Assembly: GCA_046758505.1 (NCBI GenBank)
Contig: JBHIAH010000005.1
Coordinates: forward strand, 6,273 to 70,272
Length of the DNA stretch: 64,000 nt
Source: Candidatus Methylomirabilales bacterium
GTDB lineage: Bacteria > Methylomirabilota > Methylomirabilia > Methylomirabilales > CSP1-5
Reading direction: 5' to 3'
In this document: positions 1 to 64,000 of the stretch, in pieces
How the letters are laid out: each line of letters begins with the position of its first letter
How positions within the stretch are numbered: position 1 is the first letter of the stretch
Made by a program: the position numbers and the translations under genes
Notes under the pieces: model-generated
What the model saw: only the letters and a program-made list of their open reading frames with translations
What the model was told of the DNA's origin: nothing
Database searches by the model: none

Positions 1-1
1 C

Positions 2-304
2 CAGCAAATGGGGCCTATGGGAGGCCAAGGCATGATGGGCCCTGGCATGGGCATAATGGGCGGCGGCACCGGTATGATGGGCCCCATGATGGGTTCCCCA
101 GAGATCATGGGGACCATGATGTCCATTCACGGCGAGACCATGAGCCTCATGGGCGAAATGATGCAGAAGTACGGAGGGGCCATGGGACAGATGACGCCCG
201 AGCTGCGGCAACAGATGCAGCAGGAGATGATGAAGCGCATGGGCGAGATTCTGACCAAACACGGGACGGCGCTGAAGGATCGGGCCAAGGCTGCCGGGAA
301 ATAG
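2..304 (+). CDS. Met/Gly-rich protein, C-terminal part (5' truncated by window); possible metal-binding protein
   Basis: Frame is open from the window start; 23 Met in the 98 aa from position 8; repeated GMMG/GPMM motifs; TAG at 302-304. Confidence 0.7.
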   Translation, partial: QQMGPMGGQGMMGPGMGIMGGGTGMMGPMMGSPEIMGTMMSIHGETMSLMGEMMQKYGGAMGQMTPELRQQMQQEMMKRMGEILTKHGTALKDRAKAAGK

Positions 305-540
305 GCTTTGCCGGGAGGGCGCTCGATGGGACCCCTCCCCTGCACTATAGAAGCCAAAACCTAAGACCGATGGCTCATGGGTCAAACGAGATCAACAAGG
401 AGAAATTTGAGGACCGGAAACGACTGGTTTCCGAGTAAAGTAGATCAAGATCATGGATATCTTGCTGACGCCGCGACGGCGGGCGAATGCTGCCCGAGAA
501 GCGCTGCGCATCCGCGAAATCACCCCCGGACCCACGAGTA

Positions 541-1332
541 ATGAGCAATCGTACAGACAACAGTTCAGGCGCAAGCGGGGAGGCCCTGAGCGCTCCCGTC
601 GACAACGTAGCGTCGAGCCTGTCCCTGACGTCGCGGTCCGGGAAGCGCGCCGCACGGGTGAGAATTGTCGTCGGGTTCGTGATTGTGATCGTGCTGGCGG
701 CCACGTATGCGCTCCTGTCGAAGACCGGTGCGCTTGCCACCATTTTGGATGGGGCGGCGTTGCAGGAGCGCATCGTCCGGCTCGGCCTGTTTGGCCCGCT
801 GGCGGTGATCGGGCTGATGGCGGTCGCCATCGTGCTGAACCCGATTCCGAGCGCCCCGATCGCCTTAGCCGGCGGCGCCGCTTTCGGCCATACCTGGGGA
901 ACCATGTACGTTCTGACTGGCGCCGAGATCGGCGCCCTCATTGCCTTTGCCATCGGGCGGCTGCTGGGCTACGAGGTGCTGCACAGATGGTTCGGGGACC
1001 GCCTGTCCCTCGGGCTGCTCGGCTCTCAGAACGCGTTGATGGCAATCGTTTTCGTGACGCGACTGGTCCCCTTCATCTCCTTCGACCTGGTCAGCTACGC
1101 GGCCGGTTTGACGCCATTGGCTACCTGGCGTTTCGCCGTGGCGACCTTGGCTGGGATCGCTCCCGCGAGCTTTCTACTGGCGCACTTTGGCAGTGAAATG
1201 GTGTCGGCCGACACGCGGCGAATTACGATCTCCGTGCTGGCGCTTGGTGGCCTCACTCTGATTCCGGTCGCGGTCAAGCTGATCTTGGACCGGCGCCGGA
1301 GACGGGCTGCGAAGCGGAGCGACGCTTCATGA
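541..1332 (+). CDS. TVP38/TMEM64 (VTT/DedA superfamily) membrane protein
   Basis: PIPSAPIALAGGAAFG, RLVPFISFDLVSYAAGLT and TLAGIAP motifs; multiple TM helices; start uncertain. Confidence 0.85.
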   Translation: MSNRTDNSSGASGEALSAPVDNVASSLSLTSRSGKRAARVRIVVGFVIVIVLAATYALLSKTGALATILDGAALQERIVRLGLFGPLAVIGLMAVAIVLNPIPSAPIALAGGAAFGHTWGTMYVLTGAEIGALIAFAIGRLLGYEVLHRWFGDRLSLGLLGSQNALMAIVFVTRLVPFISFDLVSYAAGLTPLATWRFAVATLAGIAPASFLLAHFGSEMVSADTRRITISVLALGGLTLIPVAVKLILDRRRRRAAKRSDAS

Positions 1333-1877
1333 TCAGTGCCGAGCCGACCCCACATGAGAGGACCGGGCGGCATTCCCCTAGAGGCCCCGTATGCTTCCAA
1401 TGAGGAGTGCATCTACTACACCGGGGTCAGCGAGCGAATGGGTCTCCTCCCCTTTCAAGGAGGTCCTATGTGCCCGCGATGCACGGGGGTAGGGCGTCAG
1501 CTCCCATGGGGTCGATGGCTCGCGGGGTACCGGCTGTGTGGGGGATAAAGCTTCCTGCCGATATCCGCTCTGTGCTGCCCACTAACTTCTCGAGCCCGAA
1601 CGAGCGAGAAACCGAGCGGGATTCTCACAGGGATGCCGGCGGTCATATACATAATAGAGGAATGGCAGATTGACCCGGACGGTCACCAGCCCGTGAGAGG
1701 ATAGGCTATGGAACCCTCTCATCACGACATGACATACGAGCACGACAGCCAGAGGCAGCGATCCACGGTACTTACAAGGGAGCCGCGAGTGCGCACGAAG
1801 GTAGCCACCAGGCCCCCCGCCCGCACTCGGATCGCGTGACCCGGCCAGCGCACATGGTGTCAGAGGAGGAGGCAGCA

Positions 1878-2333
1878 ATGAAAGGAATGTGGAAAGCGAC
1901 TGTCAGCCTTGTCGCCGCTATCTGTCTTGGGGTCACTGCTCTGCTGACAGCGGGGCAGCAGTCCGAGGGAGCTGAGAATGGAGTTCAATTACTCATCCCG
2001 ATTATGCGCCCCGAGAGGGGAAGGCAGCTCTTCGCCAGCAAGGGTTGTGTGGTGTGTCACTCGATAAATGGCGTTGGAGGACGCGGCGCAGCAGCACTAG
2101 ACGCGTCGACCATGAAGGGGCTTATGAACCCCTTCGACTTCGCAGCAAAGATGTGGAGGGGAGCGCCTGTCATGATCGCGATGCAGATAGGAGAGCTAGG
2201 CCATCAAATCGAATTTACCGGACAGGAGTTAGCGGACATCATTGCGTTCGTTCATGATTCCGATGAACAACGTAAGTTCTCGACGAAGGATATTCCGCCG
2301 AACATTCGCAAGCTCATGCGGCGCAAAGACTAG
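1878..2333 (+). CDS. Exported monoheme cytochrome c
   Basis: GGAGG RBS; signal peptide; CVVCH heme motif; downstream MWRGAPVM. Confidence 0.85.
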   Translation: MKGMWKATVSLVAAICLGVTALLTAGQQSEGAENGVQLLIPIMRPERGRQLFASKGCVVCHSINGVGGRGAAALDASTMKGLMNPFDFAAKMWRGAPVMIAMQIGELGHQIEFTGQELADIIAFVHDSDEQRKFSTKDIPPNIRKLMRRKD

Positions 2334-2760
2334 AATTCACCTCACGGGACTAGTCGGGTGCACAGGGAAACACCAATGGCCGAGTCTGATGAGGGTGTCG
2401 CGAGGCGCGGCGCGAACCAAGGAGCACTCTACGAGAAAAATGGTCCGGCCTTCGTCCAACGGGCCGCTGGGTACGGAGCAATCCACAACACGCCCGAGAT
2501 CCAGGTTCGGATCCACATCACGGCGGAATGGCTCCGACCCCGCAACGTGCGCGGGAGCAAAGGAGACGGCTGAGGAGTGCTCGACGAGGTCAGGCTATCC
2601 GCGATGGAGGCGGCTTCGGGTCGATCATTGACCGGAACTGACATCAGCCGGAGCCGTTCGAGGCGCTGAAGCTCCTGGATACCATCATTAAGATTTACGC
2701 GAGTCGGATGAATTGATGAGCATTTAGAATTGTGGCACAGCTTAGGAACGGGGGACTATC

Positions 2761-2922
2761 ATGGGTGAATTCCTCCAGGCTAACTGGTTCTGGATTTTGC
2801 TTATCGGGCTGTTCATCTGGATGCATTCTTCAGGCATGGGTTGTGGTGGACATGGTGGGGGACATAAACACGCGGACGAGGATGAGAAGAAGCAAAAAGA
2901 AGGCGGTCATCATCAACACTGA
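2761..2922 (+). CDS. Small His-rich membrane protein (DUF2933-like), 53 aa; not in the ORF track
   Basis: Manual translation MGEFLQANWFWILLIGLFIWMHSSGMGCGGHGGGHKHADEDEKKQKEGGHHQH*; GGGGA RBS. Confidence 0.75.
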   Translation: MGEFLQANWFWILLIGLFIWMHSSGMGCGGHGGGHKHADEDEKKQKEGGHHQH

Positions 2923-2988
2923 CCGAACAATGCTCCGGTGTATCGCCGGATTACGAGTGCGAAAGCACGCGGACCGAGGGGGGGACGT

Positions 2989-3252
2989 ATGAACCGACTC
3001 AATATTAGAGTGGTGACATGGTCTTTGGGCGCCTTTAGCCTCTTCTCGTATCTCGTCTGCATAGCGTATGGGCTGATTGTTCCCGAAAGCCTTCATATGA
3101 CGCAGTTCTTGGAGATCACGCTTCCGGGGTTCAAATGGCTTACCTTTGGGGGGTTCGTCATTGGCGTGATTGAGAGCTTTCTGTACGGGGTCTATGCGGG
3201 TCTGGTTTTCACGCCCATTTACAACTTCTTCTATGAAAAGTGGGGAGTGTAG
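2989..3252 (+). CDS. DUF5676-like small membrane protein
   Basis: YLVC...LPGFKWLT...GVIESFLYG...PIYN pattern; paralog at 17834. Confidence 0.75.
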   Translation: MNRLNIRVVTWSLGAFSLFSYLVCIAYGLIVPESLHMTQFLEITLPGFKWLTFGGFVIGVIESFLYGVYAGLVFTPIYNFFYEKWGV

Positions 3253-3418
3253 GGGCGTGCTGTTGGGCTGGCGCGTGTAGTCTTTGGGCTCGGGACGGAC
3301 CTGCCACCATGGGTCAGGTAATCAGAGAGAGACATCATTTGAGAACTTTAGGCAGTTTGCGGGGCAGGTGCCGGCCGAAGTACGGGCTGCCGGCCCCCGC
3401 TTCATGGAGGAATGGGTG

Positions 3419-5239
3419 ATGGAGTACGATGTGATCGTGGTGGGCGCAGGGCCGGGGGGAGCCACGGCGGCATGCGAGCTTGCCCGCCGGGGCGTCAAGG
3501 TCGGGCTCTTCGAGCAGAAGCTGCTGCCCCGGTACAAACCGTGTGGCGGTTGCCTTTCTCTGAAGATCGACCAGATCCTGGAGCCGGACTTCCATCCGCT
3601 GGTGGAGAAGACGGTCTACGGCGCGACATTTACCTTTGAGGGCCTGGATGAGTTCCGCGTGAAGTCGAAACGACCTGTCGCCTACATGGTGATGCGAGAC
3701 CGGTTCGACCATTTCCTGGCACAGCGGGCCGGGCGGGCCGGCGCCGAGGGCCGCCCGGGCGAGCGGGTCCTCGATGTTGCCGACACGCCCGAGGGGGTCC
3801 GGGTGAAGACAGGGAAGGGTGAGTACGAAGCGCGATACCTCGTGGGGGCGGATGGTGCAAACGGAATCGTGGCCAGATCTCTGGGACTAACACCCCAGCG
3901 GCGGGTGGCGGTCTGCGTGGAGGCCGAGGTGACGACCGCCCCCAGGACCCTCGAGGCTCCGACGGACGAGGTTCGAATCGAGTTCGGCTCCATCCCATTC
4001 GGGTACGGTTGGGTATTCCCCAAGGGGGATCACCTGTCCATCGGCGTCGGTGGCCTGCGGGACAAGATCGGGAACCCCAGGGAGTTCTACGACGCGTTTC
4101 TGGTCGATACGGACCTGGTGGATGCGATTACCGATGAGAAGCGCAAGGGATATATCATCCCTGTTTTTGCGGGCGGCCGGGAGCCCATCGCTCGCGGGCG
4201 TACTCTGCTCGTGGGCGACGCGGCGGCCCTGGTGGACCCGTTCCTGGGCGAGGGCATCTACTACGCGATTCGTAGCGGCCAACTCGCCGCTGAGGTCATT
4301 GGTGGTGCGCTCTCGACCGGGGCTCCATCGGCCCTGTCCAGTTATGGGGAGCTGATCGAAGAGGAGATCTACCGTGAGTTCCGGCCCGCCCGCAACCTAG
4401 CCTTCTTCCTGTATGCGTTTGACCGAATGGGCTACGAGATGCTCAAACGCCGGGGAGCCTTCGTCGAATTGTACTTCGAGGTCCTGCGCGGCGAGGCAAG
4501 TTACGCGGACCTTTGGCGGGAGTTACGCGGTTTTGCCGCCGGCGAACTGCTCCGGTCGCTCTGGCCGTCATCGCGAAAGCCGCGAGACGTGGCCGAGCAC
4601 TACGACCGGCTGGCCCGGCGGTACGATTCGGCTCTCTCCATCTGGAAAACAGTGGTTGTAGCGCCGGCGTGGGAAGCGGTACGTATGCTACTCACCGACC
4701 ATGTTCTACCGGCCGCCAGCGTTCTGGATGCGGGGACGGGCACCGGAGAGGCGGTGCGTTTGCTTCTCGAATGCGCTAACCCAGGTCGGGTCGTGGCCGC
4801 AGATGTGTCCAAGGGGATGCTTCGGGCCGCGCGGAAAAAGGTCACCGATCCCCGCGTGACGTGGGAGCAACAAGACATCACCAGACTGCCCTACCCTGAC
4901 CGGTCGTTCGACATAGCCCTGAGCACCTGGACGCTGGAAACTCTTGTCGATCCCCGCCCAGCCGTCCGGGAGTTTCTCCGCGTGATCAAGGACGACGGAT
5001 TCGTCATATATGCGTTTTCCAGCAGGCCCGAGGCCGGCTTGAAGCACTTATACGGTCGACTGCTGGAGGAGTGGTCGGCGGGCACGCTGCGGGGTCGGTT
5101 CCTGACGCCGTCCGAACAGCCGTACCACAGTTGCGAACATTCCCGCCTGACGACCTTTGCCCGGGGACTCGCCACCGTGGTGGTGCTGCGGAAGTGCTGC
5201 CGGGTGGACGACCGACAGGCCCCATGCCTCCCCACGTGA
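3419..5239 (+). CDS. Geranylgeranyl-reductase-family FAD oxidoreductase fused to a class I SAM methyltransferase (UbiE/MenG-like)
   Basis: VVGAGPGG, KPCGG, GYGWVFPK, LVGDAA..DPFLGEGIY; C-terminal VLDAGTGTG and LPYPDRSFD; GGAGG RBS. Confidence 0.85.
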   Translation: MEYDVIVVGAGPGGATAACELARRGVKVGLFEQKLLPRYKPCGGCLSLKIDQILEPDFHPLVEKTVYGATFTFEGLDEFRVKSKRPVAYMVMRDRFDHFLAQRAGRAGAEGRPGERVLDVADTPEGVRVKTGKGEYEARYLVGADGANGIVARSLGLTPQRRVAVCVEAEVTTAPRTLEAPTDEVRIEFGSIPFGYGWVFPKGDHLSIGVGGLRDKIGNPREFYDAFLVDTDLVDAITDEKRKGYIIPVFAGGREPIARGRTLLVGDAAALVDPFLGEGIYYAIRSGQLAAEVIGGALSTGAPSALSSYGELIEEEIYREFRPARNLAFFLYAFDRMGYEMLKRRGAFVELYFEVLRGEASYADLWRELRGFAAGELLRSLWPSSRKPRDVAEHYDRLARRYDSALSIWKTVVVAPAWEAVRMLLTDHVLPAASVLDAGTGTGEAVRLLLECANPGRVVAADVSKGMLRAARKKVTDPRVTWEQQDITRLPYPDRSFDIALSTWTLETLVDPRPAVREFLRVIKDDGFVIYAFSSRPEAGLKHLYGRLLEEWSAGTLRGRFLTPSEQPYHSCEHSRLTTFARGLATVVVLRKCCRVDDRQAPCLPT

Positions 5240-5254
5240 TTCAATATACTCGAG

Positions 5255-6634
5255 ATGCGCACACAGGTATGTGACGAGATGTGTGGCAAAGAGGCTCGGA
5301 CTCGTGGACGACGGGGTGACGGCCAAGGCAATCCGCTGCGGCTGATGACCTTTCTGGTATTCACGTCCCTCGCTTATGGCGGGACGAATCTCCCTGGAAG
5401 CACGACGGCGGTGTCCGCCGCAACTCCCCCCGTCGCGAGCGCGGTGGAGGTAGGAGGACGCCCTGATTCGTTCGCGGGCATGGTGAATGCCGTAAAACCC
5501 ACCGTCGTCAATATCAGTACCACCCAGGCCGTGCAGAGTCGCGCTGCCGACTCGTTCCGTGAATTCTTTGAACGGTACTTTGAAGGAGGCCCCCCACCGC
5601 ATGAGCTACGGCATAGTCTCGGCTCGGGACTCATCGTCGAGTCGGACGGCTATGTGCTTACGAACAACCATGTGATTGAAAACGCGCGGATGATCATGGT
5701 CCGGCTCTCCGACCACGGGGAATACGAGGCCAAGGTCGTGGGACGGGATCCCTGGACTGATCTGGCGCTCCTTAAGATCCAGGGCCGCCGAAAGTTCGCG
5801 ACGGTTCGTCTCGGTGATTCCGACAGCCTCCGGGTCGGCGATTGGGTCGTCGCCATCGGGAACCCCTTCGGCCTGGAGCACACGGTCACAGCGGGGATTG
5901 TGAGCGCGAAGGGGCGGGTCATCGGGGCGGGCCCGTACGACAACTTCATCCAGACGGACGCGGCGATCAATCCAGGCAACTCCGGTGGCCCCCTCTTCAA
6001 CAGTCGCGGGGAGGTCGTCGGGCTCAATACGGCCATCTTCAGCCAGCGTGGGGGATCTGTCGGCATCGGCTTCGCGATCCCGATCAATCTCGTGAATGAA
6101 CTGATCCCCCAGCTCAAGGTGAAAGGGCGTGTCTCCCGCGGATGGCTCGGCATCACGATTGCGCCCGTGACCCCGGACCTAGCTAAGAAGCTCAACCGCC
6201 CCTCGGGAGACGGCGCCCTGGTGGAAGAGGTGGTCCCGAACGGGCCGGCAGCCCGGTCCGGCGTTCAGATGGGGGATGTGATCGTTGCGTTCCAAGGGAA
6301 GCGGATCCTGCGGCCCCGTGAGCTCCCTCGCTTGACCTCCAAGACACCTGTTGGATCTTACGTGGAGCTTACGCTCCTCCGTCGCGGGAAGGAACGGGCC
6401 GTGAAGGTGAGACTCGCAGAGCTTCCAGAGTTCCGCCGCGATGATCGCTCGGAAGCTAGACGCAAGGACGGCAGCGCAAGGAGTGGGTTTTTCCAGAACT
6501 ACGGATTCTTCATCCTGATCCTACTGCTGTTTTTCGGATTTCATCTGTTCCGCTTCGGAGGTCATCGTGGTCATGACCGCGGCGATGACAATGACAGAGA
6601 CAGGGAGTCCGTTAGTCACGGGCACCGGCACTGA
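5255..6634 (+). CDS. HtrA/DegP-family serine protease (single PDZ) with a C-terminal TM and His-rich tail
   Basis: TNNHVI, DLAL, IQTDAAINPGNSGGPL triad motifs; RGWLGI PDZ start; start codon uncertain. Confidence 0.9.
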   Translation: MRTQVCDEMCGKEARTRGRRGDGQGNPLRLMTFLVFTSLAYGGTNLPGSTTAVSAATPPVASAVEVGGRPDSFAGMVNAVKPTVVNISTTQAVQSRAADSFREFFERYFEGGPPPHELRHSLGSGLIVESDGYVLTNNHVIENARMIMVRLSDHGEYEAKVVGRDPWTDLALLKIQGRRKFATVRLGDSDSLRVGDWVVAIGNPFGLEHTVTAGIVSAKGRVIGAGPYDNFIQTDAAINPGNSGGPLFNSRGEVVGLNTAIFSQRGGSVGIGFAIPINLVNELIPQLKVKGRVSRGWLGITIAPVTPDLAKKLNRPSGDGALVEEVVPNGPAARSGVQMGDVIVAFQGKRILRPRELPRLTSKTPVGSYVELTLLRRGKERAVKVRLAELPEFRRDDRSEARRKDGSARSGFFQNYGFFILILLLFFGFHLFRFGGHRGHDRGDDNDRDRESVSHGHRH

Positions 6635-6770
6635 TGTCCCAGTCCGGATGAACCCGACTGGATGCAACCGTAATCCATCAAACATACATTAGCAGCAGCT
6701 GCTATTTCTTCCGGGGAGCCGAGTTTCAGTAGCTCTGTAAGGCCCCCGGAAGTCCTCCGGGAGGAACGTG

Positions 6771-8153
6771 ATGACGACGCGCTTATCCTATTTCAAGCCT
6801 TACGACATCCGGGGAACTGTTCCGGATCAGATTAATCCCGAGGTGGCGTACAGGATTGCTCGGGCTGTGGCCGAATGGACTAGGGTAGAAGAAATCATCC
6901 TGGGCCGCGATGCGCGGCTTTCCTCCCCTCCCCTGGCGGCGTCCGTGATTGAGGGATTGCTAGATAGCGAGATCACTGTCTTGGACCTAGGGATGGTGAC
7001 CACGCCCATGCTCAACTATGCCGTGGCCCGCTTCGAACGATATGGCCTGATGATTACCGCCTCACACAATCCGAAAGAGTACAACGGAATCAAGGTTATC
7101 GATCCCAACGTGGAACAGGTGTACTATGGGCGGCGACTGGAGGCCCTGGAAAAATTAGTTTTAAGCGATCGCTTTGACAGGGGAAAGCGCAGAGGACGAG
7201 TCCTCATGAGGTCGATCCTCCATGATTATGAAGACTTCCTGGTTGGGAGATTCCAGGGCGCAGGACTTGCGTCTCTTTCCATCGTGGTGGATTGTTCCAA
7301 CGGAGTGGGAGGGCTACCGCTCCGAGTGTTAGAGCGACTGGGGCTTAAGCACACCGTGCTATATCACGTGCCAGACGGGAATTTTCCAAACCACGGATGC
7401 GATACGCTTCGGCCCGAGAATCAGCAAGATCTACAGCGGGATGTGAGGGAGCAGAAGGCCGATCTGGGGATCATGTTTGATGGGGATGCTGACCGGGTGG
7501 TCTTCGTGGATGAACATGGAGAAATGGCCCCGCTGGATATGGTCTTTGTGCTGTTGGCCCGTCAGGAACTTGAGCGAAGCACAGGCCGACTGTTCTACGA
7601 CCTGCGCTTCAGCCGGGCGGTGAAGGAAGAGATTGAAAAGCTGGGCGGAATCCCTGTCATGATGCGTGTTGGCAACCCCTTCCACAAGGAGGCCCTTCAT
7701 CGATACGAAGACGGGCTTGTGGCCGCTGAGCTGTCCGGACACATCATGTACAGGGAACACTTCGGGATCGATGATCCGCTTTACGCGTCGCTTAAGCTGC
7801 TTTCCCATCTTGCACGCTCCGGCGAGAGCTTCTCTCAACAACTCCTACCACTCAAACGATATGCCGGTAGCGGGGAAATTCGTATCAAGACAGACAACCC
7901 CAAGGGCTTGGTGGAAAAAGTAACATCACACTTTGGGGATGGGATTCTGACTGAAATCGATGGGGTGACAGTTGAATATTCTGAGTGGTGGTTCAACCTG
8001 AGGCCTTCCAACACGGAACCGGTGGCCAAGTTGGTTATGGAGGCGAATTCACCACAGGTCCTTGAACGCTCTAAGACAGACTTGCTCTCCTTCCTCGTGA
8101 GCGAGGGAGGAGCAGTCGAGCCAGGGGATTTCACGGCCACATCCGATCGGTGA
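6771..8153 (+). CDS. Phosphomannomutase/phosphoglucomutase
   Basis: YDIRG, TASHNP (catalytic Ser), FDGDADR, ELSGH, RPSNTEP. Confidence 0.92.
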   Translation: MTTRLSYFKPYDIRGTVPDQINPEVAYRIARAVAEWTRVEEIILGRDARLSSPPLAASVIEGLLDSEITVLDLGMVTTPMLNYAVARFERYGLMITASHNPKEYNGIKVIDPNVEQVYYGRRLEALEKLVLSDRFDRGKRRGRVLMRSILHDYEDFLVGRFQGAGLASLSIVVDCSNGVGGLPLRVLERLGLKHTVLYHVPDGNFPNHGCDTLRPENQQDLQRDVREQKADLGIMFDGDADRVVFVDEHGEMAPLDMVFVLLARQELERSTGRLFYDLRFSRAVKEEIEKLGGIPVMMRVGNPFHKEALHRYEDGLVAAELSGHIMYREHFGIDDPLYASLKLLSHLARSGESFSQQLLPLKRYAGSGEIRIKTDNPKGLVEKVTSHFGDGILTEIDGVTVEYSEWWFNLRPSNTEPVAKLVMEANSPQVLERSKTDLLSFLVSEGGAVEPGDFTATSDR

Positions 8154-8273
8154 CCGGAAACGAGGAAACCAAAAGAGAGAGCTGAACCTGTTGCAGACTC
8201 ATTGGTCCAATCTACTGCTAATCTGAGGGGTTAACTGACGCAATGCTGCTGCAGTCCGATGGAGGAGGTAGCC

Positions 8274-11123
8274 ATGACTGAGCGGAAGCAAACCATCCTG
8301 GTCACCGGCAGCAACGGCTACATCGGGTATGCGGTGGCCAAACGACTGAGGGAGTCCTTCAATGTCGTCGGGTTCGACCGCCGCCAGCCCTCCCACCCGC
8401 CGGCGACCGCCGAGTGCCTTTACGTGGACATCACCTCCGAGCCGAGCCTTCGACGCGGCCTAGAGGCCGTGCGCCACCTGCACGGCGACCGCCTGGCGTC
8501 GGTTATCCACCTGGCGGCGTACTACGACTTTTCCGGCGCGCCAAGCCCGCTGTACGAGAAGGTCACCGTGCGCGGGACCGAGCGGCTGCTGCGCCTCCTG
8601 CGGGAGTCCTTCACGGTGAAGCAGTTCATCTTCTCCAGTACCATGCTGGTCCACGCGCCGACGGCGCCGGGCCGGCCGATCACGGAGGACTCGCCGCTGG
8701 CGCCCACCTGGGCCTATCCCCAGTCCAAGGTCCGGACGGAAGAGGTGATCCACGCCGGGCGCGGCGACATTCCCACGGTCATCCTGCGCATCGGCGGCGT
8801 CTACGACGACCTGGGCCATTCCATGCCGGTGCCCCGGCAGATGCAGCGCATCTTCGAGCGCGATGTCACCGCGTGTGTCTTCCCCGGGGACCTCTCCCAC
8901 GGGCAGTCGTTCGTGCACCTCGACGATGTGGTCGACCTGTTCGTCCTGCTGGTCACGCGGCGGCACGAGCTGCCCGCGGAGCTTCCGCTCCTCGTCGGAG
9001 AGCCCGAGACGCTCAGCTACGACGAGATGCAGCGCCACGTAGGGCGGCTTGTTCACGGGGAGGACTGGAAGACGCGCCGGATTCCCAAGCCGCTGGCCAA
9101 GCTCGGCGCCTGGCTGCAGCAGACCCTGCCGCTCGGCGTCACGCCCGTCTACAAATCCTGGATGGTCGACCGTGCCGACGATCACTACCAGCTCGACATC
9201 ACCCGGGCCCGCACCGCGGTCGGCTGGGAGCCGAAGCGCTCCCTGCGCGAGGCGCTGCCGAAGCTCGTCGCCGGGCTCAAGGCCGACCCCTGCGCCTGGT
9301 ACCGCGAAAACGAAATCAAGATGCCCCGCTGGCTGCAAGAGGTCGCCCCGCAGCCGGCCGTGGACATGACGGGGATCGATGTGCACCGGCTGATGCAGGT
9401 ACGCCGGCCGGCGGGTCTGGACGTCCAAAAGCTGCAGGAATTGGTGCTGGGAGGAGGAACGACGATAGCCCAGCCCGGCAGGCACGGGGAGCACCGGGAG
9501 GCTGGCGGGCACGAGGCGGCGCACACGCCGGGCCAGCGCGAAGATCAGGAACTCCGGGCCAGGGAAGAGCATCTCGGGCAGCTGCGCGTCGTGCAGGCGG
9601 CGCTGTGGCCGGCGTTCGAGCAGGAACTGCAGGAGCTTCGCACACACGATGCAGAAGCGCAGCGTGTCATGGAGACCGACCCGGCCGGCCACATCGAGAT
9701 GATGCGCATGCCGCAGGAGCACAAGGCGCTGATCCGTGAGCTGCCGCGGGCGGTGCTGCAGCGCGAGGCGGAACTCTATACGGAGATCGCAAGGGCGCGA
9801 GAGGCGGAACTGGCCAGGATGCGGCCGGAGCCTGGCGTGGTGATGGCAGGACATGTGCAGATGGAACGGTGGACGCAGGCCGCGCTGCTCTCGCTGGGCG
9901 CCTGGCTCGTCTTCAGCCCGTCTGCCCTGGGCTATCGCAGCACCGCGCTGTGGTGGAGCGACGTCCTCAGCGGCATCCTGGTCGTTGCCCTTGCGCTCCT
10001 GGCGCTTGCCGGCCGCGGCTGGGCGCCGTGGGCGAATACGTTCGTGGGGCTGTGGGTGATGTTTGCCCCGCTGGCACTCTGGGCGCCGGACCCCGCGGCG
10101 TACGGGAACGACACGCTCGTCGGCGCGCTGGTCGTCGCCTTCGCCATCCTGGTCCCGATGCGGATGACCATGACGGGACGCGACGTGCCGGTCGGGTGGA
10201 CGTACAGCCCGTCGACCTGGCTGCAGCGCGCGCCGATCATCGCGCTGGGCCTGCTGAGCTTCTTCATGTCACGGTACATGGCGGCGTTCCAGCTCGGTCA
10301 CATCACACTGGCCTGGGACCCGTTCTTCGGAAACGGCACCATGCGAGTCCTTACCTCCGAGGTCTCGCGCGCCTTCCCCATCTCCGACGCGGGCCTGGGG
10401 GCGTACACATACATGATCGAGGTCCTCTCCGGGCTGATGGGCGACGAGCGGCGCTGGCGCACGATGCCCTGGATGGTGGCGCTGTTCGGCTTCGCCGTCG
10501 TCCCGCTGGGCATCATCAGCGTTGTGCTGATCATCCTGCAGCCTCTGGCTGTGGGCGCCTGGTGCACGCTGTGCCTGGCGTCGGCGCTCTTGATGCTGAT
10601 CATGGTGGTGCTCTCGCTGGACGAAGTGTTCGCCATGATCCAGTTTCTCATCCAGAGCCACCGCGCCGGGAGGTCGGCATGGCGCGTGTTCTGGCTGGGG
10701 GGCAATCCGCTGCCATACCCGGAGGACATCGACTTTACCCGGCGGCACTCCGGCGCCTGGGCAGAGATGTTCTGGGGAGCCAACGTGCCCCGGACCCTGC
10801 TGCTGACCGCCCTGCTCGGCGCCTGGCTGATGGCGGCCCCGGCGGTGTTCGGAAGCCGGCCGCCAGCGGCCCACAGTGATCACCTCCTGGGCGCCCTAGT
10901 GGCCGTGGTGGCCCTGATAGCCATGGCCGAGATTGCCCGCGGCGTGCGCTTCCTCAACATCCTACTGGCCCTCGGGCTCATCATCGCCCCGTGGGTGCTC
11001 CCCGGCGCACCGCTCCTCGCGCGCCTCAACGACCTGGTCGCTGGCGCAATCGTGATCGGGCTGAGCCTGCCGCGGGGACCGATCAGGGACCGCTACGGCT
11101 CGTGGAACCCGTATATCCTCTGA
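8274..11123 (+). CDS. NAD-dependent epimerase/dehydratase fused to SPW repeats and a vitamin K epoxide reductase (VKOR) domain
   Basis: TGSNGYIG, HLAAYY, YPQSK; FSPSALGY SPW-like repeats; DAGLGA and AWCTLC (VKOR CxxC); GGAGG RBS. Confidence 0.85.
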   Translation: MTERKQTILVTGSNGYIGYAVAKRLRESFNVVGFDRRQPSHPPATAECLYVDITSEPSLRRGLEAVRHLHGDRLASVIHLAAYYDFSGAPSPLYEKVTVRGTERLLRLLRESFTVKQFIFSSTMLVHAPTAPGRPITEDSPLAPTWAYPQSKVRTEEVIHAGRGDIPTVILRIGGVYDDLGHSMPVPRQMQRIFERDVTACVFPGDLSHGQSFVHLDDVVDLFVLLVTRRHELPAELPLLVGEPETLSYDEMQRHVGRLVHGEDWKTRRIPKPLAKLGAWLQQTLPLGVTPVYKSWMVDRADDHYQLDITRARTAVGWEPKRSLREALPKLVAGLKADPCAWYRENEIKMPRWLQEVAPQPAVDMTGIDVHRLMQVRRPAGLDVQKLQELVLGGGTTIAQPGRHGEHREAGGHEAAHTPGQREDQELRAREEHLGQLRVVQAALWPAFEQELQELRTHDAEAQRVMETDPAGHIEMMRMPQEHKALIRELPRAVLQREAELYTEIARAREAELARMRPEPGVVMAGHVQMERWTQAALLSLGAWLVFSPSALGYRSTALWWSDVLSGILVVALALLALAGRGWAPWANTFVGLWVMFAPLALWAPDPAAYGNDTLVGALVVAFAILVPMRMTMTGRDVPVGWTYSPSTWLQRAPIIALGLLSFFMSRYMAAFQLGHITLAWDPFFGNGTMRVLTSEVSRAFPISDAGLGAYTYMIEVLSGLMGDERRWRTMPWMVALFGFAVVPLGIISVVLIILQPLAVGAWCTLCLASALLMLIMVVLSLDEVFAMIQFLIQSHRAGRSAWRVFWLGGNPLPYPEDIDFTRRHSGAWAEMFWGANVPRTLLLTALLGAWLMAAPAVFGSRPPAAHSDHLLGALVAVVALIAMAEIARGVRFLNILLALGLIIAPWVLPGAPLLARLNDLVAGAIVIGLSLPRGPIRDRYGSWNPYIL

Positions 11124-11357
11124 ACCGGTGAGGCGGCATCGTGTGGTGAGAAAGCGACAGCGCGCACGGGCGCGGAACGCCGACGGGGCGGTGAGCCGGT
11201 GAAGGCATCACAGCGCGACGTGCCAAGACGACGGAAAAAGGAGACCGGGGGGTCCCGCCTGAGGTGCCGGGGACGAACAGCGCTTGCACGGCACCCTGGG
11301 AAGCAGAACCGACTCGGACATGCACTCCACAACCAGGACCTACAAGAAGGAATGAGC

Positions 11358-11517
11358 ATGGCGAAGGACCCGGTGTGCGGAATGGAGGTCAACGAGAAAA
11401 AGGTCGAGGCCACGGCAACTCATGGGGGGCAAGACCTACTACTTCTGGGCCAAGCGCCGCAAGCAGGTCTTTGAAAAGGACCCGTCGAAGTATACGGGTG
11501 GCCACTCGGGTCATTGA
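11358..11517 (+). pseudogene. Frameshifted YHS-domain protein
   Basis: [11 protein letters not shown]..., then one extra G in a G6 run (catggggggc); continuation KTYYFWAKRRKQVFEKDPSKY has lost both Cys of FCxxxC. Confidence 0.75.
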
Positions 11518-11648
11518 TCGCGGGGCCGGAGCTGGGATCGAAGCCAACTACTTAGAGATTCCCCTATCACGCTTTATAGCTGGACGCGGTAAAAGGGAAA
11601 TTCCCTTACGACATAGCTCCAGGACATCGGGATCATGCTAGGAGAGCA

Positions 11649-12350
11649 ATGATGGAACAGCATGCCTGGTTTATTTGGTCGTTAGGATTTCTGGTCCTTT
11701 GGTTTGGTCTCTATATGATAAAACCACCGATGCGCAAGCAAATGCTCCGGGTGAGCCTGTGGACTGCGCCCCTGGGCCTGACGGAGCCCCTCTTTGTCCC
11801 GGAATATTGGAACCCTCCCAGTCTGTTTGATCTGGCTCAGCGGACAGGATTTGATTTTGAAAGCCTCATTTTCTGTTTTGCGGTCGGGGGTATAGGAACA
11901 GTACTCTACGAAGCGCTTGTGCCTGTCCGGCACGTTCCCATGAGTCACGAAGAACGGAGTGATCCGCGCCATCGGCTGCATATTCTGGCCCTGACCAGCC
12001 CCGTTATTGTTTTCATTCCACTGCTGCTTGGGACTTCGTGGAACCCCATCTACTCCGGAAGTCTTGCCATGTTCGTCGGTGCGATTGCCTCTCTGTTCTG
12101 TCGGCCTGACTTGAAAGCCAAAATTTGGATCGGCGGCGGGGTGTTCTTCCTTCTTTACTTTATGTTTTTCCAATTACTTGATCTGTCCTTTCCGGGCTAC
12201 GTTGAACGGGTCTGGACACTGACGGCCATTTCAGGCCTGCTTGTTTGGGGGATCCCAGTGGAGGAATATCTGTTCGCAATCACTTTTGGCATGATGTGGT
12301 CCAGCCTATATGAGCATCTGTTCTGGTACAAAGTGGTCCCGGCTACGTAG
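11649..12350 (+). CDS. Lycopene-cyclase-domain (CrtYc/d-like) membrane protein
   Basis: Two repeated hydrophobic halves; GIPVEEYLF motif; PEYWNPPSLF. Confidence 0.7.
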   Translation: MMEQHAWFIWSLGFLVLWFGLYMIKPPMRKQMLRVSLWTAPLGLTEPLFVPEYWNPPSLFDLAQRTGFDFESLIFCFAVGGIGTVLYEALVPVRHVPMSHEERSDPRHRLHILALTSPVIVFIPLLLGTSWNPIYSGSLAMFVGAIASLFCRPDLKAKIWIGGGVFFLLYFMFFQLLDLSFPGYVERVWTLTAISGLLVWGIPVEEYLFAITFGMMWSSLYEHLFWYKVVPAT

Positions 12351-12546
12351 TCTGGGGAGCATATTCGGATGTCTTTAAAATTTGTAGAGATTGTGGGTGC
12401 TAGTCCGGCCTTTGGTGGCCGTCGCGCCTTGATGGGCAGGCCTTGCTGCGGCTGCCAGAGAGAATAAACCATCAGGAAGGGTGCGATGAGGAGGAACCTC
12501 GGGGCTTGTACGGGTCAAGGAGAACCTGCAAAAAGAGGTGAGATCG

Positions 12547-13575
12547 ATGTCCGTCATCAGGCACGATCCAACCACTAAAGAGTGGGTGATCATTGCAACT
12601 GAGCGAGGGGAACGCCCCCACGATTTCAAGAAGGAGGACCGAGCGCGTGTCTTAAGTCTTCGCGAGCCATCCTGCCCGTTCTATTCAGGCAATGAGGCTA
12701 AAACACCACTGGAAATCTTGCGCATACCGGATCGCGAGGGGGATGGATGGGCCGTGCGCGTGGTGCCCAACAAGTTCGCAGCGCTGACGGCGCAAGGAGA
12801 GCCGAGGACAAGGGAAGATGGGCCGCTCTTCAGAGAGATGGACGGGGTCGGCCACTACGAGGTGATCATCGAGACACCGATTCATAACCAGTTCTTACCT
12901 TTGATGGAAGATTCGGAGGTCGAGCAGGTGGTCCACGCCTACCGGGAGCGATATCTCGCCCTGAGACAAGACAAGCGCGTGAAGCTGATCCTCATCTTCA
13001 AGAATCACGGCGAGGCGGCGGGGACCTCCTTGGAGCATCCCCACTCCCAGCTAGTGGCAACCCCCGTCCTCCCGGCATCTATCCGACACAGATACGATGT
13101 GGCCATCCAATACGACACCGCGACGGGGCGATGCCTGCACTGTGATATCGTGGAGGCAGAGCGGAAGGCGGGCGAGCGGGTAGTCTTTGAAACGGACGAC
13201 TTCCTAGTGTTCCATCGTTTCGTCTCCGGATCCCCCTATGAGACCTGGATCGCCCCGAAGCGGCATCGGCCTTCCTTCGGCCAGATCATGCTGGAGGAAT
13301 GCCAAGCGTTAGCCGTCGTCTTGAAGACCACCCTGACCAGGCTGGGGAATGCCCTCAACGATCCGGATTACAACTTCGTGATCTACACAGCTCCTGTCGG
13401 GGATGAGGAGAGGGAGTATTACCTCTGGCACATCCAGATCCTCCCACGCCTGACCACGGTGGCGGGGTTCGAGATTGGCTCCGGCATGCGAATCAATATC
13501 GCCAAACCTGAGGAGACAGCGATGTTTGTGCGGGAGATTTCGACAACAGCCTGGTGTTTCACGAGGACACCGTAA
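12547..13575 (+). CDS. galT: Galactose-1-phosphate uridylyltransferase (HIT superfamily)
   Basis: RGERPHDF, VVPNKF, FKNHG..AGTSLEHPHSQL (HxH), AGFEIGSG. Confidence 0.88.
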   Translation: MSVIRHDPTTKEWVIIATERGERPHDFKKEDRARVLSLREPSCPFYSGNEAKTPLEILRIPDREGDGWAVRVVPNKFAALTAQGEPRTREDGPLFREMDGVGHYEVIIETPIHNQFLPLMEDSEVEQVVHAYRERYLALRQDKRVKLILIFKNHGEAAGTSLEHPHSQLVATPVLPASIRHRYDVAIQYDTATGRCLHCDIVEAERKAGERVVFETDDFLVFHRFVSGSPYETWIAPKRHRPSFGQIMLEECQALAVVLKTTLTRLGNALNDPDYNFVIYTAPVGDEEREYYLWHIQILPRLTTVAGFEIGSGMRINIAKPEETAMFVREISTTAWCFTRTP

Positions 13576-13777
13576 CAGCTCGTGGACCTCCGCCCCTCGG
13601 ATGCTTCGCAGCTGGTGGCCAGGTAACCGAGAAGGGAGGACCCTGAGAAACAGTTCTTGAGGAAGGCAGCGGCTCTCGAAGCAGGATTGCAAAATGGTCA
13701 AGGATCCCTTAAACTCCCCTGATATTGAATGGCCTGTGTCGGGAAAAGACGTGGAATGAGAGGAGAGGAGATTCACA

Positions 13778-13924
13778 ATGGTGAAAGATCCGGTCTGCGG
13801 CATGCAAGTGGATGAAGTACAGGCAGCAGCGACGGCCGTCTACCAGGGCAAGACCTACTACTTCTGCTCGAGCGGCTGCAAGGCAACCTTCGAGAAGAAT
13901 CCGGGGAAGTATGCGGCGAGCTAA
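13778..13924 (+). CDS. Stand-alone YHS-domain protein, 48 aa; not in the ORF track
   Basis: [56 protein letters not shown]. Confidence 0.88.
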   Translation: MVKDPVCGMQVDEVQAAATAVYQGKTYYFCSSGCKATFEKNPGKYAAS

Positions 13925-14137
13925 GAAAGGTGACCCCATGCGGTGCTAGAACTTGGCTCGGTAGCGGGGGGAGGGGGGGCGCTGACGCGGCACGGAGCCA
14001 TGCGACGACATGCGGGGCAGAGAGGACGGTTATCCTGCTGTTACTGAGCAAGGAGAGACTCTCATGAGTGAGTTTTTGTGGAACTACGGTCCTTGTGCTT
14101 CGTGCACAAGCTGAGCGTGCCGAGCGGAGGCTAAGGT

Positions 14138-15994
14138 ATGGAGCCAAAGCACCAAAAGCTTACGATCTGGTATGCGATGGTGGCATTCGTAGCGCTGTTG
14201 CTGATTCAGTCCGTGTTTTTCGCGCCCCATACAGAGAACCTCTCCTACAACGAGTTCAAGGCCCTCGTGAAGAAGGACATGGTGAACAACCTGGTCCTCG
14301 GTAAGCAGACGATCACGGGCACGCTCTCACCGGAAGGGCTCGAAGGCATCCTCCCCAGGGAGAAGATCACGGAGCTGAAGCGTTACGGGAAAGGGGAGCA
14401 CCGCTTCGTCACGGCCCGCGTCGATGATCCCGCATTGGTCTCCGAGCTCGAGACCGCGAAGGTCCGCTTCACCGGGCGTGTGGAGAACACGTGGCTCTCC
14501 GTGCTGCTCTCCTGGGTGCTTCCGGCCTTGATCTTCTATGGGCTGTGGGTGGTTCTGATGCGCCGCATGGGGACCCAGGGGGGGCTCATGACCATTGGCA
14601 AGAGCAAGGCCAAGGTGTACATGGAGCGAAGCACCGGTGTGTCATTCGACGATGTGGCTGGGATCGACGAACCTCGGGACGAGCTGATGGAGATTGTGGA
14701 CTTCCTCAAGAACCCACAGCGCTATCAGCGGTTGGGGGGCAAGATCCCCAAGGGCGTGCTGCTCGTCGGCGAGCCCGGGACCGGGAAGACCCTGCTCGCC
14801 AAGGCCGTGGCCGGGGAGGCGGCCGTCCCGTTCTTCAGCTTGAGTGGCTCGGACTTTGTGGAGATGTTCGTCGGCGTGGGGGCCGCACGGGTCCGGGACC
14901 TCTTCGCCCAGGCTCAGGCCCACGCGCCGACCATCATCTTCATCGACGAGCTGGATGCCCTGGGCAAGGCCAGGGGCATCAGCCCAATCACGGGCGGCCA
15001 CGATGAGCGGGAACAGACGCTGAACCAGCTTCTGACCGAGATGGACGGGTTCGATACCCAGAAGGGCCTCATCATCATGGCGGCCAGCAACCGGCCCGAG
15101 ATCCTGGACCCGGCTCTGCTGCGCCCCGGTCGTTTCGACCGTAAGGTCGTGATCGACCGGCCTGATCTCAACGGACGGGAGAAGATCCTCAGAGTCCACA
15201 GCCGTGAGGTCCCGCTCGCGCCCGATCTGGATCTGTCGCTGATCGCCGCACGGACGCCGGGATTTGTCGGCGCGGATCTCGCGAATCTCGTCAACGAGGC
15301 CGCCCTCCACGCCGCACGTGCGGGGAAGGACGCGGTGGAGATGGCCGACTTCGACGAGGCCATTGACCGGGTAGTCGCCGGGCTCGAGCGAAAATCCCGG
15401 GTCATCAATCCGAAGGAAAAGGAGATCGTAGCCTACCACGAGGCCGGCCACGCTCTGGTGGCCGAGTCCCGGGCGCACGCCGACCGAGTCGCCAAAATCT
15501 CGATCATCCCTCGCGGGGTGGCTGCCCTCGGCTACACCCAGCAGCAACCCACGGAGGATCGGTACCTGATGACGCGAGCAGAGCTGTTCGATCGGCTGGA
15601 TGTGCTCCTGGGCGGCCGCGTCGCAGAGGAGATCGTCTTTGGCGACGTCTCCACGGGGGCGCAGGACGACCTCCAACGCGCCACCGACCTCGCCCGCCAC
15701 ATGATCATGCGCTACGGGATGAGCGAGGCGCTGGGACTGGCCACCTTCGAGGAGCCACGGCAGGCCCTCTTCCTCCACGTGCCGCCGGGCGGACAGAAAG
15801 AGTACAGTGAGGAGACGAGCCGGATGATAGACGTGGAGATCCGGAAGATATTCGAGGCGTCCCATGCGCGGGTCCGAGAAACACTGACGGTGAAGCGCGA
15901 TGTGCTGGAGACCCTGGCCAAACTGCTGATCGAGAAAGAGGTCGTGGACCGGGAGATGCTCGCCCGCCTCCTCGCCGGGGCGAAGCCGGCGTAG
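14138..15994 (+). CDS. ftsH: ATP-dependent zinc metalloprotease FtsH (probably an accessory copy)
   Basis: Two TMs; [27 protein letters not shown]. Confidence 0.95.
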
Positions 15995-16014
15995 CGCCGG
16001 AGGAGATCGAACGG

Positions 16015-16923
16015 ATGCCATCCGGGTATCTCGGGCGAACGGCGGTAGCGCTCGTCGTAATCCTTGTATGGAGTGCGTGCTTTGTGGTCATCAAGGCGAG
16101 TCAGGCCGATGCCCCGCCGCTCTTTTACGGCGGGCTTCGCGCGTTACTCGGAGGACTCCCCCTGCTCGCGGTCGCCGCCTCAACGGGGAGATTTCTGCCT
16201 CCACCTCGGAGCTGGGGGTGGATCGCAGTTCTAGCTCTCACGAACACCACGTTTGGTCTCGCCGGGATGTTCCTCAGCGTGGGGGCGGTGGGAGCGGCGG
16301 TCTCGGGCGTGCTGGCCAACAGCCAGGCACTACTCGTGGCCCCGTTTGCAGCGCTCCTTTTTGGCGAGACCCTGACAAGGGGTCGGGTCGTGGGGCTTCT
16401 CTTGGGGGTTACCGGGGTCGCCCTGATATTTCCGGCGGCTCAGGGAGGATCCGGGGGTACGGAGGGAGCAGCACTAGGGCTAATGGCGGCAGGCGGGCTC
16501 GCAGCGGGAAACCTGGTGATCAAGCACATCGGATCCTGGGTGGACGCGCTGACCGCAACGGCCTGGCAGTACGTGCTGGGCGCATTGCCGCTCCTGGGGT
16601 GGTCGTTGATCGTGGAGGATACAAACAAGGTGGCGTGGACGTCGGTGTTTGTCGCGGGTCTGCTCTTTCTTGGCCTGGTCGGGTCGGCGGGGGCCTCGTG
16701 GGTCTGGTACCGGCTCGTCAGTGAGGGCGAGCTGATCGCGCTTAACGGGTTGACCCTACTGACGCCGGCCTTTTCCCTGGTATTCGCGCTGCTCATCTAC
16801 CGAGAGCGGGTCAGTGCTCTCGGCATGCTCGGCATTGCGATTGTGCTCGTCGGCGTCGCCTGGGTCGGTTGGCCCCGACACGCGACGCCCGCTCGGGTTG
16901 GGACCAGGCTGAACACCCGTTGA
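16015..16923 (+). CDS. DMT/EamA-family transporter
   Basis: About 10 TM helices; WSACFVVIK..PPL..R and LTP/ERV EamA-type motifs. Confidence 0.85.
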   Translation: MPSGYLGRTAVALVVILVWSACFVVIKASQADAPPLFYGGLRALLGGLPLLAVAASTGRFLPPPRSWGWIAVLALTNTTFGLAGMFLSVGAVGAAVSGVLANSQALLVAPFAALLFGETLTRGRVVGLLLGVTGVALIFPAAQGGSGGTEGAALGLMAAGGLAAGNLVIKHIGSWVDALTATAWQYVLGALPLLGWSLIVEDTNKVAWTSVFVAGLLFLGLVGSAGASWVWYRLVSEGELIALNGLTLLTPAFSLVFALLIYRERVSALGMLGIAIVLVGVAWVGWPRHATPARVGTRLNTR

Positions 16924-16932
16924 GGGAATGAG

Positions 16933-16986
16933 ATTTCGCGGACCCCGGAGCGCACATCCTGTTTCGGGAACCGACGGTGGTCATGG
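16933..16986 (+). pseudogene. Vestigial copy of the 5' end of the ICMT-like gene at 18167
   Basis: 45/54 nt identical to 18162-18215 by manual alignment; ATG replaced by GCG. Confidence 0.65.
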
Positions 16987-17050
16987 AGCAACACCCCTCG
17001 GATGCCAAGCCGGAGCCGTCGTGAAGAGCCCCCCGGTGGAGGGAGGAACT

Positions 17051-17608
17051 GTGAGCGAAGAGGTGACCATAGGCCGCACCGACCTCCTCGTACAGAGTAA
17101 GATCCGATTCCTGACCTTTCTGGAGCGGCGCATGGGTAGCCGGGCCGACGCAGAGGATTTGCTGCAAACAGCCTATCTGAGAGCGTTTGCCGAAGCCGGG
17201 CCCCTTCGCAACGAAGAAAAGGTTGTGCTGTGGTTTTACCAACTGCTCCGTAATCTGCTCGTCGACTACTATCGGCACCGGGCAGCCACCGCTCGCCTAG
17301 AGGAACGTTTCGCCCGTGAAACTGACACGACAGCCGTGATTGAGAACGAGCTATTTCGCGAGGTGTGCCGCTGTGTAAAGGACGTGAGCGAGGCGTTAAA
17401 GCCCGAGTACCACGAGATGCTCTTGAGGGTGGAGCTTCGGGACGAACCGCTCCAGCACGTAGCGAGTGAGCTTGGCATTACCCCTAATAACGCCTCCGTT
17501 CGCCTCCATCGAGCCCGCCAGGCACTACGCGAAGCGCTCCGGGTCACCTGCGGGGCCTGTACGGAGCACGGGTGCCTGGACTGCACGTGTCGCCAAGGGG
17601 CCAGCTAG
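17051..17608 (+). CDS. CorE-like ECF sigma factor with a Cys-rich C-terminus
   Basis: AEDLLQ and WFYQLLRN (sigma2); VCRCV linker CxC; VRLHRAR (sigma4); TCGACTEHGCLDCTC tail; GGAGG RBS with GTG start. Confidence 0.85.
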   Translation: MSEEVTIGRTDLLVQSKIRFLTFLERRMGSRADAEDLLQTAYLRAFAEAGPLRNEEKVVLWFYQLLRNLLVDYYRHRAATARLEERFARETDTTAVIENELFREVCRCVKDVSEALKPEYHEMLLRVELRDEPLQHVASELGITPNNASVRLHRARQALREALRVTCGACTEHGCLDCTCRQGAS

Positions 17609-17736
17609 CCACCTCCATCTGCATCAGGCTGCTAACGGGCTTGAGGACGACCAATTGAAAAAACTACAACCCCCAAGGCTTTTGTGCCATCCGACATGCA
17701 TGGAACTACCTGATTCTAAAGCGTTATTGAACGTGG

Positions 17737-17762
17737 TGTAAGAATCGGCTTGCTCATACGTC
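17737..17762 (+). promoter_or_regulatory. Candidate ECF-type promoter (TGTAAG-N16-CGTC)
   Basis: ECF-like -35/-10 spacing about 70 nt upstream of the DUF5676-like ORF, right after the sigma gene. Confidence 0.4.
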
Positions 17763-17833
17763 TCCTCTGGTGAAGGGGACAAACGGAATCGGGGAAAACA
17801 CCGTCACGGAAAACTGGAGAGCAGGCAACGACC

Positions 17834-18091
17834 ATGAAAACGTTGAGCTTTAAGGTAGTAGCTTCGACCCTGAGCCTTTTGGGAATTGTAACCTACACCG
17901 TGTGCATCTTGTGGGACCTGGCCTTCCCACAATTCACGATGGTGGCAATTTGGAAGACCCTGCTCCCAGGCTTTCAGGGGATGACCTGGGAGTCGTATTT
18001 CCTGGGCCTGGTGGAGATCACTCTTTACGCGCTTTACACGGCGCTGATCTTCGTCCCGAGCTACAACTACTTCCAACGCCGCTGGGCCTAA
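17834..18091 (+). CDS. DUF5676-like small membrane protein (second copy)
   Basis: YTVCILW...LLPGF..MT...GLVE...YN; resembles 2989-3252. Confidence 0.75.
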   Translation: MKTLSFKVVASTLSLLGIVTYTVCILWDLAFPQFTMVAIWKTLLPGFQGMTWESYFLGLVEITLYALYTALIFVPSYNYFQRRWA

Positions 18092-18166
18092 AAAAGGCAG
18101 AGGCACAACCCAAGACAGCCCAGGGCCAGCAGCGAGCAGATTAGTCCCTGAGGGGAGGCGAATTTC

Positions 18167-18832
18167 ATGGACCCCGGAACGAACATCGGGTTTTGGGAGC
18201 TGACGGTGGTCATGGTGGTGATCGCCTCGTGGCTCCTCTATCGATACGTGGCGCCCACGGGGTGGCGGGAATGGAGTCGCGCGGGGCTCGTCCAGGCCTT
18301 CATCATCGCGCTGTACGCCGAAATGTATGGCTTCCCCCTCACCATCTATATTTTGAGCGGATTCATGGGCTTCGACATCCCCTGGCTCCACCAGAGCGGC
18401 CATCTGTGGGCGGCGCTATTCGGATGGGGTGATCTCGGTGCAATGGTCGAAATGCTGCTCGGGTACACCCTCGTCTTCTTCGGCATCTCGGTGCTAATCG
18501 AGGGATGGCGCGAGGTGTACCATGCGAGCCGCAAGGGGCATCTGGCCACAGACCGCCTGTACGGCGTCGTCCGGCATCCCCAATACACAGGGATTTTCCT
18601 GGCCGTCTTCGGCCAACTCATCCACTGGCCGACCATCCCCACCGTGGTCTTGTTTCCGGCGATCGTCTGGGCGTATTATCGCTTGGCGAAGCGCGAAGAA
18701 GGCCAGATGATCGAACGGTTCGGCGACGCATACCTCACCTACCGTCGTCGTGTCCCCATGTTTTTCCCCCGCGGTGGAGAGTGGCAGCGGCTGTTCGATG
18801 AGACACGTTCGTCCGCCGACGAGGGTGCCTGA
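18167..18832 (+). CDS. Isoprenylcysteine carboxyl methyltransferase/PEMT-family membrane protein
   Basis: ALYAEMYGFPLTIY, VRHPQYTG, REE..M..RFG..Y..Y. Confidence 0.85.
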   Translation: MDPGTNIGFWELTVVMVVIASWLLYRYVAPTGWREWSRAGLVQAFIIALYAEMYGFPLTIYILSGFMGFDIPWLHQSGHLWAALFGWGDLGAMVEMLLGYTLVFFGISVLIEGWREVYHASRKGHLATDRLYGVVRHPQYTGIFLAVFGQLIHWPTIPTVVLFPAIVWAYYRLAKREEGQMIERFGDAYLTYRRRVPMFFPRGGEWQRLFDETRSSADEGA

Positions 18833-18932
18833 CAATAAGGCTTCCGGGAGCGCCGTCGCAATGGAGCTGCCTTTCGAATTGGAGGGCTCAAGGCCTCGCT
18901 CCACAGTTTGCCGCAGGTGGAAGAGAGGGATC

Positions 18933-19958
18933 ATGAACGCGCGCGTGTTCCTTTGCCTGTTATCCATGGTCTTTTCTCTTGGACTCTGGAGCGCACCCGT
19001 ATCGGCCCAAGAATTTCAGTTCCCCCGAGACGAAGGGAGGCACGAGGGGGTCCGATTCGAGACCTGGATGGTCTTTGCCCACCTAAAGGATGAGACGGGA
19101 AAAAGCTATGGCGTGGTCGTCACCTTCTTTGCGGGAAAAGTCCTGGGACTGCCGCTCAAGGGAGTGGTGCTCGGAATTACAGACAACCAGCGAAAGGAGG
19201 TCAAGCGGTACTCCGACGTGTTAGTGCCGATCTTCGAGCGGGCCCGTCATACCGTGGGTTGGCTTGATGAACGCTACGGAAGGAACAGCTTAAAACGGGA
19301 GCAGAACGGAGGCGTGTACACCCTCTCTGTCCAGATCGATGACGCCCAGGTCGAACTTCAGATGACTGCCCAGAAAGCGCCCCTGGTCCTCGGAAAGATC
19401 CCGGTCGGCGAGGAGCGGTGGGTGGAAGCCAATTCCCTGCCGCGAAACCAGGTTCGGGGGACGATGGTGCGGAATGGCCGGGAGATGGCGGTCAAGGGAA
19501 AGGGCTCGTTAGAACACATGTGGGGTGACGCCCCGGAGCAGGGGGCCTTGCGGGAATGGTTCGGCATTCAGCTTGACGACGGGACGGACCTGGTGGCCTA
19601 TCGGACGAAGGCCGCTTCGACGATCCAGGTTCTCGGCCTTTCAACCCCCGAGGGCCGATCGGAGACTCTCAGGGCGTTTGACCTCCAATCGGAAACCACG
19701 TGGAGAAGCCCGACAACGGGAATCGTCTTCCCAATGAACTGGATCTTGAACATCCCAGACCCAGAGGCCGTGATCGAGGTCTTGCCAACCTTCGCAGGAC
19801 AGGAGGTCTCGGTCCTCAACGAGAAATACTGGGAAGGGCAATGCACAGTGCGAGGGACCATCGCAGGTCGGCCCGTCATCGGGAAGGCCTTCGTATACCT
19901 AAAGGGATATGGACAGCAACGAACCGTTGACAATGATTCTCTAGCCTTGGACGAGTAG
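18933..19958 (+). CDS. Exported AttH/CrtC-like (lipocalin-like hydratase) protein
   Basis: Signal peptide; FPRDEG.H..ETW, EHMWG, WF.IQLDDG, WRSPTTG..FP..W, YWEG. Confidence 0.75.
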   Translation: MNARVFLCLLSMVFSLGLWSAPVSAQEFQFPRDEGRHEGVRFETWMVFAHLKDETGKSYGVVVTFFAGKVLGLPLKGVVLGITDNQRKEVKRYSDVLVPIFERARHTVGWLDERYGRNSLKREQNGGVYTLSVQIDDAQVELQMTAQKAPLVLGKIPVGEERWVEANSLPRNQVRGTMVRNGREMAVKGKGSLEHMWGDAPEQGALREWFGIQLDDGTDLVAYRTKAASTIQVLGLSTPEGRSETLRAFDLQSETTWRSPTTGIVFPMNWILNIPDPEAVIEVLPTFAGQEVSVLNEKYWEGQCTVRGTIAGRPVIGKAFVYLKGYGQQRTVDNDSLALDE

Positions 19959-20129
19959 GCGAAGACCTTGTGTGGAAAGACCGAATAGGGCAGACTGCGG
20001 ACAGGAGAGCTTTAGCGAGAACCCTTCGTACGCTCGGCACAATCGAGATTCCGAGATGCGAGAAGTGAAGAAAGGGTGGATAGAGGGGCTGTGATAGCGA
20101 GGCAGGCACCGGCTGACGCTCAGGCCAGT

Positions 20130-20624
20130 ATGACAGGAGGGACTCGGCCCAAAAGGGTGCGCGCCTGGTACGGCCTACCCGGCGAGATCGTTATCGAGGG
20201 CGACGACTGGCACCTGGTCAAGGTGGGCCCGTTCCCACTCCCCCACCCGCCATTCATCAACCGGTTCATTCGGTGGGGACTCCCCCAACAGGACCGGTTG
20301 CAGCTCAGCTACTGGCACGAGCTGGGGCATCTTCAGACGCTGCCGGTCGCCCTGGCGCACGCTGTCTGGTTGTGGCGATGCCGCGACCAACGGCCAAGGA
20401 GCCGGGCTACACGGCTGCTGCGTGTCGCGACTGCCCTGATCGCCCATGAGGCGGTCTGGGAACTGGCCGCCGAAAGCTATGTAGCAGCCAGAAGTGGTCG
20501 AGAGTACCGGCGTCTGTACCGGAAGCATCCCAACCCGCTGCTTGCCACCTTCTGGCCCGGTATGGCTGGGCTTGCCGTACTCGGAACAATCTTCTCAACC
20601 TGGAGGAGGCGGGGGCGAAGATGA
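20130..20624 (+). CDS. Hypothetical membrane protein with an HExxH motif
   Basis: YWHELGHLQ and a downstream WELAAE; hydrophobic segments; start uncertain. Confidence 0.6.
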   Translation: MTGGTRPKRVRAWYGLPGEIVIEGDDWHLVKVGPFPLPHPPFINRFIRWGLPQQDRLQLSYWHELGHLQTLPVALAHAVWLWRCRDQRPRSRATRLLRVATALIAHEAVWELAAESYVAARSGREYRRLYRKHPNPLLATFWPGMAGLAVLGTIFSTWRRRGRR

Positions 20625-20738
20625 AGCCACCCCAGAAGCTTCACCTCATTCCATTACTTCGAACTCTGCCAGAGTGTTTGCGGGACTGGCCCACAACATG
20701 CGCTGGGCCTGAAACCGACGCTCCATAAGGAGGTCAGC

Positions 20739-23624
20739 ATGGTCAAGGATCCAGTGTGCGGGATGGAGATCGAGGAGAAAGACGCGGCAGCCACTCGGAA
20801 CGTAGGCGGGACGACGTACCACTTCTGCTCTGACCGCTGTGCCGAGCAGTTTGATGCGACCCCGGCCGAGTTCCTCGTGAAGACGCCCCCAGCCACGGTG
20901 CGCGACCCGGTGTGTGGCATGGCGGTTGATCCTGCCAGTGCAGCGGCCACGCGTACAATCGGCGGGGAGGCCTACTACTTTTGTTCCGAGGGTTGCGCCA
21001 GGCAGTTTGACGCTGACCCGGCGGCCTACGGACCCAAGGGACTCGAACGCAGGACGTCGAGGCCAGTCATCGGGTCAGCGACGACCGGGGTCAATCCGAA
21101 GCTGACTGGCCCGATGAGGGTCGAATTGCCCATCCTCAACCTGGACTGCGCTACCTGCGTGCAGACGATCGAGCGGGCGCTGAACGGGCTGGAGGGCGTG
21201 CACAAGGCGAGCGTGAACTTTGCGACCGCCAAGGCCCACCTCACGTACGATCCTGCCCAGGTCTCTCTACCCGACATGGATCGAGCCATCAGGAAAGCCG
21301 GCTACACTGTGGGCGGTGCGAGAGCCCAGCTCGGCATCAAAGGCCTGCACTGTGCCTCGTGTGTGACCTTCATCGAGGATACTTTGAAGGCCACGCCCGG
21401 TGTACTCAAGGCGTCGGTCAATGTGGCGACCCAGCACGCCGACGTGGAATACGTGCCGGGCACGGCCACGCTGCCGGCCCTACACCGTGCCATCGAGTCC
21501 ACGGGCTACACGCCAGTGGAGCCGCCTACCGGTGCGCCCCCCGAGGATGCCGAACGGGCCAGTCGCCTCGCCGAGTACCGCAACCTGCGCAAACGCTTTG
21601 TCGTCGCCGGGGCCTTGGCGGCCGCCGTGCTGGTGCTGACCTTTGGCGAGTTCATTCCCGGTTTGCGCACGATCCCGCCCCAACTCAACTGGATCATCCT
21701 GTTCGTGCTGACCACCCCGGTGCTCTTCTGGTCGGGCAGCCGCTTCTTCACGGGCGCATGGAGCGCCTTCCGTCACCGCACGGCCGACATGAATACCCTG
21801 ATCGCGCTGGGGACCGGCGCGGCATACATCTACTCAACAGTGGCGACGTTTCTGCCCGGACTGTTGCCGGAAGGACTGCGTGCCGTCTACTTCGACACCA
21901 CAGCCATCATCGTTGCATTGATCCTGATGGGCCAGGTGTTGGAAGCGCGAGCCAAGGGACAGACCAACGAAGCCATCCGCAAGCTGATGGGCCTCCAGGC
22001 CAAGACAGCCCGGGTGGTGCGCGACGGCCAGGAGGTAGACATTCCCATCGAGGAAGCGCTGGTCGCGGACGTCGTCATCGTGCGACCGGGAGAGAAAGTG
22101 CCGGTCGACGGTGTCGTGATCGAGGGGACCTCCACCGTGGACGAAAGCATGATTACCGGCGAATCGATCCCGGTGACCAAGAGACCGGATGACGAGGTGA
22201 TCGGTGCCACGCTCAATAAGACGGGTTCATTCCGCTTCCGGGCGACGAAAGTGGGTAAGGACACCGCCCTAAGCCAGATCATTCAGTTGGTGCAGCAAGC
22301 CCAGGGTACCAAGGCGCCGATTCAGCGCCTGGCCGACGTTATTTCCAGCTACTTTGTGCCGGCCGTGATCCTGGTGGCCATCTGGAGCTTTGCCATCTGG
22401 TTCGTCTTTGGACCGGAGCCCCCGCTGCTACACGCCCTAGTGACCGCCGTCACCGTACTGATCATTGCCTGCCCCTGCGCGCTGGGCCTGGCCACGCCGA
22501 CCTCCATCATGGTGGGCACCGGTAAAGGTGCAGAGAATGGCATCCTGATCCGCTCGGCCGAGGCGCTTGAGACGGCCCATAAATTGGACGCCATCGTGTT
22601 GGACAAGACGGGCACCATCACCAAAGGCAAACCCGAGCTGACCGACGTGATCGTTCTGGCTTCACAGTTCGCAGGTCACAGTTCACCCATCAATCCCACC
22701 CCTGCCGTGAACCGTGAACCGTCAACCCTGAACCAACCTGAGAGGGAGTTGTTGCGGCTGGCAGCCAGCGTGGAAAAGTCGTCAGAACATCCGCTGGCGC
22801 AGGCGATCGTGGATGGCGCCAAGGCGCGCCAAATCCCATTGGTTGATGCAACTGACTTCGAGGCGGTACCCGGCCACGGGGTCAAGGCGGTCGTCGAGGG
22901 ACGTCAGTTGATCTTGGGCAATCTGAAGATGATGCAGCAGGTCGGCACCAGTTTGGAGAGGATGGAGGCTCAAGCCCAGGCACTGGCAAATGACGGGAAG
23001 ACGCCAATGTACGTGGCGGTTGACGGCCAGGCGGCAGGCATCATAGCCGTGGCCGACACGGTCAAAGAAGACAGCCGGGAGGCCATCGCCCGCCTCAAGC
23101 GATTAGGATTGGAAGTGGTGATGCTCACCGGCGATAACCGGCGCACCGCAGACGCCATCGCTCGCCAGGTAGGCGTCGATCGCGTTCTGGCTGAGGTTCT
23201 GCCGGAAGATAAAGCTCGCAACGTGCAGAAACTTCAGCAGGAGGGCAAGACAGTCGCGATGGTGGGGGACGGCATCAATGATGCCCCGGCGCTGGCCCAG
23301 GCCGACGTGGGACTGGCCATCGGCACCGGCACGGACGTGGCCATCGAGGCATCAGACATCACGCTGATCAAGGGGAGCCTTTCGGGCGTGGCGGTTGCCA
23401 TCGAGTTGAGCAAGGCGACGATGCGCAACATCAAGCAGAACTTGGTCGGCAGTTTCATTTACAACACGCTGGGTGTCCCCGTTGCCGCAGGCGTCCTGTA
23501 CCCCTTCTTTGGCATCCTGCTCAGCCCGATCATTGCCAGCGCGGCCATGGCGCTCAGCAGCGTGACGGTAGTGAGCAACGCCCTGCGCCTGCGCGGCTTT
23601 AAGCCATCAACGATCGCACAATAA
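20739..23624 (+). CDS. copA: Copper-translocating P1B-type ATPase with 2 YHS and 2 HMA N-terminal domains
   Basis: DPVCGM x2, [46 protein letters not shown]. Confidence 0.95.
22660..22733. repeat. Inverted heptamer-repeat hairpin inserted in-frame in copA
   Basis: CTTCACA GTTCGCA GGTCACA GTTCACC - 18 nt - CGTGAAC CGTGAAC CGTCAAC CCTGAAC. Confidence 0.8.
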
Positions 23625-23642
23625 TGTGGAGGGACAACACTC

Positions 23643-24017
23643 ATGACCATCGCACACATTGGGGTACTGCTAGCCGCCACGGCCCTGTCTATCCTGGTCA
23701 TCTGGTTTTTCTTCTATTCCGAGAAGAAAGGGACCCGGCTGGCAGCGAGCAACGGGGTGCAGGAGGCTGAGATTGTCGTGAAGGGGGGTTACACCCCCGA
23801 CGTGCTCGTCGTGAAAGCGGGGCAGCCGGTGCGCCTGAACTTCAACCGGCAAGAGACGGCCTCGTGCTCGGAGATGGTGCTCTTCCCGGACTTTAACACA
23901 AGCGCCAAGCTGCCTCCTGGTGAAAGGGTGTCGATCGAGCTGACACCGAAGCAGCCCGGCGAGTACGAGTTTCAGTGCCAGATGGGGATGCTCCGGGGCA
24001 AGCTCATCGTCGAGTAA
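23643..24017 (+). CDS. Membrane-anchored cupredoxin-domain protein (CupA-like)
   Basis: N-terminal TM; VKGGYTP, CSEM, FQCQMGMLRG; directly after copA. Confidence 0.85.
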   Translation: MTIAHIGVLLAATALSILVIWFFFYSEKKGTRLAASNGVQEAEIVVKGGYTPDVLVVKAGQPVRLNFNRQETASCSEMVLFPDFNTSAKLPPGERVSIELTPKQPGEYEFQCQMGMLRGKLIVE

Positions 24018-24181
24018 GGTCTCTCCTATCAGGAGCGAGGATTCAGGACGGGGATACCTGGATTCCATAGCTTCCTGCTGATTCCATCGAGCAAGTTCTC
24101 GAGCATGCTGGCAAGCTCGGTGTTCGAAGCCTTTTGGCAGGCGGACGCTAAAGGTGACTGAAACCGGAAGGGAGGAAACCC

Positions 24182-24745
24182 ATGGGGCAATGGGAAGACT
24201 CTGGGTCGTCTGGAGAGAGGACTGATTCTCAGGGCATTACCCCCGGTCGGAGGCGCTTCATCGCCCTCGCGTTCGGCGCGATCACGTCGGCCATCGCCGG
24301 CATCATCGGCGTGCCCCTCGCCAGCTTCTTCGCCCTCCCGGCGTTGAAACGGTCGGAGCGTCGATGGCTGGAGGTGGGACCGGTCTCGGACCTTGTAGAG
24401 GGGCAGATCACAAAGGTGGTCACGAAGCCGTTGGCCTCCCAGGTTTGGCCCCATAACATCCCCTCAGTAGCCATCTACGTCGTGAACCATGGCGGTGGGA
24501 AGTGTACCCTTTACCACATCCACTGCACCCATGTGGGCTGCCCCGTTCGGTGGAACTCCCAGGCAGGGCGCTTTTTTAGCCCCTGCCACGGCGGCGTCTT
24601 CGACCGGGAGGGCCGCGTCCTGGCTGGCCCACCGCCCCGGCCCTTGGACCGCTACGAGCACAAGATCGAGAATGGGATCCTCTATGCAGGGCGGCTATAC
24701 AAGGTGAACGAGAAGCTGGAGTTCGCGGAATGGCATCACGCATGA
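24182..24745 (+). CDS. Rieske iron-sulfur subunit of a Rieske/cytochrome b complex (Tat-anchored)
   Basis: GRRRF Tat motif plus TM; CTHVGC; SPCHGG; GPPPRPL. Confidence 0.88.
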   Translation: MGQWEDSGSSGERTDSQGITPGRRRFIALAFGAITSAIAGIIGVPLASFFALPALKRSERRWLEVGPVSDLVEGQITKVVTKPLASQVWPHNIPSVAIYVVNHGGGKCTLYHIHCTHVGCPVRWNSQAGRFFSPCHGGVFDREGRVLAGPPPRPLDRYEHKIENGILYAGRLYKVNEKLEFAEWHHA

Positions 24746-26124
24746 GACGGCTTTTGGATTGGCTCCAGGAGCGCCTAGGCACCCGAGAACAGGCGACCAA
24801 GTTTCTGTATCGTCGTCTCCCGGTCGGGACGACGTGGTGGCACACGCTGGGGAGCGCAGCCCTCTTTTTGATCTTCCTCCAGACCATCACCGGTTTCTTC
24901 CTGGCGTTCTACTATGTCCCCTCCCCCGAGCACGCGTACGACAGCCTGATCTACATCCAGAACGAAATCCCGTTCGGGGCATTCGTGCGGGGGCTCCACT
25001 ATTGGGGGGCGAGTCTCACCGTAGTGCTTGTCTTCCTGCATCTGCTCCGGGTCTTCTTCATGGGGGCCTACAAGTACCCCAGGGAGCTTTCCTGGGTTGT
25101 CGGGGTCTTCCTGTTCCTGCTCATCATGGGCTTCGGCTTCACCGGCTACCTCTTGCCCTGGGACCAGAAGGCCTACTGGGCGACGGTGGTCGGGACCCAT
25201 ATCGCCGAGACAGCCCCGTTAGTTGGCAAGTACCTCTGGAGGATCCTCCAGGGAGGGGTGGAGGTGGGGGCCAGGACCCTGGGACGCTTCTACGCCGCCC
25301 ACGTCCTGATCCTTCCCGCCCTCCTCTACGCTTTCATCCTGGCCCATATCTCCATGGTGATCTATCAAGGGATCGCCCTGACGCCGAAGGGAGCGCTCAG
25401 CCGCATCAGGAAGGCGGACTATAAGAGGCTCTACGAAGAGTCCAAAGGGAAGGGCAAGACCTTCTTCGAGCATCTGCTCCGTGATGGGGTCATACTTTTT
25501 CTCCTCTTTTTGCTCCTCGTCTGGATGGCCGCCGCCTGGAAGATCCCGATGGAGGAGGTAGCGGACCCCACGAGCACCACGTACGTCCCGCGGCCCGAGT
25601 GGTACTTCTATTTCCTGTTCGAGCTGTTGTGGCTCTTCCCGGGAAAGTGGATCCCAGTCGCGACCTTCTATATCCCCCTTGCGGCGGTCCTCCTCCTCCT
25701 CTTCCTTCCGTTTTACGATCGGACGTCGGGGAGGAGTCCCTTCATGCGACCCGTCGCCTCCGGGATCGCCACGGCGGCCCTCGCGGCCATCGCCCTCTTG
25801 ACATACCAAGGGGCCACGGCCCCCGCTCCACCCAAGGCAGGGGAGGCCATCTCGGCAGAGACGAAGGCCCTGCCGCCCAAGCTCGCGATAGGCAGGAGGG
25901 TCTTCGAGGTCCAGGGGTGCGCAGCCTGCCACGTATTGAAGGGGACCGGGAGCGCGGCCGGGCCTGATCTTACGAGGGTTGGGGCCAGACGGGATGTGAC
26001 ATGGTTGAAACGATTTATCAAGGACCCAGGTGCGGTCAGGCCCGGCTCGGCCATGCCTCCCTATGGCGAGCTTCCCGCAGACGAACTGGACGCCTTGACA
26101 AAGTATCTCGCCTCATTGAAGTAG
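24742..26124 (+). CDS. Cytochrome b fused to a C-terminal monoheme cytochrome c
   Basis: ATGA overlap with the Rieske gene; heme His pairs, GYLLPWDQKAYW, RPEWY, CAACH, SAMP. Confidence 0.92.
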   Translation: MRRLLDWLQERLGTREQATKFLYRRLPVGTTWWHTLGSAALFLIFLQTITGFFLAFYYVPSPEHAYDSLIYIQNEIPFGAFVRGLHYWGASLTVVLVFLHLLRVFFMGAYKYPRELSWVVGVFLFLLIMGFGFTGYLLPWDQKAYWATVVGTHIAETAPLVGKYLWRILQGGVEVGARTLGRFYAAHVLILPALLYAFILAHISMVIYQGIALTPKGALSRIRKADYKRLYEESKGKGKTFFEHLLRDGVILFLLFLLLVWMAAAWKIPMEEVADPTSTTYVPRPEWYFYFLFELLWLFPGKWIPVATFYIPLAAVLLLLFLPFYDRTSGRSPFMRPVASGIATAALAAIALLTYQGATAPAPPKAGEAISAETKALPPKLAIGRRVFEVQGCAACHVLKGTGSAAGPDLTRVGARRDVTWLKRFIKDPGAVRPGSAMPPYGELPADELDALTKYLASLK

Positions 26125-26136
26125 GAGGATCGATAG

Positions 26137-26793
26137 ATGGCAGCGACCAGGTGGGGAACAATAGCGCTGGGGCTTTTCCTGGCTTTCTGGAGTGTATTCG
26201 CTCTCCTCGCGAAGGCATCCGAGAAGCAGTACGCCCTTTGGGGCAATGCCCGGAAGGGCCGCCAGGTCTTCGTGGAGAAGGGTTGCGGGAGTTGCCATGC
26301 AATTCGGGGAGTGGGGCCGAACCTGGGGCCCGACCTGGGGAGAATCTCCGCCAAGCCCCTCACTATGACCCAGATGGCCGGTACCATGTGGAATCACGCC
26401 CCGGTCATGAGGCGATTGGCCGAGGAGAAAGGGATTAGCTGGAAGCCGTTCCGGGGATCGGAGATGCGGGACTTGATTACCTTCCTGTACGCAATTAGGC
26501 TCATGGATGAGCCCGGGGATCCCAGACGAGGGGAGCGGCTCTTCGTCGAGAAGGGGTGTGCCACTTGCCATAGCCTCAAGGGGAAAGGCGGGACGATCGG
26601 GCCGGATCTCAAAAATTGGAACCAGTACGGGTCTCCAATCCTCTGGGCGGAGCTGATGTGGGCCCACGCCATTAAGATGGAGGAGAAAGTGCGGGAATTC
26701 GGTATACGTTGGCCTACCTTTGAACGGAACGAGATGATCGATCTCATCGCTTACATCCGGAAGGAGGTTACCTCCGCCAGTCCCCCGAAGTGA
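26137..26793 (+). CDS. Diheme cytochrome c
   Basis: Signal/TM; CGSCH and CATCH; MWNHAP/MWAHA repeats. Confidence 0.88.
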   Translation: MAATRWGTIALGLFLAFWSVFALLAKASEKQYALWGNARKGRQVFVEKGCGSCHAIRGVGPNLGPDLGRISAKPLTMTQMAGTMWNHAPVMRRLAEEKGISWKPFRGSEMRDLITFLYAIRLMDEPGDPRRGERLFVEKGCATCHSLKGKGGTIGPDLKNWNQYGSPILWAELMWAHAIKMEEKVREFGIRWPTFERNEMIDLIAYIRKEVTSASPPK

Positions 26794-26823
26794 CAACATC
26801 CATGGCCCTCATGGCTAGATTCG

Positions 26824-27819
26824 GTGGAGGGTAAAATTGAAGAAGAGGATTCCTTGACGGGAGCCTGGCCCATAAAAGGACGACTCGTTATTGGCATCTT
26901 TGGCCTGCTGATCCTCGGCGCCTTCGGCGTATGGATCTCCCTCAACTCGTCCAGCGACCCCGGCCCAGGCATCCTCGAGGCGAGCGGCCGGATCGAGGGG
27001 GATCAAGCCGCAGTGGGGGCGAAGATCGGCGGGCGAATCGTCCATTTGCCTATTCACGAGGGACAGGCCCTCGCAGCCGGCCAGCTCATCGCTGAGCTTT
27101 CTTCCGAGCAAGCAAGGGCGCAGCTTGAGAGGGCAGAGCATGACCTCCACATGGCCCGAGAGCAGCTCGAAACTGCTCGAGCCCGCCTGCTCCAGGCAGA
27201 GGCGGACCGGGAGCGGGCCGAGCAGGACTATCTCCGCTACCAGGAACTCCTCGCCGACGGAGCGATCGCTGCCCAGGTAGTAGATCAAGCCAAGGCGGCA
27301 TTCCGGGCGGCCAGGGCGGCCCAGGAGGCAGCCAGAAGACACATCGAAGCGGCGAAAGCTCGGATCCAATCAGCCGAGGCAGGCCAGGCCCTTGCCCAAG
27401 CCAACGTGAAGGACACTCGGGTCATGGCCCCCTTCTCCGGGACGGTCCTCCGGAAGCTCGTTGAGGGGGGTGAGGTAGTGGCCGCCGGCACCCCCCTCGT
27501 CACCTTTGTGGACCTGTCGAAGCTCCACGTGAAGGTGTACCTTCCCGAGCGAGACATCGGCAAGGTGAAGCTCGGAAGCCCCGCTCAGGTCTATGTGGAC
27601 GCCTTTCCAAAGCGGTTCTTCGATGCCACGGTCTCCGAGGTCTCACAGCAGGCCGAGTTTACCCCGCGGGACATTCACATGAAGGATGAGCGGGTAAAGC
27701 TGGTCTTCGCCGTGAAATTGGCCCTGAAGAATCCCGAGGGCTTCCTCAAGCCCGGGATGCCGGCGGACGCCCGGATCCGATGGAAGGCCGAGGCCTCTCG
27801 GGGAGACGACCTGGAGTAG
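26824..27819 (+). CDS. HlyD-family periplasmic adaptor (YbhG-like)
   Basis: ASGRIEG, coiled coil, AEFTPR, LKPGMPAD. Confidence 0.88.
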   Translation: MEGKIEEEDSLTGAWPIKGRLVIGIFGLLILGAFGVWISLNSSSDPGPGILEASGRIEGDQAAVGAKIGGRIVHLPIHEGQALAAGQLIAELSSEQARAQLERAEHDLHMAREQLETARARLLQAEADRERAEQDYLRYQELLADGAIAAQVVDQAKAAFRAARAAQEAARRHIEAAKARIQSAEAGQALAQANVKDTRVMAPFSGTVLRKLVEGGEVVAAGTPLVTFVDLSKLHVKVYLPERDIGKVKLGSPAQVYVDAFPKRFFDATVSEVSQQAEFTPRDIHMKDERVKLVFAVKLALKNPEGFLKPGMPADARIRWKAEASRGDDLE

Positions 27820-27825
27820 GGGGCG

Positions 27826-29757
27826 ATGGAGGTCGTCGGGGCGCAGAGCCTCACAAAGCACTTCAAGGCGACGCCCGCCGTGGTCGATGTCAACCTCGCC
27901 GTGGAGCAGGGAGAGATCTTCGGCGTCATCGGCCCAAATGGCGCCGGCAAGACAACCCTGATCCAGCTTCTCACCGGACTCTTGGATCCCACGGCCGGCC
28001 GCACAACGGTCTTCGGGTTCGATACAGCCCGTGAGGTTGAAGCAATCAGGCAACGGATCGGCTACGTCTCACAAGACTTCACCCTCTACGGCAGCCTCAC
28101 CGTTGAGGAAAACCTGGATTTCTTCGCCGACCTCTACGGCGTGCCGGCCGAGGCTCGAGAGCAACGCAAGGAGGAGTTGCTGGCCTGGAGTCGCCTGGCC
28201 CCCTTCCGCACGCGGCGGGCCGAGCGACTCTCCGGGGGGATGCAGAAGAAGCTTCACCTCTGCAGTACCCTGATCCACGAGCCCGAGATCCTCCTTCTGG
28301 ACGAGCCCACCACCGGCGTGGACCCCCTCTCCCGCCGAGAGCTGTGGGAAATCCTCTACGAGTTGGTCGGGCGTGGTCTCACACTCGTCGTGGCGACGCC
28401 GTACATGGACGAGGCGGAACGGTGCCACCGGGTGGCCCTCATGCACCGGGGGCGGATCATCCGGTGCGACACGCCCGACACACTCAGGAAAGAGATCGAC
28501 GAGGAAGCGTGGGAGCTGCGGGCAGGGGCCTTAACGGGCGGGCAAGAGCTCCTCGAGAAGGCCGAGTTCCCCATCCGGACACATCGCATCGGAGACCATC
28601 TCCATATTCTGACCCCCAAGGGGCGTGACCTGGCCGGCGAGCTCCGGCGTTTATCGGAGGGGGGCGAGGTCGATGACCTGGGCCTGCGGCGGGTCTCTCT
28701 GACGATGGAGGACGTCTTCGTGTCCGTCGTCAGCAAGGCCGCGACCGCGGAGAGCTCCCCCAGGAGTCCCGGCGAGGTACCGCGCAGCCACTCCGTGGAG
28801 AGCACCGATGGGGTCGTCGTGCACTTGAATGGGCTCACCAAGGCATTCGGGGCCTTCACCGCCGTCGATCATGTCTCCCTGTCGGTGAACCGCGGCGAGG
28901 TGTTCGGGTTCCTTGGGCCCAACGGGTCGGGCAAGACGACGACCATCCGGATGCTTTGTGGCTTGCTCGCCCCATCCGCGGGGCGCGGCGAGGTGCTAAG
29001 CCACGATGTCCTCCGCCAAGGCCACCACATCAAGCCCCGGATCGGGTACGTGTCCCAGCACTTTTCGCTATACAACGATCTGTCAGTGGAAGAAAATCTC
29101 GCCTTTTTTGGAGGAGGCTATGGGCTTCCACCCCGCCGCCTCGCCGAGCGGACGGCGTGGGTCCTGGAGATGGCTGGTCTCAGGGGGAAAGAGCGGCGAC
29201 TGGCCGGGGAGCTGTCGGGAGGCATCAAGCAGCGCCTGGCTCTGGGGTGTGCCATCCTCCACGATCCGGAAATCCTCTTCTTGGATGAACCGACGGCGGG
29301 GGTGGACCCCCTTTCGCGACGCGAATTCTGGGACCTGATTCGGAGCCTGGCCGCGGCGGGGGTCACGGTGTTCGTAACCACTCACTACATGGACGAGGCT
29401 GAGAACTGTCACCGCCTGGCGTTCATTTACCACGGGCGCCTGATCGCCGTGGGGAGTCCCCAGGCCCTCAAGGATCGCATGCGGGCTGGCGTGATCCTGG
29501 AGCTGGAGTGCCGCGACCCCTTCGCGGCGCTCCGCCTCCTCCGCACACAGCCTACCCTGAGCCGGGCGAGCTTCTTCGGCCGCCGAATCCACATCCTAGC
29601 GGAAGACGCCGGTCTGGCCGAGCCCTTAATCCGGGAGACCCTAATGGCGGGGGGGCTCGCAGTCGATCACCTGGAGATGATCCCCTTCTCCCTAGAGGAT
29701 CTCTTCGTCATCTTCATCGAGATGGAAGAGCAGGGCGGGAAGGAAGCCGATGCATAG
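27826..29757 (+). CDS. ABC transporter ATP-binding protein with duplicated NBD (YbhF-like)
   Basis: GPNGAGKT and GPNGSGKT; LSGG; LDEPT twice. Confidence 0.92.
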   Translation: MEVVGAQSLTKHFKATPAVVDVNLAVEQGEIFGVIGPNGAGKTTLIQLLTGLLDPTAGRTTVFGFDTAREVEAIRQRIGYVSQDFTLYGSLTVEENLDFFADLYGVPAEAREQRKEELLAWSRLAPFRTRRAERLSGGMQKKLHLCSTLIHEPEILLLDEPTTGVDPLSRRELWEILYELVGRGLTLVVATPYMDEAERCHRVALMHRGRIIRCDTPDTLRKEIDEEAWELRAGALTGGQELLEKAEFPIRTHRIGDHLHILTPKGRDLAGELRRLSEGGEVDDLGLRRVSLTMEDVFVSVVSKAATAESSPRSPGEVPRSHSVESTDGVVVHLNGLTKAFGAFTAVDHVSLSVNRGEVFGFLGPNGSGKTTTIRMLCGLLAPSAGRGEVLSHDVLRQGHHIKPRIGYVSQHFSLYNDLSVEENLAFFGGGYGLPPRRLAERTAWVLEMAGLRGKERRLAGELSGGIKQRLALGCAILHDPEILFLDEPTAGVDPLSRREFWDLIRSLAAAGVTVFVTTHYMDEAENCHRLAFIYHGRLIAVGSPQALKDRMRAGVILELECRDPFAALRLLRTQPTLSRASFFGRRIHILAEDAGLAEPLIRETLMAGGLAVDHLEMIPFSLEDLFVIFIEMEEQGGKEADA

Positions 29758-30883
29758 CCGGATCGTGGCCGTCGCAAAGAAAGAGACCTGGGAGATCATG
29801 CGGGACCCGATCACACTCGGTATTGCTATTGTTCTCCCTCTCGTCATGATGTTCCTCTTTGCCTATGCCATTACCCTGGACGTTAAAGAGATTCCTCTGG
29901 CGGTCTTGGACTTGGATCGAAGCGCTGAGAGTCGGGAATACGTAGCTGGCTTCCTCGAGTCGGGCTACTTCAGGCTCCGGGCCGCGGCCCAGAATCTTGA
30001 GGAGATCGATCGCCTCCTCGATCGGGGGACGGCCCGGATGGCTCTCATCATTCCTCCAGATTTTTCCAAGCGCCTTGGGCAGGGGCTTCCATCGGAAGTC
30101 CAGACGCTGGTGGACGGCTCCTTCTCCAACACGGCCATCGTGGCCTTGAACTACGTTGCGGCCATCGACGAGACCTACAACGCGCGCATTCAATCTCACT
30201 ATTTCGCCCAACGCTTCAGGGCTCTTGAGAAAGGGCCCGCCGTAAAGGCCGAGCCCCGCGTCCGGTACAATCCCGATCTTCAAAGCGCCAACTACATCAT
30301 TCCGGGCCTCTTTGCCGTTATCCTCATGGCCTTCCCGCCGATGCTCACGGCGTTAGCGGTGGTCCGGGAGAAAGAGCGAGGCTCCATCCAGCAGATCTTC
30401 ACCTCCCCGGTGAAATCGTGGGAGTTCATCGGGGGGAAGATGCTCCCGTACGCCGGGATCGCCTTTCTGGAGATGGTGCTCCTTTTGGGTGTGGGGCTCC
30501 TCTGGTTCCGGGTCCCCGTCCGGGGAAGCCTTTGGCTGCTGCTCCTTCTTTCCATCCTCTATGTAATGTGCACAGTAGGGATCGGCCTTCTGGTCTCGAC
30601 CATCACAAGGAGCCAGGTGGTGGCCGTCCTGTTGGCCATCGTCCTGACGCTGATGCCCGCCTTCCTCTTCTCCGGGTTCCTCTGGCCCATTGCCAGCATG
30701 CCGGCCTTTTTCCAGTCTTTAACTTACCTCTTCCCCGCCCGCTACTTCAACGAGATCGCGCGGGGTATCGCCCTCAAGGGGATCGGGCTTACGTACCTGT
30801 GGTTCAATGCTATCCTCCTCCTCCTCTATGCTTTGGCCGTGCTGGCTTTTGCATCCCTAGGATTCAAGAAGAAGATCGGGTGA
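29750..30883 (+). CDS. ABC-2 permease (YbhS-like)
   Basis: LFAYAITLDV, YNPDL, REKERGSI, SGF..PI..MP. Confidence 0.9.
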   Translation: MHSRIVAVAKKETWEIMRDPITLGIAIVLPLVMMFLFAYAITLDVKEIPLAVLDLDRSAESREYVAGFLESGYFRLRAAAQNLEEIDRLLDRGTARMALIIPPDFSKRLGQGLPSEVQTLVDGSFSNTAIVALNYVAAIDETYNARIQSHYFAQRFRALEKGPAVKAEPRVRYNPDLQSANYIIPGLFAVILMAFPPMLTALAVVREKERGSIQQIFTSPVKSWEFIGGKMLPYAGIAFLEMVLLLGVGLLWFRVPVRGSLWLLLLLSILYVMCTVGIGLLVSTITRSQVVAVLLAIVLTLMPAFLFSGFLWPIASMPAFFQSLTYLFPARYFNEIARGIALKGIGLTYLWFNAILLLLYALAVLAFASLGFKKKIG

Positions 30884-30886
30884 GGC

Positions 30887-32011
30887 ATGACAAGGCTTTT
30901 AGCCCTCATCAAAAAAGAGTTCATCCAGTTCTTCCGTTACCGGCCCCTCGTTATCCTCGTCGTCTGGACCATCGCGATAGAGATCGCCCTCTGTGCCTAT
31001 GCCATCACCTACGATGTGACGCACCTCTCGCTGGCGGTGCACGACCTGGACGGCTCTTTCGAAAGCCGGGAGCTGATCAGCCGGTTCGCGCAGACGGAAT
31101 ATTTTGATGTGAAATACCAAGTCCGGAGGAGGGAGGAGATTGAGGGCCTCTTGGAGGTGGGGCGGGCCGATCTTGGCGTGATCATCGGTCCCGATTTCTC
31201 GCGCCGGCTGGGACAAGGGCTTCAGGCACCCGTCCAGCTCCTCCTGGACGGCTCCAATTCCAACACGGCCCTGATCGCCTTGGGCTACGCCCAGAGGATC
31301 GTTCATGGCTACTCCCGCCAGATCGAATACGCCCGGGTCCACAGCGCGATTGGACATCCCGGGCCCCTGCCCGGCATTCGAAACCAGCGGCGGGCCTGGT
31401 ACAATCCGGACCTCAAAAGTGTCCACTTCATCGTCATCTCGATGCTGGTCCTGGGGGTGATGATGATCGCTACCATCCACCCGGCCGCCGCCGTGGCCTG
31501 GGAAAAGGAAGCAGGGACCATCGAGCAGCTTCTGGTCATGCCCTTTCGACGCTGGGAGCTGATGGTGGCAAAAGTCACCCCAACGTTTGTGGTGAGCCTG
31601 GCGACCTTGGCCCTCGCCCTATGGCTCCCCTGGTGGTTCAGAGTACCTATCCGGGGGAGCCTCCCCCTCTTCTTCGCGCTCTCCGCTCTCTTCCTCTTCA
31701 GCAGCATGGGCTGGGGGCTCTTCTTGGGAACGGTCGCCGAGAACCTCCAGCAGGCGCTTCTTCTCGCCTTCTTTTCCATCTTTCCCATCATGGTCATCTC
31801 AGGCACCATGGTACCGGTGGAGAGCATGCCAAAATCCATACAGCTCCTCTCCTACCTCAGCCCACTCACCTACTATACGGAGATCGGTCTCGCAATCTTT
31901 CTCAAAGGGGTCGGGATCGAGGTGCTCTGGCCTCAGGCCCTATCTATGGGAATTCTCGGTCTTGGCATCTTTGCCATGGGTCTCTGGCGATTCGGGCGGC
32001 ACCTCGGGTGA
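30887..32011 (+). CDS. ABC-2 permease (YbhR-like)
   Basis: KKEFIQ, LDGSNSN, WYNPDL, EKEAGTIEQL. Confidence 0.9.
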   Translation: MTRLLALIKKEFIQFFRYRPLVILVVWTIAIEIALCAYAITYDVTHLSLAVHDLDGSFESRELISRFAQTEYFDVKYQVRRREEIEGLLEVGRADLGVIIGPDFSRRLGQGLQAPVQLLLDGSNSNTALIALGYAQRIVHGYSRQIEYARVHSAIGHPGPLPGIRNQRRAWYNPDLKSVHFIVISMLVLGVMMIATIHPAAAVAWEKEAGTIEQLLVMPFRRWELMVAKVTPTFVVSLATLALALWLPWWFRVPIRGSLPLFFALSALFLFSSMGWGLFLGTVAENLQQALLLAFFSIFPIMVISGTMVPVESMPKSIQLLSYLSPLTYYTEIGLAIFLKGVGIEVLWPQALSMGILGLGIFAMGLWRFGRHLG

Positions 32012-32221
32012 CCGGCACGAGACGAGAGCATTGCACTCGAATAGGCTCACCAGGAGAGCGCGATACTTTCGGGCGCAAAGTAGGAACAGAAGATCTGCTG
32101 CGGCCCCCGGGGATTTTCTCTTGCGTCTCCGTTGAGAGACCGGTTAAGCTAAATAAGCAAGTGTTTGCCGTTAGCGCAGGACGGCTTGCACTTGTCTTCT
32201 TTTATCGAGGGAGCGCAAGGC

Positions 32222-32923
32222 ATGAATCGAGTCTTCCTCTTTTTCCTGCTGAGTTGGTTCCTGCACAACCCCCTCTTGGCCCTCATCATTATCGTCGCAC
32301 TCTCCCTGCCGGGGTACCTCTATACCACGGGATGGATGTTGCGTTTGCTCCGTCGCTTTCGCCATTGGCAGGAGGTCCAGGGACTGCGGCAGACCGTGGC
32401 GGTCAACCCCCACAATGTAACCGCGCAAACTGACCTCGGCCGGGCGTTGGCCCTGGCGGGAAGACCCCAGGAGGCGCTCGAGCACCTCCGGGCCGCCGAA
32501 CCGCGCTCCGCCGATTCGGCCGAGACCCTCTACTTCCTGGGCTACAGCCTGCTCGCACTCGGGGATTGGGAACAGGGGAACGACTACGTCCAGCGGGCCC
32601 TCGAGGTCGATCCGAAATTCCGGTACGGTGAACCGCACCTCCGGCTGGGAGACTACCATTTCGACCGAAAGCGGTTTGCCAAGGCCCTCCCCCACTACGA
32701 GCGCTTCCGATCCATCCACACCTCCAGCGCCGAAGGCCTCTACAAGTTGGCCCGTTGCTACCAGGAGGTGGGTCGATTTCCGGACGCCCGGGAGGCCCTC
32801 GCGGCCGCCGTCGAGGCGTTCCGGACCGGCCCCCGGTATAAACGCCGCGAGGATCGACCCTGGTTTCGCCGGGCGAGGCGCCTCCTCCGACACCTTCCGA
32901 GGGAGGGGCGTTCGGAATCGTGA
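32222..32923 (+). CDS. Membrane-anchored tetratricopeptide-repeat protein
   Basis: N-terminal TMs followed by TPR-type helices (LGRAL..GR..EA, YFLG, ALEVDP). Confidence 0.75.
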   Translation: MNRVFLFFLLSWFLHNPLLALIIIVALSLPGYLYTTGWMLRLLRRFRHWQEVQGLRQTVAVNPHNVTAQTDLGRALALAGRPQEALEHLRAAEPRSADSAETLYFLGYSLLALGDWEQGNDYVQRALEVDPKFRYGEPHLRLGDYHFDRKRFAKALPHYERFRSIHTSSAEGLYKLARCYQEVGRFPDAREALAAAVEAFRTGPRYKRREDRPWFRRARRLLRHLPREGRSES

Positions 32924-33450
32924 TGGTCTTTGCTTATTACAACCGCTTGACGCGCGCCCAACAGCGGATCTACCAGCAGAGCGACAAGGTCACCACTATT
33001 CCCCTGCCCCAGGCCAGACGACTGCACCCGCTGGTCAAGGAACTTGCAGAGGCGCTTGAACGTGAGGACCGTCGAAAGACCGAGGCCGCTTCCCAAGAGC
33101 TCGTCTCCGCCCTCACGGCCAGGCTCAAGGCCACTCCAGTCCACGTCGAAGTGCTCGCGACGCGCCCCTCCCGGAGTTGGGGCGAACTCCATGGCCTCTA
33201 CACCCCGGCCGAAGGCCAGAAGCCCGCTCGAGTGACGGTCTGGATGCGGACGGCCCAGCGCCGTCGCGTGGTGGCCTTCCGGACCTTCCTGCGCACCCTC
33301 CTCCACGAAGTCTGCCACCACCTCGACTACGAGCTACTCGGCCTCCAGGAGACTTTCCATACGGAGGGCTTCTATCGGCGGGAATCCAGCCTCTTCCACC
33401 AACTCGTTCCCAACCGCCCTCAGGAGGACTCCCCCACTACAGAGAGCTAA
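32920..33450 (+). CDS. Hypothetical zincin-like protein (HExxH)
   Basis: TLLHEVCHHLD...HTEGFY; GTGA overlap with the TPR gene. Confidence 0.7.
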   Translation: MMVFAYYNRLTRAQQRIYQQSDKVTTIPLPQARRLHPLVKELAEALEREDRRKTEAASQELVSALTARLKATPVHVEVLATRPSRSWGELHGLYTPAEGQKPARVTVWMRTAQRRRVVAFRTFLRTLLHEVCHHLDYELLGLQETFHTEGFYRRESSLFHQLVPNRPQEDSPTTES

Positions 33451-33528
33451 TCTGGCACGTCCCCACAGGGCAGGAATAGGCTGACAACTGCTGCAGTCTT
33501 TTTCGGCCACGCGGGACAGCAGAAAACG

Positions 33529-33557
33529 TTGACAAGCCCTTGGAAAGGTTAGAGAAT
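33529..33557 (+). promoter_or_regulatory. Sigma70-type promoter upstream of hicAB and the cassette array
   Basis: TTGACA-N17-GAGAAT. Confidence 0.5.
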
Positions 33558-33644
33558 TTCGCCAACGGCCGGCAGTTCGGCCGGTCGAGATAGGCTGACC
33601 AACCTACTCAATAGTTATGCGACTGGGCTGCAAGAGAATTTCCC

Positions 33645-33842
33645 GTGCCGCCAAAGATACGAGAACTCATAGCCGAACTCGAGAGAGCCGGCTTTGTTGA
33701 TCGCGGCGGCAAAGGTAGCCACAGGAACTTTGTTCATCCCAACGTGGCCAGACCCGTAACCATATCGGGTAGTCCGGGTGACGATGCGAAGCATTATCAA
33801 GTTCGGGCCGTCCGGCTCGCTATTGAGGAGTCAAAGAAATGA
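33645..33842 (+). CDS. hicA: HicA toxin (type II toxin-antitoxin)
   Basis: LERAGF...GKGSHRNFVHP; 65 aa. Confidence 0.9.
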   Translation: MPPKIRELIAELERAGFVDRGGKGSHRNFVHPNVARPVTISGSPGDDAKHYQVRAVRLAIEESKK

Positions 33843-34078
33843 AGGACAGCGCTAGATACGTCAAAATCGTCGAGTGGTCTGAGGAGGATCAGTGCTACGT
33901 CGGCAGTTCCCCTGGGTTGATCTACGGAGGTTGCCACGGTGATGACGAAAAAGCCGTGTTTGACGAACTGTGCCGGATCGTGGAGGAAGCGATCGCGCTC
34001 TACAAGGCCGATGGGAACCCATTGCCTCCCCCTACCTCCGGAAAGGATTTTGCCAACAAGATGCAGCACGTCGCATAA
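33839..34078 (+). CDS. hicB: HicB antitoxin (short form)
   Basis: EWSEEDQCYVG..PGL...CHG; PLPPP; ATGA overlap with hicA. Confidence 0.88.
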   Translation: MKDSARYVKIVEWSEEDQCYVGSSPGLIYGGCHGDDEKAVFDELCRIVEEAIALYKADGNPLPPPTSGKDFANKMQHVA

Positions 34079-34407
34079 ACCCCTATGAGGTCCCTGAAGT
34101 GCAGCGTTAACTCGCACAGCCGCACAGGAGGTCGGTGTCAGGCTTTCCTAATGTGGGATGATCCGGTGTAACGCAGTAAGCTGGCTGAAGAGTCGGCCAC
34201 ATGGTCACAGCGAGTGCTGGAAATGTCCGGTCTCTTAAGCACGTAGCATCCAACATGGGCTTAAGGTTGCCCGGCCACGTTAGCGGGATGTGGTGCCGCG
34301 TCAGACCGCCCGAGAGGTCGATTCTTCCGCAACGGTCGGGTGCGAAACGGTGTCTGACACCTTTTCCCTCATAGTTAGGGGGACCGGTGTAACACGGGCG
34401 TGTTTCG

Positions 34408-34761
34408 ATGAATTTTCCAATTGACGTAACGCCTTATGTGATGGTTTATGCAGCGGTGGTTTTTCTTTGCCCTTGGCTCATTCTTGCGTCATACCTCCTT
34501 CGAGAGTTACGAGTGTTACGAAAGCATGGGTTGCTTGGCTTGACGACTAACGCGGAGGTATGGAACGAAATTCAAAGTTTTAGAAAGACAAACCCGGAAT
34601 CAAAGTATCTGTACGGTAAAGTCAAACAGTGGATGAAAATCACTTTGACTTTCTGGGTTACTGGTTTTGTAATTCTCTGTGCCGCTCTTTATCTTTTGGA
34701 CGCTAACGATCTGCTCATCAACCATAGCAAAGGAATTTACGGTCGTGACGAATGTAAGTAG
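34408..34761 (+). CDS. Hypothetical low-GC membrane protein (cassette-borne)
   Basis: Visibly AT-richer than its flanks; two TM segments; bounded by core-site-like motifs. Confidence 0.65.
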   Translation: MNFPIDVTPYVMVYAAVVFLCPWLILASYLLRELRVLRKHGLLGLTTNAEVWNEIQSFRKTNPESKYLYGKVKQWMKITLTFWVTGFVILCAALYLLDANDLLINHSKGIYGRDECK

Positions 34762-34764
34762 CTC

Positions 34765-34843
34765 ACCTAACCCCCGGCTTTAGCCAGACCTTCACCCCGC
34801 CGCTTGATAGGCGGGACTCGGCTGCGCAGCCTGAACGCTAGGC
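34765..34843 (+). mobile_element. attC-like recombination site (degenerate)
   Basis: ACCTAAC 3 nt after the stop; GGCT/AGCC arms; CCCGCC/GGCGGG inner stem; GCTAGGC end (GTT to GCT). Confidence 0.55.
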
Positions 34844-34872
34844 CGCGAAACCCTTACTCTCGTGCACGATCT

Positions 34873-35115
34873 ATGCCTCCACTTGATCCGAATTGCTTCT
34901 ATTCCTCACTAGCGCAGTCTGCGGCCGCGATCGTTGGTCTTATGGGTGGTATCTTCGCTACTCGATTGGAGGATCAGATCACCACCAGCAGCGAGCAAAA
35001 GCTAAAGGCGATCCACAGGGAAGGGGTCAAATCTTTTGTTGACAATTCTCCCCTTGACCCCCCCGACCGTGCATCCAAAGCACAGAGTACCTCTCGGCCC
35101 TCGGAAGGGTCATAG
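34873..35115 (+). pseudogene. Probable truncated cassette ORF
   Basis: Starts 30 nt after the attC-like site; hydrophobic N-terminus, then runs into a GGGGTCAA/TTGACCCC palindrome. Confidence 0.35.
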
Positions 35116-35147
35116 CGGTTGCAGCGCATTAGCCGCGTGAGTAGGCC

Positions 35148-35576
35148 TCAAGCTCTCTTTGGTTGAGCCGAACTCTGGCGGGACGGGCCGTAGAAGATCA
35201 GGACATGGCCGTCGGGGTCACGGACCGAGAACTCCCGGTCCCCCCATGGATAATCTGCCGGTTCACGGAGGATAGGGACTCCCCGGTCCCTGAGGCTCTC
35301 GCACCACCGATCCACGTCCGGGACCGCGAAAGCCACGAGCACCGACACGCCTGATTCTGTGCTCGGGGCCACCAGGTCAACGGCGACCGGCAGGTCGGGA
35401 CCCGCAGCACACGCACGCTGCAGGGCCAACTTGGTTCCGCCTACCTGAAACAGCGCGTACTCCTCCCCTTGTGAGAACCTCAAGCGAAGCCCCAGGGTCT
35501 CCTGATAAAACCGGACCGCCTGAGGCATGTCCCCCACGATCAAGGCGACGAAGTCGCATCGCTCTATACCGTCCAT
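35148..35576 (-). CDS. VOC/glyoxalase-family protein
   Basis: AVRFYQETLG, FAVPDVD, PWGDREFSVRDPDG. Confidence 0.88.
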   Translation of the reverse strand: MDGIERCDFVALIVGDMPQAVRFYQETLGLRLRFSQGEEYALFQVGGTKLALQRACAAGPDLPVAVDLVAPSTESGVSVLVAFAVPDVDRWCESLRDRGVPILREPADYPWGDREFSVRDPDGHVLIFYGPSRQSSAQPKRA

Positions 35577-35745
35577 GGCCCTCTCTCTCTCGGCCTCTGA
35601 TGCTCAGCTGTTGGCCCTCGACTCCTCGTAGCCTTGATCCACCGGCACCCAGCGCCTCCCTTAGCGGTAAGCCGACAACCGCACGGAAAACTTGTGAGGA
35701 TTTCAAAGCCCAATCCATTCGAACGGGGGCGGAAGCGCCCGGTAC

Positions 35746-35958
35746 TTACGATGGGCGGAGCAAGAGATGCTTCGGTGATTGGCCCGCGGCTGTCCGATCA
35801 GTCTTGGAGCCCAAGGAGCTCCCACAGCCCTGACAGAGGTAATCGTATAACTCGCCATCAGGAAGGATCAGGAGCAGACGCTGCCGTACGGGCATCGCTC
35901 GGTGACATTTTTCGCAGTAAAGAACCGACGCCTGAAACTGTTCGAAGCTTTTTTCCAT
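35746..35958 (-). CDS. Small zinc-ribbon protein
   Basis: LYCEKC...YLCQGCG. Confidence 0.7.
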   Translation of the reverse strand: MEKSFEQFQASVLYCEKCHRAMPVRQRLLLILPDGELYDYLCQGCGSSLGSKTDRTAAGQSPKHLLLRPS

Positions 35959-35999
35959 GGACCCCACCGGACACGCTCAGTTTTGTTCCCGGTATCCTC

Positions 36000-36028
36000 A
36001 GTATCCCTGACAGGCTTAGGGGTGTCAA
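36000..36028 (-). promoter_or_regulatory. Sigma70-type promoter for the zinc-ribbon/VOC genes
   Basis: TTGACA-N17-GATACT on the minus strand. Confidence 0.55.
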
Positions 36029-36096
36029 GTATCCCGATACCGCGAAGCGGAATGCAAGATTCAAGACCTGACCCTCTTCGCCGGGGGTCGTGAACG

Positions 36097-36522
36097 CTAT
36101 CCGTCGGGGAGGACGTAGCTGCTGGTCGCGTGACCGATCAGCTTCTCCGGAGTATCGGCCATGGAGAGCCGGATCTCTCCGTAGACGATCCGCCGCCCGG
36201 CCTTGAGGACCTCGGCCCGGGCGAGGACATCTCCCCCAACGGCCGGCCGCAAGAAGTTGATCTTAAACTCATTGGTCACCGTCATGGGCTTGAGGCCGAC
36301 TACGCTCAAGATCGCGTAGTAAATGGCGATGTCGGCCAGTACCATCAACATCCCACCCGCGATGTATTTTCCCGGTCGCAGGTACCGTTCGTCATACTTC
36401 ATGCGGGCCACCGCGTACCCGCTCCCGATCTCCTCGCAGCTGATTCCGAATTCCTTAACGAAAGGACATTGCTCCTTGGCCAACTGCTCCAGTGCTTCCT
36501 TCGTAACCTTCCCCTCCCCCAT
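36097..36522 (-). CDS. PaaI-family hotdog thioesterase
   Basis: IAGGMLMVLAD, INFLRPA, GRRI. Confidence 0.85.
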   Translation of the reverse strand: MGEGKVTKEALEQLAKEQCPFVKEFGISCEEIGSGYAVARMKYDERYLRPGKYIAGGMLMVLADIAIYYAILSVVGLKPMTVTNEFKINFLRPAVGGDVLARAEVLKAGRRIVYGEIRLSMADTPEKLIGHATSSYVLPDG

Positions 36523-36839
36523 CGCCTTTTCTCCCTCGCCCCGTTACCGGACGCAATCTTTCCCAGGATGATGGGCACTTTCTCTGCGCCGTGGGATGAG
36601 GCGCTGGTGACACGCCTTGTACGGGAAGACCAACGAGTGGTTTGTAAGAGGATAACTTCACAGGACCCCGGGACACCCGGGGAAGCGACGGGGATATCTC
36701 ACACGGCAATCGGATGACCTCGCCTCGGCGAAGACCGGAGGAGACTAGTGAGAGGGGCACGCAGTTCACCTGCGCTGAGCGCGCATCCGCCCTGCACGCC
36801 GACAGCGACCCGGCCTGCCCGTTCGGCAGGCCCCGACCC

Positions 36840-36929
36840 TTACCGCTTTTTGTGACGCATGCTCCGGCGCAGCTTCTTGTACTTGTGCTTCCGGATCTTT
36901 TTGCGCCGCTTCTTGACGACGCTCCCCAC
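36840..36929 (-). CDS. bS22/mS38 (AURKAIP1/COX24)-like small basic ribosomal protein, 29 aa; not in the ORF track
   Basis: MGSVVKKRRKKIRKHKYKKLRRSMRHKKR*; GGAGG RBS with GTG start; GGCCTGCC/GGCAGGCC hairpin downstream. Confidence 0.85.
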   Translation of the reverse strand: MGSVVKKRRKKIRKHKYKKLRRSMRHKKR

Positions 36930-36946
36930 CGCGCCCCTCCCCCCTT

Positions 36947-37954
36947 TTACCGACCGCCCACGGCTTGTCGAACCTCCCGCACCGCCGCCACCATTGCACG
37001 GAGTTTCCCCTGCGCTTCCTCCACCGTCCGGGTTTTGAGCCCACAGTCGGGATCCACCCAGAGGGCCTCCGACCGTATCACCTGTAACGCCTTTTCGATC
37101 CGCTCTTTGACCATCGCCGGGGTCTCCACGGCATGGGAATGGACATCCAGCACCCCGAAGGAGAGGTCCTTGGTGAACGGGTCTTTCTCAAAGAGACTGA
37201 TGAGGTCCAACCCGCTGTTGGACATCTCCAGGTCGAAGTTCTCTACGGGAAGCTGGAGCATCTGAGGATAGATGAACTCGAAGGCCCCGTAGCAGATGTG
37301 GGTGATGAAGTAGGCCGGGATGTTATCGGTCGCAATGTGCATCGCCTCCAGGGCAAAGTCGAGCTCCTCCGGACGGACCGAGAGGGCCGGCTCATCAATC
37401 TGGATGATCTTGGCCCCCGCCTCGACCAGGGCCTCGACTTCCTTTCGGATCTCTCTGGCGAGGGCGAGACACGCGCTCTTTCGATCCGGGTAGTAATCGT
37501 TGAAGGACCAGTCCATGATCGTGTAGGGGCCCGTGAGCATGCCCTTGACCGGCTTCGCGGTGAGCCCCTGAGCGAACTTCCACCAGCTCACCGTGATGGG
37601 ACCGGGCCACTGCATCTCTCCAGCAATGATCGGCTTGTGGTAGTAGCGATTACCGTACGACCGGACCAGCCCGCCCATCTCGAAGCCAGGCATGACGTCG
37701 GCAAAATAAGCCACCATGTCCCCACGGTACTGCTCCCCGTCCACCAGGACATCCAGGCCGATTTCTTCCTGCTGCCCGATCCAGAATTCGGTTGCCCGCC
37801 GCTCGAGGGCGTCCAACTCCTTTCGGCTCATCTCCTTCCGGGCAAACTTCCCCCGCCCCTCCACAAGATAGTCCGGCTTGGGAAAGCTGCCAACCGTACT
37901 CGTGACAAAGAGCGGCAGGGCAAGCCCCAGCCGCTCCAGCTTGTCCCGGCTCAT
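36947..37954 (-). CDS. Cobalamin-independent methionine synthase, catalytic (C-terminal-type) half
   Basis: TVGSFPKP, VDGEQYRGDMV, KGMLTGPYT, QIDEPA, HICYG, PDCGLKTR Zn ligands. Confidence 0.88.
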   Translation of the reverse strand: MSRDKLERLGLALPLFVTSTVGSFPKPDYLVEGRGKFARKEMSRKELDALERRATEFWIGQQEEIGLDVLVDGEQYRGDMVAYFADVMPGFEMGGLVRSYGNRYYHKPIIAGEMQWPGPITVSWWKFAQGLTAKPVKGMLTGPYTIMDWSFNDYYPDRKSACLALAREIRKEVEALVEAGAKIIQIDEPALSVRPEELDFALEAMHIATDNIPAYFITHICYGAFEFIYPQMLQLPVENFDLEMSNSGLDLISLFEKDPFTKDLSFGVLDVHSHAVETPAMVKERIEKALQVIRSEALWVDPDCGLKTRTVEEAQGKLRAMVAAVREVRQAVGGR

Positions 37955-38943
37955 CTCTTTCCCCTTTGCAGAAAGTCATCTCTGCACTCCTTCATGAGCT
38001 GGAGTTTTGCCACGGCCTTCTCCCGTGGCAGATACTCGAGCCCACAGGAAGGATGCAGGTAGACGACGTCTCCCCCCGCACGCGGGAGGACCGTGTCCAG
38101 GATGCGGAAGATCTCTTCGGCGGTCTCCATCCGCGTGTTGCGACCGTCGATCACCCCGAGCCCCAGGCCCTTCTGCGAGCCCAGTGCGGCAATTTTTTCC
38201 GGGAGCCCGGGGGCATAGGTGAAGTCGAAGCCCAGGATCTGGACCGGGAGCTCCTGGAAGACCTCGTAGAGAGAGGTCGCATCGCCGAAATAGGTATAGA
38301 GCGCCAGCCGGGCCGTGCCCCTGGCCCGGCCCAGCGGTGTCAGGGCCTTGTGAAGGAGGGGCACGTCTCGTGGATGCTTCAGGATCGCCGGCTCTTCCAC
38401 CTGGATCACCTCGGCTCCCGCCGCGGCCAGCGCCCCGACCTCTTGCGCTAAGGCTTCACCGAGATCCATGACCAGGCTGTCCAACTCCCGGTACACCGGG
38501 GTCTCCCGGATGGAGGAGGCGGCGATCGTGTACGGACCGGTCAGGACCGGCTTGATCGGCCGGGACGAGGCCGCCTGGGCGAACCGATACTCCTCTACGA
38601 TCATCGATCCCGTCCGCGCGACCTTTCCCTTCATCACCGGCTGCCGGAAGTAGAAGTTCGTATCGAAATAGCGGAGAAGGCCGTTGATCTCCACGTGGGT
38701 GAGCTTTCCGGCCACGTGAGAGATGGGATCATACCAACGGATCTGGCCGTCGGTGATCAGCTCGCATCCTGCATGGGCCTGCTCCCCGATGACCTCCGTC
38801 ACCACGGAATCCTGGATCTGGTTGAAGGTGTCCGGTGAGATTTCCCCCCGCTCTCGCTGGGCATAGGCACGCCGGAGCCGCTGCTGCTCCCTGCCGCCTC
38901 CGACCCTGGGGTAGCTACTGTGGTTGGCCAGGACCAATTCCAT
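37951..38943 (-). CDS. MetE N-terminal-type half (split MetE partner)
   Basis: SYPRVG, TDGQIRWYD, RYFDTNFYFRQP, GVIDGRN, PSCGLEYLP; lacks HxC; overlaps the catalytic gene by ATGA. Confidence 0.82.
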   Translation of the reverse strand: MELVLANHSSYPRVGGGREQQRLRRAYAQRERGEISPDTFNQIQDSVVTEVIGEQAHAGCELITDGQIRWYDPISHVAGKLTHVEINGLLRYFDTNFYFRQPVMKGKVARTGSMIVEEYRFAQAASSRPIKPVLTGPYTIAASSIRETPVYRELDSLVMDLGEALAQEVGALAAAGAEVIQVEEPAILKHPRDVPLLHKALTPLGRARGTARLALYTYFGDATSLYEVFQELPVQILGFDFTYAPGLPEKIAALGSQKGLGLGVIDGRNTRMETAEEIFRILDTVLPRAGGDVVYLHPSCGLEYLPREKAVAKLQLMKECRDDFLQRGKR

Positions 38944-38957
38944 TGCCACTCCGTGGT

Positions 38958-39092
38958 GTCCAAAGTCCAACGTCCGATGTCTAGCCCTTCGAGCTCCTTC
39001 ACGGTTCATGGTTCACAGTTCACGGACCGTACAGGTTCAGACCCTGAACCATCAACTGTGAACTCCGCTAGCGGTCACCGGTCATCGGTCAA
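38958..39092. repeat. Intergenic heptamer-repeat arrays
   Basis: (GTCCAAA/GTCCGAT)x4, (GTTCACR)x4 ... (NTGAAC)x3, (CGGTCAN)x3. Confidence 0.8.
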
Positions 39093-39094
39093 CG

Positions 39095-39568
39095 TTACCC
39101 GATCTGTTGGACCGCTTGCTTGACCTCTTCGTAATTCGGCTCCTTCATAGGATCATCGGAGGTCCACTTATAGCGAATCACACCCCCGCTGTCCAGCACA
39201 AAGACCGCCCGCTTGGCTGCGGTGTACCCTTTCAGCCCCGCGAGGTCGGGAAGCTGGACATCATACGCGGTGATGACCTGCCGCGTATAGTCACTCAGGA
39301 GGGGAAAGGTGATCTGGTGCTGCTCCCCAAAGGCTTTATTGGCAAAGGGCGTATCCACGCTGATGCCCAGGACCGTTGCGCCAAGACTCCCGAGGTGGCT
39401 CAGGCTGTCCCGGAACGTGCACAACTCCTTGGTGCAGACACCGGTGAAGGCGGCGGGGTAAAAGGCCAGGATCAGCTTCTGCCCTTTAAACTCCGCGAGG
39501 GTTCGTGGCTTTCGCTCCGTATCCACGAGGGCAAATTCTGGGGCCTTTTGTCCGACGGCAATGGCCAT
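39095..39568 (-). CDS. Peroxiredoxin (AhpE/BCP-like)
   Basis: FYPAAFTGVCTKE, GISVD, LLSDY; AAGGAGG RBS. Confidence 0.9.
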   Translation of the reverse strand: MAIAVGQKAPEFALVDTERKPRTLAEFKGQKLILAFYPAAFTGVCTKELCTFRDSLSHLGSLGATVLGISVDTPFANKAFGEQHQITFPLLSDYTRQVITAYDVQLPDLAGLKGYTAAKRAVFVLDSGGVIRYKWTSDDPMKEPNYEEVKQAVQQIG

Positions 39569-39690
39569 CACGTCCTCCTTTCCTCGCACGTCGTCCGCAA
39601 TGCGCAGTTACTTGTGACAGGCACAAAACAGGCGCCCAAGGGATCCTTGGGCGCCAAGCCGGCGTGACAAAACCGAAGGTGGCGTCCCGA

Positions 39691-40712
<1,022 letters not shown>

Positions 40713-40716
<4 letters not shown>

Positions 40717-42602
40717 TCCTCCAAGAGTTCCCGCATCCTGTTCATGAGCTCGCCCACTTTAAAGGGCTGCCCCTGAATCTTGTTCATCCCTTTGGCATCC
40801 ACCAGGTACTCGGCCCGGATCACCCTCACGAGCTGGCCCATGTTCAACTCAGGGACCAGGATGGTCTCAAACCGACCCATGATCTGCTTGAGGTCGGGCG
40901 GGAGGGGATTCAGATACCGGAGATGGACATGGGAGACCGATTTCCCCTGCCCTCGCAGTCGATCGACCGCCTCCACGATGGCCCCATAGGTGCTCCCCCA
41001 CCCGATGACGAGGAGTTTTCCCGAGGGGTCACCCCGTACCTCGGTGGGGGGGATATCCGTAGCGACGCGGGCCACCTTCTCTGCCCGGAGCCGAACCATC
41101 TTCTCGTGATTGGCCGGATCGTAGCTCACATGGCCGGTGACGTCTTCCTTCTCCAGCCCGCCGACTCGGTGCTCGAGGCCGGGCGTCCCCGGCCGGACCC
41201 AAGCGCGGGCCAGGGTCTCCGGATCCCGGAGATAGGGCTGGAATCCCGTGGGGTCGGTCCGGAACTGGACCTCAACCTTGGGGAGCGTGCTCACCTCTGG
41301 GATTTTCCAGGGCTCGGCCCCGTTGCCCAGATAGCCGTCGGACAGGTAGAAGACCGGAACCATATACTTGGCGGCGAGCCTGACCGCCTCGAACGCCATG
41401 AAGAAGCAATCCCCGGGCGTGGCGGGAGCCAAGACGACCACGGGTGATTCACTGCTCCGCCCGTAAAGGACCATGAGCAGATCCGCCTGTTCCGTCTTCG
41501 TCGGCATGCCGGTCGAAGGCCCCGCCCGCTGGATATCCGCGATGATCAGCGGAAGCTCCACCATCACGGCCAGGTTAATCGTCTCTTGCTTGAGCAACAC
41601 CCCCGGGCCGCTTGTAGTGCAGATGCCGATGGCGCCTCCATACGCCGCCCCGAGGGCCGCCCCGACGGCGGCAATTTCATCCTCCGCCTGGAAGGTCAAG
41701 ACATGAAAGTTCTTGTAACTCGACAACTCGTGGAGGATATCGCTCGCCGGAGTAATCGGGTAACTTCCGAGGAAGAGCGGCACACCGGCGCGCTCGGCTG
41801 CTGCGACGAAGCCCATGGCGGTCGCCATGTTTCCGGTCATGTTCCGGTATTTGCCGGGGGCTAACCGGGCGGGCTTGACCGCGTACTGCACGGCGAACAT
41901 CTCGGCCGTCTCTCCGAAGTGGTACCCGGCCTTGAGGGCTCGCATGTTCGCCTCGATCAACTCCGGGGTCTTCTTGAACCGATTCTCGATCCAGCGGATT
42001 GTCGGCTCGATGGGCCGGGTGAACAACCACGAGGTCAGGCCCAGGGCAAAGAAGTTCTTACAGCGCGTCGCGACCTTCGTGTTGAGGGTCAACCCCTCCA
42101 GAGCCCGGAGCGTCATCTGCGTGATGTCCATGGGGAAGACCTGGTACTGCGCCAGAGAGCCGTCCTCCAGAGGATTCGTGACGTACCCGGCCTTTTTGAG
42201 ATTATTCTCGGTAAACTCCGCCGTATCGGCGATGATAATTCCGCCCGACTTCAAATCCCGGATATTTACCTTCAGGGCCGCTGGGTTCATCACCACCAGG
42301 ACGTCGGGGTTGTCTCCCGGCGTATAAATGTCGTGGCTGCTGAAATTGATTTGAAAGCCACTGACCCCGAAGAGGGTTCCGGTGGGGGCCCGGATTTCCG
42401 CGGGGAAATCAGGGAGCGTCGCGAGGTCGGTCCCCGCCAGGGCCGTCTCGTTGGTGAACTGCATCCCGGCGAGCTGCATCCCGTCGCCGGAGTCCCCGGC
42501 AAACCGGATCACCACCTCTTCCAACTCTTTGTGCCCCTTCTCCGCGTGTGGCCGGGGTGGGCTCTCGGCACGTGTGGTCATTGTTTTCTCCTCACTCATC
42601 AC
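40713..42602 (-). CDS. korA: 2-oxoacid:ferredoxin oxidoreductase alpha subunit
   Basis: FAGDSGDGMQ, PAEIRAP, YPITPAS, QAEDEIAA, TSGPG. Confidence 0.92.
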
Positions 42603-42660
42603 ACCCTTTCGGGGCGTCGAACTGCCCCCTCACCCTAACGTCCTTGCGCCACCCACCACG

Positions 42661-43206
42661 TCACGTGGCCTTGCGGCGCCAGGGCAGGCTCACCAAATCC
42701 TCCGTCCGATGACGCTCCCGTGCTATCTTCTGCTGCAGGAGCATAATCCCGTGGATTAGTTGTTCGGGGCGCGGGGGGCAGCCGGGAACGTAGACGTCCA
42801 CCGGCACGATCTTGTCGACCCCCTGCACGATGGCATAGTCGTTGAAGATCCCGCCACAGGAGGCGCAGGCCCCCATGGCGATCACCCATTTCGGTTCAGG
42901 CATCTGATCGTAGATCCGCCTGAGGACGGGAGCCATCTTCTTGCTGACCCGCCCGGACACAATCATGAGGTCCGCCTGGCGCGGCGAGGCGCGAAAGACC
43001 TCCGCACCGAATCGGGCAAGGTCAAACCGAGAGGCGGCCGTCGCCATCATCTCGATGGCACAACAGGCCAGGCCAAAGGTAGCCGGCCAAAGCGACGAAC
43101 TGCGCGCCCAGTTCAGCATCCGCTCAAAGGTCGTGAGGAGAAGCCCGCGCTCGACCTCTTCCTCAATGGCCCGATGCTGCTCCCCATCGAGCAGCTCTAC
43201 TTTCAC
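42661..43206 (-). CDS. nuoB: NADH-quinone oxidoreductase subunit B (stand-alone)
   Basis: [34 protein letters not shown]. Confidence 0.92.
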
Positions 43207-43270
43207 TGGGATCCCTCCCTTGTTGCCTCCGGTGCCCCGGTCCGTGAAATAGCAGCGCGTCCGAAGAGCC

Positions 43271-43591
43271 CTAGGCCTGGAATGACTGCCCGCAGCCGCA
43301 GGAGCCCGTGGCGTTCGGGTTCTTGATGGCGAAGCCGGCCCCGGTCAGCCCATCGTGAAAGTCGATCTCTGCGCCGGTGAGGAAGAGCAGACTCTTGGGG
43401 TCGATGACCACCTTGACCCCCTCCTGCTCGATGACCTGGTCACCCTCCCGGGGGCTGTCAAAGGCCATCTGATACTGGTAGCCGGAGCAGCCGCCTCCCA
43501 TCACCCGGACGCGCAGCCCCTGCCCCTCGATCCCGTCCTGCGCCATCAGGTCTTTCAGCTTTGCTGCGGCCTTCGCTGTTACCGTGACCAT
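43271..43591 (-). CDS. A-type Fe-S carrier (IscA/ErpA/HesB family)
   Basis: [20 protein letters not shown]. Confidence 0.92.
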
Positions 43592-43643
43592 AGTCTTTCT
43601 GACCTCCTTCATGCCTGAATGTGATAGTTCTTCCTGCCTGGCG

Positions 43644-44882
43644 TTACCTCGCGGCGTCCCGGGCACTCCCGGTGTGTACCCTCTCGCCCGGCGGGCCGCT
43701 CGACTTGGCTCGCGGCGGACCGCTCCACATGGCTCGAAGTCTCCCCACGCGCTCTGCCAACTTCTCGATCGTGAAATCGACCTCTTCTTCTGTGCTCCAC
43801 CGCCCAAGGCCAAACCGGATACTGCTCCTGGCCAGCGCGTCGTCTACCCCCAGGGCCCGCAGGACGTAGGAAGGCTCCATGCTGGTCGAGGTGCAGGCCG
43901 AACCCGATGACACGGCCACATCCTTCATGCTAAGGAGCAGGGCCTCGCCCTCCACCCGGGCAAAGCTCAGGTTCAGATTCCCGGGCAGACGCCGCTCCGG
44001 ATGTCCGTTGAGATGGACACCATCGATCCGGCGAACAATCCCTTCCTTCAAGCGCTCCCGCAGCGTCGTCAGCCGCCTGCCCTCCTCCGCCATCACCCGC
44101 GAGGCGACCTCACAGGCCTGTCCAAAGCCCACGATCCCCGGGACGTTCTGCGTCCCCGAACGCCGCCCTCGTTCCTGGCCCCCGCCGTCCTGGAGGGGGA
44201 TGAGCTTGACCGCCGGACGGGTCATCCGGACATACAGTCCCCCCACCCCTTTGGGGCCATACAGCTTATGGGCGGAGAAGGAGAGGAAATCCGCGTGCAC
44301 CTCATCGACCCTCAACGGGATCTTGCCGAGGGCCTGCGCCGCATCGGAGTGAAACAGGACCCCCCGGGCCCTGCAGATGCGACCGATCTCGGCGAGGGGC
44401 TGGATGGTCCCGATCTCGTTATGCGCAGCGATCACGCTCACCAGGATCGTTCGGTCGGTGATCGCCTCCTCGACCTGCAAGGGGTCCGCGAGCCCCGTCC
44501 GGTCCACCGGCAGATAGGTAACGTCAAATCCTTCCTTCTCCAGGCGGTGACAGGCATCCAGGACCGCGTGATGCTCGATCGCCGTCGTGATAATGTGGTT
44601 CCCTCGATCGCGGGAGGCCCAGGCAACCCCCTTCAACGCCAGATTATTCGACTCGGTGGCCCCGGACGTGAAAACGACCTCCATCGGCTTGCACGCGATG
44701 AGCTGGCCGAGTTGCTCCCTCGCCTTTTCGACGGCCGACTCGGCCGTCCAACCGAAGACGTGAGTCCGCGAAGAGGGATTGCCAAAGCGCTCCCCAAAAT
44801 AGGGAAGCATCGCCTCCAAGACCTCGGCATCCACCGGGGTCGTGGCGTGGTAATCCATGTAAATTGGAAGCCTTACACCCAT
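43644..44882 (-). CDS. iscS: Cysteine desulfurase
   Basis: YMDYHATTP, FGNPSS, SAHKLYGPKG, SSGSACTS. Confidence 0.93.
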   Translation of the reverse strand: MGVRLPIYMDYHATTPVDAEVLEAMLPYFGERFGNPSSRTHVFGWTAESAVEKAREQLGQLIACKPMEVVFTSGATESNNLALKGVAWASRDRGNHIITTAIEHHAVLDACHRLEKEGFDVTYLPVDRTGLADPLQVEEAITDRTILVSVIAAHNEIGTIQPLAEIGRICRARGVLFHSDAAQALGKIPLRVDEVHADFLSFSAHKLYGPKGVGGLYVRMTRPAVKLIPLQDGGGQERGRRSGTQNVPGIVGFGQACEVASRVMAEEGRRLTTLRERLKEGIVRRIDGVHLNGHPERRLPGNLNLSFARVEGEALLLSMKDVAVSSGSACTSTSMEPSYVLRALGVDDALARSSIRFGLGRWSTEEEVDFTIEKLAERVGRLRAMWSGPPRAKSSGPPGERVHTGSARDAAR

Positions 44883-44934
44883 TTACTGCCTTTCGTGGGG
44901 GTTAACGGCAGGCCCTCTGGCACTCTTATTTCAC

Positions 44935-44963
44935 ATTATAAGAAAAGGTGCAGCCTGTGTCAA
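44935..44963 (-). promoter_or_regulatory. Consensus sigma70 promoter for iscS and downstream genes
   Basis: Perfect TTGACA-N17-TATAAT on the minus strand. Confidence 0.75.
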
Positions 44964-44985
44964 GGCAATTGGGTCTGCTTCCTCC

Positions 44986-46104
44986 TTATATTTCCAAGAG
45001 TTTAGGAAACTTCGTCAGATTTCGACAGCCGGTTTCCGTCACCACCACGACATCCTCGACCCGCACCCCGCCTTCCCCCGGATAGTAGAGGCCGGGCTCG
45101 ACGGTCACCACATTTCCGGTCCGCAGCACCGCTCCCCGTTTTCCAATCCGCGGGGGCTCGTGGATCTCGAGCCCCAAGCCATGCCCCGTTCCGTGAAAAA
45201 AGCCTTGCATCCGTCCATCCACCTCGCCGGTGGGGAACCCCAAGCGTTCGAAGACCGCCGCCACCTCCCGGTGGATTGCGGCCCCATCGGCCCCATCCCG
45301 GATCAGGGCAACCGCCCGCTCCTGGGCCTGAAGCACCGCCTCATGCATCCGCCTCACCCGGACAGAGGCGTGTCCCCTGACGACCGTCCGGGTGATGTCG
45401 GCGAAGTAGCGGGTCCGGCTCGAGCGGGGAAAAATATCAATGACGATGGGCTGATGGGCCCTCAGGGGTCCCGTGCCGATCTGATGCGGGTCACTCCCCT
45501 GCTCGCCGCCGGCCACAATCGTATGTTCAGCCATGCAGTCACGGTCGAGGAGCGCATGGTGAATCAGCCTTCTCACCCTTTCCGCCGTGAGGCGCTCACC
45601 CGCGCGATACAGCTCGTCTCCCCGGATTTCGGCCTCGCGGATCGCCTGAACGGCCATGTCCAGTGCTCCTTCAGTGCACCGCAGCGCCTCGGCAATCCAC
45701 CCGACCTCGGCCTCAGACTTGATGAGGCGAGCTTCAAAAAATGTCTCCTCCTTTACCCGGACATGAAACCCCTTGACCCGTAGCTTGTCCGCGTACTCCG
45801 CAGGAAAGCTCCCCGGGACCAGGAGGTGCTGGACCCTCCGCTCCCTGAGTGCCTCATCGACCGCATCGAGCACGGTCGGTTGCATGCCGCGGTCCTTTGC
45901 CCGGTCTTCATACTGTTGCAGCGGGAGGATCGTTTCGACGGCGGCTTGGCTCCTGGCTCGGCCCAGCTCCAAGTCGCTCACCATGATGACCCGTTCCCCC
46001 CCCACCTGAAAGAAGGGGAACGGATCGGGGGCCAGGAAGCGGGTGGCGTAGTACAGGTCGGCATCCCGCTCACTGGCCGCAATGATGAGAAGCGCTTCGC
46101 TCAT
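44986..46104 (-). CDS. Xaa-Pro aminopeptidase (M24B)
   Basis: DIFP..YFADITRT, HGTGHGLGLEIHE, EPGLY, RVED. Confidence 0.9.
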   Translation of the reverse strand: MSEALLIIAASERDADLYYATRFLAPDPFPFFQVGGERVIMVSDLELGRARSQAAVETILPLQQYEDRAKDRGMQPTVLDAVDEALRERRVQHLLVPGSFPAEYADKLRVKGFHVRVKEETFFEARLIKSEAEVGWIAEALRCTEGALDMAVQAIREAEIRGDELYRAGERLTAERVRRLIHHALLDRDCMAEHTIVAGGEQGSDPHQIGTGPLRAHQPIVIDIFPRSSRTRYFADITRTVVRGHASVRVRRMHEAVLQAQERAVALIRDGADGAAIHREVAAVFERLGFPTGEVDGRMQGFFHGTGHGLGLEIHEPPRIGKRGAVLRTGNVVTVEPGLYYPGEGGVRVEDVVVVTETGCRNLTKFPKLLEI

Positions 46105-46110
46105 AGCTCG

Positions 46111-46170
46111 CTACCGTTGACCGACAACCGATGACCGCCACCGGAGTTCACGGTCCGATGTCCGATGTCA
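46111..46170. repeat. Heptamer-repeat arrays (left flank of the structured element)
   Basis: TTGACCG ACAACCG ATGACCG; GTTCACG GTCCGAT GTCCGAT. Confidence 0.75.
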
Positions 46171-46171
46171 C

Positions 46172-46369
46172 CAAGAGCGAGGAGGGGATTCCTTCCGAGG
46201 GCGGCGACATCTGGCTTGCATCGGGCCGGGGTCCCGCCGCCGGAGCGCAGCGTAGGCGGGGGTGGCCCGCCTCGGCAACCTACAACGCCTCAGCATGCGT
46301 ACCGTTGCCTCGGCGCATCACGTCCTCGGAGAATTTGACGCCGCCGAGGAAGGTCCCTCCCAGCTCTTG
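46172..46369. repeat. ~200-nt structured dispersed element, copy 1
   Basis: Long outer stem CAAGAGC/GCTCTTG, GGAGGG/CCCTCC, CCTTCC/GGAAGG, GGCGGCG/CGCCGCC; 57-nt core 52/57 identical to 59313-59369. Confidence 0.8.
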
Positions 46370-46374
46370 CTTTA

Positions 46375-46436
46375 CGGTCATCGGTCATCGGTCATCGACT
46401 TCCCGACATCGGACGTCGCACTCCGGACATCGGGCC
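46375..46436. repeat. Heptamer-repeat arrays (right flank; overlap the 3' end of the FAD oxidoreductase gene)
   Basis: (CGGTCAT)x3; ATCGGAC GTCGCAC TCCGGAC ATCGGGC. Confidence 0.75.
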
Positions 46437-47589
46437 CCATCACGCCATGCATCACCAGCGGTTCCTCAATCAGCCGCCCCTCCTGGAATCTCCGGGGCGA
46501 GAGAGGGGCGATGTCGATTCCGGTAGTCTGACCGTTCAGGATCAGCTCGGCCATCAGCTTTCCGGCCACCGGGCCGTGCATAAAGCCGTGGCCACTGAAG
46601 CCGCACGCCAAGTAAAACCCCCGCACCTCGCTCTCGCCCAGGATCGGATGGTTATCGGGGGAGATGTCATAGAGACCCGCCCACCCCCGCACGATCTCCA
46701 CGTCGGCGAGTGCCGGGAGCCGGTGGACGGCCCTCGCCCGGACCTCCGGCACCATCTCCCAGTCTACCGCCGTGTTGAAACTTGACTCCCGATCGGTCCG
46801 CGCGGGGATCAGAGCCCCTCCCTCTTCCGGCCGGAAGTACCAGTCCCGATGCACGTCGATCGTCACCGGGACCTCCCGTGCGAGCTCGGGTACCGGAGCG
46901 CTCACGAAAAGCTGCCGCCTCCACGGAGTGACCGGCACCATTGCTCCCGCCATCCGCCCGACGGCACCGGCATAGGGTCCGCCGGCATTGACCACCACCG
47001 GCGCCGCAATCGCCCCGTCGCCAGTCTCGACCCCCAGCACCCGGCCCCCCCGAACGCGCACCCCGGTGACCTCACACCGCTCACGCAGCCGGACCCCGAG
47101 GCCGGCCGCCCGCTCCGCATAGCCCCAAACCACCTGAAGGGGAGACGCGTATCCGTCTCCCGGGGAATAGGTCCCCTCCAAGAGATCATCGACCCGGAGG
47201 CACGGTGCAAGGCGCCCGATCTCGACGGGCCGCAGGACCTCCACGGAAACCCCGAGACGCCTCTGCAGTTCCACCGCCTTCCGAAACCGCGTCCGCTCCT
47301 CCTCGGTGCTCTGCAGGAAGAGATACCCGATTTCCCGGAAGTCGGGATCCCACCCCGTTTCCTCCCGGAAGGCCTGGAACATCTTGACGCTTTCGATCGA
47401 GAGTTGGATGTGGATCTCGGTGAGGAACTGGCGCCGGATCCCCCCAGCCGACCGGCCGGTGGAGCCGCCCCCCAGGTGTCCCTGCTCGAGAAGAACGACC
47501 TTGAGACGAGAACTCCGCGCCAGATGATAGGCGATGCTACAGCCGACGATGCCACCCCCGATGATGCAGACGTCCACTCGATCCGGCAC
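46378..47589 (-). CDS. FAD-dependent oxidoreductase (sarcosine oxidase beta/DadA family)
   Basis: IIGGGIVG, STGRSAG, WAGLY...PD..PILG, GFSGHGF. Confidence 0.88.
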   Translation of the reverse strand: MPDRVDVCIIGGGIVGCSIAYHLARSSRLKVVLLEQGHLGGGSTGRSAGGIRRQFLTEIHIQLSIESVKMFQAFREETGWDPDFREIGYLFLQSTEEERTRFRKAVELQRRLGVSVEVLRPVEIGRLAPCLRVDDLLEGTYSPGDGYASPLQVVWGYAERAAGLGVRLRERCEVTGVRVRGGRVLGVETGDGAIAAPVVVNAGGPYAGAVGRMAGAMVPVTPWRRQLFVSAPVPELAREVPVTIDVHRDWYFRPEEGGALIPARTDRESSFNTAVDWEMVPEVRARAVHRLPALADVEIVRGWAGLYDISPDNHPILGESEVRGFYLACGFSGHGFMHGPVAGKLMAELILNGQTTGIDIAPLSPRRFQEGRLIEEPLVMHGVMGPDVRSATSDVGKSMTDDR

Positions 47590-47591
47590 GG

Positions 47592-50500
47592 CTATGGCGT
47601 GAACGGACCGGGGCCCCCAGGCTCAGCCCCTGCCTCGACCACCTCTGCAGCCCGGTCCTTTTGCCTCACGGCATGCGGGAGGATTTTCCAGAACAGGCAG
47701 AGATAATGGTCCCAGCGCTCCAGAATCTCCCGGGACCGGTCACTCTTGGTGACCTCGAGATGTCGCAGGACCAGAGCGCGAAGCTCCTCGGCATCTTCGG
47801 CCCGCTCCACCCGCTCGATCCCGACCAGTTCCGGGTTATAGCGCTGGGGAAACGTTCCGTCCTCATCCAGCACGTAGGCGACGCCGTTCGTCATCCCGGC
47901 GCCGAAGTTCCGGCCGGTCCCGCCCAGAACCACCACACACCCCGCCGTCATGTACTCACAGCCGTGATCCCCAACGCCCTCGACCACGGCAGTGGCCCCG
48001 CTGTTTCGGATGGCAAACCGCTCCCCCGCCTGGCCGGCCGCCCAGAGGAAACCCCCGGTGGCCCCGTAGAGACAGGTGTTGCCCATGATCACATTTTCGT
48101 GCGAGCGATACCGGGCCTCGGGGGGCGGCACCAGGATGAGCTCGCCCCCGCCCAACCCCTTCCCCACATAATCGTTGGCCTCCCCCACCAAGACAAAGCG
48201 CATGCCCGGTGTCAGAAAGGCCCCAAAGCTTTGGCCAGCACTCCCCCTGAAGAAGACCTCAACGCTCCCCGCGGACAGTCCCCGATCCCCGTACCGGAGG
48301 GCGATCTGACCCGCCAGCGTGGCCCCCACTGTCCGGTCGGTGTTGCCGATCCTGTAACTCAAACGGAGCGGCACCTTCCCCTCGAGCACCCCCCTGGCAT
48401 CGCGCAGGAGAACATCGTTAAAGGGCTCGTCCGGCCGATCGTTCCGGCGCTGGATCGCGCGCCTCGGCCTCGTGCCGCTCGGATCCGGATCGGCGAGGAT
48501 CGCCTGCAGGTTGAGGCGCGAGGCCTTCGGATGGCCAGGGGGCGGGACCGGCGCCAACAGATCCGTCCGCCCGATAACCTCGTCAAGTGTGCGGAAGCCG
48601 AGGCCGGCCAGGATCTCCCGGACCTCGTGGGCGACATGGGTGAGAAAATGAACCAGCATCTCGGGTGTGCCCCGGAACTTCGCCCGGAGGTCCGGCCTCT
48701 GGGTCGCCACCCCGACCGGACACGTATTCAGATGGCACTGCCGGGTCATGACGCACCCGACGGCCACCACGGCGGCAGAGCCAAAGCCGTACTCTTCCGC
48801 GCCCAGCATGGCAGCAACCATTACATCCCGGCCGGTCTTCATCCCTCCATCCACGCGTAAGGTGACCCGTCCCCGGAGGTCATTCCAGACCAAGACCTGC
48901 TGTGTCTCGGCAAGTCCCAGCTCCCAGGGGGCGCCGGCATTCTTGATGGAGCTGATCGGAGAGGCCCCCGTCCCCCCGTCGTGGCCGCTGATCAGGATCA
49001 CATCGGCGTATCCCTTCGCCACCCCCGCCGCAATGGTCCCCACGCCGGCCTCGGCCACGAGCTTCACGCCCACCGTCGCCTGGCGGTTGACCTCCTTCAG
49101 GTCGTAGATGAGCTGGCTCAGGTCTTCGATGGAGTAGATGTCGTGATGGGGTGGGGGCGAGATCAGGGGAATCCCCGGGACGGCGTGACGAATCTTCGCG
49201 ATCATCTCCGAAACCTTGTGCCCGGGAAGTTGTCCCCCCTCGCCCGGCTTGGACCCTTGGGCCATCTTGATCTCGAGCTGCTCCGCCCGGACCAGATACT
49301 CCGGGGTGACGCCAAAGCGGCCGGAGGCCACCTGCTTGATCTTGGAGTTGGCGCTGTCGCCATTTGCACAGGGGATCCACCAGGCGGGATCTTCCCCCCC
49401 CTCCCCCGTGTTGGACTTGGCCCCGATCCGGTTCATCGCGATGGCAATGGTCCGATGGGTCTCCGGCGAGAGGGCGCCCAAAGACATGGCCTGCGTGGTG
49501 AAGCGGCGTCGGATCGCTTCCACCGGCTCTACCTGGTCGATGGGGAGGGGGGCATTCGGGGACTGAAAGCGGAGCAGATCCCTGAGCGCCAAGGGCTCTC
49601 GGCTGTTCACCAGCCCCGCGTACTGCCGATACTCCTGATAGTCACCCCCCTTGGCGGAGTGCTGCAGGGCCTTCACCATCTTGGGGAAGAAGGCGTGCTG
49701 CTCGCCGCTCTGGCGGAAGCGATAGAATCCGATCTCGGGGAGCTTCGCCGACGGTTCCATGCCGTACGCTTCGCCGTGCCGCATCAGCACATCCGCGCAC
49801 AGCTCCCCGTACCCGACACCCCCAATCCGAGAGGGGGTACCGAGGAAGGAGCGTGCGATTACCTCATCATCGAGCCCGACCGCCTCGAAGATCTGAGCCC
49901 CTTGGTAGCTCGTGAGGGTGGAGATCCCCATCTTGGACATCACCTTCAGGATTCCCTTCCTGAGGGCGCTCCGGTAGTTTTTGAGGGCCTGCTCCACCGA
50001 CAGGCCTTCTGTCGTGGCCGCCCGGGCCAGATTCTTGACCGTCTGAAAGGCGAGGTAGGGGTTCACGGCGGACGCCCCGTACCCGATGAGGCAGGCCAGG
50101 TGGTGGACCTCCCATGCCTCGGCCGTCTCCACCAACAGATCCACCCGCATCCGCTTCCCCTCGCGAATCAGGTGATGGTGGACCGACCCGACACAGAGGA
50201 GCATGGGGACCGGGGCATGGGTCCCGTCGACCCCCCGATCGCTCAGGATGAGAAGCGTCTTCCCTTGATCCACGGCCTGACTGGCCGCCTCGCACAGCGC
50301 GGCCACCGCGGCCCGCATCCCCTCGGCGCCTCCGGCCACCGGGAAGAGGGTGGAGAGGGTCACGGCGGCAAACCGAGGATCCTTCAGCCTCCGGAGAGGC
50401 TCGAGCTCATGATCCTCGAGCAGGGGGCTTTTCAGGTGGATCAGGTGCGCGTGGTGCGGCGTCTCATCGAGGAGGGAGCCCTTGGGGCCGAGATAGACAT

Positions 50501-52133
50501 GGGACGACATCACCAGGCGCTCTCGCAGCGGGTCGATGGGGGGGTTGGTCACCTGGGCGAAGCGCTGCTTGAAATAGCCGTAGAGGAGCCGGGGTCGGCG
50601 CGAGAGGACCGCGAGGGGGGTGTCGTTCCCCATCGAGAAGACCGGTTCCTTGTTCTCGGCAAACATCGGCTTGAGGACGAGCTCGATCTCTTCGTTCGTG
50701 TACCCAAAGCAGACCTGCTGCCGCCAGAGGCTGGTCCCGTTTCCGCCACCCGCTCCTCCGTCGGCGGCGGGGGGGGCGATGGCAACCCGCAGGAGGTGCT
50801 TCTCGATCCAATCCCCGTATGGCCGCCTCCGGGCCATCTCTGCCTTGATCTCCGCGTTATGCTGCAGGACCCCCCGGCGGGTATCCACGGCGATCATCTG
50901 CCCCGGCCCCAACCGTCCCTTCTGCACAATCCTTCGCTCATCCAGATCCAGGACCCCCACTTCCGACGCCATCAGGACGATCCCATCCTCGGTGACCGCA
51001 TACCGGGCGGGGCGGAGGCCGTTTCGGTCCAGGGTCGCCCCGACCACCGTCCCGTCGGTGAACGCAAGCGCCGCCGGACCGTCCCAGGCCTCGGTCAGGC
51101 AGGCGTGGTACTCGTAAAACGCCCTGAGGTGCGGGTCCATCCCCGGCATGTTTTCCCAGGCTTCGGGAACCAGCATCATGAAGGCGTGCCGGATGTCCCG
51201 GCCGGACATGACCACCGCCTCGACCGCGTTGTCCAGATGGGCCGAGTCGCTGCCTCCCGGGGTCAGGATCGGCCGGAGCAACGAGACCCGGTCTTTCCAC
51301 ACCCGGGAGGTGAGTTCCTTTTCCCGGGCGTACATCCAGTTCTGATTGCCCTGGAGGGTGTTGATCTCGCCGTTATGGCCCAGCATGCGAAAGGGTTGCG
51401 CCAAGAACCAAGTGGGAAACGTGTTCGTGGAATACCGCTGGTGAAAGACGGCCAGGGCGGTCTTAAAGGCTGGATCCTGAAGGTCCCGATAGAACCGCCT
51501 GAGCTGCGGGGCGACGAAAAGCCCCTTATAGACGATCGTCCGGTGGGAGAAAGAGGGAATGCAAAAATCCCGGACCTGCTCGGCCCAGACCTGCCTCTCG
51601 ATCTCTTTCCGGCAGAGATAGAGGATCCGCTCGTACTCCTCGTCGGACGCCCCCAGCGGCCGCCCCATGAGAAACTGCTCGATCTGGGGGACGCCGGCGA
51701 GGGCTGTCTCACCCAAGGCGCTGAGATCCACCGGGACAGGACGCCACCCAAAGATCCGAAGTCCGTGTCGGGTCGCGCTCCCCTCCACGATGGCCCTGCA
51801 GAGGTGTTGACCCTCGAGATCCGGCCTGGGGAGAAAGAGCATGCCGATGCCGAGGTCCGCCCCCCCCACGAGCGGGACCCCGCACCGCTCCAGGTCCCGT
51901 CGAAACAGCTCCTGCGGGATCTGCGTCAGGACCCCCGCCCCATCGCCGGTCTTGCCGTCTGCCGAGACCGCGCCCCGGTGGGTGACATTCACCACCGCCT
52001 GGATTGCCATCTCGAGGATGGCGTGACTGCGGGTCCCCGAAACGTCGGCTACGAAGCCAACCCCGCAGGCATCCCGCTCTGTAAAGAGGGGATGCGCCCG
52101 CACACCGGGGGGATGGCGCTCTGCCTCCCTCAT
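47592..52133 (-). CDS. gltB: Glutamate synthase large subunit
   Basis: ERDACGVG (N-terminal Cys), HQRYSTNT, QGSKPGEGG, CHLNTCPVG, C-terminal GXGXG repeats. Confidence 0.95.
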   Translation of the reverse strand: MREAERHPPGVRAHPLFTERDACGVGFVADVSGTRSHAILEMAIQAVVNVTHRGAVSADGKTGDGAGVLTQIPQELFRRDLERCGVPLVGGADLGIGMLFLPRPDLEGQHLCRAIVEGSATRHGLRIFGWRPVPVDLSALGETALAGVPQIEQFLMGRPLGASDEEYERILYLCRKEIERQVWAEQVRDFCIPSFSHRTIVYKGLFVAPQLRRFYRDLQDPAFKTALAVFHQRYSTNTFPTWFLAQPFRMLGHNGEINTLQGNQNWMYAREKELTSRVWKDRVSLLRPILTPGGSDSAHLDNAVEAVVMSGRDIRHAFMMLVPEAWENMPGMDPHLRAFYEYHACLTEAWDGPAALAFTDGTVVGATLDRNGLRPARYAVTEDGIVLMASEVGVLDLDERRIVQKGRLGPGQMIAVDTRRGVLQHNAEIKAEMARRRPYGDWIEKHLLRVAIAPPAADGGAGGGNGTSLWRQQVCFGYTNEEIELVLKPMFAENKEPVFSMGNDTPLAVLSRRPRLLYGYFKQRFAQVTNPPIDPLRERLVMSSHVYLGPKGSLLDETPHHAHLIHLKSPLLEDHELEPLRRLKDPRFAAVTLSTLFPVAGGAEGMRAAVAALCEAASQAVDQGKTLLILSDRGVDGTHAPVPMLLCVGSVHHHLIREGKRMRVDLLVETAEAWEVHHLACLIGYGASAVNPYLAFQTVKNLARAATTEGLSVEQALKNYRSALRKGILKVMSKMGISTLTSYQGAQIFEAVGLDDEVIARSFLGTPSRIGGVGYGELCADVLMRHGEAYGMEPSAKLPEIGFYRFRQSGEQHAFFPKMVKALQHSAKGGDYQEYRQYAGLVNSREPLALRDLLRFQSPNAPLPIDQVEPVEAIRRRFTTQAMSLGALSPETHRTIAIAMNRIGAKSNTGEGGEDPAWWIPCANGDSANSKIKQVASGRFGVTPEYLVRAEQLEIKMAQGSKPGEGGQLPGHKVSEMIAKIRHAVPGIPLISPPPHHDIYSIEDLSQLIYDLKEVNRQATVGVKLVAEAGVGTIAAGVAKGYADVILISGHDGGTGASPISSIKNAGAPWELGLAETQQVLVWNDLRGRVTLRVDGGMKTGRDVMVAAMLGAEEYGFGSAAVVAVGCVMTRQCHLNTCPVGVATQRPDLRAKFRGTPEMLVHFLTHVAHEVREILAGLGFRTLDEVIGRTDLLAPVPPPGHPKASRLNLQAILADPDPSGTRPRRAIQRRNDRPDEPFNDVLLRDARGVLEGKVPLRLSYRIGNTDRTVGATLAGQIALRYGDRGLSAGSVEVFFRGSAGQSFGAFLTPGMRFVLVGEANDYVGKGLGGGELILVPPPEARYRSHENVIMGNTCLYGATGGFLWAAGQAGERFAIRNSGATAVVEGVGDHGCEYMTAGCVVVLGGTGRNFGAGMTNGVAYVLDEDGTFPQRYNPELVGIERVERAEDAEELRALVLRHLEVTKSDRSREILERWDHYLCLFWKILPHAVRQKDRAAEVVEAGAEPGGPGPFTP

Positions 52134-52291
52134 CGTGGCTTCTGCTTTCCCAGACACCTGTCCTCTCCCCCTGCGCAATCGCCCAGGATAACCCTATTCT
52201 ACTGCTGCTCACTTGTTCGAGCAACGCGAATGGCAAATGTGATGGAGGAGGGTGGGCGAAAGACCGTATCGGAGACGGTGTGCCTCTTCCC

Positions 52292-53344
52292 CTAGCCCCC
52301 GATGTAGGACATCTCGATCCTGTGGAGCCCCGCCGTCTCGCCCGAGCGGACCTCCGAGTAGCGGTCGGTGCGGCCCTGCCAGATCCGGCCGATGGCGGTG
52401 CGAATCGCGGCGTCAGAGGCGCCTCCGCGGAGGAGGCCGCACAGATCATGGCCCGCGGAGGCAAAGAGGCAGGTATACAGTTTTCCCTCGGCGGAGAGGC
52501 GCGCCCGCGTGCAGTCGCCGCAGAAGGGCCGGGTCACCGACGCGATGACGCCGATTTCCCCGCCGCCGTCCCGGTAGCGCCAGCGCCGGGCGACCTCGCC
52601 CCGGTAGTTTGGGTCGGCCGGCTCGAGCGGCAACTCGGCGTGGATCCGCCGCACGATCTCTGCCGCCGGGACCACGTCGTCGAGCCGCCACCCGTTCGTC
52701 GCCCCGACGTCCATGTACTCGATAAACCGTAGGACGTGCCCGGTCCCGCGGAAGAAGTGAGCCATGGGGAGAATGCCGTGGTCATTGACCCCGCGCTTGA
52801 CCACCATGTTGACTTTAACGGGCTTGAGCCCCGCCGCAGCGGCGGCCGCGATCCCATCCAGAACCCGGTCCACGGCGACGCCGACATCATTCATCGCCTG
52901 AAACACGGCGTTGTCCAGTGCATCGAGGCTTACCGTGACCCGTGTAAGCCCGGCCGCGCGGAGGGCCTCGGCCTGCTGGGCGAGAAGCACGCCGTTGGTG
53001 GTAAGCGTCAGATCGAGCCCCGGGAGACCCGCGAGCATCCGCACCAACCGGTCCAGGTTGCGGCGCAGCAGCGGCTCCCCCCCGGTCAGGCGGAGCTTCT
53101 GGACGCCGTGGGCCTGGAAGAGCCGGGTGAGGCGCGTGATCTCCTCAAAGGTGAGGAGCGCTTCACGCTCGAGGAACGGGTAGTCCCGGCCGAAGACTTC
53201 TTTCGGCATGCAGTAGACGCACCGGAAGTTACAACGGTCGGTGACCGAGACCCGGAGATCGCGGAGGGGACGGCCGAGGGTGTCGGTGACGCTTTCGGGT
53301 GGTTTCGGTGGCTGACCCTTCGTGATAGGCGTCCGCTCAGACAT
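52292..53344 (-). CDS. moaA: GTP 3',8-cyclase (molybdenum cofactor biosynthesis)
   Basis: [22 protein letters not shown]-terminal MSYIGG. Confidence 0.95.
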
Positions 53345-53346
53345 GA

Positions 53347-53498
53347 GCTCACGGCCACGGTTCAGGGTTCAGAGTCGAGGGTTCATGGTGCATAGTTCAG
53401 GGTTCAGGGTGAAACGACCAAGCTTCATCGCCGACAATCCCAAGTGTACCATGAACCACGAACCATGAACCGTCAATAGGCCATCGGTCAACGGGCAT
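53347..53498. repeat. Intergenic inverted heptamer-repeat array
   Basis: About 9 GTTCAGG-type units, a spacer, then CATGAAC CACGAAC CATGAAC CGTCAAT and CGGTCAA-type units. Confidence 0.8.
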
Positions 53499-53501
53499 CA
53501 A

Positions 53502-53996
53502 TCATTGCGCCTGTTTCTTGGCGATCGTGTACCGCTCGATCTTCTCCTGGAGCTTCAGCACCCCGTAGATGAGGGCTTCCGGCCGCGGGGGGCAGCCGGG
53601 GACGTAGACATCCACCGGCACGACCAGGTCCACCCCCTTGACCACGTGGTAGGCGTCGTAATAAAAGGGCCCACCGGAAATGGCACACGCCCCCATGGCG
53701 ATGACCCACTTGGGCTCGGGCATCTGTTCGTACAGGGTCTTGATTCTGGGGGCCATCTTTTCCGTTACCGTCCCAGCCACGATCATGACGTCCGACTGTC
53801 TGGGGGAAGGGCGAAAGACGCCCGCCCCGAGCCGGTCCAGATCAAACCGGGAAGCCCCCGTCGCCATCATTTCGATCGCACAGCACGCCAACCCAAAGGT
53901 CATCGGCCAGGGAGACGACTTGCGGGCCCAGTTAAAGAGCCAGTCGAGCGTGGTGGTCACGACCCCTGGCTCGATTTTCCCTTCTAAGACACTCAT
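53502..53996 (-). CDS. nuoB: NADH-quinone oxidoreductase subunit B (second stand-alone copy)
   Basis: [38 protein letters not shown]. Confidence 0.92.
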
Positions 53997-54020
53997 CGGT
54001 GCCTCCGTAAACCCGGACCC

Positions 54021-55481
54021 CTAAAGGCCCAGGGAGAGAAACTTCACCTCCAAAAACTCCTCGATCCCTTCCCGGCCTCCCTCGCGGCCCAGCCCGCTCT
54101 CTTTCACTCCGCCAAAGGGGGCTTGGGGGACCGAGGGACTTCCGTCGTTTACCCCAATGATCCCGTACTCGAGCTGCTCCGCCACCCGGAAGCAGCGACT
54201 CACATTCTGGCTGTAAAAATACGCCGCGAGCCCGTACCGCGTGTCGTTCGCCGCCCGAATCACTTCCGCTTCATCCCGAAAGGAAATCAAGGGGGCGACA
54301 GGCCCGAAGGTTTCCTCTTCCAGGATCCGCATCCCCTTCCGAACATCGGTCAGGACGGTCGGCTCAAAGAAGCGGCCCTGGGCGAACGGCCCCTCCGTCC
54401 GGGGCTTGCCCCCCGTGAGGACCTTGGCCCCCTTGGCGATGGCGTCCTCGACGTGCGTGCAGACCTTCTTGAACCCCTGTTCGTCGATCAGCGGGCCGAC
54501 CTGTACGCCCTCGTCCAGCCCGTTTCCCAGCGTGAATCGCTTCACCTGCTCGACGAATTTGGCCGCGAAGGATTCCAGGATCGACTCGTGGACGTACATG
54601 CGATTGGCGCAGATGCAGGTCTGCCCCATGTTCCTGAACTTCGAGGCTACCGCCCCGGCCACGGCCTTGTCCACGTCGGCATCCTCGAAGACGATGAACG
54701 GCGCGTGTCCCCCGAGCTCGAGGGAGACGCGCTTTACATGCTCGGAGGCGCCGCGCATCAAGAGCTTGCCGACCTCGACCGAGCCGGTAAACGTAATCAT
54801 GCGGACCAGGGGGTTTTCCAGAAGCTCCCGGCCCACCCCCCCCGGGTCCGAGGTGGTGATGCAATTGACCACGCCCCCCGGCAAGCCGGCCTCCTCGAAG
54901 ATCTTGCACAGGGCAATCGCGGTGAGGGGGGTCTGCTCAGCCGGTTTCAGCACCACTGTGCACCCGGCCGCCAGGGCCGCCGCGATCTTTCGCGTCACCA
55001 TGGCGGCGGGAAAATTCCAAGGGGTGATGGCCGCCACCACCCCGATAGGCTGCTTGATCACCAGAAGGCGCTTGGTCGCCACCGAGGCGGGAATCGTCTC
55101 GCCGTAGACCCGCTTTGCCTCCTCGGCAAACCACGCCACAAACCCGGCCGCATACGCGATCTCCCCCCGGGACTCGACCAGCGGCTTGCCCTGCTCCGAG
55201 GTCAGGGTTCGGGCCAACGCCTCCTTGCGCTCGAGCATCAGGTCTCTGACCTTGAAGAGGAGTTTGGCGCGCTGCGTGGCCGCGAGCGCCGACCAGTCCG
55301 GGAAGACCCGGTGCGCCGCTTCGACGGCCCGCGCCGCATCCTGGGGTCCCGCATCGGGGGCCGCGGCGAGCTCTTCGCCCGTCGCGGGGTTATGCACGGA
55401 AAACGTGCGTCCCGACGAGGCATCGACCCATTGCCCATCGATATACTGTCGAGGCCGCCCCTCAATCACCGTGGAAGACAT
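54021..55481 (-). CDS. gabD: NAD(P)-dependent succinate-semialdehyde dehydrogenase
   Basis: ITPWNFP, FTGS, LELGG, FRNMGQTCIC, EETFGP, FGGVKESGLGREG. Confidence 0.88.
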   Translation of the reverse strand: MSSTVIEGRPRQYIDGQWVDASSGRTFSVHNPATGEELAAAPDAGPQDAARAVEAAHRVFPDWSALAATQRAKLLFKVRDLMLERKEALARTLTSEQGKPLVESRGEIAYAAGFVAWFAEEAKRVYGETIPASVATKRLLVIKQPIGVVAAITPWNFPAAMVTRKIAAALAAGCTVVLKPAEQTPLTAIALCKIFEEAGLPGGVVNCITTSDPGGVGRELLENPLVRMITFTGSVEVGKLLMRGASEHVKRVSLELGGHAPFIVFEDADVDKAVAGAVASKFRNMGQTCICANRMYVHESILESFAAKFVEQVKRFTLGNGLDEGVQVGPLIDEQGFKKVCTHVEDAIAKGAKVLTGGKPRTEGPFAQGRFFEPTVLTDVRKGMRILEEETFGPVAPLISFRDEAEVIRAANDTRYGLAAYFYSQNVSRCFRVAEQLEYGIIGVNDGSPSVPQAPFGGVKESGLGREGGREGIEEFLEVKFLSLGL

Positions 55482-55538
55482 ATCCCGTTCCGTTTCCTGG
55501 AAATGAATTTTTTAAAGGAAGGTCAATGCTTTATAAAA

Positions 55539-55568
55539 AGTATAGGGGGGCGAGTCCCGGCGTGTCAA
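55539..55568 (-). promoter_or_regulatory. Sigma70-type promoter for gabD and downstream genes
   Basis: TTGACA-N18-TATACT on the minus strand. Confidence 0.6.
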
Positions 55569-55841
55569 GGCCTTGTTGCGCTTAGGGAAGACAACAAGGG
55601 TACGGCCCACTGCTGTCCAACACAAGTTTCAGCCAGCGCCCTTTCTGGTCTAACTCATTGAATTATAAGTGGCCCGCCGGCCGCTCAAATTTGAGGTTCC
55701 TCGGCTGGCCAGATACTGTCCAGGACGCCACCGCGACTGCCAGATGAGACAGCGGAGCCTCGCAGGGTGTAGCATCAAGGCTGTCCGAGCTTTTCTGAGC
55801 CTATAAGGGCCCGGCACGTGCCAAACAGACGCGGTAAATGC

Positions 55842-55879
55842 TGTCCAAGACCGCTTTGGCCAAAAAGCTATCTTGGACA
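55842..55879. terminator. Hairpin downstream of the DedA-PAP2 gene
   Basis: TGTCCAAGA/TCTTGGACA with inner GCTTT/AAAGC; no clear U-tract. Confidence 0.35.
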
Positions 55880-55975
55880 AGAGTGGGTACGGCCCCCTTT
55901 TCCAGACTCACACAGCCGGGAGGTACCTCAACAACCACACGTACTTGGGGGGCTTCTCTCCGCCCCATTCTCCTC

Positions 55976-58090
55976 TCAATCCTCCAGATCAATTACATAC
56001 ACCTTGCCATCGGTAAAAAACGGATCGCCGAGAAAATTTTGCCCAAGTGCCGGCTTCACGAATTGTTTCCTGCTGAATGTTCTTACAGCACCCGCTCGTT
56101 TTAGATCGCCAAACAAAAATTCCCGTTCCCCATCTATATCCGGCTCGATCCTATGCGCCACGAGCCACCTTATGCCCCGATCCATGCTCGCCGTACCGAC
56201 ATAAATTACCCTCCCATCGTCGGTCCTGAATTGCGTTCGCCAAAATCGCGCATGATGGCGTTCCGCCAACTTTTTTGCCTCTGTCTGTTTTTCAAAACCC
56301 AGGTCGTGAACACGCGCATCCCAGAAAGAAGGTGTAATCGGCGCCTCAGGATAATTTGATTCAAGCAGGGCAGCTCTCACCAGCTTCGCAAACGATGAAA
56401 GGTTCAGCGCATCTGCCACATGCCAACCGGCCTTCCGAAACGTATCTATAAGGTGCTGGTCGTCGCTCGTGATTAGGATCACACTTAGCGGTTCCTGATG
56501 CCTGCCTATGATCGTTTCCGTGTACTTCATCTGATCATTTTGAAATAGATCCATGACGTTCGAGACGACAGTTGCTGTTGGCCCCGCGTGGCCACCGACA
56601 AGGGCCGGCTGAAACTGCGCGCCAACGCCTGCGTAAATGCCGATGACTCCAATCATGATTACTACCGAGACCGCCCTTGCGCCCGCCCTCGCTTGCACTG
56701 GGATAGAATTACTCTTTTTCGAACGCATCCACTCTGTAAGGGTAATGCCGAGAATCAGCCACACAGCCCCCACCAGATAGCCACCCCAGACATCGCTCAC
56801 ATAATGGACGCCTAGATAGAGACGGCTGAAGCCGACGAGTATTATGGCAAGCGCCCCCGCGAATAAGGTATTCACTTTCACGGCCCAGCCTTTGGCATTC
56901 CGGATAAGCAGGTACGCAAGAAACCCATAAAACGCCATTGCGATCGTCGCGTGCCCACTCGGAAAGGAAAACGACTGCTCCGTGTACGCGGCAAGAGGGG
57001 GCCGGGGACGCTGAAATACGATCTTTCCGAGCTGCGTGAACGCCTCGCTGCCAATACTCGCAACCAGCAGCGGTGCGATGTAGATTTCTTGCCGCCACAA
57101 CCACAGAAGCACGCACGCCGCCGTTGCGACACTCAGCACGATCTGCCACTTTCCAAGTAAGGTGACCCAAAGAAAAAAGGTCGTGAGTTCCCTACTCCGA
57201 AATGCAACCAAGAGATTTGCCACTCGCATATCAGCGGCAACGATGGGGTCCGACGTGAGCACATCCTCGGCAACACCAGCAAGCAGAAGCAGCGCATAGA
57301 CAAACGCGATGGAAAGCACCGTAAGGGGTAAGCCAGAAAACTTTGACTTGTCGAGACGATCCGCGACAAATCGAAAGAAAAAGGGATGCCGGTTCACAAG
57401 TGCTCGCACGTCGGGATTTCCAACAATTGCATCTTTGATCGATTGCCACATTGACCAGGCGAGGGTAAGCAGATATTTTCCCTTTCTTACGACGAACCGC
57501 TTCAGCAGGTACAAAACACCAAGGAAAATCAGAAGCCCGCCTATCACGAGGCCGACGCGCGAGAGCCACATTTCGGCAAGCTGCAGCGATTTTCCGAAGA
57601 GGAAGCCTGCGAACACATGTTCGAAACCCCAAAGGATAGCGCCGATCGCATTCGCGACAAAGAACCTTTTCCTGCCCATCCCCGCCATGCCGGCCACGAC
57701 CGGTATGTTTTCCCGAAGTCCAGGCACGAACCGCGCCAGAAAAACACCTTTCCCGCCCCGGGCTTCGAAAAAGCACCGTGCCCTCTCAAGGTGTTTCGGA
57801 TTGAGAATTCTATGTTCTTCCCTAAAGATGTGCTTGAAGCGCTTACCAACGTCATAGCCGACATTATCTCCCATCACGGCTCCAACGATCGCAAACCACA
57901 ACAAGTCTCCGACGTCGAGATAACCGCGCGCAGCGATCGCACCAAGGAAGAGTACCGTGACAGAGCCGGGGACAAGCATACCGGCCACCGGAGCGCTCTC
58001 AAGAAGCGCAGCAAAAAAGGCTATCCAGTAGCCTACTATTCTGAAATGCTCAATGGAGGGCAAGAGCAGTGTGAGGAGCTGATCGAACAT
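55976..58090 (-). CDS. Bifunctional DedA/PAP2 phosphatase with LssY-like C-terminal domain
   Basis: LES...PG, GDNVGY, ARFVP (DedA); K..RPRP, FPSGH, SRLYLGVHYVSDV (PAP2); EP, RHHARFW, IDGER; lower GC than flanks. Confidence 0.88.
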   Translation of the reverse strand: MFDQLLTLLLPSIEHFRIVGYWIAFFAALLESAPVAGMLVPGSVTVLFLGAIAARGYLDVGDLLWFAIVGAVMGDNVGYDVGKRFKHIFREEHRILNPKHLERARCFFEARGGKGVFLARFVPGLRENIPVVAGMAGMGRKRFFVANAIGAILWGFEHVFAGFLFGKSLQLAEMWLSRVGLVIGGLLIFLGVLYLLKRFVVRKGKYLLTLAWSMWQSIKDAIVGNPDVRALVNRHPFFFRFVADRLDKSKFSGLPLTVLSIAFVYALLLLAGVAEDVLTSDPIVAADMRVANLLVAFRSRELTTFFLWVTLLGKWQIVLSVATAACVLLWLWRQEIYIAPLLVASIGSEAFTQLGKIVFQRPRPPLAAYTEQSFSFPSGHATIAMAFYGFLAYLLIRNAKGWAVKVNTLFAGALAIILVGFSRLYLGVHYVSDVWGGYLVGAVWLILGITLTEWMRSKKSNSIPVQARAGARAVSVVIMIGVIGIYAGVGAQFQPALVGGHAGPTATVVSNVMDLFQNDQMKYTETIIGRHQEPLSVILITSDDQHLIDTFRKAGWHVADALNLSSFAKLVRAALLESNYPEAPITPSFWDARVHDLGFEKQTEAKKLAERHHARFWRTQFRTDDGRVIYVGTASMDRGIRWLVAHRIEPDIDGEREFLFGDLKRAGAVRTFSRKQFVKPALGQNFLGDPFFTDGKVYVIDLED

Positions 58091-58621
58091 GTTGTTACCC
58101 GATCACGTCGCCCCGGAAGGCTCCTTATGGAAACAGGCCGGATGGGTGGCACCAGCCTCTCGATCCTCCCCGAGGCACGAAGGCCAAGGTGTACCCGTCT
58201 GTCAGTGCGTGGCGTCGGACCTTTCATGCTTGGGCCGAAGGGTTGGCAATTTCGTATTTGACACCTCCCCCGTGTCTACTCAACATCCAGGTACTCAAGC
58301 GCGCGACCCTTCGCCCTGCCTCTCGATCAGCCGGCATCTCCTGCGAGGCCTCATTATCAGGGGCGGGGGGGACGGAGTCGCCAGGCCCGTGAGCTGGGGT
58401 GATGCCGCCTCGGACAGTACCGAAACCGGTGCGAGCTCGAACGTGCGCTCTCGCGGTGGTTGTGGCAGTCTAACCGCTCCGTGCGCATAAGGGACGCCGG
58501 CCGGCGGACTCCCTTGGAAGCCCTGCACACATTACGGACCTCGGTGGCCCCCCAACCCAATTTCTCGGTGTGTCACCGGAGCGTGATAGCGTGACACGGT
58601 CGCACGGCAAACTGCGGGGGG

Positions 58622-58897
58622 CTAATCCGCCAGGATGAGACGGCCTCCCACCAAGGCGAGGACGAGGCCGAGGACCCAGAGCCAGGGGAAGCTCCCGACG
58701 TAGTACCAGGCAACAAAGGGATAGGCCGGCGCCGAGAGGGGGACCAGGGAGACGGCGAAGAGGGCCCCCATGATCCCGAAGATCTCGAGATACCCCGAGA
58801 CCATGAACCCGAAGACGACCGTCATGAGGACGACCCAGCTCGTCCCCAGGCAGAACCCCCAGAATCGCGGTCCCCGCTTTCGAAACGACTCGGCCAT
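58622..58897 (-). CDS. Small hypothetical membrane protein
   Basis: 91 aa, three hydrophobic segments, GAGGG RBS. Confidence 0.55.
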   Translation of the reverse strand: MAESFRKRGPRFWGFCLGTSWVVLMTVVFGFMVSGYLEIFGIMGALFAVSLVPLSAPAYPFVAWYYVGSFPWLWVLGLVLALVGGRLILAD

Positions 58898-58975
58898 GGC
58901 AGATCAACCCTCGATTCGGTAGCCCAGCATCGATCACGAGACCAGCACGGAGCATATAGCGAGACAGTCACCGCG

Positions 58976-59218
58976 TCAACGTACTGATCTTCCGGCTTTG
59001 GGGTCCGGCTGCCGTCCCCTCAGCCACATCTCCAACGCCTCTTCAAGACAGGCATCGAGGTCTCGCCCCTCAGCGGCGAGCAGGCGACTTACCTTTTTGA
59101 CCAGGGGGGCACTGAGGAAGACCGTGACCCGCTTCCGGGCACCCGACCGCCGATGTCGCCGCCCCCGCCTCACCTCACGCTTGGCCCGCGGCGTCGGTCT
59201 TCTTATTACTTTTACCAT
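58976..59218 (-). CDS. Small basic ribbon-helix-helix-like protein
   Basis: KRVTVFLSAPLVKKV...GRDLDACLEEALEMWL strand-helix-helix pattern; AAGGA RBS. Confidence 0.5.
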   Translation of the reverse strand: MVKVIRRPTPRAKREVRRGRRHRRSGARKRVTVFLSAPLVKKVSRLLAAEGRDLDACLEEALEMWLRGRQPDPKAGRSVR

Positions 59219-59278
59219 GTCCTTCGCACTCCCCCTCCTCCACCACGAGACAAGACCAACCGATGTCGCCAATTGCGA

Positions 59279-59467
59279 ACCGGCGAGGGGAGCAACCTGA
59301 GGAAGGCGGAACCTGGTTTGCGTCCGGCCGGGGTCCCGCCGCCGGAGCGCAGTGCAGGCGGGGGTGGCCGCCCTGATGCTGCATGACCCGCCTGGCGCGT
59401 AATGGATGACTTCCGCTACGGCACCCCATGGAATTTTCCGCCGACGAAGGATGTCTCCCGAGCCGGT
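59279..59467. repeat. ~190-nt structured dispersed element, copy 2
   Basis: Outer stem ACCGGC/GCCGGT, GGGAG/CTCCC, CCT/AGG, GGCGGAA/TTCCGCC; core shared with 46211-46267. Confidence 0.8.
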
Positions 59468-59501
59468 GAGCCGAGAGGCGACAGGACCCGTTGGCCCGGC
59501 A

Positions 59502-60380
59502 CTATGGGACCGTGGGGCGACCCGCGTCAATCCAGGCGCTGTACCAGAGGCTTCCGAGGTCCGTCGCCGCCTGCGCCATGCTGAGCTTCGCCAGCTTGCC
59601 GGCAAAGACGTGCAGGGCCGCGTAGTAGGCGTCCTCAAAGCCCCGCACCCCCCGGCGCGCCAGCGTATCGGCGCGCAGGACGTTATCCACCCAGACATAG
59701 CTGTCAATGAGAAAGTCGAAGGTGAAGGCGATTGGATCGCCGGCCCGCTGGGCCGGCTGGGTGAACGCGGCCAGATCGTGGTATTGCGCCAGGTGCCGGC
59801 GGATCATCTCGTCCTCAAAGCGCTTGTGAATCCCCCGGTTGCCGGTCAACTGGCCGTCATAGTTTGTCGTGGTGTGCAGCGGCTGGTGCCCGTCGGCCAC
59901 ATAGTGGCCGAGGCGGGCCGCCACGAGCGGCACGCGGCTCCAGTCCGGGGTCCGCATGGCCCGCACCAGTTCCCGATACAGCTCGGCAATCCGCCACGGC
60001 AACAGCCCGGCCTCCTCCAGCCGCTCCCGACCGTATTTGGCTAGGGCCTGCTTGTAGTTCCGGGGAATCTCGCGGAAGGGAAAGCGGTCGAGCTCGTCCA
60101 GGTCGAACCAGTGCCGGATCCGCTCCGCTTCCCCCTCCCGAGCGGTCAGGACCGTATCGGGATCCCTGCCGTGCTCGCCGATGTAGGCCTGGTGTTTCAT
60201 GAAAAAGCGCCGGAGCGGCCCCGGCAGCGTCGTGCAGGCTGAGCGGTTGATGAGGACGTGCGCCTCAAGGCCCCACCCGTGCGCCGGCACCGGCCACGAG
60301 AGCCCGAGGACCCCCATCAGCGCGAGCGCGCACCCCACCCGGCCCCCTCGCGCCCCACCCCGATGTCCGGTGAGCATCAT
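59502..60380 (-). CDS. Exported S1/P1 nuclease or Zn-dependent phospholipase C family protein
   Basis: Signal peptide ending AHG|WGLEAH; HWFD; HYVADGHQPLH; GIHKRFE; start uncertain. Confidence 0.8.
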   Translation of the reverse strand: MMLTGHRGGARGGRVGCALALMGVLGLSWPVPAHGWGLEAHVLINRSACTTLPGPLRRFFMKHQAYIGEHGRDPDTVLTAREGEAERIRHWFDLDELDRFPFREIPRNYKQALAKYGRERLEEAGLLPWRIAELYRELVRAMRTPDWSRVPLVAARLGHYVADGHQPLHTTTNYDGQLTGNRGIHKRFEDEMIRRHLAQYHDLAAFTQPAQRAGDPIAFTFDFLIDSYVWVDNVLRADTLARRGVRGFEDAYYAALHVFAGKLAKLSMAQAATDLGSLWYSAWIDAGRPTVP

Positions 60381-60461
60381 AGCGAGACTGTGCCATAGCG
60401 ACCGGAACATTCCAACAGAAAACGCACCTGAATCTCTGCCGGGTGGAAGTCCAACTCGTCG

Positions 60462-60477
60462 TGGCACGGGGATTGCT
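60462..60477 (+). promoter_or_regulatory. Sigma54 (-24/-12) promoter
   Basis: TGGCAC-GGGGA-TTGCT, exact consensus spacing, about 60 nt upstream of the lipoprotein ORF. Confidence 0.65.
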
Positions 60478-60535
60478 CATTCCTGGTTCTACCAGCGCCA
60501 TGATCGAGAAAAATCGGGGGAAAGGGGGCAAAGTT

Positions 60536-61063
60536 ATGATGCGCATACGGGACCTCGCTTCGATCATCGTGGGCGGGGTGGGCCTGTTCGTCGTCGGGTG
60601 TTCGCAGCCGTCAACGCAGGTTACCGAGCTGACGCGCTTCCCCCTCGACGACCTGAAGGGGATCATCACCCGGTCGAACGTGGCATTCGATCGCCAGATC
60701 TCAAGCGATGGCAACGGTTCCCTCCGGATCAGTGTCACCCAGCCCACCGTCGTCCGCTTATTCGAAGTCGGCGATTTGGATATCGAAAATGCCCGGCTCA
60801 TCTACCGGGCAAGGGTTCGCACCGAGGGCGTCGAGGGCCAGGTGTACCTCGAGATGTGGTGTCAATTCCCCGGGAAAGGGGAGTTCTTCTCGCGCGGCCT
60901 GCAGACGCCTCTCACCGGAACCACGGACTGGACCACTGAGGAGACGCCCTTCTTTCTAAAGAAAGGGGAGAATCCGGACATCATCAAGCTGAATCTGGTT
61001 ATCGACGGATCCGGCACGGCATGGATTGATGACATTCGACTGCTGAAAGGACCACTGCCTTAG
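60536..61063 (+). CDS. Hypothetical lipoprotein (beta-rich, CBM-like pattern)
   Basis: Lipobox VVGC; GNGSLRI, GTTDW, GTAWIDDIRL. Confidence 0.7.
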   Translation: MMRIRDLASIIVGGVGLFVVGCSQPSTQVTELTRFPLDDLKGIITRSNVAFDRQISSDGNGSLRISVTQPTVVRLFEVGDLDIENARLIYRARVRTEGVEGQVYLEMWCQFPGKGEFFSRGLQTPLTGTTDWTTEETPFFLKKGENPDIIKLNLVIDGSGTAWIDDIRLLKGPLP

Positions 61064-61135
61064 CACGTGGGACCGTGATCGGTGTGTCCGTCCGGACGGA
61101 ACCAGTGGCGCATCCGGTCCACTTCCCGTAACTCC

Positions 61136-61164
61136 TTGACAGAACGACCCTTTTTGATTATTAT
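61136..61164 (+). promoter_or_regulatory. Sigma70-type promoter for acnA
   Basis: TTGACA-N17-TATTAT. Confidence 0.6.
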
Positions 61165-61402
61165 ACGTATGGAGTATGGGAGGGTTTCGGCACGGCTGCT
61201 CCCCACCGATCATCGTGAGAGCATTGATCGCCTCCGGATGCCCGGCGGGCCCTCGCCCCCGGGTATTTGTCATTTTATGACTGTAAAGGAGTCGCCATTC
61301 TCTGCTTGGCTGTGTCGCCCCCGTCCTTATAACACGACAATCCTGATGTGATCAGCGGCGCACGATCCGGAACAGTCCACTTGCCAAGAGGGGAGACAGA
61401 CG

Positions 61403-64000
61403 ATGACCAAGAGGATTACGGACCCGCTGGGCGCCCGCGCCTCACTCGACACGGAAAGTGGGAGCGCCATCATTTATCATCTCGATCGCCTGGAGAAGGC
61501 GGGTCTGGGCTCGATCTCGCGGCTGCCGTTCTCGATTAAGGTACTGCTGGAAGCAGTGCTCCGGCACTGCGATGGAACAATGGTCCGTGACGAGGATGTC
61601 GCCGCCCTGGCCGGCTGGCAGGCGGGGAACCCGACCCACCGTGAGGTGCCGTTCAAACCCGCCCGCGTGATTCTCCAGGACTTCACCGGAGTGCCATCGG
61701 TGGTGGACCTCGCCGCCATGCGCTCGGCGATGAAGCGGCTGGGTGGCGACCCCGCCCGGATCAACCCCGCGGTTCCCGTGGACCTGGTGATCGACCACTC
61801 CGTCCAGGTGGATGTCTTCGGGTCGCCGATCGCCCTGGAGCGAAACGCCGAGATCGAGTTCGCGCGGAACCGTGAACGATACGAGTTTCTCCGCTGGGGA
61901 CAGCACGCCTTTGACAACTTCCGGGTCGTTCCGCCTGCCACCGGGATCGTGCACCAGGTCAACCTGGAATTTCTGGCCAAGGTCGTGCTCGCCCGCACGG
62001 AGGGGGATGACGTCCTGCTCTTCCCCGACACGCTCGTCGGTACCGATTCCCACACCACCATGATCAACGGGCTCGGGGTGCTCGGCTGGGGTGTCGGGGG
62101 CATCGAGGCCGAGGCGGTCATGCTGGGGCAACCCCTCTACTTCGTCACCCCGAAGGTGGTCGGCTTCAAGCTGCACGGCCGGTTGCCAGAAGGGGTCACC
62201 GCCACGGACCTGGTCCTCACCGTCACCCAGATGCTCAGGAAGAAGGGGGTCGTGGACAAGTTCGTCGAGTTTTATGGAAGCGGCCTGTCCCAGATGGCCC
62301 TTCCCGACCGGGCGACCGTCGCCAACATGGCGCCCGAGTACGGGGCCACCGTGGGGTTCTTCCCGGTTGATGACGAGACGCTCCGATACCTCAGGCGGAC
62401 CGGACGCACCGATGAAGAGATCCGCAGGGTCGAACGCTACTGCAAGGAACAGGGGCTATTCCGCACAGACCGCACGCCGGACCCGGAGTTCACCGAGACG
62501 CTCGAGTTGGACCTCGGCACGGTCGAGCCAAGTCTCGCCGGACCCAAGCGCCCGCAGGACCGCGTCCCCCTCACCGCGATGAAAGAGCGCTTCCGCGCAT
62601 CCCTCACGGCGCCGGTCAAGGAGCGCGGGTTTGGGCTCTCGGCAGGCGAACTCTCTCGCGCAGCGGCCGTCCGCTTCAACGGGACCAAGGCAAGCTTGGG
62701 GCATGGATCAGTCGTGATCGCCGCCATCACCTCATGCACGAATACCTCGAACCCCTCAGTGATGCTGGGTGCAGGGTTGCTAGCCAGGCGGGCGGTCGAG
62801 CGGGGCCTCAAGGTTCCCCCGTATGTGAAGACCAGCCTGGCCCCAGGCTCCAAGGTAGTGACGGAGTACTTGCAAGCAGCCGGGCTCACTCCGTATCTGG
62901 CTGAGCTTGGCTTCCACCTGGTGGGCTACGGCTGCACCACCTGCATCGGCAATAGCGGTCCCCTCCCCCCCACGGTCGCCAAGGCGATAAGCGAGAACCA
63001 ATTGGTCGCCGCGGCAGTCCTGTCCGGAAACCGGAACTTCGAAGGGCGCATCCATCCGCTGGCGAAGGCCAACTACCTGGCCTCGCCGCCGCTGGTGGTG
63101 GCGTACGCCCTGGTCGGCACGGTCGACATTGACCTCACCCGCGAGCCCCTCGGCACGGATCGCCAGGGAGAGCCGATCTATCTCCGCGACATCTGGCCCA
63201 CGCAGGAAGAGATCGCCGAAACCATGGGCCAAGCCATTCAACCGGAGATGTTCCAGCGGATTTACGGCAACGTCTGGGAGGGGAATCCGACCTGGAACGC
63301 CATCCCCGTGGGTGTGGGCGAACTCTACGCGTGGAACGCGCAGTCCACCTACATTCAGGAACCGTCGTTCTTTACTGATCTCAAGCCCGAGCCGTCACCG
63401 ATCGGGAATATCCGTGGCGCGCGGGTGCTCGCCCTGCTGGGCGACTCGGTCACGACCGATCACATCTCGCCTGCCGGTGACATCCCGGTCGACGGCCCGG
63501 CCGGGCGTTACCTGATCGAGCGCGGCCTCGAAAAGAAGGATTTCAACTCCTTCGGCTCCCGCCGGGGCAACGATCGGGTGATGGTCCGCGGCACGTTCGC
63601 CAACATCCGGCTCAAGAACCGGCTCGTCCCCGGAACCGAAGGCGGTGTCACCGTCCACTTTCCCGACGGTCAGCGCATGTCGATCTATGACGCGGCCATG
63701 CGGTACCAGGCAGAGGGCGTGCCGCTCGTGGTCGTTGCGGGGAAAGAGTATGGCAGCGGCTCGTCGCGCGACTGGGCGGCCAAGGGGACGCTGCTGCTCG
63801 GGGTGAAGGCGGTGCTCGCAGAGAGCTACGAGCGTATCCACCGGAGCAACCTGGTCGGCATGGGGGTGCTGCCGCTTCAATTCACACAGGGCGAGAATGC
63901 CGCCACACTCGGCCTCACCGGGCAAGAGGTCTTCGACATCACGGGCCTCAGCGACGATATCCAGCCGGAGCAGGGGGTGATCGTCACTGCGGTGCGGCCG
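61403..64000 (+). CDS. acnA: Aconitate hydratase A (3' truncated by window; absent from the ORF track because no stop is reached)
   Basis: MTKRITDP...[63 protein letters not shown]. Confidence 0.95.

Follow-up and report, generated by a model that had tools for sequence, protein, structure and literature searches.

In a Methylomirabilota genome, a CopA pump, a CorE-like sigma factor and other copper genes are interleaved with five enzymes of families that act on prenyl or quinone substrates, which raises the question of whether these enzymes form one copper-responsive pathway or were gathered into the locus separately. The window analyzed here is a stretch of 64,000 nucleotides, in which every long gene at 1..33450 lies on the + strand, so that the co-orientation claimed for about 32 kb holds for the whole run. 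The family names given in the earlier note were confirmed by Pfam and NCBIfam profile searches, and the genes that it had not listed are a phosphomannomutase, GalT, EamA, VTT and two DUF5676 genes, together with three gene remnants (cytochrome c, YHS and DUF2933-like). The His-rich frame at 1-438 is a shadow of a Met-rich gene that ends at 304. The features are as follows.

1..304, +, Met-rich exported protein, 3' part (begins 178 nt ahead of position 1; a paralogue lies 5.6 kb upstream)
487..1332, +, VTT/DedA-type membrane protein (opens the block missing in G006 and G009)
1354..1590, +, cytochrome c remnant, frameshifted, of the upstream cytochrome c gene
1836..2333, +, monohaem cytochrome c
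2761..2922, +, small membrane protein with a His tail (resembles DUF2933 by eye; no match in Pfam)
2989..3252, +, DUF5676 membrane protein, copy 1
3419..5239, +, fusion of a GGR-family flavoprotein to a SAM methyltransferase (not MenG) whose C-terminal His/Cys cluster is conserved
5255..6634, +, HtrA/DegP protease fused to a small His-tailed protein, which G183 and G176 encode separately
6768..8153, +, phosphomannomutase/phosphoglucomutase family
8259..11123, +, extended SDR, Met/His-rich linker, SPW, two-cysteine VKOR-like domain (CxxC kept, loop cysteines absent), SPW
11352..11495, +, YHS remnant, frameshifted
11649..12350, +, lycopene-cyclase-like membrane protein (matches half of PF18916; invariant H108, H111, C151, H223)
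12538..13575, +, GalT-family uridylyltransferase
13778..13924, +, stand-alone YHS protein
14138..15994, +, FtsH protease, island copy (83% identity to the G183 island copy)
16015..16923, +, EamA transporter (final gene of the inserted block)
17051..17608, +, CorE-like ECF sigma factor (CxC and C-terminal Cys spacing; specificity residue Thr)
17834..18091, +, DUF5676 membrane protein, copy 2
18167..18832, +, membrane methyltransferase of the ICMT/PEMT family, of the kind published as linked to copA
18933..19958, +, double lipocalin of AttH type, signal peptide present (inserted)
20076..20624, +, membrane protein of no assigned family, inserted together with AttH
20739..23624, +, CopA, predicted P1B-1 Cu(I)-exporting ATPase
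23643..24017, +, membrane-anchored cupredoxin
24182..24745, +, Rieske protein, second cluster box SPCH not CPCH (Ser133, codon at 24578)
24730..26124, +, cytochrome b, PEWY motif, with fused C-terminal cytochrome c
26137..26793, +, dihaem cytochrome c
26824..32011, +, HlyD adaptor, tandem ABC ATPase and two ABC-2 permeases (89% identical to G006 at the nucleotide level)
32222..33450, +, TPR protein and a gene of no assigned family (right end of the co-oriented run; common to G006)

An accreted metal island and its copper core

Position 1 is not the edge of the cluster, as 6.3 kb more of it extends to the contig end, from where it very probably continues onto contig C10, whose portion of the island carries ccdA, three TlpA genes, a DsbA-like gene and lgt. 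The window genes are probably the right-hand part of a metal island of ~85 kb adjoining dnaA in this Methylomirabilota genome (96.8% complete). Close relatives reveal that the island is a mosaic accreted in blocks. In two genomes of the same genus (G006 and G009) the ECF, DUF5676, ICMT, CopA and cupredoxin genes are contiguous without inserted blocks, and both genomes lack 487-16923, AttH and the Rieske module, while a block of GGR-methyltransferase, FtsH, (EamA), HtrA, ICMT and CopA is found again in three Rokubacteria-lineage genomes. Furthermore, the window contains duplicates and remnants, GC3 ranges from 0.59 to 0.89, and the five 'prenyl/quinone' genes occupy at least three separately inserted blocks. 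Rfam and tRNA scans gave no matches, and scans for sigma-70 promoters and terminators remained at about chance level.

CopA contains two YHS and two HMA domains (with an N-terminal CxxC) and the CPC, YN..P, MxxSS and DKTGT motifs, the motif set of a P1B-1 ATPase. The sigma factor consists of the sigma2 and sigma4.2 domains only, with CxC (VCRC) between sigma2 and sigma4 and C-terminal cysteines at offsets 0, +3, +8, +11 and +13, which are those of C181/184/189/192/194 in Myxococcus xanthus CorE (ECF44; PMC3107203, PMC4937300), likewise an ECF factor with a CxC and a C-terminal Cys-rich domain. Metal genes lie nearby, and, as in the CorE regulon (copA, copB, cuoB), there is a P1B ATPase in the vicinity and no adjoining anti-sigma gene; motif, spacing and context thus bear out the CorE-like assignment. 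CopA is present in 4/8 homologous ECF loci and a copper marker in 6/8. Unlike the M. xanthus system, the window has no multicopper oxidase and a different cargo, and the sigma factor has no C206 equivalent and carries Thr at the position of Ala185 in CorE and Cys174 in CorE2, so that there is no Cys at the CorE2-174 position. No CorE-type promoter was identifiable, including from the conserved ECF-DUF5676 spacer. Copper-induced carotenogenesis in M. xanthus, which the earlier note mentions alongside CorE, runs via CarQ/CarR and not CorE (PMC6851896), and this genome has no carotenoid desaturase.

Family labels and conserved residues

The five prenyl/quinone-family labels hold at the level of the family match, but three of them fail family-defining tests. 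The VKOR-like domain matches PF07884 over the cut-off and shares with bacterial VKOR, the DsbB alternative, the membrane CxxC (78/80 family members) and the Ser57 equivalent (79/80), residues being matched by spacing to PMC4555120. It differs from bacterial VKOR in that both loop cysteines (Cys43, Cys51) are replaced, the loop Cys being absent in 81/81, as well as in its flanking SPW domains, in the SDR tied to it in 62/80 loci and in its copper-island context. VKOR-like loci with copper genes occur in Chloroflexota, Nitrospirota, Proteobacteria and archaea. In addition, several Met residues are near-invariant. A model of SPW-VKOR-SPW, with low confidence in the VKOR domain, gave no VKOR among the structure matches listed and had four-helix bundles at the top; copper storage proteins appeared at Z 10.6-11.4, a range usual for helical bundles. 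An apparent selenocysteine at the CxxC of the G029 homologue was rejected because the TGA belongs to a frameshift region.

In the cyclase-like protein, the Lycopene_cyc match (56.4 bits) covers the C-terminal half only, and H108, H111, C151 and H223 are present in 80/80 family members. A CrtYcd-type lycopene cyclase was rejected, as there is no NCBIfam match (TIGR03462) at 1e-5 and one PxEE instead of both repeats; a carotenoid-cluster cyclase itself scores 129.7 bits on TIGR03462, and hhalign relates the two with a probability of 8%. None of the 80 cyclase-like loci has a carotenoid synthase homologue. The stated lack of phytoene synthase and desaturase extends to the whole genome, where no CrtI or CrtB exceeds the cut-off; of the two SQS_PSY genes present, one is HpnD and the other encodes a protein under all cut-offs.

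The ICMT/PEMT protein (28.7/28.1 bits) has the RHPxY and C-terminal EE..FG..Y motifs when aligned to 4A2N. An isoprenylcysteine methyltransferase proper was rejected (33.9 vs 160 bits); the LmtA and MddA models give marginally higher scores, and none of the three reaches its cut-off. The ICMT-family models include methanethiol S-methyltransferase. The link of ICMT to copA is published as a unit conserved across genera, according to the available part of PMC8478169. The merR-copA-cupredoxin-DUF2933-ICMT island of Alteromonas and other Gammaproteobacteria, as described there, resembles the window in CopA, cupredoxin, ICMT-like methyltransferase, small His-tailed membrane proteins and genomic-island setting, whereas the CorE-type regulator and the GGR-methyltransferase, SDR-VKOR, cyclase-like and Rieske modules are found here and not in that part of the source. 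The remaining protein belongs to the CrtC/Lipocalin_9 family. A CrtC carotenoid hydratase was rejected, as there is no NCBIfam match, the sole PDB match is 'Putative AttH' and carotenoid context is lacking. This AttH-type protein has no match at E<=1e-30 among 199 other genomes of the phylum and one close cluster (65%), which comes without gene context.

The Rieske, cytochrome b (PEWY) and cytochrome c genes form one operon. We take the Rieske cluster ligands to be two Cys and two His (CxHxGC ... CxCH), so that SPCH would be a Cys-to-Ser ligand change. SPCH is present in the window and in 5/5 close homologues, all in island context, vs CPCH in 8/8 distant homologues. A literature search, with most subscription papers outside its scope, found no paper on a SPCH Rieske protein, a VKOR-copper link, a cyclase-copper link or a GGR-copA operon.

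A GGR-family enzyme between repressor and pump

The GGR domain scores 239.7 bits on TIGR02032 (cut-off 158.8) and is fused to a class I methyltransferase. It resembles the geranylgeranyl reductase family (Thermoplasma DGGGPL reductase 3OZ2, ChlP/BchP, MenJ) in model, motifs and fold, with 3OZ2 as best match by both sequence (E 2e-41) and fold (Foldseek 1.7e-26), an FAD fold and retained CGG, YxWxFP and GDAA reductase motifs. It remains below the equivalog cut-offs for ChlP/BchP (170/343 bits), MenJ (85/700) and DGGGPL reductase (79/780), and differs from characterized members in its fusion to a Cys-tailed methyltransferase and in the copper or ccdA context of GGR. QhpG, FixC and halogenases also fall within this model family, so that a prenyl substrate is not certain. 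In the methyltransferase tail, H570, C572, C593 and C594 are invariant among 30 sequences. Identity with MenG/UbiE was rejected (TIGR01934, 71 bits vs 158), the true MenG (243.7 bits) being on contig C46; by gene content, the host makes menaquinone.

In Methylomirabilales, an unfused GGR sits in csoR-ggr-copA, with CsoR directly upstream in 22/28 loci and CopA in 22/28, these loci being kin and not independent events. The published CsoR operator TAC-N9-GTA (PMC3902906) lies <=70 nt from csoR in 21/22 Methylomirabilales csoR promoters and, as in the CsoR-controlled copA operons of Streptomyces lividans and Bacillus subtilis, downstream of TTGAC; unlike in those operons, a GGR-family gene stands between repressor and pump. 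Three families of the order share the arrangement, in which the gaps are short (24 nt between ggr and copA in L187). In this genome, csoR is truncated and copA is lost from that locus, in contrast to the relatives, and no TAC-N9-GTA occurs in the window at 1-33500, so copper induction of the window copy is not shown.

In Nitrospirota, ggr instead follows ccdA in 16/20 loci, a context of the same GGR subfamily that is shared by the Leptospirillum locus ccsB-ccsA-ccsX-tfp7-ccdA-ggr (PMC7084401), for which its authors suggest haem side-chain modification; these loci contain no copA. No ResB was found in this genome, so system II maturation of the Nitrospirota type is not shown here. One Chloroflexota locus combines GGR, TlpA, CcdA-like, HMA and CopA. 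A copper-only GGR clade, present in a first tree (SH-aLRT 90), dissolved once Nitrospirota were added, and in the larger tree non-copper Rokubacteria GGRs nest inside the larger GGR subfamily; both trees were quick searches without bootstrap, and the Nitrospirota tree dropped 18 redundant and 2 long rows. The archaeal fusion context matched 0/301 sampled Halobacteriota genomes, a viral scan gave one weak 28-residue match and a plasmid scan two distant GGRs only. In the available part of a review, a figure legend names chlP among copper-cluster genes (PMC5328820). That a GGR-family enzyme is tied to copper is well supported.

Competing readings and their meaning

A CopA-like ATPase lies near 18/80 VKOR-like, 23/80 cyclase-like, 3/3 GGR-methyltransferase fusion and 22/28 Methylomirabilales GGR loci, and near 0/41 control loci (Rokubacteria GGR 0/21, Nitrospirota GGR 0/20; 724 kb); the probe also picks up non-copper P1B pumps, and many of the 62/80 VKOR-like and 57/80 cyclase-like loci that lack CopA are short contigs. 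A CorE-like sigma factor stands beside these families in 1/80, 1/80 and 1/28 loci, which amounts to no link. The linkage predicted in the earlier note therefore exists to copA, for GGR, VKOR-like, cyclase-like and ICMT singly, and not to CorE. With copA linkage enriched in these four families, their genes are no chance passengers.

The pathway proposed in the earlier note, in which five CorE-controlled enzymes remodel a quinone/prenyl lipid whose product then serves the Rieske/b/c module in redox control of metals or thiols, draws on the co-orientation of all five with CopA and the CorE-type factor, on the copper linkage of four of them elsewhere and on a menaquinone-making host, and GGR, cyclase-like and ICMT genes do lie within 5.7 kb in metagenome locus L155, and ICMT accompanies GGR-methyltransferase in 3/3 fusion loci. 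However, at least three of the five meet in only 2/160 VKOR-like and cyclase-like loci, AttH is in none of the VKOR-like, cyclase-like or GGR locus sets, the carotenoid evidence is negative for genome, cyclase and regulator alike, and with block accretion and the failed labels this makes a single remodeling programme unlikely, the least probable of the readings weighed here. That the cargo merely hitch-hikes on mobile metal islands and plays no part in copper stress is improbable as well: the cluster is plainly accreted, with remnants, phosphomannomutase, GalT and a lone AttH, plasmid-borne islands of similar type contain unrelated metabolic genes, and island hot spots yield co-occurrence without common function, but a ggr held between csoR and copA under a conserved operator across three families is a vertical operon and not a hot spot, and both the phylogenetic spread of copper-linked VKOR-like loci and the conserved ICMT-copA unit, in the available part of PMC8478169, argue the same way.

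Somewhat less doubtful, though still unlikely, is a reuse of the VKOR-like, cyclase-like, ICMT-like and methyltransferase folds for copper binding, reduction or thiol methylation, with Rieske/b/c as a quinol-driven copper or thiol reductase. The two-cysteine VKOR-like domain with its Met residues, the cyclase-like His/Cys set, the methyltransferase tail, the island-bound SPCH Rieske protein and the methanethiol S-methyltransferase among the ICMT-family models would suit it; conserved His/Cys may be catalytic or structural, with metal binding predicted from sequence, and the GGR domain, its reductase motifs kept, would go unexplained. This account overlaps in part with the one we prefer.

Our preferred reading, with a probability of about 0.6, is copper export combined with separately recruited modules that protect envelope thiols and cytochromes, in an accreted metal island. 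On this reading, the CorE-type sigma factor would sense copper and turn on the CopA pump, which, from what is known of these families, would export Cu(I) aided by YHS, cupredoxin and Met/His-rich helpers, while HtrA and FtsH would degrade damaged envelope proteins. The separately acquired cargo likely shields envelope processes harmed by copper, chiefly thiol redox and c-type cytochrome assembly, and copper is reported to block the latter in many bacteria (available parts of PMC4600104 and 10.64898/2026.10.17.759849). Judging by gene context, the GGR flavoprotein would be copper-induced in relatives with csoR-ggr-copA and the operator, would most likely reduce C=C bonds of a membrane isoprenoid (the side chain of menaquinone, a lipid carrier or the haem tail), and may support the CcdA/TlpA/cytochrome c pathway adjoining it in Nitrospirota relatives. 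Likewise, the SDR-VKOR-like protein likely connects a membrane CxxC electronically with either NAD(P)H or the quinone pool rather than making disulfides, and the cyclase-like protein likely binds metal via a His/Cys set of its own; each of the five enzymes would work separately, not serially on one lipid. This explanation assigns no role to phosphomannomutase, GalT or AttH. More tentatively, GGR, whether CsoR-controlled and unfused or as the island methyltransferase fusion, may be a copper-induced lipid, quinone or haem modifier that sustains cytochrome c maturation under copper stress; GGR, the two-cysteine SDR-VKOR and the Ser-ligand Rieske/b/c module might then jointly constitute an undescribed membrane-redox layer of copper defence.

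Copper-island subfamilies without defining features of the enzymes are included under the labels 'vitamin K epoxide reductase family' (at least 540 loci) and 'lycopene cyclase domain' (at least 505 loci), so that the family names mislead annotation. Most accounts of copper defence deal with export, chelation and oxidation, and csoR-ggr-copA, which occurs in the phylum that includes methane-oxidizing Methylomirabilis, likely points to an unstudied copper defence with a predicted prenyl-chain reductase, offering a compact and testable case of an enzyme that may have been recruited against cytochrome damage.

Extent and composition of the island

The window covers G000:C5:6273-70272, contig C5 of a 2.99 Mb genome (G000) that is 96.8% complete. 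Homologues of the GGR fusion bear the names Rokubacteria and Methylomirabilia, and identities among same-class genomes agree with them, which places the genome in Methylomirabilota, probably in the order Methylomirabilales. All the genes named in the earlier note are present and co-oriented. The co-oriented run ends on the right at 33450. Its left boundary does not lie at position 1, as the run extends a further 6.3 kb upstream to the contig end through genes for SHOCT, Met-rich, cytochrome c, DUF302, DUF1573 and CcdA-like proteins. Within a dispersed repeat, C5:1-46 matches the start of contig C10 head to head (45/46), and the genes of C10:1-46 kb share one orientation and form a metal island that ends at dnaA. 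Besides two further GGR-like genes, this island carries lgt, three TlpA genes, ccdA, a DsbA-like gene, two pumps of the P1B type, MerR genes and a set resembling CusCBA. Since the C5 and C10 ends match, and since a single contig of the same-genus genome G006 joins the C10-end and C5-start genes, likewise starting after dnaA, the two parts likely form one island, which would likely measure about 85 kb in G000 and about 40 kb in G006. The following features were noted in the island, at its edges or elsewhere in the genome.

G000:C5:1-162 and 2773-2973: dispersed repeats of 160-200 bp that occur on nine contigs or more; the assembly is broken between C10 and C5 by one of them
G000:C10:47335-48660 and locus L198: the island starts immediately after dnaA in G000 and G006, and no dnaN was seen adjoining dnaA
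G000:C10:41181-41306 and 37430-37552, on the minus strand and not part of the window: a pair of genes for exported HMA-like proteins, each with a frame that stops at TGA just past a GM motif and continues downstream; they likely encode selenocysteine metal-binding proteins
G000:C10:5900-6820 and 10400-11260: near-identical, duplicated pairs of STAS-like and HMA genes inside the island
Window 33654-34078, right island edge: a HicAB-like toxin-antitoxin pair recognized by eye, with no NCBIfam match at 1e-15, adjoining a 147-bp stretch 95% common with contig C23
G000:C24:11600-25000 (locus L016): another P1B ATPase, in the vicinity of genes for multihaem c, NrfD-like, Rieske and cytochrome b proteins

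The ECF-DUF5676-ICMT-CopA-cupredoxin order is unbroken in G006 and in a second same-genus genome, G009, with nucleotide identities to the window of about 80% over ECF to ICMT and about 70% over CopA, and in G006 HlyD-ABC comes straight after the CopA-cupredoxin run. Those islands therefore lack window 487-16923, AttH with the gene next to it, and the Rieske module. Some genes of the first block (GGR-MT, FtsH, EamA and HtrA) are met again, together with ICMT and CopA, in three Rokubacteria-lineage genomes (G183, G176 and G185), and in the window the GGR-MT/HtrA...FtsH/EamA block is interrupted by PGM-VKOR-cyclase-GalT. The VKOR fusion was not found in 13/13 same-genus genomes searched, the GGR fusion was found in 0/11 and the ECF in 2/11. 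A soil Burkholderia thailandensis plasmid (L098, NZ_CP068711.1) holds the same gene pool reordered as ftsH, ICMT, copA, DUF5676, YHS, cyclase-like, SPW and NfeD.

Linkage to copper genes and their regulators

The island's own proteins served as tblastn queries (E ≤ 1e-5) to collect loci, the CopA probe being the pump core, which also picks up other P1B pumps. Because the loci include kin and are not independent, and short contigs depress the counts, no P values are given. Among the best 80 of at least 540 genome loci with VKOR-like genes, CopA occurs in 18 (15/52 in loci of 12 kb or more), any copper marker in 36 and SDR in 62, and the other island families are represented by cyclase-like genes in 2, ICMT in 3, GGR in 1 (29% identity) and ECF in 1. 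The best 80 of at least 505 metagenome loci with cyclase-like genes include CopA in 23 (15/34 in longer loci), any copper marker in 42, ICMT in 11, and GGR in 2, with VKOR and ECF in one each and squalene/phytoene synthase in none; AttH is found in 0/80 of either set. Of seven plasmid matches to the cyclase-like gene, four were examined: copA is the neighbour in two and DUF2933-ICMT in a third, while the fourth has an RND system nearby. ICMT matches 264 plasmid records, and its link to copA is already described in a passage of PMC8478169.

CopA accompanies the fused GGR in 3/3 loci, and 22/28 loci with unfused GGR in the Methylomirabilales carry CopA and 22/28 CsoR (28 of 36 matches, eight left out). 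In the control loci, CopA was found in 0/21 from the Rokubacteria lineage (21 of about 57 matches), and the Nitrospirota (19 of 21 matches plus one further locus) had any copper marker in 0/20 and ccdA in 16/20; two of four more GGR loci, from Chloroflexota and one unplaced, carry copper markers. Only loci L032 and L155 bring together at least three of the five families. The predicted linkage of the lipid/quinone genes to copA thus holds for VKOR-like, cyclase-like, GGR and ICMT genes one by one, but does not extend to the set; none emerged for AttH in these loci, and linkage of the VKOR-like and cyclase-like genes to the CorE-like factor (1/80 and 1/80) did not emerge.

The CorE-like label itself agrees with the sequence: the ECF has a CxC and a Cys tail with offsets 0, 3, 8, 11 and 13, the spacing of C181/184/189/192/194 in CorE. 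It has Thr at the specificity site, where, according to part of PMC4937300, copper-sensing CorE is distinguished by Ala and cadmium/zinc-sensing CorE2 by Cys. CopA is present in 4/8 loci homologous to the ECF locus. The carotenogenesis precedent invoked for CorE does not apply, because copper induction of carotenoids in M. xanthus works through CarQ/CarR (PMC6851896).

Three families of the order have ggr placed between copA and csoR (identified by Pfam PF02583), with a ggr-copA gap of 24 nt in L187. In 21/22, a TAC-N9-GTA stands no more than 70 nt from the start of csoR, and in 21/22 a TTGAC no more than 100 nt from it, which resembles the operator arrangement described for CsoR in a section of PMC3902906. 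Leave-one-out scores for the putative operator matrix are 15-30 for 21/22 sites, and in 40 control loci the top score is 17.3, with most under 10. No TAC-N9-GTA operator was found in window 1-33500. At the core locus of G000, on contig C68, ggr and htrA are kept, alongside a truncated csoR and no copA; control has likely passed from CsoR to the CorE-type island.

G000:C68:6390-6622 (L295): truncated csoR ahead of the core ggr; copA is also missing from the matching loci in G003 and G006

Identity of the encoded proteins

The earlier note assigned all five proteins to families acting on prenyl or quinone substrates, of which GGR and ICMT membership stands, but the other three proteins lack defining features of the families named. 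The GGR-MT fusion is conserved, the majority of its best 120 matches being full-length and including Gammaproteobacteria, Gemmatimonadales, Nitrospinota, KSB1 and Methanoperedens. The fusion scores above the cut-off of the GGR subfamily, comes nearest to 3OZ2 in sequence and fold, and exceeds the cut-off of no characterised equivalog; model comparison rejected MenG as the identity of its methyltransferase. The ICMT-like protein keeps the family motifs and scores under every equivalog. The protein labelled CrtC is an AttH-type lipocalin. The cyclase-like protein has no TIGR03462 match, gives a poor alignment to a cyclase from a carotenoid cluster and carries an invariant set of its own, H108, H111, C151 and H223. 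Haloarchaeal single-repeat PF18916-like proteins (L267, L270 and L271) adjoin CBS-domain genes, in one case also a SCO-like gene, and no carotenoid genes were seen within 1.5 kb of them. In the VKOR-like domain, CxxC is kept in 78/80, the Ser57 equivalent is also kept, and the loop cysteine is missing in 81/81. Since these loop cysteines are missing, the protein should not replace DsbB via the usual relay; both are fully conserved in VKOR according to an excerpt of PMC4555120. The SDR-SPW linker is an additional feature of the fusion.

Window 9350-9815: Met/His/Glu-rich SDR-SPW linker, whose second half is the N-terminus of the VKOR-like gene in homologues

The second box of the window Rieske protein is SPCH, in which Ser presumably stands in for an iron ligand. 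The same box in 5/5 close homologues rules out a read error, and 8/8 distant ones have CPCH. All five SPCH genes occur with cytochrome b-c and dihaem c; one lies near a P1B pump, two near ICMT and YHS, and two beside the same HlyD-ABC exporter and SHOCT. We take the window protein to lack the high-potential Ser, and because of this its sequence would fit menaquinol as substrate. A particular Rieske Ser is tied to high potential in a portion of PMC3509893. The genome carries futalosine genes, MenG and HpnD, and the missing carotenoid desaturase noted in the window extends to the whole genome, which has no CrtI over cut-off; judging from this gene set, the host makes menaquinone, not carotenoids, and probably hopanoids.

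Copper export and its cargo

Cu(I) export, CorE-type sensing and envelope proteolysis are established for these protein families, and islands that combine CopA with ICMT and cupredoxin are already known, as are CorE-type factors. Literature searches found no csoR-ggr-copA operon, no two-cysteine SDR-VKOR or His/Cys cyclase-like subfamilies as copper cargo, and no SPCH Rieske. Related remarks are a VKOR on a plasmid-like region, with no copper link in the part of PMC6803676 concerned, ggr adjoining ccdA in a passage of PMC7084401, and a figure legend in PMC5328820, concerned with copper clusters, that lists chlP.

Gene content, block structure and recurrence are direct observations, and several explanations may be placed on them. 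The earlier note's single programme, in which five enzymes remodel a quinone/prenyl lipid in response to copper, does have all five families in one co-oriented run, but they rarely meet elsewhere, and no CrtI over cut-off was found in the genome; a single five-enzyme pathway is the least probable reading. Hardly more probable is that the cargo genes are hitch-hikers; the interrupted block and the plasmid copies speak for it, the copA linkage of four families against it. That the reused enzyme folds handle copper directly is somewhat less improbable, though still unlikely; the invariant His and Cys residues of the cyclase-like protein speak for it, and the reductase motifs kept by GGR against it.

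We favour an accreted island, with a probability of roughly 0.6, in which copper export is combined with independent cargo modules offsetting copper damage, including GGR acting on an isoprenoid or haem tail. Copper damages cytochrome c assembly (parts of PMC4600104 and 10.64898/2026.10.17.759849), and each module would offset this damage independently; GGR would most likely do so by saturating a membrane isoprenoid or the haem tail. A copper-only GGR clade was not recovered in a tree including Nitrospirota. The context of the subfamily differs by lineage, with copA in one, ccdA and cytochrome c maturation genes in another, and neither in some Rokubacteria. In the Nitrospirota loci L238-L257, ggr is the last gene of a ccsB-ccsA-tlpA-ccdA operon, followed in some genomes by a ccm (system I) set, and this position suggests a general role for GGR in cytochrome c maturation.

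Follow-up and report, generated by a model that had tools for sequence, protein, structure and literature searches.

Several described systems come close to the repeat that we report here from NC10 bacteria. It shares with REP, BIME, and REPIN–RAYT elements an intergenic, multicopy occurrence, imperfect hairpins acting as single-stranded DNA (ssDNA), doublets and mosaics, and a narrow taxonomic range, as these are described in the cited accounts (PMC3733652, PMC6006769, PMC3116915). While REPs are given as 20 to 40 nt, the NC10 repeat is ~190 nt long and branched, is without the GTAG/CGTC tag (GTAG lies near an end in 6 of 97 copies and CGTC in 8 of 97), and flanks no RAYT gene of the source genome. 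In polarity, it runs counter to the lagging-template rule reported for IS200/IS605 enzymes. The SRM/NTS repeats of the Ssn system are likewise portrayed as oriented hairpin repeats read as ssDNA; SRMs are listed at 20 to 50 nt beside a nuclease gene (PMC11893778), and the NC10 repeat shares their layout only, not their sequence. In the NC10 genus, G·A/GNA hairpin leaders accompany small GIY-YIG genes, and short modules of these leaders occur in the repeat flanks.

Bacterial MITEs (ERIC, RUP, NEMIS, and bcr1) are characterized as non-coding, structured elements of 70 to 300 nt that are lineage-restricted and present or absent at orthologous sites, as is the NC10 repeat, and bcr1 is stated to duplicate TTTAT (PMC3733652, PMC6199540). 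Unlike MITEs, the NC10 repeat is without target duplication, its arms vary between subfamilies and copies, its interiors are swapped, and it has no partner IS. The orientation of bcr1 is reportedly fixed relative to the replichore. The likeness to integron attC sites lies in a structure conserved over sequence and in one active strand, reported to be on the leading-strand template in chromosomes (PMC5371416). In contrast to attC, the NC10 repeat has neither R boxes (R'' RYYYAAC or R' GTTRRRY at the ends of 0 of 97 copies) nor cassette arrays, its copies lie within housekeeping operons, and integron-type integrase is represented by C-terminal fragments only. Finally, the cyanobacterial SDRs and STRR heptamers, which Elhai and co-workers are said to have described in 2008, reportedly show compensatory changes, mutual nesting, embedding in heptamer arrays, and an unknown mode of mobilization. 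The NC10 repeat resembles them in these respects but differs from the SDRs, which are said to measure 21 to 27 nt, in being ~8 times as long and in bearing a loop signature of DNA type.

Two copies of a genus-restricted repeat

The window, which is the whole 64,000-nt stretch of DNA analyzed, holds two members of this ~190-nt intergenic repeat, which is found in one genus of uncultured NC10 bacteria. The parts of both copies are as follows.

46120..46169, + strand: heptamer arrays on the left of copy a, made of GACCGAN, GTTCACG, and GTCCGAT units
46172..46369, + strand: copy a (subfamily a), 198 nt
46172 CAAGAGC / 46363 GCTCTTG and 46181 GGAGGG / 46355 CCCTCC: outer stem segments, copy a
46191 CCTTCC / 46348 GGAAGG and 46200 GGCGGCG / 46339 CGCCGCC: further outer stem segments, copy a
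46211..46267, + strand: conserved core, copy a, 57 nt
46237..46259, + strand: core hairpin, copy a, stem-GGA-GC-(GCA triloop, 46247-46249)-GC-GTA-stem
46331: GAATTT, copy a
46376..46433, + strand: right heptamer arrays of copy a (GGTCATC three times, then ATCGGAC-type units)
59256..59494, + strand: outer layer, copy b (CCAAC/GTTGG and TGTCGCC/GGCGACA pairings)
59279..59467, + strand: copy b (subfamily b), 189 nt, architecture as copy a, arm sequences different
59279 ACCGGC / 59462 GCCGGT, 59288 GGGAG / 59455 CTCCC, and 59305 GGCGGAA / 59436 TTCCGCC: stem segments, copy b
59313..59369, + strand: conserved core, copy b, 57 nt
59339..59361, + strand: core hairpin, copy b (GCA triloop, 59349-59351)
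59431: GAATTT, copy b

The stem segments named in the sequence-only reading are all in place, as is the core, which is identical between the copies at 52/57 positions. In copy a, a four-helix outer stem broken by tandem G·A mismatches encloses the core hairpin and a variable interior, and the core hairpin takes the form of a GC-GNA-GC DNA mini-hairpin atop a 3×3 GNA/GNA loop. The folding z-scores are −3.8 for copy a and −2.7 for copy b, with 0 of 200 shuffles equally good. The boundaries first drawn at ~190 nt proved too narrow: the extra paired layer of copy b is common to other subfamily-b copies and to nested forms, and copy a sits in heptamer arrays. The left units of copy a are those that flank four-helix-bundle genes in the genus, and the right arrays overlap the 3' end of a minus-strand oxidoreductase ORF. 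Such 7-nt tandem arrays flank most subfamily-a copies (on the left side, 34 of 39).

The element had been called a two-copy one, which is true of the window and not of the genome, as the source genome (G000) contains 29 full and 7 partial copies, or 36 matches. Well-assembled genomes of the genus carry ~30 copies each, and the covariance model finds matches in 10 of 10 same-genus genomes and in 0 of 140 other genomes of the phylum. The host is uncultured. Four arm subfamilies (a, b, c, and d) surround one core; the arms differ among all four, with no fixed terminal inverted repeat in common. Nested, arms-only, and decayed copies exist, and a sister module carries GNRA-type loops. Among 29 metagenome matches of the a-type 5' arm, 18 are of standard length; the other 11 have no partner matching the 3'-arm pattern, and of these, 7 lead into other repeat modules, 3 stop at a contig end, and 1 passes into a host gene. 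The family had not been recognized from its letters, and the Rfam check agreed, with no match at the gathering score (best E-values 1 to 2.4). It is likewise absent from the plasmid and phage collections searched, and no description of it was found in the open-access literature searched.

Presence and reversal among relatives

From one genome to another, an orthologous site may hold the element or be without it, hold it reversed, or hold it with a swapped interior. At both window sites, relatives have the element missing, shortened, or reversed, which argues against a leader RNA; the reversed copy at site b belongs to relative G009. Target-site duplications, for which the sequence-only reading proposed to look, are absent: across 95 copies, flanking direct repeats are no longer than 6 nt, which is also the case in shuffled pairs. 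Copy a and another copy in the source genome (G000:C100) are mutual nearest neighbors at 93.7% identity, while each is only ~86% like the same-site copy in a relative, so one within-genome copying event involving copy a is shown. On average, same-site copies are more alike (0.91) than different-site copies (0.87), and many copies are therefore old and inherited.

The MITE option raised earlier fits in part. The family is multicopy, within 70 to 300 nt, non-coding, and variably present, but it lacks target-site duplications, a terminal inverted repeat fixed across subfamilies, and a cognate transposase, and so is not a classical MITE.

The genes beside the two copies are the following.

44986..46104, − strand: M24 metallopeptidase, neighbor outside the element, start codon 67 nt from copy a
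46378..47556, − strand: FAD-dependent oxidoreductase (Pfam DAO), neighbor of copy a, start codon approximate
58976..59218, − strand: basic ORF of 80 aa, no Pfam match, conserved in relatives, start 60 nt from copy b
59502..60380, − strand: ORF of ~292 aa, no Pfam match, conserved in 10 of 15 family genomes

Both copies do lie 60 to 70 nt upstream of a minus-strand start, as had been noticed (67 nt from 46104 and 60 nt from 59218). Across copies, the distance to a start codon ranges from <20 to >350 nt, and the 116 flanking ORFs form 76 unrelated protein clusters of housekeeping type with no common function.

The fold is conserved and strand-specific

The proposal of a conserved structure was borne out by covariation in an alignment of 61 copies, in which we followed 20 named pairs. 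These are paired in 92.1% of cells and show two-sided change in 13 pairs, with a covariation score of 0.345 compared with 0.154 when shuffled (0 of 500 as high) and at most 0.12 when slid. When given the mixed alignment, RNAalifold recovered the inner pairs of the outer stem and misfolded the core, and MAFFT did not bring the outermost arm segments of the different subfamilies into register. Since mutual information is dominated by subfamily structure, the named pairs and per-copy arm pairing were used instead. The arms of a copy pair better with each other than with arms swapped within the subfamily (a, n = 23, and c, n = 20, p = 5e-5 each; b, n = 12, p = 0.026; d, n = 4, p = 0.042), and the outermost helix varies from copy to copy with pairing retained. 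The covariation of the arms is real. Because templated repair of imperfect palindromes mimics covariation, the step from compensatory change to selection, taken in the sequence-only reading, is likely rather than proven.

The fold is specific to one strand. In the 61 copies, the folding strand carries 299 G·A mismatches versus 11 C·T, 76 G·T versus 42 A·C, and 112 tandem GA mismatches versus 0 tandem TC. The triloop has the form C-GNA-G in 79 of 83 parsed copies (97 in total), and its N is free (C 37, A 20, T 13, and G 9). All four subfamilies retain the tandem G·A pairs and three GNA units, while N varies freely. The GNA triloop with its free N and the pyrimidine-GA-purine tandem mismatches suggest that the folded molecule is probably DNA. 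As DNA, the d(GCGNAGC) motif is described as extraordinarily stable and as resisting nucleases, and the related GCGAAAGC hairpin is reported to be far weaker in its RNA form (PMC13037366, PMC3201870). Against a DNA-only reading, tandem G·A pairs and G·T wobbles stabilize RNA too, and the predicted energy difference between strands is greater with RNA than with DNA parameters (−9.3 versus −3.5 kcal/mol). The conserved unpaired motifs CTGGYTTGCG, GCGYGKAA, and GAAT, which our preferred model leaves unexplained, suggest a specific protein partner.

Orientation relative to replication

New here are the replication polarity of lone copies and its lack in doublets. With the leading strand inferred from G/C skew in fragmented assemblies, the folding strand of lone full copies falls on the inferred nascent lagging strand at 19:1 in the source genome and 23:5 in relatives, counts that include orthologous, non-independent copies. 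The 23:5 comes from a likelihood call on full-length copies only, which replaced a cruder first call (18:9, p = 0.12) that included partial matches and left many copies uncalled. Head-to-head doublets, with a module on each strand, are unbiased (5:4 in the source genome and 5:8 in relatives). Neither control shows such a bias (generic GNA hairpins, 4:7; RAYT REPs, 9:9), and the reversed site-b copy of G009 is an exception to the polarity. At sites where the direction of transcription conflicts with that of replication, 7 copies are aligned with the latter and 1 with the former, a small count; orientation tracks inferred replication at least as well as transcription.

Search for a mobilizing enzyme

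No enzyme that moves the repeat was found and no candidate is linked to it by position; nor was a gene-carrying version found in assembled sequence. A de novo search of the source genome for arms of the G·A type gave 17 pairs, 4 of which enclose ORFs, all of them host-type genes at chance level or within heptamer arrays. The 12 Y1_Tnp (RAYT) genes of this genome are not flanked by the repeat (200 nt on each side), and, by eye, no repeat lies within 220 to 260 nt of 20 small GIY-YIG loci, a gene type with four members in this genome. Reverse transcriptase was not found in the source genome, which has the most copies seen, and is present in 4 of 14 relatives. IS110 is represented by one fragment only, and tyrosine recombinases by two XerC/D-sized genes and two C-terminal fragments, with no integron integrase match above the cut-off. 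For IS200/IS605 or omega-RNA, no tnpA or tnpB lies between or beside the hairpins, and the TnpB zinc ribbon was not found in the source genome (96.8% complete). The four-helix-bundle genes share the heptamers, yet no hairpin arm occurs in 30 loci. RecT annealase was not found in the source genome, and annealing would therefore depend on proteins of the host or of a transient phage.

Discussion

We tentatively favor reading the repeat as a non-coding, modular family that folds as ssDNA, lacks its own enzyme gene, and spreads by copying at the replication fork. The mechanism that we infer would run as follows. The folding strand would match the Okazaki strand in sequence, as judged from G/C skew, and a nuclease-resistant hairpin copy would be released as a flap or through a hairpin-specific nick, most plausibly made by small GIY-YIG/Ssn-like nucleases. 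The tails of the copy (heptamer arrays or the arms of a resident copy) may then anneal to exposed lagging-strand template. The copy would be incorporated at new or occupied sites in the way that a recombineering oligonucleotide is, its hairpin being looped out. In lambda Red recombination, ssDNA that primes Okazaki-like synthesis is described as the efficient insertion substrate (PMC2918612). Such insertion would yield no target duplication, entry into heptamer arrays or other copies, and the observed polarity, while the G·A mismatches would weaken the opposite strand, and hence cruciforms, to a level that the host could tolerate. Loss of copies with the folding strand on the lagging template predicts an identical polarity. 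A bolder form, which we think unlikely, would make the repeat a selfish DNA that has no enzyme and homes in the guise of a synthetic Okazaki fragment, protected by its G·A/GNA fold and using its heptamer tails as genome-wide landing pads. If so, the tails would be borrowed from four-helix-bundle gene cassettes, and stacking and fork alignment would follow.

It is possible, if somewhat unlikely, that this ssDNA hairpin repeat is moved in trans, in either orientation, by a dedicated RAYT/HUH or Ssn-type GIY-YIG enzyme. Its polarity would then come from excision or deletion of copies with the folding strand on the lagging-strand template, as with the attC sites of sedentary integrons, whose bottom strands are reported to be mostly leading-strand template, limiting excision (PMC5371416). 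The source genome offers 12 Y1_Tnp and four small GIY-YIG genes; one GIY-YIG leader (G000:C57) has the layout stem-GNA-GC-loop-GC-GNA-stem, and a GIY-YIG-leader hairpin module (L283) lies in the flank of the G001 site-a copy (L046). Arms-only deletion forms exist, and the conserved unpaired motifs would suit a protein recognition site. However, the RAYT flanks examined (200 nt on each side) are unlike the repeat and mostly have their own inverted repeats, and 0 of 20 small GIY-YIG loci have the repeat nearby. Doublets, in which one module lies on the strand that should be unstable, persist in at least 22 cases, and IS608-type enzymes are described as using the lagging-strand template, the opposite insertion polarity (PMC5027513, PMC6006769).

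The repeat might also be a multicopy structured RNA, either an antisense or small RNA or a non-autonomous retro-element with the folding strand as cDNA, but this seems improbable. Rfam has no match, neither window copy has a folding-strand promoter, the sole plus-strand terminator-like site lies upstream of copy b, flanks are unconserved, the free N of the triloop fits DNA, and reverse transcriptase was not found in the most copy-rich genome seen. These points stand against a strong predicted RNA fold (the plus strand has the lower energy in 90 of 97 copies), GNRA-type loops in the sister module, reverse transcriptases in 4 of 14 relatives, and, in 18 of 24 cases, a folding strand antisense to the co-directional genes on its flanks, as mRNA cDNA would be.

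A largely neutral repeat with an unselected fold, shaped by templated correction of imperfect palindromes and gene conversion, is very unlikely. It would accommodate the copy-specific yet paired outermost helix, the converted interior common to copy a and G000:C100, and the decayed copies; templated correction, however, removes mismatches, while the tandem G·A and three GNA units are kept in four subfamilies, and both the spread to new sites and the polarity go unexplained. Hardly tenable at all is a cis-acting RNA upstream of a gene: a riboswitch or attenuator of the downstream minus-strand gene would account for the 60 to 67 nt between both window copies and a start codon, but its mRNA would bear the weakly folding strand, and it is largely refuted by relatives in which the element is missing or reversed at the window sites. 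Against it, too, are neighbors without shared function (76 unrelated clusters among 116 flanking ORFs), start-codon distances from <20 to >350 nt, and an orientation that tracks inferred replication at least as well as transcription.

The origin and spread of enzyme-less structured repeats, including REP-like elements, SDRs, ERIC, and heptamer arrays, is a long-standing open question. The NC10 family offers a fold that can be assigned to one strand from sequence alone, with the doublets as a built-in control, and because its polarity is opposite to the IS608/RAYT rule, a laboratory strain could serve to tell gain on the nascent lagging strand from loss off the lagging template. For RNA motif discovery, it is a caution that a covarying intergenic structure of 190 nt upstream of a gene, even one without an Rfam match, can be a DNA element.

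Two window copies of a larger repeat family

The sequence-only reading had described a two-copy element with a conserved core and diverged arms, and the stem segments that it listed for both copies, as well as the common GAATTT, are in place. The identity between the two 57-nt cores (52/57) was reproduced, as was the presence of minus-strand start codons close to the element. The features concerned are as follows, in window coordinates.

46172-46369, plus strand: copy a of the element, at site a
59279-59467, plus strand: copy b, at site b
Minus strand, start codon 67 nt from the start of copy a: M24 peptidase gene
58976-59218, minus strand, start codon 60 nt from the start of copy b: basic 80-aa ORF with an Arg-rich N terminus, kept in relatives and without a Pfam match
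46376-46433: right heptamer array, within the 3' end of the DAO oxidoreductase ORF

We take the 80-aa ORF to be a possible ribbon-helix-helix protein. Both element copies are predicted to fold, with z of -3.8 for copy a and -2.7 for copy b, each beating all 200 dinucleotide shuffles. The count of two did not hold, as the window's genome, G000 (2.99 Mb, 62.7% GC), yielded 36 matches to an iterated profile, of which 29 exceed 140 nt.

Anatomy and strand-specific fold

The arms fall into four subfamilies (a-d), all with a single type of core and with three conserved motifs that stay unpaired; the window holds one a copy and one b copy. Across 61 copies, 20 hand-named pairs were paired in 92.1% of cases, with two-sided changes at 13, and the covariation proposed from the two copies was borne out in this larger set, with a score of 0.345 vs 0.154 for shuffles and at most 0.12 in slid register, for a structure derived from the same 61 sequences. 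Because the structure was self-chosen and many of the changes are subfamily-level events, arms were also permuted within subfamilies; own arms paired better than permuted ones, with p values (5e-5 for a and c, 0.026 for b, and 0.042 for d) that still contain kinship within subfamilies. Mismatches in these 61 copies favour one side: G·A outnumbers C·T by 299 to 11, and tandem GA occurs 112 times against 0 for TC. Therefore, the plus strand alone, in window orientation, is built to fold. Wobble-type pairs numbered 76 for G·T vs 42 for A·C.

The core has the layout stem-GNA-GC-GNA-GC-GNA-stem. Among 97 full-length copies taken, 83 were parsed and 79 of these have a GNA triloop, in which N is C (37), A (20), T (13), or G (9). 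The core motif occurs 23 times in G000, each time in this element, and zero times in the reversed genome. GCGNAGC is described as a classic DNA mini-hairpin, extraordinarily stable and nuclease-resistant, and the related GCGAAAGC hairpin melts at 76.5 °C as DNA vs 39 °C as RNA (PMC13037366, PMC3201870). The triloop evidence favours DNA rather than RNA as the folded molecule, though not decisively, as tandem G·A pairs also stabilise RNA and the ViennaRNA energy gap between strands is greater under RNA than DNA parameters.

Separately, window positions 46267-46320 and a second G000 copy (G000:C100:1958-2155) have a common interior variant; its stem contains T·C mismatches in tandem, which on the other strand are G·A in tandem, contrary to the element's rule.

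Range and novelty

The other 13 genomes of the genus all have the element, and 27 more distant genomes gave one weak match, in coding-like sequence. A covariance model, run under strict filters with 16 candidates scored per genome, found it in 10/10 same-genus genomes and 0/140 other genomes of a phylum sample. The exact core pattern returned 49 stretches from one genome per species, and the records with a taxon name are all Methylomirabilota/NC10, including "NC10 bacterium CSP1-5", except for a Nitrospiraceae bin, likely misbinned, whose copy appears to lie ahead of a gene that a genus copy also precedes. Plasmid and phage collections gave no match to the element.

Among 2.9 million viral contigs, the core pattern matched once (L176:48-110, viral_contigs), in a GC-rich hairpin between genes of a 1719-nt contig. 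This contig also has the nonamer TAGTATTAC and ORFs resembling Rep and capsid genes, and we take it to be a CRESS ssDNA virus. This single case may represent convergent use of a GNA-GC-GNA-GC-GNA hairpin in ssDNA.

The Rfam check gave no gathering-score match in the window and, by E-value, nothing credible for copies a, b, or 12 further loci. The NC10 element works like REP/BIME, SRM, MITE, and SDR elements, and the features that define those kinds (tag, flanked enzyme gene, target duplication, and attC boxes) are absent from it. No description of it was found in open-access main texts. We conclude that the element is real and belongs with the non-autonomous structured repeats, as a variant that seems not to have been described.

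Modularity and turnover at orthologous sites

Site a was compared over 14 loci in 13 genomes and site b over 10 loci. At each of the two sites, some genomes lack the element; these are the empty sites that the sequence-only reading had proposed looking for, and the target-site duplications proposed alongside them are absent. At site a, a full element in the same orientation is present in G000 and its relatives G006 and G001; in G010, a related arm and a further module lie in reverse; G012, G002, G003, and G009 (contig ends) have heptamer arrays only; and the other loci, with a different upstream gene or from a sister genus, lack the element. Site b carries a full, reversed copy in G009 and reversed arms-only forms in G007 and G011; four syntenic genomes lack the element, and two more are not syntenic. 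Elsewhere, b arms are nested within a arms, and interiors are deleted, leaving arms only. A sister module, 190 nt long, alike in its G·A layout, and present in 10 full copies in G000, takes the interior's place or sits head-to-head with c/d copies.

The sister module, at G000:C35:11369-11560 and 9 other sites, has GAAA/GTAA/GAGA tetraloops. Relatives also have a third repeat module beside b-type arms (L027, L059, L065, L265, and similar loci), which carries a motif of the CCCGTCCGTCCTC type; its searched motifs were not found in G000.

Of 39 type-a copies, copy a and the C100 copy of G000 are each other's closest match (93.7%), whereas the likeness of either one to a relative's copy at its own site is only about 86%. 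To judge from this likeness, copying within the genome is indicated. With sites grouped by an automatic, imperfect procedure, mean likeness was 0.91 for same-site copies vs 0.87 otherwise, and the nearest neighbour was at the same site for 11 of the 22 copies having a same-site partner; therefore, inheritance and conversion are both at work.

Orientation and replication

Relative to co-directional neighbours, the folding strand runs antisense in 18/24 cases. Leading strands were assigned by the G/C skew of fourfold sites in fragmented assemblies, and on this basis the folding strand is of lagging type in 29/33 called matches of G000. A later likelihood call, restricted to full-length copies and, for relatives, to 40 regions around copies in seven genomes, placed the folding strand of lone copies on the lagging-type strand at 19:1 in G000 and 23:5 in relatives (1 uncalled), counts that include orthologous, non-independent copies. 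Doublets, with a folding module on each strand, gave 5:4 and 5:8, respectively. In relatives, an earlier and less refined pass had given 18:9 (p=0.12). Such bias was absent from G000 controls, namely generic intergenic C-GNA-G hairpins (4:7) and RAYT-type REPs (9:9); among array controls, GACCGA gave 19:19 and GTTCATG leans 65:36. One exception to the polarity is the G009 copy at site b, which is reversed. Where replication and transcription disagree, 7 copies fit replication and 1 fits transcription, so orientation agrees better with replication. The polarity therefore makes the folding strand, with strands inferred from skew, the Okazaki-fragment sequence, on the leading-strand template.

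This polarity is opposite to that of IS608-type elements, which use the lagging template (PMC5027513, PMC6006769), and the same as that of sedentary-integron attC sites, which show it because it limits excision (PMC5371416). For CTG repeats, a review (PMC3310812) places contraction mostly on the lagging template and expansion in the opposite orientation, and also cites a contrary result in yeast.

Heptamer arrays and other gene neighbourhoods

Left-side heptamer arrays accompany 34/39 type-a copies, and identical units border four-helix-bundle (23S IVS-type) genes of the genus; the element's hairpin arm was not found in 30 such gene loci. Most of these genes (L116-L145) are bracketed by arrays whose unit differs per gene subfamily and is often inverted, and the sole G000 member (L041) has an internal TAG. 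At the end of the DAO ORF, the array codes for a tail of some 19 residues, and the G006/G003 match stops near residue 373 of 392.

Small GIY-YIG genes (G000:C57:11769-12011, C15:590-862; L270-L291) lie directly behind tRNA genes and have G·A/GNA hairpin leaders, with partial or altered tRNA copies before or after some of them (L270, L271, L276, L286). G000 also has 12 Y1_Tnp loci, an unusually large number for RAYT-like genes; most of these genes, with products of 214-336 aa, lie between short inverted repeats of their own, which are of GGGGTCAG or related type. It also has C-terminal fragments of an integron-type integrase (G000:C23:32119-32394, C86:10705-10887), one behind a toxin-antitoxin-like gene labelled by eye.

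Proposed gain at the fork and its rivals

The explanation preferred here, quite possible if somewhat short of probable, is that the element is gained at the replication fork as an ssDNA hairpin copy. A protected copy, with heptamers as tails or pairing via resident arms, would anneal to the lagging-strand template and be incorporated with the hairpin looped out. This one process would cover the absent target duplications, nesting, interior swaps, heptamer-array targeting, and polarity. Lambda Red insertions are most efficient with ssDNA priming Okazaki-like synthesis (PMC2918612). No RecT was found in G000; DprA is present.

The main rival, an enzyme acting in trans combined with orientation-dependent loss, seems rather unlikely. 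That at least 22 doublets have survived with one of their modules in the disfavoured orientation speaks mildly against loss alone. The best enzyme candidates are the small GIY-YIG genes: Ssn nucleases cleave ssDNA at oriented hairpin repeats (PMC11893778), one leader in G000 shows the identical GNA layout, and short leader modules lie beside type-a copies, although the element itself was never found adjoining such a gene. That the element is a structured RNA or cDNA is improbable. Neutral palindrome correction is more doubtful still, and a cis-regulatory leader is hardly credible.

Of the initial proposal of a novel structured RNA or MITE, what stands is the structured repeat, without target duplication and most likely acting at the DNA level, and its link to replication is testable.
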